Made by a program: the position numbers and the translations under genes. Of a stretch of 64,000 bases of DNA, positions 1-64,000 are shown in pieces (positions within the stretch are counted from its first letter, which is position 1; every line of letters begins with the position of its first letter). The stretch is from Nemertoderma westbladi (lineage: Eukaryota; Animalia; Xenacoelomorpha): the NCBI GenBank assembly GCA_032718475.1, contig JAUCBJ010001356.1, positions 1 through 64,000 on the forward strand, given 5' to 3'. The notes beneath the pieces are model-generated. The model searched no databases, was not told the DNA's origin, and saw only the letters and a program-made list of their open reading frames with translations.

Positions 1-46
1 CTTAGGAAGGACTCACCTACACAGATAAGTGTATTCTATAACACAA

Positions 47-470
47 ACCAATCCTACAACTAAACACTTACATCTGTGTCCTCTAGAGAACCAATCCTAC
101 AACTAAACACTTACATCTGTGTCCTCTAGAGAACCAATCCTACAACTAAACACTTACATCTGTGTCCTCTAGAGAACCAATCCTACAACTAAACACTTAC
201 ATCTGTGTCCTCTAGATAACCAATCCTACAACTAAACACTTACATCTGTGTCCTCTAGAGAACCAATCCTACAACTAAACACTTACATCTGTGTCCTCTA
301 GAGAACCAATCCTACAACTAAACACTTACATCTGTGTCCTCTAGAGAACCAATCCTACAACTAAACACTTACATCTGTGTCCTCTAGAGAACCAATCCTA
401 TAACTAAACACTTACATCTGTGCCCTCTAGAGAACCAATCCTACAACTAAACACTTACATCTGTGTCCTC
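47..470. repeat. 43-bp minisatellite (~10 copies) spanning the donor of exon 459-642
   Basis: Unit ACCAATCCTACAACTAAACACTTACATCTGTGTCCTCTAGAGA. Confidence 0.95.
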
Positions 471-642
471 AATAACCAGGTCTGGTAAAGGAAACGCTCT
501 TTTCCGGGCACTGCCTCCGCTGCTGCTGCGGTGCAGTGCTCCCGGTGCCGATTGGATGTGCAGCGGTGGTGTCTGGCGATCTGGAGGGATATCCTGTTTT
601 AGGGCCTCCTCAATCAAAGTTCCAAGAATCCAGATAATGAAC
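459..642 (-). CDS. RyR: RyR exon ([16 protein letters not shown]...VIEDTD)
   Basis: tag acceptor, GTAAGT donor, phase-compatible with the exon at 984-1163. Confidence 0.75.
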
Positions 643-3600
643 CTACATATGATGTAATGTAATTGTTTTTTCTATGTTAACCATAGGAACTATAAACGAT
701 ACACCATAACCTACATCCACGCAATATAGTACAAACTATTTACAAGCCTAACTTTTGTTAATTATATTAATTATTTATTTTATTATTTATTTTGTCTTTC
801 TAAACTAGCACTAGGACTACAGTTGTGCCATGACAGGACATGGCTGGGCTGGAAAATGAAATTAATTACAAATAAAGAATTCTAATAAGTCGTACAAAGT
901 TTCCCGTCGTATAAAGCTCTATACATCCCGTTCTACTTAACGGAATACAATAATATTTCCATTTTCGAATAAAGGTAACTTACAATCCCACATAGTATAA
1001 TACAGAGAACATCTGAGATAAGAACCACAGAATTATCTTGATGGTGACGTAGGCGATTCCGATAGGACTAATCCAGAAGAGCGTAGAGAGGCAGAATAAT
1101 GACATAAACAAATGCCATAAATAGCGGGCCGACAAGCATTGTTTAAATCTAGTCAGAAGGGGTCTGCGAAATAAAGGAGAAAAATTGTTGCTAAATTAAA
1201 CAACAAATTATAATGAAACGATACCAATTATTTTAATAAGACTACCGGTACTGTTTAAATGAAATAAGATTTTTCGATATTTCGGGAACGAGATTTTCAT
1301 TTCTCATACAAAAATATTCTTAAAGATTTCAGTATGCTAATATGTTTTTATTAGAAACATAATATTTGAAAATTATATTTATACTCTACAGATACTGGCG
1401 TACAGAGTACATTGACCGCAAGTGAAATAATGTATAGTTTATTGTTTTGGTTTATGGTTAATGTTTTTAATTTAATTTAATAAATTTTTCAAACCCACTA
1501 AAATTTATTTTGTTTATGCGGTCAATTTGCGCCTTTAAGGATATAAAGTATAATCACTTTATTATAAATAAACCACTGTAATATATATATATAATAATAA
1601 TTTGTAGAGACCAGAATTCAGTTTTCCACAGCAATGCAGTACTACACCACTACAGCAAATAAGTAAACAATGAGAATTTTGGATAGACTAAATGAAGAAC
1701 ACAATTCTCATTGAAATTCGTCCTTCTTCTTTAGAAACGATATAGGATTTAATGGTGATAATATTTCATTATGAGCTCTACGTGGTATTAAACTCACGTA
1801 GGCGGTGGATCCTCTCCCAAATCTCGTCTGACTTTCTCGAGTTTGGCGTCTTCGTCTTCCTCGGTTAGTCCAGCCGCGTGTTGCATCTCGAATATCGTGT
1901 CCTCGCAGAAATCCACGAAGGTTCCTAGACGCTCTGTATCGCCGCCTTCGTTGACGCAACTAAACAAAAACTGGCGTTTGGAATCCTGAAAAAATATTAA
2001 TGATGAAAAATAATGACACAGAGGGTGCAGTGCAGTGTAGAGGAGATGGAGTAGTTATCTTATTCGATAGAGATGTGCGATTTATAGAGAAAGGAAGCGA
2101 TCTAATCTTGGATAAGACAAATATAATATATACATAATAACATTACAAAAAAATAATAATATAATATATAAATTAAATAATAACATAATGATAATAATTT
2201 ATAATAATGAAAATAATGATAATAAATTAATAATAATGATAATAATTAATAATAATGATAATAATTAATAATAATGATAAAAAGTAATAATAATGATAAT
2301 AATTAATAATAATGATAAAAAGTAATAATAATGATAATAATTAATAATAATGATAATAATTAATAATAATGATAATAATTAATAATAATGATAATAATTA
2401 ATAATAATGATAATAATTAATAATAATGATAAATAAAATCAATAATATATTAATAATATTATAATTACATATAATAGTAATTGAGTTACTGAGTTAGTTA
2501 TTTGGTGATTGCCGATTTAATAGGAGTTGGGGAGGTCTGTACCACGTAGGCCAGCGCCGTCCCCGAAACCTAAGGCTCACCAAGGTCTTCGGCCACCGCG
2601 CAGGCATAGCGAGTTGGAGCGTAGCAGCCCGAACTGGAGTCGTCTCCGAACTCCACCCATCACCAATGCAAAGCCACGGGAAGGCATCCCATCCCGTCTG
2701 GCCACAAGTGTCTCAGCTAGGTGCCGAATAAAAATCTCGGCCTCCTTGCACCAGACACCATCCGTTGTGCCAACAAGGGGAGTAAAATAAATCCTCCTCT
2801 CCTCACAGACTGCACTGTAATGCGTCTTCTTGGCGCGTACCCGTTGTTCTAGAACGGAGTCAATGGACCTGTTGGTATAAGAGGGGGCGTCGGCCTTTAC
2901 AATCGCGATATCAAAAGACGCCACCCTCTGATTGGCCCAGACTCCACGCGCCAAAAGATCGGCCCTCACTCCTCCGACGTCCCACCCACATCCGTCCAGA
3001 TAACCGGTGGAGAGGGTCACTTCACGTTGGACGCAAGATCCACCGAGAGCAGAAGAGATAAGGTCACCATACACCTCGCGCAATTCGTCGTGCCTTTATT
3101 ATAAGGCCCCCGTGTTTACAGTTGAGGGCGTGGGTGGGTGTAAATGGAGCTCCACATCCCTCGCAGTTCGACGGGAGGCCTGGCGGCGTTAAGTCATACC
3201 GCAGCGCAAGATTGTCCCTGAAGGCGTCAGGATCTAAGTCGGTGTGGTCGGCTGGAGAGGGCTGAGCGGTCAGCCAACCACCAGTTTTGTACTTAACTGT
3301 CCGTTCCACCGTGCGGCGCCGATCGATGGGAATTTGTTGGAACGCCTCCACCTGCTTGATCTTGTAGACGGTGTCCTGTGCAATCCGACTTTCGGCGAGG
3401 GTGGAGGAGAGACACGCTGGAGGGGCAGGCCAGTGGTAAGGGCGTCCACAACTCCAATGGTACCATCCTTTGATGCAGCTCGAGCATGGGGTCGACGCAT
3501 TAGAGGGTCACGAATCCCAATTCCTCCATGGCGAACCGGGAGCATTGCCAGCTTGTCATCGGCCGCACTTAGCGGGGTTCCGAATAGTGCTGGGAAGTAA

Positions 3601-6600
3601 CTCTGGACAAGAGCAGAACGGATCGGGGATAAGTTTTCATCATTAGTGTCGACGACTCGGAGCAGGTAGTCCCACTCCGCTTGGACACATCTTGTCATTC
3701 CGAGGTGGGCTGTCTGCGGGAACTCTTTGGCCACTTCGGCCATTCGACTGATACTAGATACCCACCCCGATACCTTGCTCGCAACGAAGTCCTGGCGACC
3801 GTCGTTACCGCCCACTTAACCACCCAGGAAACGGCGACCTAAAACAATCTGGACCCCAGAAGCGCCAAACAACTCACGCGCCCTGTCGATACACTCGGGC
3901 TTCACGACCAGGAAACTCTTAGTGGGCTCTGGATTATAATGATAATCATTAATTATTTTTATTTAATTATAATAATAATCTAATATATAATATTAAAATA
4001 ATAGCATAATTTAATATTGATATCACGTGATATTTGGTACTCGTGAAAAGTGGTACTCGTCTTCCACGAGACCACAATGACACAAACTAGTTTTCCGTGG
4101 TGTCCTAAATGAATTATTGGGTGGATGCAAAGGGACGACGCTAGAATAGCAGTTCTTATACATGTGTATGTATAGCTGTTATAGCGTTATACAGTGGCGA
4201 CGGTTGCACAAGGATTTGTAATGATTAACAGATCGGATAGAATTAGGTGCGTTCAGACTGACGGCGCGAACCTAGCTTGACCCCCGTTCACACCGCGTTT
4301 CTTATGAATCTTTAGGGGTAATCCGAAATGATATGTTACACATTCGGTGTATTGTTATTGTTTTAGCATAATGTATCTATTAATCAATCTATCTCTAGCT
4401 TGACAGCTTCGCTATGCAAGTTCCCAGTGTATAGCGTCCAAAAATCATCCTAATAATAGCCCATTCACACTGCGTGAAGCTTGAAAGTCAGCTTGAAGCT
4501 ATCATGAAAGTTATCAAGGTTTCAAGATGTATCCATTCCGAACTAGTTTAGCGTCAAGGCAGTGTTAAGCTGTATCTAACCAAAACAATAAACGAATTAG
4601 TATATGTACAGGTTATAAGACAGAAATAAGCGCTATGAAACACTTAATAAAGATACATTAAAAAAAAAATAAAAAATCTCCATATATAAAATACCAATAA
4701 AAAGTCTAACGAAAAGGGAAATCCTGGTATTCTTCACATGGGCGCAAATTTTTTCACAAATCGTAATGAGATTGCATGAAATTTGAAACAGAGATAGTTT
4801 CACCTCCCGACCACTGACTGGGTGAGCCAGAATTTTATTTTTTGTGTTCAATCTTTAGCTACAAGGGTTTTAAAAAAAGTGTCTCCTGCGATATTACACC
4901 AATCCCACCGCAGTTATTCTTCTACCTTATAGTTGTTTGTTCGTACCAATAGAAAGCTGGCCACGCAAGGATTCCAAATATGTAAGGCCCCCCTCACACG
5001 GAGCAACTTGTTTCTGCAACTTGTTTCTGAAACTTGTTGCTGGACCCCCTCACACACAGAAACTTGTTGCTGCAACTTGTTTCCGAAACTTGTTTCTGTG
5101 TGTGAGGACTCCAGCAACAAGTTGCTGCAACTTGTTTCCGCAACTTATTTCTGTGTGTGAGGGGGTCCAGCAACAAGTTGCTGGAAGTTATATTCCCAGC
5201 AACTTTTTGAAAAACTTTTAATACATTCCATTTTGATACTAGCTAATATTAGATAATTTGAGTGATGTGATATTATATACAAATGACTGGACATGTTAGC
5301 TATTTATTTGGAAATAATTGTTATTTTCTTCAGCAACAAGTTTCTGTGTGTGAGGGGGGGCCAGCAACAAGTTGCTGAAACAAGTTTCGGAAACAAGTTG
5401 CAGAAACAAGTTGCAGCAACTTGTTTCTGTGTGTGAGGGGGTCCAGCAACAAGTTTCAGAAACAAGTTGCAGCAACTTGTTTCTGTGTGTGAGGGGGTCC
5501 AGCAACAAGTTGCAGAAACAAGTTGCTCCGTGTGAGGGGGGCCTTAGATACTTTAAATATTTTCTGAATTAACTAATGAAAGTGTAATCATAGAAATACA
5601 TGAAATCCATGTTCCAGAAATCTTAGAAAAGTTAACAACTGGAAAATTCAATTATCGATAATTTTACTTTAATTACTTACTTACTTACTTACTAATTAAT
5701 TAAATAATTAAATTCACAAATTATTTAATTTAAAGTGACAATGGCAACTTTGATCAGTGGATCCAGTCGTTCTTCTTCCAACTATTCCTATGTAACTGCT
5801 GTGGAAGAAATACAATTAGAAGAAGTTCAGCGGTCGACGGAAATACAGGAAAACCTGGAGGCAAACATTCCGTGCGAACCCCAACAGAACGATGTTGAAC
5901 AAACAAGCTGGTTGTGTAGACTGCTGGATACTGATGAGAAAATTGTTAAATTTGTATTCGGAATCCTGTCATCTTTCCTGGCATTTATTGTCACTGTAAT
6001 TTTATTAATGGTGCTGCTACAACCTGGGGCAGTCGAGTCGACCACCATTAGAAGTATAAATATAACAGAGGAAGTAAACACCACAGTGAGTGTCGCACCA
6101 ACGCCAACGGAATGTATAGCAAGTGAATCATCTAACACCACAGAACAAGCACTCACCACTAAAACACTTTCACTTAATAATACAACACACCAATCTACAA
6201 CTTCAACACACACACCTACTACAACTACAACACACCCACCACCTACTACAACTACAACACACCCACCACCTACTACAACTACAACACACCCACCACCTAC
6301 TACAACTACAACACACCCACCACCTACTACTACTAAACAAACACCTACCATTAAACCACCCCGACCCCGACGCACACCCTCACCCCGACACCGACCCCCA
6401 CTAAATTGCGGTACCGCCGGGTGCTATCCCTGAGAAATAAAATAAACGCCTTTAAAAAGAAACTGACCTGCCTGGACTCTGAAATCTTAATACAGTATCG
6501 ATATCGCTCCTCTGCTCTGCCATTAATTTCAATAGAAATAGACAGATTATAAAGAAGAATTTGGGAACAGTAGTCGTTGGTACAAACAGTCGGTTTAGAA

Positions 6601-9600
6601 ACAATACATTAGATAATAACACATATGGTCGAAGTGAACGGGTCGCAGTTCTCTACGGTAGACGCTGATCACGACGATTCGGACAATAGATCGTTGGCTG
6701 GCGAGCGGACCGGAGGTTGGTGGCATACGAAACTGTCTGAAACAAACCTCAACGGGAAACAATTCAATTGGGGCGAATACACATTAATTCAGCGGACTAA
6801 AATGATATTAAAACTCGAATGAAAATCCCAAACAATTCATATATAAGTAATCCTTAAGATTATGATAAATAATGTTGGTTAACGTAACTTTATGCGATTA
6901 AATCGTTAATATATTTCGCTTGTTATTTGTTTACTGTCGCTATAAATTTTGGAGATAGAGGGAACTTTGAACCCAATCAAAATTCATCCCTCTCCAGGGG
7001 AAAATCGACCCAACAAATTGCACACAAAAATAAAACTATCCTCTTCTATTGGCTTTAGTTTTTATTGTATAGGTTAGAATAACGTACCACTGTAACCTGC
7101 TCTTTTCCCTAAAGTGTCAATTTAACATTTAGACGAAATATCAATTCGCCGCGTGGCTGTTCCCAATGTTACATATTATCACCTTTATTTGTGGCTGTTG
7201 CCAGTGTTCCCTATTCTCACCTTTATTTGTGGATGTTCACCTTGTTCCTTATTCTCACCTTTATCTATGGCTGTTCCTATTGTTCAACATTATCACCTTT
7301 ATTTGTGGCTGTTCCTATTGCTCCACATACTCACCTTTATTTGTGGCTGTTCCCATTGTTCCATGTTCTTACCTTTATTCGTGGCTGTTCCTATTGTTCC
7401 ACATTATCACCTTTATTTGCGGCTGTTCCTATTGTTCCACATACTCACCTTTATTTGTGGCTGTTCCCATTGTTCCATGTTCTTACCTTTATTCGTGGCT
7501 GTTCCTATTGTTCCACATTATCACCTTTATTTGCGGCTGTTCCTATTGTTCCACATTCTCACCTTTATTTGCGGCTGTGCCCATTGTTCCATATTCTCAC
7601 CTTTATTCGTGGCTGTTCCTATTGTTCCACATTACCACCTTTATTTGTGGCTGTTCCTATTGTTCCACATACTCACCTTTATTTGTGGCTGTTCCCATTG
7701 TTCCATGTTCTTACCTTTATTCGTGGCTGTTCCTATTGCTCCACATTCTCCCTTTATTTGTGGCTGTTCCCATTGTTCCATATTATCACCTTTATTTGTG
7801 GCTGCTCCCATTGTTCCATATCATCACCTTTATTTGTGGCTGTTCCCCTTGTTCCATATTAATACCTTTATTTGTGGCTGTTGCCATTGTTCCATATAAT
7901 CACCTTTATTTGTGGCTGTTCCCATTGTTCCATATTATCACCTTTATTTGTGGGTGTTCCCATTGTTCCATATCATCACCTTTATTTGTGGCTGTTCCCC
8001 TTGTTCCATATTAATACATTTATTTGTGGCTGTTGCCATTGTTCCATATTCTCACCTTTATTCGTGGCTGTTCACCTTGTTCCTTATTCTCACCTTTATC
8101 TATGGCTGTTCCTATTGTTCCACATTACCACCTTTATTTGTGGCTGTTCCCATTGTTCCATGTTCTTACCTTTATTCGTGGCTGTTCCTATTGCTCCACA
8201 TTTTCCCTTTATTTGTGGCTGTTCCCATTGTTCCCTATTCTCACCTTTATTTGTGGATGTTCACCTTGTTCCTTATTCTCACCTTTATTCGTGGCTGTTC
8301 ACCTTGTTCCTTATTCTCACCTTTATCTATGGCTGTTCCTATTGTTCCACATTACCACCTTTATTTGTGGCTGTTCCCATTGTTCCATGTTCTTACCTTT
8401 ATTCGTGGCTGTTCCCATTGTTCCTTATTCTCACCTTTATCTATGGCTGTTCCTATTGTTCCACATTACCACCTTTATTTGTGGCTGTTCCCATTGTTCC
8501 ATGTTCTTACCTTTATTCGTGGCTGTTCCTATTGCTCCACATTCTCCCTTTATTTGTGGCTGTTCCCATTGTTCCCTATTCTCACCTTTATTTGTGGCTG
8601 TTGCCAGTGTTCCCTATTCTCACCTTTATTTGTGGCTGTTCCTATTGTTCCACATTACCACCTTTATTTGTGGCTGTTCCTATTGTTCCACATACTCACC
8701 TTTATTTGTGGCTGTTCCCATTGTTCCATGTTCTTACCTTTATTTGTGGCTGTTCCCATTGTTCCCTATTCTCACCTTTATTTGTGGCTGTTGCCATTGT
8801 TCCATATTCTCACCTTTATTCGTGGCTGTTCACCTTGTTCCTTATTCTCACCTTTATCTATGGCTGTTCCTATTGTTCCACATTACCACCTTTATTTGTG
8901 GCTGTTCCCATTGTTCCATGTTCTTACCTTTATTCGTGGCTGTTCCTATTGCTCCACATTCTCCCTTTATTTATGGCTGTTCCCATTGCTCCACATTCTC
9001 CCTTTATTTGTGGCTGTTCCCATTGTTCCCTATTCTCACCTTTATTTGTGGCTGTTGCCAGTGTTCCCTATTCTCACTTTTATTTGTGGCTGTTCCTATT
9101 GTTCCACATACTCACCTTTATTTGTGGCTGTTCCCATTGTTCCATGTTCTTACCTTTATTTGTGGATGTTCACCTTGTTCCTTATTCTCACCTTTATCTA
9201 TGGCTGTTCCTATTGTTCCACATTACCACCTTTATTTGTGGCTGTTCCTATTGTTCCACATTCTCCCTTTATTTGTGGCTGTTCCCATTGTTCCCTATTC
9301 TCACCTTTATTTGTGGATGTTCACCTTGTTCCTTATTCTCACCTTTATCTATGGCTGTTCCTATTGTTCCACATTACCACCTTTATTTGTGGCTGTTCCT
9401 ATTGTTCCACATACTCACCTTTATTTGTGGCTGTTCCCATTGTTCCATATTCTCACCTTTATTTGTGGCTGTTCCCATTGTTCCCTATTCTCACCTTTAT
9501 TTGTGGCTGTTGCCAGTGTTCCCTATTCTCACCTTTATTTGTGGATGTTCACCTTGTTCCTTATTCTCACCTTTATCTATGGCTGTTCCTATTGTTCCAC

Positions 9601-12600
9601 ATACTCACCTTTATTTGTGGCTGTTCCCATTGTTCCATATTCTCACCTTTATTTGTGGCTGTTCCCATTGTTCCCTATTCTCACCTTTATTTGTGGATGT
9701 TCACCTTGTTCCTTATTCTCACCTTTATCTATGGCTGTTCCTATTGTTCCACATACTCACCTTTATTTGTGGCTGTTCCCATTGTTCCATATTCTCACCT
9801 TTATTTGTGGCTGTTGCCAGTGTTCCCTATTCTCACCTTTATTTGTGGATGTTCACCTTGTTCCTTATTCTCACCTTTATCTATGGCTGTTCCTATTGTT
9901 CCACATTACCACCTTTATTTGTGGCTGTTCCTATTGTTCCACATTACCACCTTTATTTGTGGCTGTTCCTATTGTTCCACATACTCACCTTTATTTGTGG
10001 CTGTTCCCATTGTTCCATGTTCTTACCTTTATTTGTGGCTGTTCCCATTGTTCCATGTTCTTACCTTTATTCGTGGCTGTTCCTATTGCTCCACATTCTC
10101 CCTTTATTTATGGGTGTTCCCATTGTTCCATATTCTCACCTTTATTTGCGGCTGTTCCCATTGTTCCTTATTCTCACCTTTATCTATGGCTGTTCCTATT
10201 GTTCCACATTACCACCTTTATTTGTGGCTGTTCCTATTGTTCCACATTACCACCTTTATTTGTGGCTGTTCCTATTGTTCCACATTACCACCTTTATTTG
10301 TGGCTGTTCCTATTGTTCCACATACTCACCTTTATTTGTGGCTGTTCCCATTGTTCCATGTTCTTACCTTTATTTGTGGCTGTTCCCATTGTTCCATGTT
10401 CTTACCTTTATTCGTGGCTGTTCCTATTGCTCCACATTCTCCCTTTATTTATGGCTGTTCCCATTGTTCCATATTCTCACCTTTATTTGTGGATGTTCAC
10501 CTTGTTCCTTATTCTCACCTTTATCTATGGCTGTTCCTATTGTTCCACATTACCACCTTTATTTGTGGCTGTTCCTATTGTTCCACATACTCACCTTTAT
10601 TTGTGGCTGTTCCCATTGTTCCATGTTCTTACCTTTATTTGTGGCTGTTCCCATTGTTCCATATTCTCACCTTTATTTGTGGCTGTTCCCATTGTTCCAT
10701 ATTATCACCTTTATTTATGGCTGTTCCCATTGTTCCATATTCTCACCTTTATTTGCGGCTGTTCCCATTGTTCCTTATTCTCTTCAGTTATCTCAAAGTA
10801 AACTCTTTCAACTCTTTTACTTCCACCAATTATCTCGATGCGGCCAAGGTTTGGCTCAAAGTAATCAAGAAGTTCTTGTGCGGGTTTCAAAAGTGTTTCC
10901 AGTCTGAAAATAAAAGTAAGAGTAAGTAATAACTATTTACATACTTGTGTGTAAAGTAGCACTTTGCAGTGTGATGATCCGAGTGGCTTTGTTACTCGAA
11001 CGAACGTTAGTGAGTGAGTGAAAATTAAGCCACGATGATCAGAACACTGTAAAGTACTTTGCAACAAGTATGTATGTAGTTTTATTCCAAAATTTTATCA
11101 TTACGAAATGATTGTACATATACATATAAGTGATTTTCAAATTTCCACCTATTGTTTACGTGGTAACCAATGACGGCGTTAGGTAATGTCCCCTTAGTGG
11201 ACACTACTTAACGCCGCCATTGGTTACCACGTAATCAATAACTAATATCATGAACACCAAATATAATATTAAAGGTACAGGCCAATACAATGCTGTAATG
11301 TCCTCTAAAGTTGTAAAGTACTAAATAACAACTCGCTGTTAATACTAACGGCGTTGAGTAATGTTACAATTTTGTTTTATTACAATTTATTCCAAAATTG
11401 TAACATTACTCAACGCCGATAGTATTAACAGCGAGTTGTTATTTGGCACTTTACAACATTAGAGGACATTACAGCCTGTACATTTAGTATTGTATTTGGT
11501 GTTATTGTTTACGTGGTAACCCATGATGGCGTTAAGTAATGTCCACTAAGGGGACATTACTTTACGCCGTCATTGGTTACCACGTAAACAATAGGTGGGA
11601 ATTTGCCTGACAGCCAGATAGGCCTACTGCATTACCTACCGGTAGGCGGGGTATAGCTATCAATAACCAGTAGGGCCTAGCTATATTATTATAGCATGGC
11701 TCCACACGCCACCATAAATATAAGCTAACTTATTTATAACATAATTTATGTCATTTTTACATTTATTAATGCAAATTTATAAATAGATGTTATTTAGCCT
11801 TGGGAGGAGGTGTCCTCCTATTTGGTTTGCCTTGGCCACTGTGTTTATTTTCACCTATGGAGTTTACGTCACCGTAATATATGCTTTCACATCCCTCTGT
11901 GTCTGAACCAGAGTGATCAGAGAGACACTCTTCATAGTTGGTGACATAAGCGTATCGCTTCTTGGTTACTGTCTTTTATCAATGTTTTTTGTGTCTGAAC
12001 GGCTTTTTTCCCGGTTCATTGTGATAAGATACGTGGAGGTTTTGGCCTTCAAAGAACTCCTAAACGAGTCCATATCAGGGAAACATTCATGTTTAAGTTT
12101 GTAATTGTAAGTGTATCGATCCCATCAGGTCCCAGTGGAGCCCTTTGGAAGCGCACTGGAAACAAATTGGACTGTCATGATTGTATCGTACACTTGTTTC
12201 TGTCCTAGCCAATCAAGCTGGCGACAAATTTCCTCTACTTCATCTCTAAACTCTACGATCCCGTTTTGAGTGGATCTATTTTTAGAGATTAATCTGTCAT
12301 ACATGTTGCCTGCCAAGCTTTCCTCATTGCCATACCGCTCCTTTAGAGTATCCCAAACAGTACTGATGCCGTCTACATGGCCCACATATTTTGCAGCCAT
12401 CTGTTTAGGGGGTCCTTCCAGGCAACTAATTATATATCTAAGCTTGTCACGTTCACTTAATGGTGATTCTAGAATACTGTCTTTCCAGAACTCTACAAAG
12501 GGTAGCCACTTCAGTTCGTCACCATCAAACTTTAAAATTTGACCTGAGGAGACGCACTGTCGAGCTTCGTTTCTAGCAAATATGCCTGGTGAGGTCGGTT

Positions 12601-15600
12601 TGGACTGTCGAAGAATTTAATAAAAGGTCGGTTAGATATGAGCTTTGGTCGTTCTGATGTACTGTATACTGTATATGTAATTATATTAATACATATATTT
12701 ATTGGACGTGTGTTCCAACCTACCTATCGTTATTGGACGTGTGTTCCCACCTACCTATCGTTATTGGACGTGTGTTCCCACCTACCTATCGTTATTGGAC
12801 GTGTGTTCCCACCTACCTATCGTTATTGGACGTGTGTTCCCACCTACCTATCGTTATTGGACGTGTGTTCCCTGAGGTTGGTGAGGAGGACAGCCATGTT
12901 GAACCCGATATCTCTGGCCGGCTCGTGGAATCTCTCCACGAATTCGAAGTAATCTATCTTCCCATCCTGATTAGTATCGGCGCACTTCAGAATGTAATCG
13001 ATTTCCTCGCTAAACAAAACAAGATATTACAACGTTAGACGGTGTCTTAGGTTACTTACTCAGTGTCTTAGACTGTATCTTAGGTTACTTACTCAGTGTC
13101 TTAGGTTACTTACACAGTGTCTTAGACGGTATCTTATATTACTTACTCAGTGTCTTAGAATGTGTCATAGGTTACTTACTCAGTGTCTTAGACGGTGTCT
13201 TAGGTTACTTACTCAGTGTCTTAGACGGTGTCTTAGGTTAATTACTCAGTGTCTTAGACTGTATCTTCGGTTACTTACTCAGTGTCTTAGACGGTATCTT
13301 ATATTACTTACTCAGTGTCTTAGACGGTGTCTTGGGTTACTTACTCAGTTGGTCTGAGACGGTGTCTTAGGTTACTTACTCAGTGTCTTAGACGGTGTCT
13401 TAGGTTACTTACACAGTGTCTTAGACGGTATCTTATATTACTTACTCAGTGTCTTAGAATGTGTCTTAGGTTACTTACTCAGTGTCTTAGACGGTGTCTT
13501 AGGTTACTTACTCAGTGTCTTAGACGGTGTCTTAGGTTAATTACTCAGTGTCTTAGACTGTATCTTAGGTTACTTACTCAGTGTCTTAGACGGTATCTTA
13601 TATTACTTACTTAGTGTCTTAGACGGTGTCTTAGGTTACTTACTCAGTGTCATAGACGGTATCTTATATTACTTACTCAGTGTCTTAGACGGTGTCTTAG
13701 GTTTTATACTCAGTGTCTTAGACTGTGTCTTAGGTTACTTACCCAGTGTCTTAGACTGTATCTTAGGTTACTTACTCAGTGTCTTAGACTGTGTCTTAGG
13801 TTACTTACTCAGTGTCTTAGACTGTATCTTAGGTTACTTACTCAGTGTCTTAGACGGTATCTTATATTACTTACTCAGTGTCTTAGACGGTGTCTTAGGT
13901 TTTATACTCAGTGTCTTAGACTGTGTCTTAGGTTACTTACCCAGTGTCTTAGACTGTATCTTAGGTTACTTACTCAGTGTCTTAGACGGTATCTTATATT
14001 ACTTACTCAGTGTCTTAGACGGTGTCTTAGGATACTTACTCAGTGTCTTAGACTGTGTCTTAGGTTACTTACTCAGTGTCTTAGACGGTATCTTATATTA
14101 CTTACTCAGTGTCTTATACGGTGTCTTAGGTTACTTACTCAGTGTCTTAGACGGGGTTTAGGTTACTTACTCAGTGTCTTAGACGGTATCTTATATTACT
14201 TACTCAGTGTCTTAGACGGTGTCTTAGGATACTTACTCAGTGTCTTAGACTGTATCTTAGGTTACTTACTCAGTGTCTTAGACGGTATCTTATATTACTT
14301 ACTCAGTGTCTTATACGGTGTCTTAGGTTACTTACTCAGTGTCTTAGACTGTGTCTTAGGTTACTTACTCAGTGTCTTAGACGGTATCTTATATTACTTA
14401 CTCAGTGTCTTAGACGGTGTCTTAGGATACTTACTCAGTGTCTTAGACTGTGTCTTAGGTTACTTACTCAGTGTCTTAGACGGTATCTTATATTACTTAC
14501 TCAGTGTCTTAGACGGTGTCTTAGGATACTTACTCAGTGTCTTAGACGGTATCTTATATTACTTACTTAGTGTCTTAGACGGTGTCTTAGGTTACTTACT
14601 CAGTGTCTTAGACGGTATCTTATATTACTTACTCAGTGTCTTAGACGGTGTCTTAGGTTTTATACTCAGTGTCTTAGACTGTGTCTTAGGTTACTTACCC
14701 AGTGTCTTAGACTGTATCTTAGGTTACTTACTCAGTGTCTTAGACGGTATCTTATATTACTTACTCAGTGTCTTAGACGGTATCTTAGGATACTTACTCA
14801 GTGTCTTAGACTGTGTCTTAGGTTACTTACTCAGTGTCTTAGACGGTATCTTATATTACTTACTCAGTGTCTTAGACGGTGTCTTAGGATACTTACTCAG
14901 TGTCTTAGACTGTATCTTAGGTTACTTACTCAGTGTATGCCTTTTCCTTCTCCATAACCCATTTGAATTCCGCAGGGGTAATGACTCCATCGTGATTTAG
15001 ATCAAACTCTGAAAAAGCCTGCGATGACGTCACGTTCTTGAGTTTGAGAAACATGGTAAAGAAATGCAGGATCAACTCCATATTCTGTGATGACTCATAC
15101 AATGTGTCCAACATCTGACGACCAATGGAGCCGTTAAGGATGTTACCTGTAATTATTGTTTGGTAGTCATTGTCAGTGTGAGAGTTACGTAAAATGATGT
15201 TTCCTTTATAAATGTATTTGCCCATATTTTCAGCTACACAACAAAAATGGGCATTTTTTCATGTAAAACTTATATACCTTGAATATAACGATTTAGCGAA
15301 AAAATATTCGTGTTTATATTATCCTATTTATAATCTTTTATATCTATTAATTATGTCTGTTTTACCTTCCAGGAGACTGAGAAGCATTGTAACCATTTCG
15401 TTCTGCAATTCCATTACTTCCCGCAAGAGTTCCAACTGGCTAACATCGTGGGAAAGTTTTGTCTCCAGGTGGGCAAATACGTGTAAGAATCCAGAAACCT
15501 AAGACAAATAGAGGGCAAATACGTGTAAGAATCCAGAAACCTAAGGCAAATAGAGGGCAGATACGTGTAGGAATCCCGAGACATAAGGCAAAAAGAAGGC

Positions 15601-18600
15601 AAATACGTGTAGAAATTCTGAAACCGAAGGCAAATAGAGGGCAAATACGTGTAGGAATCCCGAAACATAAGGCAATTAGAGGACAAATACGTGTAGGAAT
15701 CCCGAATCCTAAGGCAAATAGAGGGCAAATATGTGTAGGAATCCCGAAACCTAAGGCACATAGAGGGAAAATACGTGTAGGAATCCCGAAACCTAAGGCA
15801 AATAGAGGGCAAATATGTGTAGGAATCCCGAAACCTAAGGCAAATAGAGGGCAAATATGTGTAGGAATCCCGAAACCTAAGGCACATAGAGGGAAAATAC
15901 GTGTAGGAATCCCGAAACCTAAGGCAAATAGAGGGCATATACGTGTAAGAATCCCGAAACCTAAGGCAAATAGAGGGCAAATACGTGTAGGAATCCCGAA
16001 ACCTAAGGCAAATAGAGGGCAAATACGTGTAGGAATCCCGAAACCTAAGGCAAATAGAGGGCAAATATGTGTAGGAATCTCGAAACCTAAGGCAAATAGA
16101 GGGCAAACACGTGTAGGAATCCCGAAACCTAAGGCAAATAGAGGGCAAATATGTGTAGGAATCCCGACACCTAAGGCAAATAGAGGGCAAATACGTGTAG
16201 AAATCCCGAAACCTAAGGCAAATAGAGGGCAAATACGTGTAAGAATCCAGAAACCTAAGGCAAATAGAGGGCAAATACGTGTAGGAATCCCGAGACATAA
16301 CGCAAAAAGAAGGCAAATACGTGTAGAAATTCTGAAACCTAAGGCAAATAGAGGGCAAATACGTGTAGGAATCCCGAGACATAAGGCAAATAGAGGGCAA
16401 ATACGTGTAGGAATCCCGAAACCTAAGGCAAATAGAGGGCAAATACGTGTAGGAATCCCGAGGCCTAAGGCAAATAGAGGGCGAATACGTGTAAGAATCC
16501 CGACACCTAAGGCAAATAGAGGGCAAATACGTGTAGGAATCCCGAGGCCTAACGCAAATAGAGGGCAAATACGTGAAGGGTCCCCAGACCTAAGGCAAAT
16601 ACCGAAAATCTATAATTGGGTAAATTACCAATTACGAATATTATCTGGATTGGGTTAGAACTACGATGGACTGAGGTTGTTGATACCGATGTAACAAAAG
16701 TCTCCGCGGATTCCATATTCGATCTAAATTGATACGATATATATAATTAATTGATTCATTTATTGGTTTAGCTACATTATCTGGAATCACGAACCACGGC
16801 TAACAAAGCATCAACCGAGCTTAATAAATACAACATTTACACCATTAATACGAAAATCAGTAAGTAAGTACATAATAATTTCTTACCGCATCCCACAGAC
16901 GACTTCCAGCTAAGGCTATCTGGTTACCCAAACAAGGCCCTTGGATATATTCAGTAAGAGACGCAAACACTTGTTTGCCAATTGCGATCACTTTGATAAA
17001 CGCCTGTCTACCCTGAAAAAAAACAATACAGTAACTTATAAAGACTGGCATAATGAGCTAATTAATAGTAATATTATCCATATAATTTTAATACTCTGAT
17101 ATTCTTCATGTTATTCTAAATTTCAGATTAAAAATAAAGTTAAAGTAAAGTTGTCTTCGGCCGTTAGGCCAGGGATTACGCACTAAGTCTTACGATTTAT
17201 AACAGACAGACAGGAACCTCACGAGAACCTGACAAACGTTCTGGAGATATAATTTTATTTAATGAATCGCGGATGGAAGTGACATAAAAGCACAGGTACT
17301 GTATAAAATTAATTAAAATAAATAAGTAGAATTTACGATAATTACATATATAAATTAAAATATACTAGTTTAAAAAATTAGATAAAAAGGAAGCAACTCT
17401 TATTCCTTATTCTCGGCCCATGGAGAGATCTGATCTGGAGTTATAAGAATAACACAAGAAGACAAAGAAATAAATTTATATATGTAAAGGATATAAATAT
17501 ATAATTAATAATTAATAATGTTGGTGGTAAGTAATAAGTGGACATGATGACTATATTTAAAAAATAAAATTAATAATTTACAAACATAATTGGATGTTTT
17601 GAGAGTCACATAAACTTACTTTGGCGTCGACTACATCACGACTGGAGTAGTGCCAGTAGAAATCGCTGACGGACTCCTGGAGTCTCAGAAGATAATCAAC
17701 CGTCGCGTTGACCAGATTAACCGAGGTTGTGTTCATCTCCTGGGCCCGCAGGTAGTTCTGCCAGTCTGCGTTGTGGCCCTCGCACAGCAGTTGTAGGAAC
17801 CGCAGAATCGAGATGGTAAATTCCGAGTCGTGAAGGACAGTGCCGCCGGACCCGTTATCCGTAGAAGTCATACCTAACCCTAATCCAATACAAAAGATTT
17901 AGTGTAGCTTACAGTAGATGGAGTAGAACATTTCAGTTTTTAATTTAAATTTCATAAGGTAAACACTTTTCCTAGTTTATAGATCTAAATTTAAAATAAT
18001 AAATATTGTGTCGACAAATAATCTCGTAAACAACATTATTTAACGAAAATCATATTGAAACAGTAAGAAGACCCGTGCTCCACAGGAAAGCCATAAGTCG
18101 TAAGTTACAAAAGATAAATTATGTCCCATGTTCTATCTTTTCACTTCGACTAATGGCATGATGGCCCTACTACTGTAGAGGCCTGTGATTGGTTACTTTA
18201 GGTATAAATGTGTATTAAATGTGAGACTACTATAATATTCGCGTTATTAATATCCCAGTAGTGGGCACGGCCTTAACGTAGGCTGAAAGACGCCCGATTA
18301 CCAAAATGCAAGTAAATATAGTAGACTGCAGTTATTACAATCTTCTCACAAACCATTTTATAGGATTGTTTGGGACTAACCTTCAGCTTTATTACACCGC
18401 TCGAACGCATCCAAGTTCAACACACTGCAGGACTTTAGCAAGCCGACGATAGAAGTAAAAAATTCAACGTCCTTCGTTTCCTGCAGATACGCCAACATTG
18501 CCTAAACAAAATCATTAAAATGTGATGCGATAAAATCTAAAACTACAGTTAATAGTTGTTGCGATCTTCCAATTTCGTAAATCGATCAAAATATTGAATA

Positions 18601-21600
18601 ATTATTTTGTGCACGGTGTGTGTAAAGTAAGTAAATAAAGTAATATGTAGACTTTATCGGATTCCAGTTCAATTAAGTTACTTTACTAGAAGCGACGATG
18701 GTAAAGGGTACCGGTACTACTAAACTATAATTAGAGTGACATCTTTGCATGACGTCATTTGTGTTGCTGTTCTCACCATAGATAATCATGTATATTTGTT
18801 GATCTGTATGTCTGACTGTATGTCTGTGTGGTATGTATATTTGTCTGTCTTACCAAACCTCAGATACCCAACAACATAAACTCAAACCTAAAACACTCGG
18901 TACACAAAACTTATCGTAATTTCACTCACATGTTGGACAACTACATTCCCGCCACACAGTATGGATATACCGAGCTGGAAACTCTCCTCTACCATAGAGC
19001 TGCACTCCCCTCGACAAGCGCTCAACACCATCAGTGTCATCTGCGCCACCCCTCTCTCGGATAGACGGCCCTGTTCCCCTAACAGCTTCTGTTTCTCAAC
19101 CTCTTGTTCCTGATTGGAGGGAATTCAAATGAAATCAAAATTAAAATAAAATACAACGGTACCACCTCTCCCATCATTAAAGAAATATACATTTTAAAAT
19201 AAACAAACATTTAATAAAACTGTAAATAGCTTCCAATTGTTTATTTTACCTCAAATGTTTTCTCTGCTCCATCGTCATCTTCTTCCGCTGAACAACTTTT
19301 AGCCATAATCTTAGTAAAGTTGCAATAGAGAAAGTCGTCACTCATGTCCCTGAAAAAAATGTGTAAAAATAAACTCAATTGAGAAATCTATTACGATAAC
19401 GTTAACAAAAAGCAACTAATCGAACAAGTAAATTATAGGAAGGGATCTAGGGGTCTTAACCTCGAATGATAAGTTTATTTTTCCGAAAATAACTTATCTT
19501 TTATTGGCGCAATTGTAGGACTAATCCCATCACATGCGTACTTTTTAACTGGGTAGAGTACAAATTTAGGAATCGCGTAATTTTTCTTGAAATTAATATC
19601 TCAAATCATAATCTTGTCAACACATTGTTACTATCAATAATCAAAAGGCTAATATGGCAGGGGCAAATAAAATGGCAGCTGGCTTTGAAAATAATACTCC
19701 ATATCTCAAGAACCTGTGGCCTAGTGGGCTTCCATCTCGAGGTCCCAGGTTCGAATCCGACACCACGCTGATGAGACCCAGTAAGGTCGAAACGCGTACG
19801 TGGTTTGGAGAGATATGTGATATTAATTTCAAGAAAAAATTACGCGATTCCTAAATTTGTACAATACCCGGTTAAAAAGTACGCGGGATTAGTCCTACAA
19901 TTGCGCCAATAAAAGATGAGTTATTTTCGGTAAAATAAACTTATCATTCGAGGTTAAGACCCCTAGATCCCTTCCTATAATAATAAATGTATAATAACAA
20001 ATACCTCGAAAAATACAGCTTTCCAACACATTGTTACTATCAAAGTAAATTATGAGATATACAGTAATGGTTCCGATGGCCCTAGTGTGTATAAAGTTGG
20101 TCCTCAAAGGTCGAAGAACGAGAGTTCGAGCCCGACCGCAGCCTAGTTTCCGCAATAAAAGGGCCGGATAGTAAGATTATTCACTATTGGGAGTTAGATT
20201 GGCGCCCTCTCTCTAGCCTTATAGGTAACTGCCAAGAGAGAGTATCCTTCAGTTTATCTCCGGTGTTTCGTGTTTTACTTTCACCATAACTGTAATTTAC
20301 TATTTACTGTAATAAGAAACAAACCTATGATGTTAACATTGATCGTTAAGATAATAAACCGGTTATACGGGAATCGATTAGTTACAATCATCTAATACTC
20401 ACTTCCCTTTTAGCTGCGCCATGCGACGGAAGTACGCCACCAGCTGCTTTAACGGGTCTAACTTCTCAGCTGCGTTTTTTAATTCAGTGTCTTCTACAGA
20501 AGATGTAGAGTCATCAGCTTCGCTAACAACATCGGCCTAAGATACAAACAATAGAATAATTCAATAATATAGCCAATCTAAACAACTTTATTTTCATACC
20601 GACTTAACGACCAACTTACCACAAGGGCCTCCACTAACGACCAACTTACCACAAGGGCCTCCACTAACGACCAACTTACCACAAGGGCCTCCACTAACGA
20701 CCAACTTACCACAAGGGCCTCCACTAACGACCAACTTACCACAAGGGCCTCCACTAACGACCAACTTACCACAAGGGCCTCCACTAACGACCAACTTACC
20801 ACAAGTGCCTCCACTAACGACCAACTTACCACAAGTGCCTCCACTAACGGCCAACTTATCACAACATCTTCCACTAACGACCAACTTACGACAAGGGCCT
20901 CCACTAACGACCAACTTACCACAAGGGCATCCACTAACGACCAACTTACCACAAGTGCCTCCACTAACGACCAACTTACCACAAGGGCCTCCACTAACGA
21001 CCAACTTACCACAAGGGCCTCCACTAACGACCAACTTAAAACAAGGGCCTCCACTAACGACCAACTTACCACAAGGGCCTCCACTAACGACCAACTTACC
21101 ACAAGGGCCTCCACTAACGACCAACTTACCACAAGGGCCTCCAATAACGACCAACTTACCACAAGGGCCTCCAATAACGACCAACTTACCACAAGGGCCT
21201 CCACTAACGACCAACTTACCACAAGGGCCTCCACTAACGACCAACTTACCACAAGTGCCTCCACTAACGACCAACTTACCACAAGTGCCTCCACTAACGG
21301 CCAACTTATCACAACATCTTCCACTAACGACCAACTTACCACAAGGGCCTCCACTAACGACCAACTTACCACAAGGGCCTCCACTAACGACCAAATTACC
21401 ACAAGGGCCTCCACTAACGACCAACTTACCACAAGTGCCTCCACTAACGACCAACTTACCACAAGTGCCTCCACTAACGGCCAACTTATCACAACATCTT
21501 CCACTAACGACCAACTTACCACAAGGGCCTCCACTAACGACCAACTTACCACAAGGGCCTCCACTAACGACCAACTTACCACAAGGGCCTCCACTAACGA

Positions 21601-24600
21601 CCAACTTAAAACAAGGGCCTCCACTAACGACCAACTTACCACAAGGGCCTCCACTAACGACCAACTTACCACAAGGGCCTCCACTAACGACCAACTTACC
21701 ACAAGGGCCTCCACTAACGACCAACTTACCACAAGGGCCTCCACTAACGACCAACTTACCACAAGGGCCTCCACTAACGACCAACTTACCACAAGGGCCT
21801 CCACTAACGACCAACTTACCACAAGGGCCTCCACTAACGACCAACTTACCACAAGGGCCTCCACTAACGACCAACTTACCACAAGGGCCTCCACTAACGA
21901 CCAACTTACCACAAGGGCCTCCACTAACGACCAACTTACCACAAGGGCCTCCACTAACGACCAACTTACCACAAGGGCCTCCACTAACGACCAACTTACC
22001 ACAAGGGCCTCCACTAACGACCAACTTACCACAAAGGCCTCCACTAACGACCAACTTACCACAAGGGCCTCCACTAACGACCAACTTACCACAAGGGCCT
22101 CCACTAACGACCAACGTACCACAAGTGCCTCCACTACCGACCAACTCACCACAAGGGCCTCCACTAACGACCAACTTACCACAAGGGCCTCCACTAACGA
22201 CCAACTTACCACAAGGGCCTCCACTAACGACCAACTTAAAACAAGGGCCTCCACTAACGACCAACTTACCACAAGGGCCTCCACTAACGACCAACTTACC
22301 ACAAGGGCCTCCACTAACGACCAACTTACCACAAGGGCCTCCACTAACGACCAACTTACCACAAGGGCCTCCACTAACGACCAACTTACCACAAGGGCCT
22401 CCACTAACGACCAACTTACCACAAGGGCCTCCACTAACGACCAACTTACCACAAGGGCCTCCACTAACGACCAACTTACCACAAGGGCCTCCACTAACGA
22501 CCAACTTACCACAAGGGCCTCCACTAACGACCAACTTACCACAAGGGCCTCCACTAACGACCAACTTACCACAAGGGCCTCCACTAACGACCAACTTACC
22601 ACAAGGGCCTCCACTAACGACCAACTTACCACAAGTGCCTCCACTAACGACCAACTTACCACAAGGGCCTCCACTAACGACCAACTTACCACAAGGGCCT
22701 CCACTAACGACCAACTTACCACAAGGGCCTCCACTAACGACCAACTTACCACAAGGGCCTCCACTAACGACCAACTTACCACAAGGGCCTCCACTAACGA
22801 CCAACTTACCACAAGGGCCTCCACTAACGACCAACTTACCACAAGGGCCTCCACTAACGACCAACTTACCACAAGGGCCTCCACTAACGACCAACTTACC
22901 ACAAGGGCCTCCACTAACGACCAACTTACCACAAGGGCCTCCACTAACGACCAACTTACCACAAGGGCCTCCACTAACGACCAACTTACCACAAGGGCCT
23001 CCACTAACGACCAACTTACCACAAGGGCCTCCACTAACGACCAACTTACCACAAGGGCCTCCACTAACGACCAACTTACCACAAGGGCCTCCACTAACGA
23101 CCAACTTACCACAAGGGCCTCCACTAACGACCAACTTACCACAAGGGCCTCCACTAACGACCAACTTACCACAAGGGCCTCCACTAACGACCAACTTACC
23201 ACAAGGGCCTCCACTAACGACCAACTTACCACAAGGGCCTCCACTAACGACCAACTTACCACAAGGGCCTCCACTAACGACCAACTTACCACAAGGGCCT
23301 CCACTAACGACCAACTTACCACAAGGGCCTCCACTAACGACCAACTTACCACAAGGGCCTCCACTAACGACCAACTTACCACAAGGGCCTCCACTAACGA
23401 CCAACTTACCACAAGGGCCTCCACTAACGACCAACTTACCACAAGGGCCTCCACTAACGACCAACTTACCACAAGGGCCTCCACTAACGACCAACTTACC
23501 ACAAGGGCCTCCACTAACGACCAACTTACCACAAGGGCCTCCACTAACGACCAACTTACCACAAGGGCCTCCACTAACGACCAACTTACCACAAGGGCCT
23601 CCACTAACGACCAACTTACCACAAGGGCCTCCACTAACGACCAACTTACCACAAGGGCCTCCACTAACGGCCAACTTATCACAACATCTTCCACTAACGA
23701 CCAACTTACCACAAGGGCCTCCACTAACGACCAACTTACCACAAGGGCCTCCACTAACGACCAACTTACCACAAGGGCCTCCACTAACGACCAACTTACC
23801 ACAAGGGCCTCCACTAACGACCAACTTACCACAAGGGCCTCCACTAACGACCAACTTACCACAAGGGCCTCCACTAACGACCAACTTACCACAAGGGCCT
23901 CCACTAACGACCAACTTACCACAAGGGCCTCCACTAACGACCAACTTACCACAAGGGCCTCCACTAACGACCAACTTACCACAAGGGCCTCCACTAACGA
24001 CCAACTTACCACAAGGGCCTCCACTAACGACCAACTTACCACAAGGCCTTCCACTAACGACCAACTTACCACAAGGGCCTCCACTAACGACCAACTTACC
24101 ACAAGGGCCTCCACTAACGACCAACTTACCACAAGGGCCTCCACTAACGACCAACTTACCACAAGGGCCTCCACTAACGACCAACTTACCACAAGGGCCT
24201 CCACTAACGACCAACTTACCACAAGGGCCTCCACTAACGACCAACTTACCACAAGGGCCTCCACTAACGACCAACTTACCACAAGGGCCTCCACTAACGA
24301 CCAACTTACCACAAGGGCCTCCACTAACGACCAACTTACCACAAGGGCCTCCACTAACGACCAACTTACCACAAGGGCCTCCACTAACGACCAACTTACC
24401 ACAAGGGCCTCCACTAACGACCAACTTACCACAAGGGCCTCCACTAACGACCAACTTACCACAAGGGCCTCCACTAACGACCAACTTACCACAAGGGCCT
24501 CCACTAACGACCAACTTACCACAAGGGCCTCCACTAACGACCAACTTACCACAAAGGCCTCCACTAACGACCAACTTACCACAAGGGCCTCCACTGACGA

Positions 24601-27600
24601 CCAACTTACCACAAGGGCCTCCACTAACGACCAACTTACCACAAGGGCCTCCACTAACGACCAACTTACCACAAGGGCCTCCACTAACGACCAACTTACC
24701 ACAAGGGCCTCCACTAACGACCAACTTACCACAAGGGCCTCCACTAACGACCAACTTACCACAAGGGCCTCCACTAACGACCAACTTACCACAAGGGCCT
24801 CCACTAACGACCAACTTACCACAAAGGCCTCCACTAACGACCAACTTACCACAAGGGCCTCCACTGACGACCAACTTACCACAAGGGCCTCCACTAACGA
24901 CCAACTTACCACAAGGGCCTCCACTAACGACCAACTTACCACAAGGGCCTCCACTAACGACCAACTTACCACAAGGGCCTCCACTAACGACCAACTTACC
25001 ACAAGGGCCTCCACTAACGACCAACTTACCACAAGGGCCTCCACTAACGACCAACTTACCACAAGGAACTCCACTAACGACCAACTTACCACAAGGGCCT
25101 CCACTAACGACCAACTTACCACAAGGGCCTCCACTAACGACCAACTTACCACAAGGGCCTCCACTAGCGCGGTCGGTGGCTCTTCGTGTTTAGCGATCCA
25201 TTTATCGGTGTAACATTGAATAAATAGGTTCATCGCTCTGTGTCTGGGGATGTAATAAAGGGGAGTGGAACGGAAGCATTCAACGATCGCCAACTTGCGT
25301 TGTCGGGAAACCAACTTGGATGTGAGTAGCTGAAAGGAGAAGTTATCTAAGAGCGTTAAACAACCTCACTAATAACATGTGAAACGCGGAAATCTGGACA
25401 GTCTCATTTTGGCTAATCAATAATAATATATTAATGGAAGGTAGAGTATGACCTACTATAGGATGGAGGAGTCATTTCCTCCATCGCCAGCCGACAGACA
25501 CCCACCTTGAATGACTACCAAAGCAAAGCAAATTTATTATTGCAAACAAACTAACCTGGGACAGTTTCTTGGGATGGTAGACTAAATATAATGTATGAAC
25601 AATAATAGATGTATCGCGGATATGTTTCTTAGTTTCAGGTAGACTCATACGGGTTGTGAGAGTAGTGGAGGGGGTCTGGGATCGGCTCAGAGTGAAAACA
25701 CCACCGAGAAACGAGGTCTGGGGAGTTGGACTAGTTATCTAGAAAAAACAAAATTAACAATATTATAAGTACGTCGAACAACTGCTACTAAAATAGGTTA
25801 AGGATTAAAAGAGACCATAAAAATAACGTTTTACACATGGCAACAATTTGCATAAACTTGGTCAGCTACAAACAACTTCATATTGAGCAACTTAACTTGT
25901 ACAACTTTGAACTTGACGGTTGCAACTTTTTACACCAACTTGTTTTAGGCGGAGCAATTTGATCAGCAACCAAAGTTGCTAAAAAGTTACTGAAAAAGTT
26001 GCTCAAAAATGTTCTACATGTAAACCCGGCCTCAAGGTTCGATATGAAACTGAAAGTATTTTAACACATAGGCCAATAGTCCGATTGTAGGTTATTCTAT
26101 ATGTGTACAACGTGATAGTTTGCTGGTAAATATGTCGGACCTGCGATGTTAGGCAATCGGCTTCCTTGAGATTGTGTTCCAAGAATTCGGTGACTGAATC
26201 GTGATCTGTGTTACGGAACAGCAGCTGTTTGCAGTGCTGTACCAGTTCCTGACCTCTAGGTGTAAGTAACGCCATTCGTACCGGTACCAAGCGTTTACAT
26301 GCAGCAACCAGCAGACTGTCCCCTCCGAGATCGTCTTTCTTCTTACCTGCAATTGCAATTTTATTAACAATGATTAATTATATTAATTTAATGATATTAA
26401 TTAAAATACAAAATAAACTTATATTCATTTCTTCATATACAAATTTTCTATCAAATTCTCAAGGAAAAAGTAAAAACCTGACATTCTTCACATGATGGGA
26501 GCGAATGGCCAGAATTAATCAGAAACATGGCTTGTTCTTGGGTGTTTTGGTAACAACCGTCGCCTCGCCCTCGTACAACCTTCTCCACGTTCAATCTTCG
26601 CCCGCGAGGAGCCTTCGCCCAATAAGATTTGTGTTAGTAACCATTTTAGTTACCAATTGAGATAAAGGACTAGGTTGCAGAGACGGGTTTTTATAACCAA
26701 AACAATAATTGTTCAGTGGGCGAAGGTAGCTCGTGGGCGAAGATTGCCCGCGGGCGAAGTGTCCGCCGGGCGATAGTTGCTCATTTTGAGGGCGAAGATT
26801 GGATTTGGGCGAAGCTTTCTCGAGGGCGACGTTTGCTGCGTTATTAATTTATTATTATATGTAGATTATTAACCAGATAGAGGGGGGGGGGGACTTTAGA
26901 CGCAATTAAAATGCATCCCTCTCCATATTAATACGCCTAGACGAGTTTGGCGTCCAGTTTCCCCATTTTCTCCCATTAACTCGTGCGGCATCAACTTCGG
27001 TTCGAAGTGGAACTAATTCTAATACAGTAACTATAGCGGCACTCAGCCATTTTTGGTTTAAATTGTTTACTTATTAACCAAACCTTTCGGTTTAGGAGTT
27101 GTAGTTATTTTAACATCGTTTGATTCGTCACTGTGTATCAGCAGTCTAGTTGTATCAATCCCGTTCTGTTTCACAAATATCTTCTCTTCGCGTCGGAAAT
27201 TCTAAATAAAATACAAAAGGTACCAGAATGATTACAGGTAAGGTTGCATAGTAATAGAGTAGGTAGTCCCAAATTTGCAGTGCTGAGATTGTAAATACAT
27301 TTAAACAGCAATTCGGAGCCCATCAAATTATTTTCAACATTCAATTATTTAAAAAATTATATATTATGTTCAAAGATTCCCTGAAACTCTACAATGAATT
27401 CAATTACCTGAGATTTATTCCAGAGAGTAAATATGGTAGAAACATGGGTGAATAAAGTCTCCGTAGAATCTCCTCCTTGTTTCATCCAGCTGACACGATG
27501 TTTGTCGATAAAACGGATCAGCAGCGGGTAAAAACTGTATAAATCTCGAATAGCCAAAGTCATATTCTAGAAACAATATATTACCCATTAAGTATTACGT

Positions 27601-30600
27601 ACTATCTCTATTTTCTCTACGGTGTGTCCAAACCCATGTGAAACCAGGGAAAAGTGTTTACAATTGTAATATAATGTTTATAATTATAAAATAAAGGTAA
27701 GGTTTAAATTAATGAAACTTACATCGATAACTTCAACCTCCCGCTCTCCGATATAAACGCCTCTCTGTAAATCGGCTTTAACCTTGTCGTCTTCGGCTAT
27801 CAGAATTTCCAAACGCGAAGCCAACTTCTCTGTTATCGGTATAAAATGCGACTGTTGAAATTAAATAATATTTATATTAAATAAAAAAACATTTTGAGTC
27901 CTCGGCAACGTAATTATAATATTGAATATAATTATTGGTTTATGTTACGATTGTAATGAGATTACCAAATAACCTATCAACCTATAATAGGCACGCTACA
28001 ATTAGAATATACCGATTTATTAAGAAACTTGCGCCGCCACAACTCCCTATTCCCCATGACTTTCGCGAGATTATCCGCATCTTCAAGGCCAGTGTACTTT
28101 AAGGGGCGTCTTAAGAAAGTCATGGGATGTCCACCATGCTTATTTACTCCAAGGGACCGCCAAAACACAAGATTGGGCACAGACAGGTACTCATGGCGAA
28201 AGCAATGTCCTGCAAAGCGGAGTCCGCTCTGATCAAGTGTCAAACTTGGGAGGACTAATGTTGTAGGGTCTTTCCCTACATTGCATTATAAGGAGACCCT
28301 GACCCTACTAGTTTGTACATGTACTACAGTAGTCCTACTAGTAAAAACTGCAGCGCATGACTTGGTGAGCTGTTTATGCAACTGTAATAAATTCTATTAT
28401 AATTTTTTATGATTTCGTTCAGAAATTGAAGAATTAAGAAACACGTCAATGGCACCATTTACGCGCATTTCGGCCTATCAGGCCTCGTCAGTAGCGCTAA
28501 CCAGTACGTAAATAGGATATCCAACTTAAGACTGTCTGTTCAATAGAAGTGGATTACTAGGAAGGCGAGAGTCAGTGGAGCGTGGCTGAACTGGTTAGCG
28601 CTACTCGGTTAGGGTTAGGAGTAGTAGGAGAAGAATGGCCCTCCGCATAGTCCTCCCTAGCTTGGGCTATGGGCTACTTCTCGGAGGGCTATTAAAAATG
28701 CCAAATTCCGACGCGTGCCATATGTCACCTTCAGCAGTTGCCATCAACCAATCGTAGCGTAGCCTGCCTTACTCGACTGACTGACTACTGTTACCTACTA
28801 ACTAACCCTACGGTTATTCCCCTTTTCGCCACGTTACCACCACCACCACCATCACCACCACTGTATACTGTATATGGTGACGACAACGACGACGTGGCCA
28901 TCTACACGCATCACGCATATACCCTCCCTCGATATTATATATTATATTATATCGATTGCCAACTCAACGATTTACCCACCGCCAGCTAGAGCTACTCCTC
29001 GACGGCTGTCGCCAAACCAACCAGCCAGTATGATACATGAAATTCCACCACGTTCCCGCTACGCGTATTCGTACATTAGTGATTATTATTATTATTACGC
29101 AAAACCAAATAATTTTTAATTATACTGTATTTCCCTACCGGCTAATCAACCAATCAATAAACCGAATTTAGGCTATTTCTCAGTTTAAGACCTGTATTAT
29201 TTTTGAAAATATCTTATATATATAATCTCTTGCTTTAATCACAATTAATCATTTGTAGTGGTTTTAGTTTAAAAGTTTTTACTTTGTTTGTTTGATTTAT
29301 AATAAAATAAATTAATTAAATAATGTCTTCTAATTCCGATATGGTTATGCCAATAGTAAGGCATTCATTTTTTGCAGAAGATGGTGAAGCCTATATTGTT
29401 ATTGATTATACAATTTACCGTCGGGGAGATGATAAATATAAAATTGAGTTTTCTGAAAAAGCCAGGAAAGTTTTAAGCTCAATTGATATTGATGCTTCTG
29501 ATAATAGTATTCATCTCTTAGATTACAACCTGAAAGTTGAGCATGAGGGAAAATTAATCAATATCTTACTATTATCCATGATAGAGGGGATAATTGTTAT
29601 TACACAATACAACGAAGCTGGTGAAAAGTTTGAAATACGGCTAAATCGGCATAGCCCCTACGAAATTATGTCTTTCTTTATTGTAATGATTTCAAAAGAA
29701 TCCTTTGTCGAAACAGAACTAGAACTAGAATCAACAGATAATGTTGAATATGTTGATAATATCATTGATTCTTGACTTTTCCCACTATATTATAAATATT
29801 TTATGATTATTTATAAAATTTTGATGTTTTTAATTATGAAAAAAAAAACATCAAATTTTAAATAATCGAAAATTGTAGTAGTAATTGTATATACAGTATA
29901 ACAGATTTGTTTGTTGTTGTGTATTGAGGTAATTATTTTCAATTTACTTTAAAATTTGGAAAATGGATATTTTAAATGAAAAATGTCCAGTTTGCTATTC
30001 TAAGTTATTGCAACATCGAGATTATTATAAATGTGAAAATAAACATGCAACTTGCGTACAATGTATTGTACAATATTCCGAAATGAATAATTATTGTTCT
30101 AAAATTTGTCCTATTTGTCGCGCACCCATATCTAAGTTTAATATAAAGTTGGCAAGATACCAACCCTATTATTGGAAAGAGCTTCGCAATATAACTTATA
30201 TTTCTGCGGAAAGTAATGATCCAGGAGATTTATTTACAATATTGGAGAATATTTTTTATAGAAATGTAGTACGACGGTGTTGCTACTATATTCCTTATTT
30301 TTTTAGCAGCGAACATAAAAAAATCATTAGCGCGAAATTCTCGGGAAGTGATTTCCAAACCGCCGATGTTACCTATCATTATTTCGCGTATAAAGATGCT
30401 CACCATGCTTGAAATTACATTGAAAATGAGTCTATACTATAATTGGAAATAGCACCTTTTGTTGCAGCGAGCGTCACATACTGTAGTTGTGTCATATGTT
30501 AATTAAATATACAGTACTCTAATATTGTAGTTGCCTCAATTATTGTTATATACATAGTAATAGTGATGGTTTATTGATATTGATATTTATATTATATTAT

Positions 30601-33600
30601 ATTGTATTGTTGATATATCTTAATAATAATAATAAATGGCTGACTTTAATTCAGGTCCATATAATTTAAACTTTCAAATGGGAACGAGTATGATAATTTC
30701 TGGCCCATCTGGTTCTGGAAAGTCAACATTTGTGAGCAATTTAATTAAACACAAGAATGGTTGTTTCAACGAAGCCCCCTTGCGAGTATTGTATTGTTAC
30801 GGGAGCAATCCCCCAACTATTCCTGGTATTACTCACCTTTACAAAGGTTTGCCAGAAAATATAGATAGTTTAGTGAATAGTCGAGATTTATTAATTATAG
30901 ATGATTTATTAACAGAAACTGAGTCCAGTACAGCTTTAACTGCATTGTTTACTAAGGCAGCTCATCATTCCAATATATTTATTTGTTTTATAACGCAAAA
31001 CATGTTTTACGGTGGGAAGCATAACCACACAAGATCAATTAATAGCCATACTTTAGTATTAATGAAAAATCCGCGAGACTGTTATTCGGTTTTAAATTTC
31101 GCGAAGCAGATGTTACCAGGGCAGACCAAATTTTTAGTAGATTCCTATCAAGATGCGACTATTGAACCATTTTCGCATTTCTTAATTGATTTACGACAGG
31201 AAACACCCGAACATTTAAGATTTAGATCGGATATATTTCGTAATCATAATTGTTACATTAAAAATTACATTGACTATAAACGTAGCGAAAATAATAATAA
31301 TAATAATAAATAATTAATATTTTGTAACAATTTTCAATAATGTTGCAACAATGAATAGACTTGTGCAGAAATATCGTAACGAACTGGAATTTCTACGCAG
31401 CGCTAACCCTTAACAAAGAACTTATTTTATTAACCATACCGCGAGTAACGAATTAATACGGCTCATTGTAAATACTGCATTAAATGTTCTAAAAGGTAAC
31501 GTACAATTGACCCCTCATTCATTTAGAAATATTCGCCGCTTTAAAAAGGTATTGAAATCACTCAACCGTAAAACAAAAAATATATCAAGTTACAGAAAAA
31601 AGTTAAGCAATCAATCTGGAGGCATACTACCGTTTCTAATACCCTTACTCGGCATTGGTGCGAAACTCGCCGCGAGTGCTGGTGCCACTGCCGCTGGAGC
31701 GGCTATTGCGAAAAAAATTAACCGTGGACGGTAATAATGGTTAAAACAGGAGTAACATTTAGAAAATTATATTTAGTATCGAGTAAACCGTTAGCTACTG
31801 ATTTAAAACCTCAAGATATACCTAGAGTAAATACTACAAAAAGAAAACCCTTTAAAACATCAACTTCAAAAAAAATAATAAAAAAATTTCAGTTGTTTTT
31901 ACGGTGATGCCCTTTATAAGAGATTTGAATATACATATTACTTGCGGTTGTCGAAAAGATGCCACGCAAGATGAAACCGATTTTAAGCCGAAGCTTAGAC
32001 AAAAAACTGTTAAGAATTTATTTAGATCCTTCATCCCCTGCGGGTTTTGCAAGTATCGCAAAATTAGCAAAAGCCGCAAACATCAAACCAGCTCAAGCCC
32101 AGAAATGGTTGAGCGGGCAAAAGACATACTCCCTTCACGCACCACGTAGACATCATTATCCAACATCTAAAATATTTACGGGAGGCTTAAAAGATATATA
32201 TATGATAGATCTGGTGGATATGCAGCAATATAAATCGCAAAATAATAATTATAACTATATATTAACATGTATTGATGCCTTTAGCCGGCTTGCTTTTGCC
32301 TATGGTATGAAAACAAAAAAGGGTATTGAAATTATTAGTATATTGCAAAAAATATTCCAGAAAGGAAAACCAAACAGAATCGCAACTGATCAAGGGTCTG
32401 AGTTTCTAAATAAATCTGTAAGGAAATATTTAGATACTATTGGTATACAGTATTATGTAATGTATTCTGTGAATAAGGCGGCTATTGTCGAGAGATTCAA
32501 TAGAACATTAAAAACAAAGATGTTCAAAATTTTCACGCAACGGGGAAATAATGTTTGGATAAAAATTTTACCGAAGCTCATTTATGCTTATAATAGGTCA
32601 TATCATAGGACAATACAAATGACACCCATTGAAGTTAATAAATTTAATGAAACTGAATTAATGAATAGATTATATGGGAAATATAGACAGATTAATCACA
32701 AGAAAATAAAATTTAAAGTTGGAGATACAGTACGATTATCTATCGCTCGTACTGCTTTTGCTAAAGGCTATCGAGAACAATGGACACGTGAATTATTTAT
32801 TATTCATCGGGTCAGATTGGATAGAGTACCAGCGGTAATGTTCGATATTAAGGACAGCGCTGGAGCTATAATAAATGGCTCATTTTATTCATACGAACTC
32901 CAAAAGGTCCACCCGAATAGTAATATTTATCTTCCGATTGACAAAAATATTGGCAAACTTAAAGAACGTGTACGCAATGGGAAAAAAGAATATTTAGTCC
33001 GATTCATCGGATCCAAGAAACAGTCGTGGGTACAGCATATTCAATAAGTTTAGGTTTATACTGTATATTAATTCATTTTGGTCACATATGTCCGTAATTA
33101 ATTAATCAATCAATATTAACTCGAATGATATTACTATACTATAGTTCATTCGCTTTAAATAAAGCCAGTAAAATATTGATCCCTCGCATATACTGTAGAA
33201 GTGGGAATGAACGTGGTCACAGATGTCTATAATTTAACATTATACCGTACTGTACTGTACTGTATGTACAAAGGAGTCAAGTAGAGAGAGCTTAAATAAT
33301 AATAATAATAATGGCTGTAGATACATATATCACTCTACTTTCAGATAGCTCATTAAACACTTACCCCAATAATAACCCTAGCGAGTTTACTGTTGATTTA
33401 GCCGAAGAATTATATATTGGTCCAAACGCTAAAATTGGACTCGCCGAGATACAATACCAAGCAACATACAGTAATATTACTCTGCAAACTCAAATCTCGC
33501 TGTCAATCGGGGTAGATGCAAAAGATGCCAAATTATACAGTTTATTTCCTGGTATGCATAGCTCTATTCAAGTCATTATTGATGATATAAATAAACTGTT

Positions 33601-36600
33601 TAATTCTGAAGCGAAATATAGAGATTTCGAATTCATTTTTAATACAAATTATTCTAGAATTAAATTTAAATTTCCTAAAAAGTTGAAAAAAATACAATTA
33701 AGTCTACGCGGTGATTTAATTCAAATTCTAGGCTTAAAACCGTTATTGGATCAGAATCATCCGAGTATTCCGAATTGGGATATATACAGTACCACTACAG
33801 TGGATGAATTAAGCAATATAGAACAGCCGATATTAATTTTAAATTATAGTGGACCAAAAATTTCGGAAATTGGGATTTTAGATTTTCCAGCTCCCACGAA
33901 TATTACTCGTAATAAAGATACAATCTTCATATATACAGATATTATTAAGAGCTCATTTGTTGGTGACGCTTTAGCACCGCTCTTAAGAACCTGTCCTTTA
34001 ACACAATTAAATCGAAAATATATTAATCACGAATACAAGAGCATTTGCTATTACCGGTTGTTGAATAAAAAACTAAAAACAATCTTAATTACTTTACGTG
34101 ACGGTCAAGGTGAATTAATTAATTTCAACGGCGGTCGCACTGTTATAACACTTAAGTTAATACGCGGTGGTGGTGATGGATGAGTTCTACGTTAGACTAC
34201 CAAGTAACTCCTGTCCAATTGATTTTCCTCGTAATACTGGTAGTAATTATCAGATCAATTTCCATGGTGCCTTACCTATAAATCCAAACGAAAACTGGGT
34301 GGTAGGTATAAAAAGTATATTTTACTTAGCCACATTACCGTCCATGTATAACAATGTAGAGAATGTTATTTTATTAAAAAAAAGGAAAAAAAATTTTGAG
34401 GATACACTTCCATCCGGTTTGTTCTACAGTATCAATGACATTATAGATTATTTTAACACTGGGGCGTTGAAAGATAAATTACAAATAGTTGAAAATACTC
34501 AGCAAAATAGGTTGCAATTTATTTCAGGGAAAACTGTACGAGAGTTATTTATAGGTCAACAATTAGCCTATTATTTTGGAATTACTGAAAATAATCTCGG
34601 CGCGAATTTAAATCCAAATTTTAAAATTATTTTGAAGACGAAAAATAATATAAAGGGTTATTTAATAAAGGTTATCGGAAATGAAGAAAAAGCTTACCAG
34701 ATGGTATTTTTATGCCCTCAACCACCCAATTCTATTCCAGAACCTAAATCGAACATGTACGTGACTAGTAATATAATTGAAAATGAATATATTAATGACT
34801 TTGGTTTAGCCTTACTTCGTCGTGTCGCGATACCTGATGATGTGAAATATGGTAGTATAATAAATAAAGAATTTGTCAAGGATACAATTCATTATATCCC
34901 TGTAAAAAAATCATATAAGATAACATACATTCATATTGAAATAACAGACAAAGAAGGAAAAGATTTGAATTTTGAATACGGCACAACTTCAATTACCTTA
35001 CACTTTAAAAAAATAAATTAAAATGGATTCCGATTTATTTCAAAGATACAGTAAACCTCAATATGGTGGTGCAGACTCTAATCTTGCTGTTTTTAAAGGT
35101 GGAAGAAGTACGAGAGGCTTGACGCAAGTTCCTGTTTTTCGAAGTGGTTCATATATTGACCCTTACGGACAACAAATTGGTGCATTTGGTCCAAACTTAA
35201 AACAACGTCGTTTTCAACGTTATCGTAGAGGTATGTTGCGAACAAATCAACACGGGGAAGGTATATTTACAGACGCTTTATCTACATTGAAAAAATTTGG
35301 TAAGCCATTAGCAAAAAAAGTGTTACAAAAAGCTTTACCATTTACCACAAAATTTATGAGACAACACGTAATACCAAAAGGTAAGCGGGTCTTACATCAG
35401 CAGTCTAATACGGTTATTAATAAAGCATTAAATAAAATGAAACCATCAACAAGATCTGTTGTAGAAAAAGTTTATAGAGATTTAAAGCAACCTACTAGGC
35501 CAATGTCTATGAACATACATCATCGTCGTAGTAAAAATAGAAAAATAAAAGGCAAACTGAAACACTGCAAAAAAAGTATTTTTTAATAATTTCAATTATT
35601 AAGGAATTGGATTTATTTTCTACACAGCCAATACAGACTGAATTTAAAGCAAAGCATTATGAAACAATTTACCCGGTATCCAATCTCAGAAGTGAGTCTA
35701 GGGAAGTCACATTCCTTGTACCAAGATCCAATGAATTCTATACGAAACTGCAAGATGCGTTATTAATTACAAAATGTACTGTATGGTGGGATAGACAACT
35801 TGAAAACTCCCATATTTATATGTTGAATTACCCTTCTGGGACTATGTGGAGTGATATTAAAATAGACCTTAATGAGAAGCAGGTTGAAAATAGAAATAAC
35901 CATTATTTCTACAAGTCGTACTTATCCAATTTACTATTTACAACATACGAATCTAAAAATGGGCTACTGGGGGCGGGTGGCTTTCATCAGCCTTTATCCG
36001 AACACGGAAATGAAATTAATCCTGGTGCGCATCCTATTGGCGATGCCTTTAGTAAACAAATGCAATTTGTAAGTGGATTGACAATTGATTTTGATACTGA
36101 AACTAAAATAATACAACCTGGGTATGATTTAAGAATGCATTTTAGAAAAGTATCAAATTCGTTTATTTTTAAAATCACTCCAAACGCAAACGCTGTGACA
36201 AATCTTCGGTTAGAATTAGATGAAGTAAAGATCCTAATCCCTAGAATGGAGGTTAATCCAGTAATAGAAAGCAGTCACCTAAAAGGTTTAGAGAGTTACG
36301 ATATTGAATATCAATTCCAAAAAAAGGAGGTTACAACATTTACTATTCCCGCTCAAACCACAAATTACACCCAAACAAACATATTTGATGGTAAAAAACC
36401 CAAATTAGTTATTATCGGTTTTATAAGAAATAATGCATATTCGGGAGAATTAATTAGTAACCCCTTGAAATTTGAACATTTTAACCTTAGACGCGCGGAA
36501 CTGATTGTAGACGGTCTTCCAGTAGGTGGTGTAATATACGAGCCTAATTTTACAGATGGAACATACATTTTTGAGTATACTCAATTAATGAAAAACATTA

Positions 36601-39600
36601 ATACATATATTAACGGTTATGGAGGTAATAATATAGAACATGAAACCTACTTAGGTAATTGCCAACTCATATCCTGGGACCTAACCGCCGACGGCTATGT
36701 TAGAGATCCGCAACCATCGATATATACTAACAGCCAATTAAAATTAAGATTTGCCGAACCGTTGGTTGAGACCATAAATGTAATCGTTTTTAATATTTAT
36801 GATCATTCATTAAGTTTAAATAGCAGGAAAGAAATACATATCGATTAAGTATGTTATCTACACGTTCGTGGGGCCTTCGCGCAGCACGAGGCCCAGTTAT
36901 GAGATACAAATTAAAATTGAGCGACTGTATCACAAAATCAGGTTTTGAGAAATTTACCCATACCACCAATCAATCCAAGAAAGGGGGACAGTACGTGTTC
37001 ACCCCTTTTAATCTCTCCACCCCCCCCCCCCCCCCCCCACCCTTCCCAACCACCAATACATAACCGCGACATCTACCACCCACGGAAGGGTAGAACAAAC
37101 TTATTTCCAATCGCACGTTCAATATGCAAAGCCAGGTGGTGTATAGGAATATAATCAATGCCGTACTCGTCTTAATTATTATAAGCGTCGTTGCGCTCAT
37201 CCTGTTTTGTATTTGAATATATTTCCTAAACGCAGACTGGCAATCTTTATAACTATGGATACGTGCAATATGCGAAACCAGGAATGGTTCATAGGAATAT
37301 AATCAATGCAGAACGCAGTACTAAATGCAGTCGATGCAGTAATGATATTCAAATAATTAATTTAATACCAGTACCCTCTGTTAATGCCTCAGTGTAAAAA
37401 CTTAGACAATTCAACTACAAAGAAATCCCATCAAAAAATAATAAGCCCAATATTTATGAGGAAAAAACAAGTATGGATATAAATAAGCCTTCTGCAGTGG
37501 TAAAATGTTATTGACTGACATTTATTAAATGAGATCTGTCTAACACACAATAACACAATAATAGACTGAATAGTAGGGAATTCAGATTTCCATCTCGTTA
37601 GCTAGCTATGGCCAATCTGTCTACCGGCCTGTACACATGTGGTTACTTACATTCACATTCCCATTGAAGAGCACTGGCTGTTCTACACACACCAAACATC
37701 CTTCCTATCTTATGTACCAGCACCGAGCCAACTTGGATGTTAACCAATAAATGAGCAGTATTTAATGAGAATCAATTTTTTTTGCCGTTTTAATTACTTT
37801 AGATCAATTAAAGACACAATTATTAAAGCAAATCACTTGAACTAATTAAAAACTATAATAGAATGGCGTATGTGGATTACATCTGTATAATTTTTAATTA
37901 TAATTATTTAAATCTTATACTGTAAAACAATTAATTTCCTTTAAAAGGCAGGTTGAAAATGGTGTTTTTACCGTAATCAACTTAATTAACTAATTAACTG
38001 CTATTATCTTAGCTTCTCGAAGGCCACACGGAAATTCTACTTGGAAAATTTCTAAACTTTTGCCAAACAACATGTGTACCAAGTTTGGATAGATTTCATC
38101 AAAGATTGGCCGAGTTATTAACGTTTAAAATTGAACGCGACAGAACGACAGAACGACAGAACGACACGTTCGTGGGGCCTTCGCGCAGCACGAGGCCCAG
38201 TTATGAGATACAAATTAAAATTGTGCGACTGTATCACAAAATCAGGTTATGAGATATTAACCCACACCACCAATTAATCAAAGAAAGGGGGACAGTACGT
38301 GTTCACCCCTTTTAATCTGCACACCCCCCCCCCCCCCCCTCCCCCCACCCACCAATACATAACCGCGACATCTACCACCCACGGAAGGGTAGCACGAACT
38401 TATTTCCAATCGCACGTTAAATATGCAAAGCCAGGTGGTTTATAGGAATATAATAAACGCAGTACTCGTTTTCATTATAAGCCTCTTTGCGTTCGTCCTG
38501 TTTTGTATTTAAATATATTTCTTAAACGCAGGCTAGGACGATCTTTATAATAATAATAACTAGGGATGCGATCAATATGTGAAGCCAGGTGGTTTATATA
38601 ACAATTTAGTCAACGCAGTACTCGTCTTCATTATATGCCTCGTTGCGCTCGTCGCTTGTCCTGTTTTGTCATAAAATATTTTTCCTAAACGCAGACTGAC
38701 GATCTTTATACAGTTATAACTATGCGAAGTTTCGAAACTGTGCGAGTAACTGTTGATACATCTATGTGGAGATGTGTGATATGTGGAGATGTGTGATACA
38801 ACGCCAACGCATCTTATGCCGATGTAGTAATATGGGTATTGAAATAATATTAAATCAATGTACACTCTTAAAGCTGCAGCGAAAAAATGTAGCTAATTTC
38901 CTAGGTTACATATAAAATAATAATATTATTTTTAAGAACATTAATTTTACTACTTTGCAAAAATTCAATTAAAAAATAACCAGACATATACATTGTGGAA
39001 TAAACTATTTCAGAAGCCTACACAACAGCCATGCCATGGATTGTATTTATGTTATTATATCTGTCATTTACCTGAGATAGCAATACAACACTTATAGTAG
39101 AGTCAATACAGGAAGGATGTTGGGATGTTGGATTTCAAGAATGATGTCTGGGCTGGAATAGCAATACTGGTTGCCTATTACAGTACAATTCCTCTCTGGT
39201 TAGTCTACAGCCACAACTCCAAGCCAGCTAGCTCCACACCAGCAGAGACTTGACCAATAATCATTCCCAGCAAATAGCTGCCTTACACACACATCCTTCC
39301 ATCGTACCAGCATGTTAGCCAATAAATGAGCAGTATTTAATGAGAATCAATTTTTTATGACGTTTTAATTACTTTAGATCAATTAAAGACACAATTAATA
39401 AAGCAAATCACTTGAACTAATTAAAAACTATAATAGAATGGCGTATGTGGATTACATCTGTATAATTTTTAAGTATAATTATTTAAATCTTATACTGTAA
39501 AACAATTAATTTCCTTTAAAAGGCAGGTTGAAAATGGTGTTTTTACCGTAATCAACTTAATTAACTAATTAACTGCTATTATCTTAGCTTCTCGAAGGCC

Positions 39601-42157
39601 ACACGGAAATTCTACTTGGAAAATTTCTAAACTTTTGCCAAACAACATGTGTACCAAGTTTGGATAGATTTCATCAAAGATTGGCTGAGTTATTAACGTT
39701 TAAAATTGGACGCGACAGAACGACAGAACGACAGAACGACAGGTTGATTAATGGTACCACTACGCTAAGGCTCACTCACTTCGTGGCTCGCCCCACAGGT
39801 TGATTAATGGTACCACTACGCTAAGGCTCACTCACTTCGTGGCTCGCCCCACAGAGGACCTTGATATGTTTCCAGTGGGTGGTCACTATTTGGGAGCGTT
39901 TTCATCTAACAAATTACCTAAATTAGATAATAATAAGCGGAGAGATTATGGGTTAATAGTAAACACCGATAAAGAGCATCTACCCGGGGTTCATTGGATA
40001 GCTATATATATACGAGATAATGAGGCTGAATTATTTAATTCATTTGGACCAAAATATCCAAACAGATGTATTGAAAAATGGCTTGAGAAAAATTCAGCAA
40101 GATGGCGTACTACCCGGAAACAATTTCAAGACCCCAGGAGGACCACATGTGGATTATACTGTCTTTATTACTTGGTAAATCGAATTCACACAAACTATCC
40201 AATGAGAGCGTTTACAAATAATGTGGAAATAAATGAAATAATATTATATAAATGGCTTGTTAATTATTATAAAATAAACCAACAAGCGTTGTAATTAATC
40301 ATTTAACTTTTGTTTATCAGATAAAATGGATAATATTATTTTTGTTGATTTTCAATATTATACGATAGACAATAAGGAATATCCGGTAGTATTTAAAGAA
40401 TTTGCTATATTCGATTCTAATTACACCAAAACTAATGTAAAGACGTTTTTAATTAAAGGTCCACCTAATATTAAGTTATCAGCATTAGATAAAGCTCACG
40501 TAAACAATTTACGAGACATGACTTCGCATTTACCTTGGGATTACGGTGACATTTCGCAAGATGACTTTAAAAAGTACATGAAGAGACATTTAAAATATAA
40601 AAAAAATATACATGTATTTGGGTTGATGAAGCAGGCAATATTAGTTTCCCAACTTGATGTTCTCGCACCAAATTCGATGGAGAAATTGGGGATATATCGA
40701 CTATATTACAATTATTTAACTCCATGCCTTCCAGATCAATTAACTACTACAGTAGAAGATAAATGTAGTTTTCACAAAGATGGTGATAGCTGCTTGAATT
40801 ACTGCTCAGCGAAAAGGATTGGAGGGTATGTAACGAAGCGTTTAACTGAAACTGATGATAAACAGAAAGAAATAACTGCGGTGAATGATGTACAGTAGGT
40901 TTACTCTAAGCATGTAATGTGATGGGATAATATAATTGTTTTAATGTCAATAAAAATAATAAAAACATTAAAATCTATTTTTTTATATCTCAGTTTGACT
41001 GAAGGTGTAGGGCTTAAGTTTACACTCACAAACACACCGTACCTACCGGTAGCCGGCTGTTGTATCAGAGTTTAACTACCAGTAGCTGACTTTACACACA
41101 TACAGACATATAACAACAACGCTAAACTGTAGAACGGCAGAATGGGCAGAATGGCACCCCCTTCTAGAGTGACAGCACCCACAGCGCTTTAGCGTTACTT
41201 ACTAATAATAAAATTAAATTAACTCGACATGAGGTTCGTGAATGCAGCATTAGAGGGGCCCACCTAACAATAGGCCTACTGGTACCGGCGCTGTAGCACT
41301 CTTGTAACTGTATACTTGGATAGAGCAAGGGCATGCAGGTTTCTTCGATTTAAGGATTAGGCTATTACACTTGAATGCTTCCAATTTTCTGTTTACAACT
41401 TTAATTGGTCTAATCTACATTACTGCGGGCTACTACTGTTGCATAGGCAAGCCTATACAGCTATAGTTAACTTTATGCGGCCCCTTTTTCGAATGTTGAC
41501 CCAAAATGGTTTACGGTACACCTTCATTCGATTAGGCATATAGGCCTAATGACTCCTCAACTGAAAGCTGACTAGCTCACGGATACAATAGGTGTGGTTA
41601 GGTACCGGTAGCGCTATTGGTCCTATAAAATCCCCTCGCACTCTCTGTTACTAACTTTCAACATTCACTTTATGTCAGTATGTTGTATGCTATACAGTTA
41701 ACCTTTAGAACTCACAGTCAGGCGCCCCTTCATTCAACCAGTCATATAAAGGCTCCACTCGGATACAATAGGTGTGGCTCGCGGTATACCTAACTAGGCC
41801 TATATAAAATCCACCACATTCTCTGTTACTAACATTCACTCTATGTTGACGGGTCTATATAAAACATAGTTAGTTTATTTATGTATTCGCTTTTTTTTAA
41901 ATTAGATATAAAATAGGTAGACAGATTGATAACATTTATTAAATCAAATATAAAATAAACTTACTGCTACAGCTACTGCAGTAATATTTACAGTACAGTC
42001 AGGAACACTGGCCACAATTTACAACCAGAATGTATCCGCAGAAAATGCTCCAAATAGTGACTGCACGGTCACTTTTCTGGTTGTAAATATGCGAATAATT
42101 TTTCGCTGAGCTTCAGTCAGAAAGTGATCGCTGTTCCTAACTATAGTACTAAGTTTT

Positions 42158-42194
<37 letters not shown>

Positions 42195-45100
42195 CTAAAT
42201 TTATTACCGGTATTATTACCGTATTATACTTTTTTTATAGGCCTATATGAGGGTCCCTCAGAGGTGTTTCCTCCATTACCGGTACCTGTAAATGGTTGTT
42301 TGAGTTTATAGGCCTAACTTCTACCGGTCTTTGCATCGGTAGATCGAAGCGAAGCGTATTATCAGCATCATTCTCCCAATTCTCCGAATTTTCACTAGAG
42401 CATGTGCATGGTTGTATCCTTATATTTAGTGTGAAATCTTTAGAAATTTCAACCTTTGTTGGTGATAAAGGTACTCCATTTCCTACCGAAGTAAAGCCGA
42501 TTTCAAATTTTTGGTTTATGTAACGCAACTCCATCTCGGCAATATTGGATGACGAGAGATATGTTTCGCTTGATTCCAAATCAATTTTGATACTACTTCT
42601 CATCGCTTGGTTGTTAAAAAAGGCGAATGTCATCTTCGAGGTAAGTTGTCGTCGTAACTACCGGTAAGAATTTCTTAAAATTAAATAGGCCTACTGGTAT
42701 TTTTTTCTTCTTTTGTTTAACAAAATTATAGTTCACTGTTAGAAAAATTGAGTTTATATATATTTTTGTAGAGGGTCGCAGATGTTTAGATTACAAAATT
42801 CTCATAGTTAACAAAATGCACAACATAAACCTTTCCCATGCGGATTAGTTAGCGATATATGCTCTGTTCATTGTTCTATTCTGAATGTAGGGAGATGCAT
42901 AGCTGATGTTTTAATAATATGTACCGGTATACAGACTAGTAACAGATAGGAGGGCATCGTCTTTGACTATGAATACCAGCACATAGCCCTAATCTTTTCT
43001 CACCGAGCTTAGCGTTGCCTGCTGCACACACGCACACTCATAAGTAACAGATGCGCTATTGTAGCTCACTCGTGAGCAGCGATGCTTAGTTAGCTAGCTA
43101 GCTAGCTACTGCCGCTGAGTATACTATGCCTACTTGAGTGTTACAAGCAATCGCTCTACTGAAGTTAGTTAGTTAATTTCCCCCCAACTAGTTGTTGATT
43201 TTAAAAAAATATTCATAAATTTTTTTCCAGCCAAATTTAATATATATTTTACAGTAAAAATCTCCACCACCAAACAGCAACAACAACAACAACAACAATA
43301 AATTTCACTCGCACTAATTATATTTTACATCAAAAACCCTCGCACCAAATAATAATAAATTATTAACCAGTTTGTTGAATATAGGATAATATATATGAAA
43401 TTTAAACGGGGAACACATTAATGTACATTTACCAGTGTAGAAGCAGCAAACAACAACAATATTATTTATTCTGACTTTACAGTTATTGAATATTTCGGGC
43501 TCGTATGAAATTTCTAGTTTAACATTATCAAATATAACATAAAACCCGATATTGTTTATAAGTAACCTATAAATTACGGTATCGATACTAAAAATATAAG
43601 TACACAAATTGATTGATTTAAAAATCAAATTAATGTTTGTTTTTTCGAATATATGCTTTTTCACTTTATTAAAATTATATTTTCTACCGAGAATTGTTAT
43701 TCGTCCATTTGTAAACATTAATATGGTTGCACCAAATACCTTATATATAAACTGATTAGGTTTGAGTACAATTTTACCATTCAATTGATTTTTTAATTCT
43801 TTTAAATTAAGTCCATAAATGATCTGCTTACAACTTATATTTTTATTTACTATTTGATAATTCATCATCAACACCATCGTCTTTTGGTTCTTCATAAATT
43901 GGTATATTTGATATTTTTATAGGTTTTTTGAGGTTTGTTTTATAGTGCCCCCAAGGAAGTGATTGATTTTTATTAACCCAATAAAGTTTATCATCAAAGC
44001 TACTGAGTGCAAATTTATTTTGCTTTAACCCTATCCATACCGGGGGGGGGACTTTTGGAGACGCACTTTATTTGATTGCTTGGTTCAAAGCCAATCCACA
44101 TTTATTGCAAGTGAAATTCCGTTACTTTTCCTAAAATTTATTATTCTTTATCTTAAAACAAAAATTAATTTTCATATTATTATTTATGACCATGAAAATG
44201 ACTCGTAAACTGACCTGTCTCTGAAACTGTCATATTATTGCTGAACTATTATAGGCGGGAAATTTAAAATTCAATCAATTTAATATAAATTTAAAATCAA
44301 TTTAAACATAATTATAGTATATAAATATTATATTTCAGCATTAGTGTGTGGCATATTTGGATAGAGGAATAAATTTTGTATCTAAAACTTTTTACTTTAA
44401 AGTAATATCATTAAACCACACAAAGTTATATGCTTCCAAACTTTACGTCCCCAAAAGTCCCCCCCCGGTAGGTGGAGCGTCTAAAGTACCCCGGTATGGA
44501 TAGGGTTAAGGTATAAATACGATGTAATTTAGATTGAAATCTGTATATGTTTTTTTTATTTCTTCATTTGAGTTATATGCTTTTAAATATTCTTCATGTA
44601 TAATATTCGTTTCCACAACAGCTCTTGTAATACCTTTTGCTCTACGAATATTTTTGTTATTCCATTCCAAAATTGAATATAATTTTGGTCTTAAAAATAC
44701 TGCTTGTTTAATTTCACGTGAAGCTAGTTCATCTTTACAGTAATAAAGTCTCGATTTATTTTTATCGCTGTAGAGAGGGTGATCCTTAGGGTAATTGGAT
44801 GTATCTAAAATATTATTTTTAATTAATGCTTTTGAAAAAATATTCTGCGATGTATTATATTAACATCCTATTAAAGAGTCTGTATCTGATGCAGCAATTT
44901 CAATACGACAGTTTAATTCTTTCTCAATAGGTAGCAATTTATTGTAGAACAGCTCATACATATCCAATTTAGCCAAGTCCAACACAGTGCTACCAATAAA
45001 TATAGGCTTATCGAGAGTTACAGAGTCTTTCACTAATAAATGTCCCGATAATGTATTATTGTATATTATAAATTGTTCATGATTAATACGATTTACCAAT

Positions 45101-48100
45101 TGGTCGCATTTATCATTGCTATTTGCGATACAAAAGTTACATCGATCTCTTATCTTTTCTATTGATTTACCAAATAACGAATTATTAAGCAATTTCGCGA
45201 CAACTGTTTCAATGTAACTTTTTGCTAATCGCCTTTGATTAATATTAAAATCGATGTAATTTTTAAATACAAATTCTTGTTGAAAAGAATATAATTTATG
45301 TAGTTTAGTAACAATTAATCCATGTTTTATATAAAATTTTAACAGTTTCAAATGTAAATGATAAAATTCTTTATCAAATTGCGTCAGCAAGAGTTTTGGT
45401 ATAGGCATCCTATATTTACGGGAGGTACCTCTTTGTATCGATAAGTTATTAAATTGTTCCCTCATATAAGGCGAAAGCATTGATTCATTTATACTTAAAT
45501 GCTCTGGAGCTAACGGTAATTGTAATGTTTGATCGTGAATAGCTTTGAGATAATTTAAATCACATATTAAAAAATATCCAGTAGATCCATCAATGTCTAA
45601 ATCTACCAAGTACTCGATTAGTTTTTCTGGAATTGCATTCTCTAAGTGTTTAATACTTACTTCTTTGAATTGTGAGGTGGGTAGTTTTTTACTTAAATTC
45701 CCAGAATATAAAGAGTTGAAATCAATATTAAAAATATGGCATTCTTCCTTAGTAGAATCATATGTACTTGTTCCTGGTATATTTGATTCTATATAATGCT
45801 TTCGACAAAATGAAACACCACCCCTAATTGATTTTTCAAAATCTCTATATGTCTGATAATCCTTTATTAATTCTATTTTACATTTATTATATTTTAGTGC
45901 GCAATCATAGGTAAATGACGCGATACTACAGTAAAAAACCGCTTCTAAATCGTAATTTTGTTTACAAACATTCCTAAAATTCTCAAATATATCAGCAAGC
46001 AAACAAACATCGAGTTTTAAATAGGCTAAAAGATAATCTTTGAGATTCGCACAGTCGAATTCTACCCATGATAATTCCGCAAACCTATAATCTTCAATTG
46101 TGCATGTTTTTTGACTTAAGTTACTAAAAAAATTATTTATAGACGGCAAACCAGTATCATTAAATTTATTTATATCTGTCAAGTACTCGTATGGAAATAC
46201 TCCTTTCCGTTTAATTGTTGAGTTATTCAAGTTTGGATAAAAATATTTCATTTCTTGTAGAGTAATAGGTAAAATTGAGCTTATATCATGACTCGCTACA
46301 TCCTTTGTTGAACACTCTACTAAATTACTTAAAGAAAAGCTTAAAAATTGATATGTGTCTAAGAAACGTAACTCAATTTTCTTAGAAGTGTTTTTAATTG
46401 GGATAAATGCACTCAGTGAAATATATCGTTCTGTATTTCTCGGTATAACCTTTATATCCCAATCTGTGTATTTCTTATCTCTAAATCCGGTTTGTAATAT
46501 ACAATGTATATCATAATTACTGGAATTGTGCCCGCAAAGTACATACAGGTATCGTTTCAATGATAAACTTCGGTTACAACTATTACAGGCTGCCGCAATA
46601 TATTTACCTGTAATATGTGAATGATGTCTGTTTTTCCCTACATTATTATTTAAAGTAACATTACAATAGAAACAAAATTTTGCTTGTTCAAAATTTACAA
46701 AATCAATATTAGTAAATGACATAGTTTTATGAGTATATATTTCTGACCAACAACATAATTCAGTTAAATCAGTATATAATGAATCTAAGAAATCTTGAAT
46801 ACAATTATTATTATTTGACTTTACGAATGTTTTCAAATGACATTTTGGAGCATCAAGTAATTCACTATTGGGAACAATTAAATAACTCACAGCACACGGT
46901 ATATGCTCCTGTATAATTTGATTATTAACTGAAGGTTGTAAGATACATTCTATATCAAAGTAGGTGACAAACAATGGGGCTAAGGTTCTATCTAAATTTG
47001 TAAAACTAATGTGTGTTCTTTTTTTATTAGGTAGTTTCTCTCGTTGACTTCTTCCTTGGTAGCATGCGAGACGGTGTCGATGAAGAACTTCCGCTCAAAA
47101 AAAATGAGCCAAACACCTTTCACAATATTTCCTATTCCTGATATGAAGAGCTCTCGTATTCAGCAATCGATTCAAGTTAGTTATGCAAACATAATGATTC
47201 AGTTTAGGTACATTGTTATTTTTTACTACAAGTAATATATTTAATAACTGTTTATCAGGTGTAATTTTACCAAACGGAGGTTGTCTTAATATAGATACAG
47301 GGGTGCGTTTGTTGTCGTTATTCCAACATAGTAAATTAATTATATATTTTGAATTTTGTTTTTCAAAAAGTTTAATCGCTAACTGCCACTCTGTTGGATA
47401 ATCATTTTTCCCGTTGTCAAAAATGAAATGACTCATATAATTTTTGTACGACGAAGTATGGTTTTTGTTGTTCACTTTGCTACTAAATTTTGCGGCTATA
47501 ATAGCCCATTTGAAACAGTCATTATCAGCCGATTGTACATTTATAACACATCGTTTACTCGATAGAACCTTAGGTAATTCCATATATCCATGCCCCTTAT
47601 ATAGTAACGACCTACACTTAGATTCAGCTAATTTAATTTCAACCCTTAATAAAGATTTAATACGCCACCCTGAACCACGTGTGTTAAAGATGGCTATTTT
47701 TTGTAATATATTTTCCACCACATACTCAAACCATGTGTCAAAACTTTGTGATGAATCTACAGTATTAATAGCACCACCGGAAGAATTAAAATAAAAAGTT
47801 TCCAATTGCTCGCCTTCTGAAAAATGTGATCTGTACATTAATACATTTAGACCTAACCACAGTCTAAGAACATTCATTTCTTTCAATCTGTCTAATATTA
47901 ACTGAAGAATATTACCTCGAATTCGCGTTAATGCTGTTTCCACATCGGGATAATCTCTAGAAGTTGGCAGGTCGTGGACATAAATTTCAAGACGATTATC
48001 GTGAGCTTCTTGTTCCCGCGTAAAAATTGTTGCGCATGTACCAAGAGCCACCCTTAAGTTTTTTCTAGATAATATATTTTTTTTATGTTGCGGAGATTTA

Positions 48101-51100
48101 CGCTTTCTTGTGTAGTAACATTTCAAGTGACAATCGTGTCGTAAATAATTCTCATATGTATACTCTTTATTACAGGTAGAACAAGTCAATTGATAGGTAC
48201 GGAACTCCATTTCTTTACAACCAGTAGTTGATTCATGTCGTTTACAAATTTCGCTGCATGAAGTCACGACATGACACTTAAAACAAGAATAACTTTCAAA
48301 ATGTGACCGTAGGTGGCGTAAATAATTATATCTAGTTACATCATATGACAGAATGAACAACATATTGTTATTTTATCCATGTTGAAGTTTGTTTAGATAA
48401 TTAATAATAATAATAATTATAATAATAAAATATCACCAAAGATTAAAATAAAACGAAATGAAATGAAATGTTATTGACTATATCTAAACATTTATATGCT
48501 AGCGAGTGAAATAATTTTAAATCAATCACCAATCGCCTATGGGTATTGGAAACCTCAAAGAGTTTAACTTATGATCAGGTTTACACCTGCTCCTACTTCA
48601 GTAGAATTATCGGTATTGGTGATAATAATTTTTTTATTATTGGTTTTAACCATTTTGAGACGGTCTGATAATTGAATGATATTTTTATCAAAAAGATGCT
48701 TGTCTGGTTCATCGATTTGAGTGTCCCACTCTCGCAACAAAACGGTTAGTTCCTGATTTGACAAATTGAAACCCGTATAATAGTTAAAACCAACACTATC
48801 AGCGTATCTGAGGCTGATTTTCCATAAGCCAACATAGTTGGTTCCTTTAAAAGCTGTTACAAATCCAATAAACTCTGGATTTGATAATTCAATGTAGAAT
48901 TGATCGCTAATAATCTCTAGCGGTGGTGAGAGAAATTGCAATAATTTCCCTCTGTATTGAATTAGAACTTCAGTAAAAGCTTTGTTGAGGACTTTACATT
49001 TGCCCTGTTTCTGAACGTAAACATCACCCGATGTGGGGTTGATAGAAATATTCAAATTTCCCCGCGCAAAACGAAGAGTGGGATATATCCTACCTGGTAT
49101 AATTGCTGGTCTGGATTGATGTTGGTTGTTGGTTGTTGTTTCTAGAATGTCTAGCAAATAGCGGGTATCTTGATGGGAAAAACAAATTGATTCGTTGTCC
49201 TCCTGAGATTCCACAATAAAATACTTCTTGCTGTGAACGGCGGTACAAGTATATTTATTGTAAGTAAATTTCCAGCTATTTGTTGCTCCGGTTTTTTGTG
49301 TTAAGGCCATAATAATAATAATAAATACGAAAAATATTACAAGTGATAAATTTTAAACCGTATCGCTGTAATAAATTGACACCATAGTTCTCACTCTAAA
49401 ATTGTGATGGTCGGAAAACGACACCTAAGAAAAATGATGCTGAGTTCGACATTAGGTATCGATGAAAAAACAAAAATTGAGCAAGACACGTAGCTCAGAT
49501 TTTCGTTTTTTCATCGATACCCAATGCTGGAATCAGTATCATTTTATGAGGTGTTGTTTTCCAACCAACGAATATACAACGAGTAAGATAATGTAGAAAT
49601 TATTAAGGAAATAACACAATTTCAGAGTGAGAACAAAAAATTAGATATGGTATCAATATATTACCATGAAGATTACAAGTGATGAATTTTAACAAAAACA
49701 TTCAGTTATATATAAATTTTTGAATACGTGTGGATGTGGCATAATCAACGTAGAAGAGATGGGATGTGGCATAATCAACGAATAAGATGGGTTGCAATGT
49801 GGATGAATGGTTGCGTGGATAGGAAATACGTGAAAGAATATGAATCATTGGGTTGTGCGTAATAATAATCAATAATTATAATAAAAACGCACAGTATAAT
49901 GTTAGTAGTAGCCTTTCAATATGGCGCAGATGCTGAGGGTTAGGTTAGCTTGAGTAACTACTATGGAAATGCGAGAACGTGTAGTTGACGCGTGGCGGAA
50001 TTTCATGTATCATACTGGCTGGTTGGTTTATTGGTTTGGCGACAGCAGTCGAGGTGGGTAAATCGTTGAGTTGGCAATCGATATAATATAATATATAATA
50101 TCGAGGGAGGGTATATGCGTGATACGTGTAGATGGCCACGTCGTCGTTGTCGTCACCATATACAGTATACAGTGGTGGTGGTGGTAGCGTGGCGAAAAGG
50201 GGAATAACTGTAGGGTTAGTCAATCAGTCGAGTAAGGCGGGCATCGCGAGGTTAGGCTACGCTACGATTGGTTGATGGCAACTGCCGATGGTGACATATG
50301 GCACGTGTCGGAATTTGGCATTTTTAATAGCCCTCCGAGAAGTAGCCCATAGCCCAAGCTAGGGAGGACTATGCGGAGGGCCATTCTTCTCCTACTACTG
50401 TTAGGGCTTGATAGGCCGAAAAGTACGTATAGCGCTGGTTCAACCCCCGGTGACGTGATTCCTTATTTTTTAAAAATTATATGCGTGTACATATACATAC
50501 ACTCATCAGTAGTGTGAAGTGAATATAACCAACATTACCTTCAATAAACTCTGTGTTGCGTGAGGGAGAATAGGCTGTGTGAAACAGGCGAGATTACTCA
50601 TCCAAGTAGCCGACGAGTCTCCCAAGTTGTTCAGTATGAGTTCCAACGTGTAGCACAGAGCGTTGTGCATGTTCTCCGAGTTGACTCCGGTAACTCGGTT
50701 CACAGCCGACTCTGTGGCGCCTCTAGCGGCGGCTCTAGCGCCCCCTTGCGACCCGTCGGGGCCGTGTCTCCACCACATGGACAGGTAACTGCAGAGCATA
50801 GGGAGGATGACCTCGACAACGTTGGCGACGTCGTCGCCACTCCGGGAACTCCCGTCGACGAGTTTGTGGACCTCGTCCATCGTGTCCGTCAATCTCGGGA
50901 TCCCCTCCGATAAAAGTTCGTCGGTTCGAGCTGAAAATAAACGGGATCAGTAGCAGCAGTGGGTGTGATTAACTTTTTGATTTATATGCAATGAAACTCC
51001 TCCACAGATCGCTATCAACCAGCATAAAGAAACCCCAATTATTGTACATTCTCAATACTTCAGCAGATGTTTCATGATGTCAACAGCTGTCCACTACGTT

Positions 51101-54100
51101 TCCTTCCCCAGCTGTCTGTCATGGGACATAATCATACAGACAGATCTGATATACGAAAGCATTGCTTGGGGGGGGGGGGTGCAGGCACGATCAATGCAAA
51201 GTAATGTAATTAAAATCTCATTGTTTCTACTAAATACTTTCTAATTACTCACATTTACTATCTTTTAAGTTTGAAACACAATGGCGGTTGTACGAATTCA
51301 GATGAGGTTCCATAAAAGCGACAGGGAAAGCAGAAGCCAGAGCACCTAAACATTCACCAATAGGTCGTCTGTGTCTATAACAAAACATTTTTATTTATTA
51401 GTAGACGGAAAATATATAGAGAACTTATATCGAAAATTATAAAAATATTGTTCCTAGGGATTAGGCAGCATAAATGGATATCCCAATGGTTATCATTGTG
51501 ATGTATTTCATCCTACGAGCTATTAAAATAAATAATTCAAGGTTTTACTGTACGAATTAAACAGTCAGCAGAACTACATGTCAACAGATGTTACAAACCT
51601 GTCAACAGCTGCTTTATTCGATGTACCGAGAGCGTAAAGGGCCTTTAGGATCTCGTAACAGGAGAACTGGACCTCGCGTGTAAGGACGTCCGGTCCGTAG
51701 CCATGGTTACCGATGTGTCCGAACAAGGCCGTCAGTACCGGTAGTGCCGCCCCGGAGATGTAGGGGAGACATGCAGACCCCTGGTCCTGGGATTATAAAC
51801 AGTTGACTAAGTAATGGGGAAGTTTGAGAAAGTACAATCCGAAACCGAGGTGAGCCTCATATTTATTGGTTTTGGTTATGCAAAGTACTTATAGGAATGC
51901 TTAGGTGCTTAGGAAGAAATCCCAAATACTGTAAATTACTTATTAAATTAAATTAAATCGTTCCGTCTACCTGCATGTGGAGTGCTGCACACGCACGTCG
52001 CACAAACACTGTAATAGCATAAAATGATAATCCGGCTAAGAAAATAATAAGATCGTTTGTAAACAAGCGCAAAATCGCTCTAAGGTCCGCGTCTACTAAC
52101 GCATCAACTGTCTCCACCTTGAATAGCTTACTACCAAAAAATCACCGGAAAGGGGGGGGGGGGGGGGATTGAACTCGGTACCTATAGATTCCAAGTCCAA
52201 CGCTCTACTAACTTTGCCACTGCGCCGTATGAAGCCTTAAAACCAAAACCCAACTGAAAATTAACAACAACACCAATAACGGAGTGAATACTAGAATAGG
52301 TCTCGTTTCGATCTGGACTGGAATGTATCCAAATGTGTAATAATTATGATATATCGTAAAAACAGTTCAGTTTTAGGTGGTCACTATACATTCTTTCATT
52401 CACCCAAATACCATCTGAACGAATCAACACCTAGTTCAATCAATTAAAGGAAAGGAAAATGATATAGTTATTAAAGGAAGATACAAAAATACGAAACATT
52501 ATTATAAACATTAGTAATATTATCATTTAATCAATAATCGTAAATTACATTGCATGTAAATATATTCAGACTTCATATAACACTGTTATGAACCTTTGAA
52601 TTTAAGATTTTTATCATATTTAATAAGAATTTTTAGATCAATATCCATATGAAATATGTCCATCATTCGTTGTGTGGCATTCTCAGTAATGCGATTAAAA
52701 GTGCTCGAATTTTCGCCATAAAAGTACGGAAGATGGTGTTTCTTGCCGCAGATAATGTAATGTACAACCGACATACCGCGCTCTAGTTCTTCTATAACTT
52801 CGGTTTTATGCTGCACCATATACGGCATCTCTTTAGGCAGTAGGTCCAGCAACTGTTCTTGCACGCACGATGCTATAATAGCGTCGGGTAGTTGGTCTGT
52901 AACAACCGTCTCATTGAACTCCCAAGCTCCTTTCTTACTCATATCGAATAGACAATCCAGCAGGGCGTCTGTTCCATCGTTGGAACAGGCCGACACCATA
53001 AACACTTCCTTAAACCGCGGCCAATAACCTCGTTCAGCTAACTTATTCTTCAACGCCTTAACTTCCTGGTCTTTTTTCTTTCGAATCTGGCGTTGTTTCT
53101 CTTTTAGATCCTGAGCGAGTTTTACAGAATCTGATGGTGGCGGAGGTTCTATGTTAAACAGAGTTCGCAGTTCGGAGTCGTTAAACTCCGTTACAACCTC
53201 AGGACTCAACCCGGTCTCTGTTGCGATCTTATCAATGCGTTCCTGTCGAAATTGTTGGTATGCGCTGACTGATTCGTGATGGGAACCATCGAGGCAGGGC
53301 GTCGTCGGATCAGATGCAGTGGGTGTCAACGACAACGACACGGTCTCAGTGTCAGGGATATGTGGTGCTAAGGCTTGGGTGTCTGAAACATGGAGTGTTT
53401 GTGTGTCGGTAACATGAGTTGGTACTGTTTGCAAGTTAGTAACTTGAGATACTACTGTTTGTGTGTCAGTAATATTAGGTGTTCGTCTGTCGGTAATATT
53501 TGGTGTTTGGGTGTCAGTAACTTGGTGTGTTTGTGTGTCAGTAATATTTGTTGTTTGTGTATCATTAACCTGAGGTGTTAGTGTGTCAGTAACTTTAGGT
53601 GTTACTGTTTGTGTATTAGTCCTATGAGGTGCTGAGGTTTCAGTATAATTAGACCGAATTAAATGAATTCTAGAAGGATGAATACCTCGATATGATAAGT
53701 TCGATGATTCCGCGAGGGAATCCCGTATACGAACCGGAGCTAGCCAATCGGGAACACCGGATGTTGCGGCACCCTGCGACTCAGAATAGCCAACTATTGC
53801 ACTACCGCCAGCTTCCTTAAAAGAATCCGAATTCCCCACAGAATTCATAAACTTTCTTCGAGTAGGATGTACCCAGTTAGTTACACCGCCCACTGCTTCT
53901 GTTAAATCATCCGTTTGAGTTGGACAGCTACTTACAGACTCAGTATCGACATGAGAGGAATCCGGGGTATTAAATCCGCTCTCATCGCCCAATAACTTAA
54001 AGGAAGGAAGTTTGGATCGTTTGCGTTTTGGTTCGTATAAGTCCAAAAGAAGTTGATGCCTAGCTGCGTTAACCGACTCCCCAGACAAGGCCTTGTGTTT

Positions 54101-57100
54101 CTTAGCCTCCAATGCCAACGCCTTCGCCTTGTCTGTAAACGGTCGACCCCCTATGAAACCCCCAGTCAGCCCTGTAGACAACCCCAGACACACAGTAGCA
54201 GTGTTCTTATTGAGCAGATCGACTTTATTGAGGACGAGTAGACACGGTTTATCCGGGAATCCGAACAATTGGTACAGAACTTCGGGGTCTATCATCCTCC
54301 GTGTGTAGCGGTCCGCGGCGTCCACAACCACCACGACAACGTCCGCCGACTCCACGGCCTCTCGGGGCGCTGTGTGCATCTCCCGCGGCCATCTGAACCT
54401 ACGGCAGTACTCCCAGTCCACGAACCCTGGGGTGTCTACCATCACTATCTGCGTATTGCCCTGCGTTACCACGGCTGAGGCGTTGCCTCGCGTCGTGTTT
54501 ACCTTGCGGGATGTCGCCATCAGTCGACGGCGCATCAACGCGTTGACCAACGAGGATTTCCCGGCGTTCGGTTTACCGATAACCGCGACTCTCAGGAATC
54601 GACGGGTCCCGGGATGGACGCCCGACGGGGTGTGTGGGACCGCGATCAGTTGCATGGTGGCCGCGGCCAGCGTGGGCGGGACAGGGTGGGATTCCCGTGG
54701 GTGTTTACTTGGGTAGACGAGGTCTCCCACGCTACGACGGTCCGATAAGTCGGACCAAGTCGGAAGAATTTCATTGGGATTCGTCAACGAGGACGAACAA
54801 TACTTGCGGTAATGGGTTGGCGGGTTCAGTCTAGAAACGCAGAGATTTCGAAACAAAAACAGACGATTCATTTTCTATATTTCTTAAGCCTGTGGTCGTC
54901 AGTTAAATGATTAATAGTCATATGAAGGTATGCTTATGCTATGCCATAGGATAGGGGTAGGCCTATTCGAATTGACCACTTAGGCCTGCTACAACATTTC
55001 GAATGAGGCTAGTCATAGGGCCTAATCGTACAAAAATAGTGGATATGCCTATCACCTATCCTGTCTATATCCAGATATCTGTATATACTGTTATATGAAA
55101 CACACACGTTTGTGTTGACGGGACGGTGAGTTAGGCTGTGTTACTTCATGTACTTCATGCACAGCTGCACAGCAGAGCCGCAGCGCACAGCGGTACCGGT
55201 ACCGGTACCTACAAAAAATCAAAATGGGGAAGAAGCTAACTAGTATCATATTTTGAATATCCCGCCATGGTTGGCTGAATGAAAGCCCGGCCCATTCATA
55301 AACAAGAGAGTTCATGGAGTACACACTAAAACAGTGTAGTTAAGAATAGCTCCTGCGGGAAATTTGAATTCCAAGATATGTATCAGTGTACAATTGCATT
55401 GTTTGTTGCAAGGAAACTGAAAATATAAGCACAACAGTACCGCAGGTTACAGAATGCGCAGGTTTCAGTTTAGTTGAGGCCCAAAACCCTAATTGAAACT
55501 GTCTTCAAACCCTAAGTCATCAGGATCCGATATAAGAAACTGTGAAGAATTTCGGACATGTAACAAACTTTACTTTACTTAAAAAAAGTATTCGCTTTAC
55601 TTTACTTAACTATTTTTACTTTACTTTACTTTTATTACTTTACGTTTTCACTTTGTTTGCGTGGATCACGCACCAAATAGCGCGGTGGTGTGTGGTTTGG
55701 AGATGCTGTGGGTGTCTGCCTTCACTCTATAAGATACAATAACACAGCCACACTCATTATAAATTTTCTGCCAATTGCCTTTTATAGAAAATGTTAATAT
55801 GAACATGTTCTGCTGGTGGTTGGTACTGTTCCAATTTAATTTGTTTCGAATTACAAGTGTTGTTGTTTTTTGTGTAAATATTGTGGTAATAAAAGATACA
55901 AAATTGGCTTTACTTTACCTTTACTATTTTTACGTAACTATCTTTACTTTATACATTTTTACTTTACTTTACCATAATTTAGATGAACCGAAATTTATGA
56001 GGTGTTACGTATAGCTTGAAAGTAGAATGTTGATTTTTGTATAGAAAGTTAGATTAGATGCACGAAAAATAAATTATTATTTAAGATGTTTTCGCACTCA
56101 CGTGGATTTTCACGGAGTCGAAGTATCCGTTATCTGCGTTGATGAGAGCGGTAGTTAGGTCCTCTGCTGCGTAATGGAAGAAAGCTTGCAGAGCTCCTCG
56201 TAGCTTATCTGCACAGTGCTTTACAATAGAACTGAAAGTAAATAAAACGGTATAGTGCTTTACAATAGAACTGAAAGTAAATAAAACGGTATAGTGCTTT
56301 ACAATAGAAATGAAAGTAAATAAAACGGTATAGTGCTTTACAATAGAACTGAAAGTAAATAAAACGGTATAGCGCTTTACAATAGAACTGAAAGTAAATA
56401 AAACGGTATAGTGCTTTACAATAGAACTGAAAATAAATAAAACGGTATAGTGCTTTACAATAGAACTGAAAGTAAATAAAACGGTATAGTGCTTTACAAT
56501 AGAACTGAAAGTAAATAAAACGGTATAGTGCTTTACAATAGAACTGAAAGTAAATAAAACGGTATAGTGCTTTACAATAGAACTGAAAGTAAATAAAACG
56601 GTATAGTGCTTTACAATAGAACTAAAAGTAAATAAAACGGTATAGTGCTTTACAATAGAACTGAAAGTAAATAAAACGGTATAGTGCTTTACAATAGAAC
56701 TGAAAGTAAATAAAACGGTATAGTGCTTTACAATAGAACTGAAAGTAAATAAAACGGTATAGTGCTTTACAATAGAACTGAAAGTAAATAAAACGGTATA
56801 GTGCTTTACAATAGAACTGAGAGTAAATAAAACGGTATAGTGCTTTACAATAGAACTGAAAGTAAATAAAACGGTATAGTGCTTTACAATAGAACTAAAA
56901 GTAAATAAAACGGTATAGTGCTTTACAATAGAACTGAAAGTAAATAAAACGGTATAGTGCTTTACAACAGAACTGAAAGTAAATTAATATCGATGCAGTG
57001 CTCTACAACAGAACTGAAAGTAAATTAATATCGATGCAGTGCTTTACAACAGAACTGAAAGTAAATTAATATCGATGCAGTGCTTTACAATAGAACTGAA

Positions 57101-59913
57101 AGTAAATTAATATCGATGCAGTGCTTTACAACAGAACTGAAAGTAAATTAATATCGATGCAGTGCTTTACAACAGAACTGAAAGTAAATTAATATCGATG
57201 CAGTGCTTTACAACAGAACTGAAAGTAAATTAATATCGATGCAGTGCTTTACAATAGAACTGAAAGTAAATTAATATCGATGCAGTGCTTTACAACAGAA
57301 CTGAAAGTAAATTAATATCGATGCAGTGCTTTACAATAGAACTGAAAGTAAATTAATATCGATGCAGTGCTTTACAACAGAACTGAAAGTAAATTAATAT
57401 CGATGCAGTGCTTTACAACAGAACTGAAAGTAAATTAATATCGATGTAGTGCTTTACAACAGAACTGAAAGTAAATTAATATCGATGCAGTGCTTTACAA
57501 TAGAACTGAAAGTAAATTAATATCGATGCAGTGCTTTACAATAGAACTGAAAGTAAATTAATATCGATGCAGTGCTTTACAATAGAACTGAAAGTAAATT
57601 AATATCGATGCAGTGCTTTACAACAGAACTGAAAGTAAATTAATATCGATGCAGTGCTTTACAATAGAACTGAAAGTAAATTAATATCGATGCAGTGCTT
57701 TACAACAGAACTGAAAGTAAATTAAAATCGATGCAGTGCTTTACAATAGAACTGAAAGTAAATTAATATCGATGCAGTGCTTTACAACAGAACTGAAAGT
57801 AAATTAATATCGATGCAGTGCTTTACAATAGAACTGAAAGTAAATTAATATCGATGCAGTGCTTTACAACAGAACTGAAAGTAAATTAATATCGATTCAG
57901 TGCTTTACAACAGAACTGAAAGTAAATTAATATCGATGCAGTGCTTTACAATAGAACTGAAAGTAAATTAATATCGATGCAGTGCTTTACAACAGAACTG
58001 AAAGTAAATTTATTTCGATGCAGTGCTTTACAATCCTCCCACCTGAATTCAATAGAAACAGCGAGGACTTTGATACAGCTAACTGTAAGCTCTCCCGCCT
58101 CTTTGAACAATGGCGTGTGATCCCGTAACATTCTAGAAATCTTACAAAACAACCCCAGTAACATGTCCTTCTCCCTATAAGGTAAAATGCAACGAAATAT
58201 ATTGCTGCGTGTGTATATTAAACATTAACAATGCTACTGTACAACTTTAGCTACAACCCTAGCCTATCTAGACGAGAGCCGGTAACCATTGGATACAGTT
58301 GCTACTCACCTAGACGATGCCCATGAACCGAACGCCGTTGTTGCTGTGGCCATGAAGTAGGAGTTATATGTCTGGAAATACTTTACCATCAGAGGAACTA
58401 GAACATTGGAAAAGAAGTTCAAATCCTTTGTAGTTTTTTTGGTGAGATAATGAGTTGCTGTTTCTGAACCCACAGCCCCTAAATGAAAATGCAAACGTAA
58501 ACGAAGATAAAATTACCTGTTTGTGTATAAATAGTGTGAAAAACGTTTTGAATGTGTCAGGGATTATGTAATAATTAAACAATAAATTAATTACAACCTT
58601 TACAATACTCGAACACCAATAAAGCCATTTTTGAGTTCTTTAAATCGCCGATAATCCCATATACAGTAGGCCTCCACTATACAGTAGGCCTACACGATAC
58701 AGTAGGCCTACATATACAGTAGACCTACAATATACAGTTTAGGCCAACACTATACAGTAGTGCTACACTATACAGTAGTCCTAGACTATACAGTAGGCCT
58801 ACACTATACAGTAGACCAACACCATACAGTAGGCCTACACTATACAGCAGGCCTACACTATACAGTAGGCTTACACTATACAGTAGGCATACACTATACA
58901 GCAGGCCTACACTATACAGTAGGCCTAGACTATACAGTAGTCCTACAATAAAGTAGACCTACACTATACAGTAGGCCTACACTGTACAGTAGGCCTACAC
59001 TATACATCAGGCCTACACTATACAGTAGGCCTACACTATACTGTATGCCTACACTATACTGTATGCCTACACTATACAGTAGGCCTACACTATACAGTCG
59101 GCCTATACTATACAGTAGGCCTACACTATACAGTAGGCCTACACTATAGAGTAAGCCTACACTATGGGCATACTTTATACATTTTCACCCCGTATCTGAA
59201 TCTTTAACAAGACAACTATTGCTTTATATGTGTTGGGAAGATTTAGAAGATGTCCTCCTTACCCGACTTGTCCGATTTAGCAGTAAGACTGTCTCCGGCT
59301 TTCATCGCAAACCCAATAAGTTTCTCTAGAAGGAACAAAGCGAACCGGTGACCCCCAGTTCCTTCTCCCATCAGATTCATATTCAAACCAACAGCGGCTC
59401 TGCATAAATAAATATTCAAATAAAATTATTGAATAAATTTGTTTCACAATTAATTGATACGTGGTGTTTATTAACATTCGCAATTATCTTATCCCAACGT
59501 TCCAATGTAAATATTTCATACCCAGCGCCACCTTCTACGCATGGGTTAGGCAGTAGGCCTACTGTAGCTTAAAAAGTGATCTTGTGATATGATAGAAACC
59601 GGTGAGAATATGCATGGAGGTAGGTAGACATTGACATTCTTAAAAAGTCTGCTAAAAAACATTAAGATGAGTCGTGATGATGTTGCGTTTTAGTGCTGAC
59701 ACTGTTGTGTGGGCCGATATATTTATACGACTGTATTCCCATAAAAACAACCTAACAGACTTATTGAAATTAATTATTTGATACAAAATCTCCAATATTA
59801 TTGTAGTTGTACAGACTGAATTTTCTAACCAGTCTCCGGGCCCAGTCAGAAGGACTCAAATATCCATATTTATTTAAACAACCAACTTACCTCTGTAAAC
59901 TTGAACTGCTTAT
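459..59913 (-). CDS. RyR: Ryanodine receptor (partial; 27 exons, gene continues beyond both window ends)
   Basis: Hand-translated exons match RyR motifs ([82 protein letters not shown]). All have GT-AG boundaries with compatible phases. Exons: 59891-59913, 59263-59399, 58310-58478, 58043-58174, 56102-56231, 51599-51786, 51253-51374, 50539-50930, 27723-27851, 27408-27566, 27084-27201, 26141-26346, 25556-25738, 25150-25329, 20403-20536, 19250-19349, 18930-19109, 18381-18501, 17620-17879, 16887-17012, 15366-15498, 14930-15146, 12848-13009, 10747-10903, 1798-1985, 984-1163, 459-642. Confidence 0.95.
984..1163 (-). CDS. RyR: RyR exon (hydrophobic segment, PLLTRFKQC...YYVG)
   Basis: cag acceptor, GTAAGT donor, 180 nt, open frame, phases match neighbours. 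Confidence 0.75.
1798..1985 (-). CDS. RyR: RyR exon ([15 protein letters not shown]...[10 protein letters not shown])
   Basis: Matches RyR ESKRQFIFDVVNEGG...[10 protein letters not shown]; AG/GTGAGT boundaries. Confidence 0.92.
2125..2480. repeat. AT-rich (AAT/GAT) low-complexity tract at the 3' side of the CRE-like element
   Basis: Repeated TAATAATAATGATAATAAT. Confidence 0.85.
2500..3935 (-). mobile_element. 5'-truncated, frameshifted non-LTR retrotransposon with restriction-like endonuclease (CRE-like)
   Basis: ORF pieces 3270-3815, 3064-3351 (CxxC...HALNCKHGG zinc knuckle) and 2577-3083 ([10 protein letters not shown]...FDIAIV...KK..Y RLE motif); GC-rich island between AT-rich tracts. 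Confidence 0.8.
4575..4745 (+). repeat. Interspersed repeat copy (second copy at ~62845-63015)
   Basis: TAACCAAAACAATAAACGAATTAGTATATGTACAGGTTATAAGACAG... is near-identical at both loci. Confidence 0.85.
4986..5543. mobile_element. PIF/Harbinger-like MITE with internally repeated arms
   Basis: TIR GGCCCCCCTCACACGGAGCAACTTGTTTCTGCAACTTG and its reverse complement; flanked by TAA/TTA. Confidence 0.75.
5741..6433 (+). CDS. Nested antisense ORF: type II membrane-like protein with Thr/Pro-rich mucin stalk
   Basis: ATG at 5741; one hydrophobic segment ([23 protein letters not shown]); several N-x-T/S sequons; THPPPTTTT repeats; AATAAA right after the stop. Confidence 0.6.
   Translation: MATLISGSSRSSSNYSYVTAVEEIQLEEVQRSTEIQENLEANIPCEPQQNDVEQTSWLCRLLDTDEKIVKFVFGILSSFLAFIVTVILLMVLLQPGAVESTTIRSINITEEVNTTVSVAPTPTECIASESSNTTEQALTTKTLSLNNTTHQSTTSTHTPTTTTTHPPPTTTTTHPPPTTTTTHPPPTTTTTHPPPTTTKQTPTIKPPRPRRTPSPRHRPPLNCGTAGCYP
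6530..6822 (+). pseudogene. Fibrinogen C-terminal (FReD) domain remnant
   Basis: FSTVDADHD...GGWW...NLNG and a YKEEFG-like upstream piece; conserved cysteines are missing. Confidence 0.6.
7153..10785. repeat. 38-bp minisatellite (~95 copies, variant units) spanning the donor of exon 10747-10903
   Basis: Unit GTGGCTGTTCCCATTGTTCCATATTCTCACCTTTATTT. Confidence 0.95.
10747..10903 (-). CDS. RyR: RyR exon ([42 protein letters not shown])
   Basis: Highly conserved RyR motif; AG/GTGAGA boundaries. Confidence 0.93.
11140..11605. mobile_element. Foldback/MITE-like element with nested inverted repeats
   Basis: CCACCTATTGTTTACGTGGTAACCAATGACGGCGT is inverted at 11565-11600; internal palindromic arms at 11290-11475. 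Confidence 0.7.
11900..12560 (-). mobile_element. BEL/Pao LTR retrotransposon gag fragment (DUF1759-like)
   Basis: Minus frame [15 protein letters not shown]...[12 protein letters not shown]...[10 protein letters not shown]. Confidence 0.7.
12700..12872. repeat. 31-bp minisatellite (~5.5 copies) spanning the donor of exon 12848-13009
   Basis: Unit GTTATTGGACGTGTGTTCCCACCTACCTATC. Confidence 0.95.
12848..13009 (-). CDS. RyR: RyR exon (second EF-hand; [19 protein letters not shown])
   Basis: Conserved RyR motif; AG/GTAGGT boundaries. Confidence 0.93.
13035..14936. repeat. 33-bp minisatellite (~57 copies) spanning the donor of exon 14930-15146; fills almost the whole intron
   Basis: Unit CTTAGACGGTGTCTTAGGTTACTTACTCAGTGT. 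Confidence 0.95.
14930..15146 (-). CDS. RyR: RyR exon ([15 protein letters not shown]...first EF-hand)
   Basis: Lies within ORF 14926..15225; AG/GTAAGT boundaries. Confidence 0.93.
15366..15498 (-). CDS. RyR: RyR exon ([11 protein letters not shown]...MLLSLLEG)
   Basis: Conserved RyR motif; AG/GTAAAA boundaries. Confidence 0.92.
15471..16601. repeat. 42-bp minisatellite (~27 copies) spanning the acceptor of exon 15366-15498
   Basis: Unit GAGGGCAAATACGTGTAGGAATCCCGAAACCTAAGGCAAATA. Confidence 0.95.
16887..17012 (-). CDS. RyR: RyR exon ([29 protein letters not shown])
   Basis: Conserved RIH-associated motif. Confidence 0.93.
17620..17879 (-). CDS. RyR: RyR exon ([20 protein letters not shown]...[17 protein letters not shown])
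   Basis: Conserved RIH-associated domain motif. Confidence 0.94.
18381..18501 (-). CDS. RyR: RyR exon ([14 protein letters not shown]...FERCNKAE)
   Basis: RyR-like translation; GT-AG boundaries, phase 0/1. Confidence 0.9.
18930..19109 (-). CDS. RyR: RyR exon ([10 protein letters not shown]...[15 protein letters not shown])
   Basis: RyR-like translation; 180 nt, GT-AG. Confidence 0.9.
19250..19349 (-). CDS. RyR: RyR exon ([16 protein letters not shown]...TFE)
   Basis: RyR IMAKSC motif; GT-AG. Confidence 0.88.
19715..19760 (+). promoter_or_regulatory. tRNA-type Pol III internal promoter (A and B boxes)
   Basis: TGGCCTAGTGG at 19717-19727 and GGTTCGAATCC at 19748-19758. Confidence 0.65.
19763..19803 (+). 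ncRNA. Minimal type I hammerhead ribozyme
   Basis: ccacg CTGATGA gacc cagtaa ggtc GAAA cgcg TA cgtgg: complete core, stem I ccacg/cgtgg, stem II gacc/ggtc, palindromic CGCG stem III. Confidence 0.85.
20069..20240 (+). mobile_element. tRNA-derived SINE-like sequence
   Basis: A-box-like TGGCCTAGTGT and B-box-like GTTCGAGCCC; no complete cloverleaf. Confidence 0.45.
20403..20536 (-). CDS. RyR: RyR exon (...[14 protein letters not shown])
   Basis: Resembles RyR DPLHQLVLHFSR; GT-AG. Confidence 0.85.
20606..25166. repeat. 30-bp minisatellite (~152 copies) spanning the donor of exon 25150-25329; fills almost the whole intron
   Basis: Unit CCAACTTACCACAAGGGCCTCCACTAACGA, highly homogeneous. Confidence 0.97.
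25150..25329 (-). CDS. RyR: RyR exon (calmodulin-binding region [21 protein letters not shown])
   Basis: Matches RyR [24 protein letters not shown]; GT-AG. Confidence 0.92.
25556..25738 (-). CDS. RyR: RyR exon (divergent, ...[13 protein letters not shown])
   Basis: Open frame, 183 nt, phase 0/0, GT-AG. Confidence 0.75.
26141..26346 (-). CDS. RyR: RyR exon ([13 protein letters not shown]...)
   Basis: Resembles RyR SLIVATLKKMLPI; GT-AG. Confidence 0.85.
27084..27201 (-). CDS. RyR: RyR exon ([13 protein letters not shown])
   Basis: Resembles RyR NFKREEQNFVVQN; donor chosen by phase. Confidence 0.82.
27408..27566 (-). CDS. RyR: RyR exon ([19 protein letters not shown]...WNKSQ)
   Basis: Matches RyR RDLYALYPLLIRYVDNNR...WSKS. 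Confidence 0.92.
27723..27851 (-). CDS. RyR: RyR exon ([10 protein letters not shown]...)
   Basis: RyR SHFIP motif; 129 nt; first exon downstream of the Maverick-containing intron. Confidence 0.85.
27977..28260 (-). mobile_element. RTE-like LINE 3' fragment (related piece at ~63855-63930)
   Basis: [10 protein letters not shown]...LVFW...GG.P motif typical of RTE ORF C-termini. Confidence 0.6.
28459..28504 (-). ncRNA. Hammerhead ribozyme core (Penelope/retrozyme type), truncated at the cleavage site
   Basis: Minus strand agcgcta CTGACGA ggcc tgata ggcc GAAA tgcgcg TA; the 3' arm of stem I is absent. Confidence 0.65.
28620..29055 (+). repeat. Maverick left TIR
   Basis: Reverse complement of ~49985-50399 with a few indels. 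Confidence 0.92.
29323..29775 (+). CDS. Maverick hypothetical protein (150 aa)
   Basis: ATG-initiated ORF inside the TIRs; no recognised motif. Confidence 0.55.
   Translation: MSSNSDMVMPIVRHSFFAEDGEAYIVIDYTIYRRGDDKYKIEFSEKARKVLSSIDIDASDNSIHLLDYNLKVEHEGKLINILLLSMIEGIIVITQYNEAGEKFEIRLNRHSPYEIMSFFIVMISKESFVETELELESTDNVEYVDNIIDS
29963..30412 (+). CDS. Maverick RING-finger protein
   Basis: CPVC...C..KHATCVQC...CPICR (C3HC4-like). Confidence 0.75.
   Translation: MDILNEKCPVCYSKLLQHRDYYKCENKHATCVQCIVQYSEMNNYCSKICPICRAPISKFNIKLARYQPYYWKELRNITYISAESNDPGDLFTILENIFYRNVVRRCCYYIPYFFSSEHKKIISAKFSGSDFQTADVTYHYFAYKDAHHA
30636..31313 (+). CDS. Maverick DNA packaging ATPase (A32/FtsK-HerA-like)
   Basis: Walker A GPSGSGKS, Walker B LLIIDD, ITQN and KNPRD motifs. 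Confidence 0.92.
   Translation: MADFNSGPYNLNFQMGTSMIISGPSGSGKSTFVSNLIKHKNGCFNEAPLRVLYCYGSNPPTIPGITHLYKGLPENIDSLVNSRDLLIIDDLLTETESSTALTALFTKAAHHSNIFICFITQNMFYGGKHNHTRSINSHTLVLMKNPRDCYSVLNFAKQMLPGQTKFLVDSYQDATIEPFSHFLIDLRQETPEHLRFRSDIFRNHNCYIKNYIDYKRSENNNNNNK
31351..31734 (+). pseudogene. Maverick small basic core protein (adenovirus pX-like tail) with premature stop
   Basis: ATG at 31351, in-frame TAA at 31411, then [11 protein letters not shown]...QSGG|[10 protein letters not shown]. Confidence 0.7.
31959..33047 (+). CDS. Maverick retroviral-like (rve) integrase with C-terminal chromo-like tail
   Basis: [29 protein letters not shown] (DDE triad); EYLVRF..W tail. Confidence 0.95.
   Translation: MPRKMKPILSRSLDKKLLRIYLDPSSPAGFASIAKLAKAANIKPAQAQKWLSGQKTYSLHAPRRHHYPTSKIFTGGLKDIYMIDLVDMQQYKSQNNNYNYILTCIDAFSRLAFAYGMKTKKGIEIISILQKIFQKGKPNRIATDQGSEFLNKSVRKYLDTIGIQYYVMYSVNKAAIVERFNRTLKTKMFKIFTQRGNNVWIKILPKLIYAYNRSYHRTIQMTPIEVNKFNETELMNRLYGKYRQINHKKIKFKVGDTVRLSIARTAFAKGYREQWTRELFIIHRVRLDRVPAVMFDIKDSAGAIINGSFYSYELQKVHPNSNIYLPIDKNIGKLKERVRNGKKEYLVRFIGSKKQSWVQHIQ
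33311..34183 (+). CDS. Maverick minor capsid (penton-like) protein 1
   Basis: [20 protein letters not shown]; IYTDII...VGD..APLLR; LRD..GELINF. Confidence 0.8.
   Translation: MAVDTYITLLSDSSLNTYPNNNPSEFTVDLAEELYIGPNAKIGLAEIQYQATYSNITLQTQISLSIGVDAKDAKLYSLFPGMHSSIQVIIDDINKLFNSEAKYRDFEFIFNTNYSRIKFKFPKKLKKIQLSLRGDLIQILGLKPLLDQNHPSIPNWDIYSTTTVDELSNIEQPILILNYSGPKISEIGILDFPAPTNITRNKDTIFIYTDIIKSSFVGDALAPLLRTCPLTQLNRKYINHEYKSICYYRLLNKKLKTILITLRDGQGELINFNGGRTVITLKLIRGGGDG
34176..35021 (+). CDS. Maverick minor capsid (penton-like) protein 2
   Basis: FYVRLPSNS...FPRNT; YV.SNII...LLRRV; ITLHFKK; paralogous to the preceding ORF. Confidence 0.78.
   Translation: MDEFYVRLPSNSCPIDFPRNTGSNYQINFHGALPINPNENWVVGIKSIFYLATLPSMYNNVENVILLKKRKKNFEDTLPSGLFYSINDIIDYFNTGALKDKLQIVENTQQNRLQFISGKTVRELFIGQQLAYYFGITENNLGANLNPNFKIILKTKNNIKGYLIKVIGNEEKAYQMVFLCPQPPNSIPEPKSNMYVTSNIIENEYINDFGLALLRRVAIPDDVKYGSIINKEFVKDTIHYIPVKKSYKITYIHIEITDKEGKDLNFEYGTTSITLHFKKIN
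35023..35586 (+). CDS. Maverick basic core-like protein with QxGG/QxGxG protease-site-like motifs
   Basis: K/R-rich; QYGG, QHGEGIF; directly upstream of the major capsid gene. Confidence 0.65.
   Translation: MDSDLFQRYSKPQYGGADSNLAVFKGGRSTRGLTQVPVFRSGSYIDPYGQQIGAFGPNLKQRRFQRYRRGMLRTNQHGEGIFTDALSTLKKFGKPLAKKVLQKALPFTTKFMRQHVIPKGKRVLHQQSNTVINKALNKMKPSTRSVVEKVYRDLKQPTRPMSMNIHHRRSKNRKIKGKLKHCKKSIF
35589..36848 (+). CDS. Maverick major capsid protein (double jelly-roll); canonical start codon apparently lost
   Basis: ELDLF...IQT...YP; [12 protein letters not shown]...NPLKFEHFN; LRFAEPL; no ATG between the upstream in-frame stop and ELDLF. Confidence 0.88.
   Translation: MSIIKELDLFSTQPIQTEFKAKHYETIYPVSNLRSESREVTFLVPRSNEFYTKLQDALLITKCTVWWDRQLENSHIYMLNYPSGTMWSDIKIDLNEKQVENRNNHYFYKSYLSNLLFTTYESKNGLLGAGGFHQPLSEHGNEINPGAHPIGDAFSKQMQFVSGLTIDFDTETKIIQPGYDLRMHFRKVSNSFIFKITPNANAVTNLRLELDEVKILIPRMEVNPVIESSHLKGLESYDIEYQFQKKEVTTFTIPAQTTNYTQTNIFDGKKPKLVIIGFIRNNAYSGELISNPLKFEHFNLRRAELIVDGLPVGGVIYEPNFTDGTYIFEYTQLMKNINTYINGYGGNNIEHETYLGNCQLISWDLTADGYVRDPQPSIYTNSQLKLRFAEPLVETINVIVFNIYDHSLSLNSRKEIHID
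36851..40294 (+). pseudogene. Maverick adenain-like cysteine protease split after codon 4 by a 3-kb insertion
   Basis: ATG TTA TCT ACA (36851-36862) joins GAG GAC CTT... (39854 onward) to give [20 protein letters not shown]; catalytic GVHW and Q...CGLYC motifs. Confidence 0.85.
36863..39850. mobile_element. Non-autonomous element (HINE/Helentron-like features) with a second copy nested at 38167-39794
   Basis: Both copies start CGTTCGTGGGGCC, end GGCTCGCCCC and are flanked by ACA; (ACAGAACG)n microsatellite; shared ~420-bp block at 37744-38166 and 39319-39741. Confidence 0.8.
40326..40898 (+). CDS. Maverick protein with putative DEDD-like nuclease fold
   Basis: N-terminal IIFVDFQ...FKEFA; C..H...C tail. 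Confidence 0.5.
   Translation: MDNIIFVDFQYYTIDNKEYPVVFKEFAIFDSNYTKTNVKTFLIKGPPNIKLSALDKAHVNNLRDMTSHLPWDYGDISQDDFKKYMKRHLKYKKNIHVFGLMKQAILVSQLDVLAPNSMEKLGIYRLYYNYLTPCLPDQLTTTVEDKCSFHKDGDSCLNYCSAKRIGGYVTKRLTETDDKQKEITAVNDVQ
42235..42633 (-). CDS. Maverick hypothetical protein (132 aa)
   Basis: ATG-initiated ORF; no recognised motif. Confidence 0.45.
   Translation of the reverse strand: MTFAFFNNQAMRSSIKIDLESSETYLSSSNIAEMELRYINQKFEIGFTSVGNGVPLSPTKVEISKDFTLNIRIQPCTCSSENSENWENDADNTLRFDLPMQRPVEVRPINSNNHLQVPVMEETPLRDPHIGL
43314..43868 (-). CDS. Divergent TATA-binding protein (TBP)-like protein encoded by the Maverick
   Basis: Two TBP-type repeats: IVN...LNLKEL...[15 protein letters not shown] and [10 protein letters not shown]...[11 protein letters not shown]. 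Confidence 0.65.
   Translation of the reverse strand: MMNYQIVNKNISCKQIIYGLNLKELKNQLNGKIVLKPNQFIYKVFGATILMFTNGRITILGRKYNFNKVKKHIFEKTNINLIFKSINLCTYIFSIDTVIYRLLINNIGFYVIFDNVKLEISYEPEIFNNCKVRINNIVVVCCFYTGKCTLMCSPFKFHIYYPIFNKLVNNLLLFGARVFDVKYN
43845..48363 (-). pseudogene. Maverick protein-primed family B DNA polymerase (pPolB), disrupted
   Basis: [50 protein letters not shown] motifs; in-frame stops at 47095 (TGA) and 44860 (TAA); frameshift near 44550; MITE insertion. Confidence 0.93.
44029..44505. mobile_element. piggyBac-type MITE inserted in the pPolB 3' end
   Basis: TIR CCCTATCCATACCGGGG; TTAA TSD at 44025-44028 and 44506-44509. Confidence 0.9.
48564..49310 (-). CDS. Maverick hypothetical protein (248 aa)
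   Basis: ATG-initiated ORF upstream of pPolB. Confidence 0.6.
   Translation of the reverse strand: MALTQKTGATNSWKFTYNKYTCTAVHSKKYFIVESQEDNESICFSHQDTRYLLDILETTTNNQHQSRPAIIPGRIYPTLRFARGNLNISINPTSGDVYVQKQGKCKVLNKAFTEVLIQYRGKLLQFLSPPLEIISDQFYIELSNPEFIGFVTAFKGTNYVGLWKISLRYADSVGFNYYTGFNLSNQELTVLLREWDTQIDEPDKHLFDKNIIQLSDRLKMVKTNNKKIIITNTDNSTEVGAGVNLIIS
49380..49655. repeat. Imperfect long palindrome inside the Maverick
   Basis: TTCTCACTCTAAAATTGTG...GGTATCGATGAAAAAAC pairs with GTTTTTTCATCGATACC...CACAATTTCAGAGTGAGAA. Confidence 0.7.
49985..50399 (-). repeat. Maverick right TIR
   Basis: Inverted copy of 28620-29055. Confidence 0.92.
50539..50930 (-). CDS. RyR: RyR exon ([22 protein letters not shown]...)
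   Basis: Conserved RyR motif; GT-AG. Confidence 0.92.
51253..51374 (-). CDS. RyR: RyR exon ([21 protein letters not shown])
   Basis: Matches RyR [22 protein letters not shown]. Confidence 0.9.
51599..51786 (-). CDS. RyR: RyR exon ([12 protein letters not shown]...[17 protein letters not shown])
   Basis: Conserved RyR motif; GT-AG. Confidence 0.9.
52164..52226 (-). pseudogene. tRNA-like (Pro-TGG-like) pseudogene or SINE head
   Basis: A-box-like TGGCAAAGTTAGT, anticodon loop CT-TGG-AA, T-loop GAGTTCAATCCC; acceptor stem defective. Confidence 0.45.
52586..54871 (-). CDS. ERAL1: Mitochondrial Era-like GTPase, intronless, nested in an RyR intron
   Basis: G1 GKPNAGKS, G2 TTR, G3 DTPG, G4 NKVD, G5 VSA ([12 protein letters not shown]), C-terminal KH-like EMPY domain; basic N-terminus resembling a mitochondrial presequence. 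Confidence 0.88.
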   Translation of the reverse strand: MNRLFLFRNLCVSRLNPPTHYRKYCSSSLTNPNEILPTWSDLSDRRSVGDLVYPSKHPRESHPVPPTLAAATMQLIAVPHTPSGVHPGTRRFLRVAVIGKPNAGKSSLVNALMRRRLMATSRKVNTTRGNASAVVTQGNTQIVMVDTPGFVDWEYCRRFRWPREMHTAPREAVESADVVVVVVDAADRYTRRMIDPEVLYQLFGFPDKPCLLVLNKVDLLNKNTATVCLGLSTGLTGGFIGGRPFTDKAKALALEAKKHKALSGESVNAARHQLLLDLYEPKRKRSKLPSFKLLGDESGFNTPDSSHVDTESVSSCPTQTDDLTEAVGGVTNWVHPTRRKFMNSVGNSDSFKEAGGSAIVGYSESQGAATSGVPDWLAPVRIRDSLAESSNLSYRGIHPSRIHLIRSNYTETSAPHRTNTQTVTPKVTDTLTPQVNDTQTTNITDTQTHQVTDTQTPNITDRRTPNITDTQTVVSQVTNLQTVPTHVTDTQTLHVSDTQALAPHIPDTETVSLSLTPTASDPTTPCLDGSHHESVSAYQQFRQERIDKIATETGLSPEVVTEFNDSELRTLFNIEPPPPSDSVKLAQDLKEKQRQIRKKKDQEVKALKNKLAERGYWPRFKEVFMVSACSNDGTDALLDCLFDMSKKGAWEFNETVVTDQLPDAIIASCVQEQLLDLLPKEMPYMVQHKTEVIEELERGMSVVHYIICGKKHHLPYFYGENSSTFNRITENATQRMMDIFHMDIDLKILIKYDKNLKFKGS
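56102..56231 (-). CDS. RyR: RyR exon ([25 protein letters not shown])
   Basis: RyR-like translation; cag/GTGAGT boundaries. Confidence 0.85.
56215..58033. repeat. 39-bp then 41-bp minisatellite (~45 copies) spanning the acceptor of exon 56102-56231; fills the intron
   Basis: Units GTGCTTTACAATAGAACTGAAAGTAAATAAAACGGTATA and GTGCTTTACAACAGAACTGAAAGTAAATTAATATCGATGCA. Confidence 0.95.
58043..58174 (-). CDS. RyR: RyR exon ([12 protein letters not shown]...)
   Basis: Resembles RyR EKEMITSLFCKL. Confidence 0.88.
58310..58478 (-). CDS. RyR: RyR exon ([16 protein letters not shown]...)
   Basis: Resembles RyR IKFFAKILLPLINQYF. Confidence 0.87.
58660..59165. repeat. 18-bp minisatellite, mid-intron
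   Basis: Unit TAGGCCTACACTATACAG. Confidence 0.9.
59263..59399 (-). CDS. RyR: RyR exon ([12 protein letters not shown])
   Basis: Resembles RyR KRFAFGFLQQLL; GT-AG, phase-compatible. Confidence 0.78.
59891..59913 (-). CDS. RyR: Candidate 23-nt RyR microexon
   Basis: tttgcag|ATAAGCAGTTCAAGTTTACAGAG|gtaagt; ends in phase 2 as the next exon requires. Confidence 0.55.
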
Positions 59914-62844
59914 CTGCAAATAAAATAACATAAAGTTATTGCAAGTGTTGGGGATAGCCTAGTTAAATGATACAGTACGAATAATTCTTTAAACCAAGGC
60001 GACGCCCATAACATTCGTAATACACACAATACATAATTCACACTAAATATAACTCACACTACAGTAAGTGAAGACTTCGTATTTAGTATACGAACCAATA
60101 ATCCAGAGTTCACAAAGAAAAATTCACTGACATAACTAATTCACACAAAACATGAGAAAAAATAATATCCTACAGCGAACTTATACGGGAAATTCTCAAC
60201 TCTGAAAGGGCCCATAAAGTGCTTGGGTTTAAAAGAAAGTGCATGTAAGTGGAAAATACACTACTTAACTCAATCACACAATACAATAGACAAGGTATTT
60301 AGTGTAGTCAATTTAGCAAAAAACACATAAGAAATTCGCAATCATTCATTTTTGGATTCAAATTTCCATTTAATGTTAAAAAAAAGTAATAAAAAGTAAA
60401 AAAAAGTAATAAGAAAAGTCTATAAAATACAATTTGCTCATCAAACAGTATCTTCAGCTCAAATTGACAAGAAGTGAAATTAAGTCTCGTTTATTGTTTT
60501 GTTTACAAAACACCGCCACTGTACCCTGCCCCTTTCTGTTAATTTAAATGAAATTAATTATACAAATCCACTAAACACATACAGTAGTTTGTTTTTGCGG
60601 TCATTTGGCGCCATTGACTCTCATGGACATTCCACGGAAATTGGTATAATAAAATGCAAACCAAACAAAAAGCACAGTAGCGAAGTAAATAGTAGCGAAT
60701 TTTTTCTCAAGAATAATTTAATTAATTGTAAAATAATATTGATATTCAATGGGAAATTAATAATTAATTATTTGTTACATTATGATCATTGTGTGAAAAT
60801 GGCACTACAGTACTCTTAGCTCATCCTTTAGTTTAAAATAAATTTACTGGTAACATTGTTAATTGGATTAGCGTGAGACAGGATTTTATTCGTTGATATG
60901 TTGCAGTATTTTGTCACTGAGTATTATTATTGTCATGTAATACCCTGTAATATATGGTAATAATCAGAATATTTTTGGAAGTAATTATTGGATAAAAAAC
61001 AAAAGTTTAAAGTTGATTTACAATAATGCATTCAGGATTCAGAATTATTATACAGTTATACCAATAGCAGGATAAGGATTGCATGATTGAGTCGAGTCAG
61101 TACAGGAGTACAGCTGTACGTACAGCAGTACGTAGGCCTACAGAGCGCGCCCGGTACGCGGTACTTCTGTACTTTGTATGGAGCCTTTACTGCTTTCAGC
61201 TTTGGCTGTTTCCGCTGGCATGTTGAAAGGCAGAAAGGAGTCATAATGTCTTACATGGTTTTGGTTTAGGGTTGTTAGGGCTGCAGCGCTGTAGGGTTAC
61301 TTAGGTACGGTACTTGGTGGCGGGAATTTCCGGTTTGGGCATTGGGGGGCACTGACAGACTGAAACGCTAAAAAACGCATGTGTCTAAAAGTCTGGTGGG
61401 AAAACACTTATAACATTTTTCTCATAGGCTAGCCTAGGCCTATTCATTTCTACATTGTCTAAATGTCTATATATGAAAAGACTCTGATATTTTTCTCAAA
61501 TTTCCCAGTTTAGGGGACCCGTGGGAAAAAAGACGGGAAAAATTTTCTCAAAAATTGTAAAGATTTTAGATAAACGTCTGAACGTGGTTTTCTCAATCAA
61601 TATTTTTATTATACATACCAACATAACACAGTAACAGCATAATCTGAGTAGGCCTATAATAATAGATATACTGGTCTGCCGGTACGAGTATGAAACAATA
61701 CAAAGCATGCTGGCATGCAAATTATGAATTAAGTTCAAAATTTTTTAAGGGAAAGGAGCAGGCTGGCAGGTTACATAGGCCGGCTTTTCTAACAAAAACA
61801 ATAGGCCTAAACGGCTACTTTACCAATTGTGGGAAAGGAGCAGGCAGGCAGGTTGCAGAGGCAATAGACAAAACAATAAACGATCACTTTACCAAACCCC
61901 AAAACAATAAACAGCCACTTTACCAATTGAGGGAAAGGAGCAGGTTACAGATGCGGGATTTTCTAACCAAAACAATATACGATCACTTTACTAATTGAGG
62001 GAAACTATATGGTCAGACAGTCGGTAGAAAAAAGGTTAATGAAAAAAATTGTAAAAAGCCTTTCATAAAATACAAGCAGACAAGCGGTACCGTATATATA
62101 CAAATATATATATAACTTTATAAGCAGATAAGTGTTTTAAGGGACGGTCAGACGGTCCCCAAACAGCAAAAGTAACTAGCAGTAGTTATTACAGACTGCA
62201 GCCAACATGAGCCTGTCAGTGTGTGGTCTGAGACTACATCTAATCAGCTAATGGACTGTACACCTGTACACCAATACTGGTGAACCCTGGAACCGGTAGG
62301 GTTGACTATTCAAATTCCGGACAAAATTTCATTTTTTTTTAATTTGGGACACTTTAAATTGCTTTAATTCTTGATATTATGTTTGAATCTGTACAAGATG
62401 CTATTGTAGTTCATTATAAAACCAAATTGTTACCACTCAGTTCAACTGTTTAGTTGTAACTGGGTGGTTTTCATTTTAAAAATTGACTGTCCGGAATTTG
62501 ACTACCTGGTAAAATACCGGACATGTATATAATTCCGGACAATGCCTTTTATTAGATGTGAGAGTTGATGTGAGGGTTGATATTAGGCCTATTTTAATCA
62601 TTAAATTAAACTTTATTTCCATTAGTTTAGGTATCTGGGTGTATTACATACAGCCATATTTTACTCCTGTACTTAGTTCTGAAGTTATGCAATGCTTTAT
62701 GTTTTGCAACTCACCCCAGATAGGGGGCCCATGTGAAGAATACCATACTTTCTGCCGTTATATTTCACTTTGCAGTTACCCCCATGTGAAGACTGGAAGA
62801 ATACCAGGTTTTCACCAAAAACACAGGTTACATGAGGGCTGAAT

Positions 62845-63153
62845 CTAACCAAAACAATAAACGAATTAGTATATGTACAGGTTATAAGACAGAAATAAGC
62901 GCTATAAAACACTTAATAAAGATAAATGAAAAAAAATAAATAATCTTCATATATAAAATTCCAATAAAAAGTCGACCGAAAAGTGAAATCCTGGTACGGT
63001 ATTCTTCACATGGGCGGGATAGGGGGTGGAGGGACTTTCAACGCAATAATAATGCATCCCTCTCCATGAAATTCGACACAAATAACAGTTCGATTACTCC
63101 CATAAATGAAACTATAACCTGTTCTATTGTGTTCCATTTATTGTTTTGGTTAG
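62845..63153. mobile_element. MITE-like element with short TIRs
   Basis: CTAACCAAAACAATAAA ... TTTATTGTTTTGGTTAG; pieces shared with 4575-4745, ~6950-7080 and ~26870-26930. Confidence 0.6.
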
Positions 63154-64000
63154 AAATACGTGTCACTATATATAATCTGCACATTCGTGTCATTTGACAT
63201 TTCCCTAAATTGAGAATTTAACATTAAAGTGAAATATTCATTCACCAAGATGGGATTTGTGAACAGTTAGCAAAGTTTAACAAATATATTATAATTAATT
63301 ATAATTAACAAAGTTGTTCTAGAGTTACTACAGTGCTATGGTTGTTGGCAGACATTACATGGATTGGAAATATCACCAGACGCATTCCTTATGACGTGGA
63401 TTAGTTGGTCTCGGTTGTAGTCAGTTAGTGGCCAACCACAATCACCAATATACTGTATATCAGAGTCGATTCGATACTACATATTTCTCAATGTTTGGAT
63501 CAATTATCGATGGGGCTCCTCTCCCAAATTGTCTATTTGACGATTTATAGAATTTAACCTGTGTCTTGCGATTATAACCCAGCGCCATCGTAATAAGTAC
63601 CGCCTATAATATATATGATACACCTACCAGCCTACTGGAATATATATTATATATATAGTTCTGTAGTTATGCCTAAAGCGTTCCATGTTCTGCTGGCTTA
63701 TAAAAAGTACTGTTTAGACATATCACAAAAGATAGACAAGTAGGCTTGGCGAGCCTTTAATAATAAGCAAAAAATTTATGCAATAGGCAATCAACAGCTA
63801 GCAACTTTTGAAAATTTGGTGATGCTTGATTCTGTAATCTGTCTAGTGTCTATACAGTCCTGCAAAGCGGAGGCGGCTCCACCCAAGAGTCAAGCTAGGG
63901 GAGATTAATGGAACACCTCCAATGTTGTATAGAGTCTGATTAGATATGTGTTTGTGTTCATGTATACTTGATACAATGAACCCGGCGCAGCATTCTTGTG

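What the first reader, a model, noticed from the sequence alone, without database searches (positions are those of the whole stretch)
47..58033. Splice-site-anchored minisatellites: 7 of 8 intronic arrays are tandem amplifications of RyR exon/intron junctions
Seen: seven arrays with unrelated sequences (43, 38, 31, 33, 42, 30 and 39/41 bp) each start inside an RyR exon, cross the real splice site and repeat into the intron. Five amplify a donor (GAGGACACAGAT|GTAAGT; CAAATAAAG|GTGAGA; AACGATAG|GTAGGT; ACACTGA|GTAAGT; GGCCCTTGTG|GTAAGT) and two amplify an acceptor (CCTTAG|GTTTC; CTTTCAG|TTCT). Three introns (13010-14929, 20537-25149, 56232-58042) consist almost entirely of such copies. Splice junctions are a tiny fraction of this 60-kb gene, so chance placement looks unlikely. 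Established: tandem duplication of AG|GT-containing sequence is a proposed route of intron gain, but these arrays copy existing junctions. Inference: a splicing- or transcription-linked mutational process (R-loops or breaks at junctions, or RNA-templated/rolling amplification) generates hundreds of decoy splice sites, and exon definition selects the exon-proximal copy.
Basis: partly seen in the sequence, partly recalled or inferred. Interest (0 to 1): 0.88.

Follow-up and report, generated by a model that had tools for sequence, protein, structure and literature searches.

The report
Splice-junction "mirage" repeats in RyR gene
Seven exon edges of an animal ryanodine-receptor gene have been copied head to tail, splice signal included, into the neighbouring introns (about 380 extra signals); this is a dense example of a repeat type already known from lancelets and human genes, and the extra signals are likely ignored during splicing.

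Summary
A 26-exon ryanodine receptor (RyR) model on the minus strand is stop-free and GT-AG throughout. Seven of its 52 splice junctions, five donors and two acceptors, are copied 4 to 151 extra times into the adjacent intron. The tally is 7 of 10 intronic minisatellites, not 7 of 8, but all seven with a unit of 30 bp or more are anchored. Uniform placement is rejected with today's intron sizes (P about 5e-5, transposons removed), not if introns were 100 bp or shorter when seeded. Four arrays collapse to introns of only 36-83 bp. Four host introns sit at positions shared with other eukaryotes, so this is not intron gain. No unit ends at the splice site, which argues against spliced-RNA templates. 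The class is known: lancelet 'mirages' and the human F7 and CBS repeats, where the exon-proximal site is used alone or mainly. This scan also found it before in other genomes. Likely mechanism: DNA-level tandem duplication, ordinary minisatellite turnover, short-intron geometry and selection. A junction-targeted mutator stays possible (about 25%). Site use was not tested by RNA.

The parts
459..59399 (-). Ryanodine receptor gene, 26 confident exons (central and C-terminal part; the gene continues beyond both ends of the model)
   Evidence: stop-free joined frame, all GT-AG, 46-47% identical to vertebrate RyR over 1,000-1,200 aa
56214..58034 (-). Acceptor array, 39-bp and 41-bp sub-arrays, 44 extra copies; unit 17-18 exon + 22-23 intron bases; real acceptor 56232/56231; intron collapses to about 45 bp; nearest decoys add 13 aa each in frame without a stop
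   Evidence: intron position shared with 3 of 10 covering loci
20605..25166 (-). Donor array, 30 bp, 151 extra copies; unit 17 exon + 13 intron; real donor 25150/25149; intron collapses to 83 bp; decoys add 10 aa each in frame, frame open through the whole array
   Evidence: position shared with 1 of 26 loci (variable region)
15471..16601 (-). Acceptor array, 42 bp, 26 extra copies; unit 28 exon + 14 intron; real acceptor 15499/15498; first decoy brings an in-frame stop
   Evidence: position shared with 0 of 45 loci
13035..14936 (-). Donor array, 33 bp, about 55 extra copies; unit 7 exon + 26 intron; real donor 14930/14929; intron collapses to 50 bp; first decoy brings a stop
   Evidence: position shared with 10 of 30 loci
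12699..12872 (-). Donor array, 31 bp, 4 extra copies; unit 25 exon + 6 intron; real donor 12848/12847; first decoy brings a stop
   Evidence: position shared with 8 of 26 loci
7153..10782 (-). Donor array, 38 bp, 94 extra copies; unit about 36 exon + 2 intron (33 + 5 if the shared GAG is counted as intron); real donor 10747/10746; first decoy brings a stop
   Evidence: position shared with 7 of 23 loci
46..470 (-). Donor array, 43 bp, 9 extra copies; unit 12 exon + 31 intron; real donor 459/458 (exon in a poorly conserved region, downstream acceptor not fixed); first decoy brings a stop
58660..59165 (.). 18-bp intronic minisatellite, not anchored on a junction (counter-example)
2119..2481 (.).
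6185..6348 (.).

Best explanation
Seven 30-43-bp segments that straddle real RyR splice junctions are repeated head to tail into the adjacent introns; they likely arose as DNA-level tandem duplications, likely grew by ordinary minisatellite turnover, and are likely tolerated because the exon-proximal splice site is predicted to be the one used. Shown: the anatomy, the age of four host introns, and variant-block structure in the arrays. Inferred step 1: seeding by slippage or template-switching repair of a break near the junction, sometimes with loss of intron sequence. Inferred step 2: expansion by unequal exchange and conversion. Inferred step 3: the excess at junctions comes mostly from a filter. 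Duplications wholly inside an exon are purged, and in a short intron most surviving 30-43-bp duplications must cross a junction. This is the 'mirage' class.
For: The junction lies anywhere in the unit (exon share 0.21-0.95, not different from uniform, P=0.85, n=7) and never at its edge. Joins show microhomology or short internal repeats (2-nt overlap in the 30-mer, a 9-nt and an 8-nt internal repeat in the 33- and 42-mers, a palindrome in the 43-mer). Variants recur in blocks and the 39/41 array has two homogeneous halves. 4 of 7 host introns collapse to 36-83 bp against 0 of 19 array-free introns under 135 bp (Fisher P=0.002; the 36 assumes an acceptor). The GT/AG columns carry 5 variant alleles against 5.6 expected from other columns, so no sign of selection for or against decoys. 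Human F7 uses only the most upstream of identical donors (PMC1557585), and lancelet mirages reportedly do not disturb splicing (PMC3087553, PMC3902484).
Against: With present-day intron sizes uniform placement is still rejected: P(7 or more of 10)=4.9e-5 with transposons removed, 1.7e-3 with introns capped at 300 bp, 0.026 at 150 bp. Three arrays sit in introns that do not collapse to tiny sizes (about 177, 290 and 985 bp). The tiny residues may be a result, not a cause: three arrays end in a partial exon-derived copy against unique sequence, which shows that intron sequence was lost. Only 1 of 382 junctions in RyR-like introns of other organisms had a self-copy although their median intron is 146 bp, so short introns alone do not produce arrays; those contigs may however break at repeats.
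Confidence: 0.57

Rival explanations
1. A junction-targeted mutator: transcription or splicing makes DNA near exon edges break or slip more often (R-loops, paused polymerase, nucleosome edges), and repair synthesis repeats the junction.
For: 7 of 52 junctions affected against 1 of 382 in other organisms' RyR-like introns. Enrichment survives removal of transposons (P=4.9e-5) and a 300-bp cap (P=1.7e-3). All seven arrays with units of 30 bp or more are anchored. The origin of mirages is called unclear in PMC3087553.
Against: The window was chosen because it shows the pattern, so its P values are optimistic. Enrichment vanishes for introns of 100 bp or less (P=0.10). No unit boundary coincides with a splice site, which excludes simple spliced-mRNA or lariat templates. 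No R-loop, expression or break data were available.
Confidence: 0.25
2. The arrays are kept by selection: they lengthen introns that are too short for this species' spliceosome, or give regulated isoforms (in-frame ladders of 10 or 13 aa, or stop-containing transcripts sent to decay).
For: All four introns that collapse below 100 bp carry arrays, and no array-free intron is under 135 bp. Two arrays give stop-free in-frame inserts, and the RyR frame is open through the whole 30-mer array.
Against: Decoy GT/AG vary as much as other columns. Five of seven first decoys bring a stop. Arrays of 1.8-4.5 kb far exceed what lengthening would need. A unit divisible by three without a stop stays open by construction.
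Confidence: 0.12
3. The introns were created by tandem duplication of exon sequence holding AG|GT (intron gain).
For: The intron before 15498 is shared with 0 of 45 loci and the one after 25150 with 1 of 26. The exon before the 39/41 array ends in the same five bases as its acceptor.
Against: Four of seven positions are shared exactly with 3-10 other loci. Every unit holds 2-31 bases that are not in the exon, and the introns keep a unique far end.
Confidence: 0.03
4. The arrays are assembly artefacts.
For: No single contig bridged an array by 31 or more letters on both sides, and copy numbers were not checked on long reads.
Against: In runs of two studies, contig depth at the edges of the 38-mer and 33-mer arrays is 10 to over 100 times that of the adjacent exon bins (2248 against 58, 908 against 7; 746 against 15-62, 527 against 30-40; not a copy number, and one study could be the window's source). 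Zero-mismatch contigs reach 21 and 30 bases into these arrays. Copies carry interleaved variants and two distinct sub-arrays.
Confidence: 0.03

Closest known systems
Amphioxus 'mirage' minisatellites (Adh3, globins BflGb6 and BflGb9, troponin C, PGBD5). Seen: passages of PMC3087553 and PMC3902484; the original Adh paper was not held.
   Same: [quoted passage not shown]
   Different: Higher copy numbers (up to 152 against 3-7 in the globin and PGBD5 passages), seven arrays in one gene, three introns 98.5% or more array, and probably a different animal group (long branch). Length instability and normal splicing were shown there and not tested here.
Human junction-spanning VNTRs: F7 intron 7 (37 bp), CBS intron 13, 6-16 intron 2, LMNB2, PDGF intron 4. 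Seen: abstract, outline and 12 passages of PMC1557585.
   Same: First unit spans the exon-intron boundary, so the exact donor is repeated downstream; similar unit length.
   Different: One array per gene and 5-25 copies; all listed cases are donors. F7, LMNB2 and PDGF use only the first site, CBS and 6-16 also use the next two. Use here is untested.
Intron gain or gene-structure change by tandem duplication (human internal tandem repeats). Seen: outline and first half of Results of PMC2812944; the AG/GT model as cited in PMC3087553.
   Same: Minisatellites of about 30 bp at exon-intron boundaries that lengthen introns.
   Different: Here at least four host introns predate the arrays, and units contain true intron sequence.

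Membership tests
Mirage / junction-spanning minisatellite | Head-to-tail repeat whose unit spans a real exon-intron boundary | tested here: met
   7 of 52 junctions; junctions defined by homology, reading frame and, for four, shared position, not by RNA
Mirage / junction-spanning minisatellite | Minisatellite-sized unit, terminal copy overlapping the authentic exon, the rest in the intron | tested here: met
   units 30-43 bp with 7-36 exon bases
Mirage / junction-spanning minisatellite | Many copies keep GT or AG | tested here: met
   362 of 383 extra copies
Mirage / junction-spanning minisatellite | Tandem-repeat turnover (homogenised clusters, variant blocks) | tested here: met
   mean identity to consensus 92-100%, repeated variant blocks, two sub-arrays
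Mirage / junction-spanning minisatellite | Copy-number variation between alleles or cells | not testable with these tools
   only short-read contigs were laid; they cannot span the arrays
Mirage / junction-spanning minisatellite | Normal mRNA made from the authentic site | not testable with these tools
   no transcript data were in hand; predicted from frame and homology only
Intron gain by tandem genomic duplication | Intron position absent from other lineages | tested here: not met
   shared in 3 of 10, 10 of 30, 8 of 26 and 7 of 23 loci for four introns; 1 of 26 and 0 of 45 for two; one not covered
Intron gain by tandem genomic duplication | Intron made wholly of duplicated exon sequence | tested here: not met
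   every unit has non-exon bases and every intron a unique far end
Spliced-RNA- or lariat-templated insertion | A unit boundary exactly at the splice site | tested here: not met
   0 of 7; nearest are 2-5 and 6 bases into the intron

The most novel reading that the evidence does not exclude
This animal has a junction-targeted mutator: transcription- or splicing-coupled breaks near exon edges are repaired by repeated template switching that replaces the intron body with copies of the junction, hitting about one splice site in seven. Two arrays would then also give RyR a ladder of in-frame isoforms (n x 10 aa, n x 13 aa). The genome would be the first place where the unexplained origin of mirages could be tested on thousands of events.
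Probability: 0.22. Interest if true: 0.68.

Novelty: new member of a known kind. Interest (0 to 1): 0.32.

Why it matters
As a class this is known. Its value is as material: one essential gene with about 380 extra splice signals, 140 of them identical to the real donor motif in a single intron, is a strong natural test of how an invertebrate spliceosome chooses among identical donors and acceptors. How mirages arise was called unclear in 2010 (PMC3087553), and my eight searches listed no genome-wide test of their enrichment, so a species with this density would make that question testable. It also warns annotators: the 30-mer array reads as a 1,595-codon open frame in phase with RyR.

Tried and rejected
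No whole genome is held for this window, so the genome-wide permutation test could not be run. No RNA holder listed; this says nothing on expression or site use. In one search the bin inside the 31-bp array had no cover in any of four runs, so that array was not checked by reads; two of the four runs hold almost none of the gene. Read depth was obtained for one intron only; the repeat content of the other introns was estimated from in-window similarity and ORFs, so the transposon-stripped lengths are rough. A search for decayed junction copies at the 45 other junctions found none convincing: best P=0.02 and 0.05 of 52 tests (the test also missed the 33-mer array, whose exon part is only 7 bases). 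A 23-bp candidate first exon (59913-59891) was dropped before all counts because its frame is doubtful. The nested Era-like ORF gave no useful lineage signal. The RyR tree (28 rows: the window plus 27 of 120 homologues, one more dropped for short overlap) gave a long branch outside the protostome rows and no firm placement. The original amphioxus Adh paper and the 6-16 paper were not held. No supplements were read; those of PMC3087553 and PMC3902484 show mirage alignments and could refine the comparison of copy numbers. Rejected: intron gain as the general origin, spliced-RNA templating, assembly artefact. 'Extra copies always lie on the intron side' was not used as evidence, since it follows from the definition once the exon-proximal site is taken as real.

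Full report
Gene model. The window holds part of a ryanodine receptor gene on the minus strand. One exon matches RyR proteins at up to 68% identity and solved RyR2 structures at E about 1e-32. Using tblastn and three-frame reading I defined 27 exons that join into a stop-free frame of 1,470 codons with GT-AG at every intron, 46-47% identical to vertebrate RyR over 1,000-1,200 residues. The first, 23-bp exon is doubtful and was dropped, leaving 26 exons and 52 junctions. The junctions rest on homology and frame, not on RNA. A tree places the protein on a long branch outside the protostome rows without a firm position, so the animal group is undetermined.

Observation. Tandem Repeats Finder lists all seven arrays. 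A scan of the 52 junctions for copies of the 14 bases across the junction found them at exactly seven, at a lag equal to the period: acceptors at 56231 and 15498, donors at 25150, 14930, 12848, 10747 and 459. They hold 44, 26, 151, 55, 4, 94 and 9 extra copies, 383 in all, of which 362 keep GT or AG. Three introns are 98.5-99.6% array.

Reality of the arrays. Short-read contigs from two studies show depth at the edges of the 38-mer and 33-mer arrays 10 to over 100 times that of the neighbouring exon bins, and zero-mismatch contigs run 21 and 30 bases into them. That is short of a bridge, is no copy number, and one study could be the source of the window. Interleaved variants, repeated blocks and two distinct sub-arrays of 39 and 41 bp are what real minisatellites look like. 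An artefact is unlikely.

Is it more than chance? I placed units uniformly over collapsed introns, leaving out wholly exonic placements. P(7 or more of 10) is 7.6e-9 with all intron DNA, 4.9e-5 without transposons and the nested gene, 1.7e-3 with introns capped at 300 bp, 0.026 at 150 bp, 0.10 if all were 100 bp and 0.34 at 70 bp. The window was picked for this pattern, so these values are optimistic, and the transposon boundaries are rough. The result therefore depends on how long the introns were when the arrays began. Removing the extra copies leaves 45, 83, 50 and about 36 bp in four introns, while the 19 array-free introns are all 135 bp or longer (Fisher P=0.002; the 36 assumes an acceptor at position 36). 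This can mean that short introns came first. It can also mean that intron sequence was lost after or during array formation: three arrays end in a partial exon-derived copy of 13 to about 25 bases against unique sequence, which a single clean duplication cannot leave. As a control, 1 of 382 junctions in 191 distinct RyR-like introns from 62 of 79 fetched loci had a self-copy (median intron 146 bp). Those contigs may break at repeats, so the contrast is an upper bound, but it suggests that this species is unusually prone to such arrays.

Age of the introns. Four host introns lie at exactly the same codon and phase as introns in other loci (3 of 10, 10 of 30, 8 of 26, 7 of 23); one matches 1 of 26, one 0 of 45, one is not covered. 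The loci are unnamed, partly redundant and may include distant paralogues, but exact matches show that these four introns predate the arrays. Intron gain is not the general origin.

Anatomy and seeding. Units hold 7 to 36 exon bases; the junction falls anywhere in the unit (P=0.85 against uniform, n=7, low power) and never at its edge. A spliced-mRNA or lariat template would put a boundary at the splice site, so a DNA-level or pre-mRNA-colinear event fits better. The joins show a 2-base overlap (30-mer), a 9-base internal repeat (33-mer), an 8-base internal repeat (42-mer) and an 8-base palindrome (43-mer). Reading these as marks of slippage or template-switching repair is inference from recalled knowledge. 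In the 42-mer array the consensus differs from the exon at two synonymous positions while the copy next to the exon matches it over 28 bases, which hints that arrays are re-seeded from the exon edge.

Effect on splicing. In five arrays the first decoy brings an in-frame stop; in the 30-mer and the 39-mer it adds 10 or 13 residues without a stop, and the RyR frame is open through the whole 30-mer array. By a matrix built from this gene's own sites, 141 of 151 copies in that array score as well as the real donor, while no copy in the 42-mer array reaches the real acceptor. Variant alleles at GT/AG columns number 5 against 5.6 expected, so selection on the decoys is not visible. Which copy is used remains untested. 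Human F7 uses only the most upstream of identical donors and moves to the next when it is mutated, while CBS and 6-16 also use the next two (PMC1557585, abstract and passages).

Comparison with what is known. Tandem repeats spanning exon-intron boundaries, at donors and acceptors, are described in lancelets as 'mirages', with normal splicing, length instability and an unclear origin (PMC3087553 passages; PMC3902484 passages). The four sequence features I could test are met; copy-number variation and normal mRNA could not be tested. Human repeats at exon-intron boundaries are also catalogued in PMC2812944 (first half of Results). Earlier notes of this scan report the same class in at least ten other genomes, one with seven arrays in one gene and one invoking short introns; these are unchecked leads, not support.

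Verdict. A real, dense, new member of a known kind. Most likely: DNA-level duplication, minisatellite turnover, and a filter of short introns plus selection (0.57). A junction-targeted mutator is not excluded (0.25), adaptive retention is less likely (0.12). Interest 0.32.

Noticed in passing
window 28620-50399: A 22-kb element with terminal inverted repeats (about 440 bp, 86% alike) fills one RyR intron. Its ORFs include an integrase core (31929-33047), an adenovirus-type protease (39752-40294) and a weak A32-like ATPase (30636-31313): Polinton/Maverick-like. A 434-bp direct repeat (37737-38170, 39312-39745, 98%) lies inside it.
   Followed up: partly
window 52589-54871, minus strand: An intronless 760-codon Era-like GTPase ORF (MMR_HSR1 E=3e-20; best eukaryotic hit mitochondrial Era, 45%) is nested in a RyR intron on the same strand, with a long low-complexity insert holding a 24-bp coding repeat. 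Possibly a retrogene.
   Followed up: partly
window 10926-11767: Nested very high-copy elements with inverted repeats (contig depth 1e4 to 5e5), likely MITE families.
   Followed up: no
window 11820-12620, minus strand: Fragment with DUF1759 (E=8e-17), multi-copy; likely an LTR retrotransposon gag piece (family link recalled).
   Followed up: partly
window 2500-3940, minus strand: GC-rich, frame-broken ORF pieces that look like the end of a non-LTR retrotransposon; no Pfam match at E 0.01.
   Followed up: partly
window 43314-43916, minus strand: A 200-codon ORF inside the large element with a TATA-binding-protein match (E=7e-6, 34 residues).
   Followed up: no
window 17-35, minus strand: A possible 19-base micro-exon between AG and GTGAGT just after the 43-bp array; cannot be confirmed because the window ends.
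   Followed up: no
L063 near 1982: One donor in another organism's RyR-like intron has a single self-copy 50 bases downstream.
   Followed up: no
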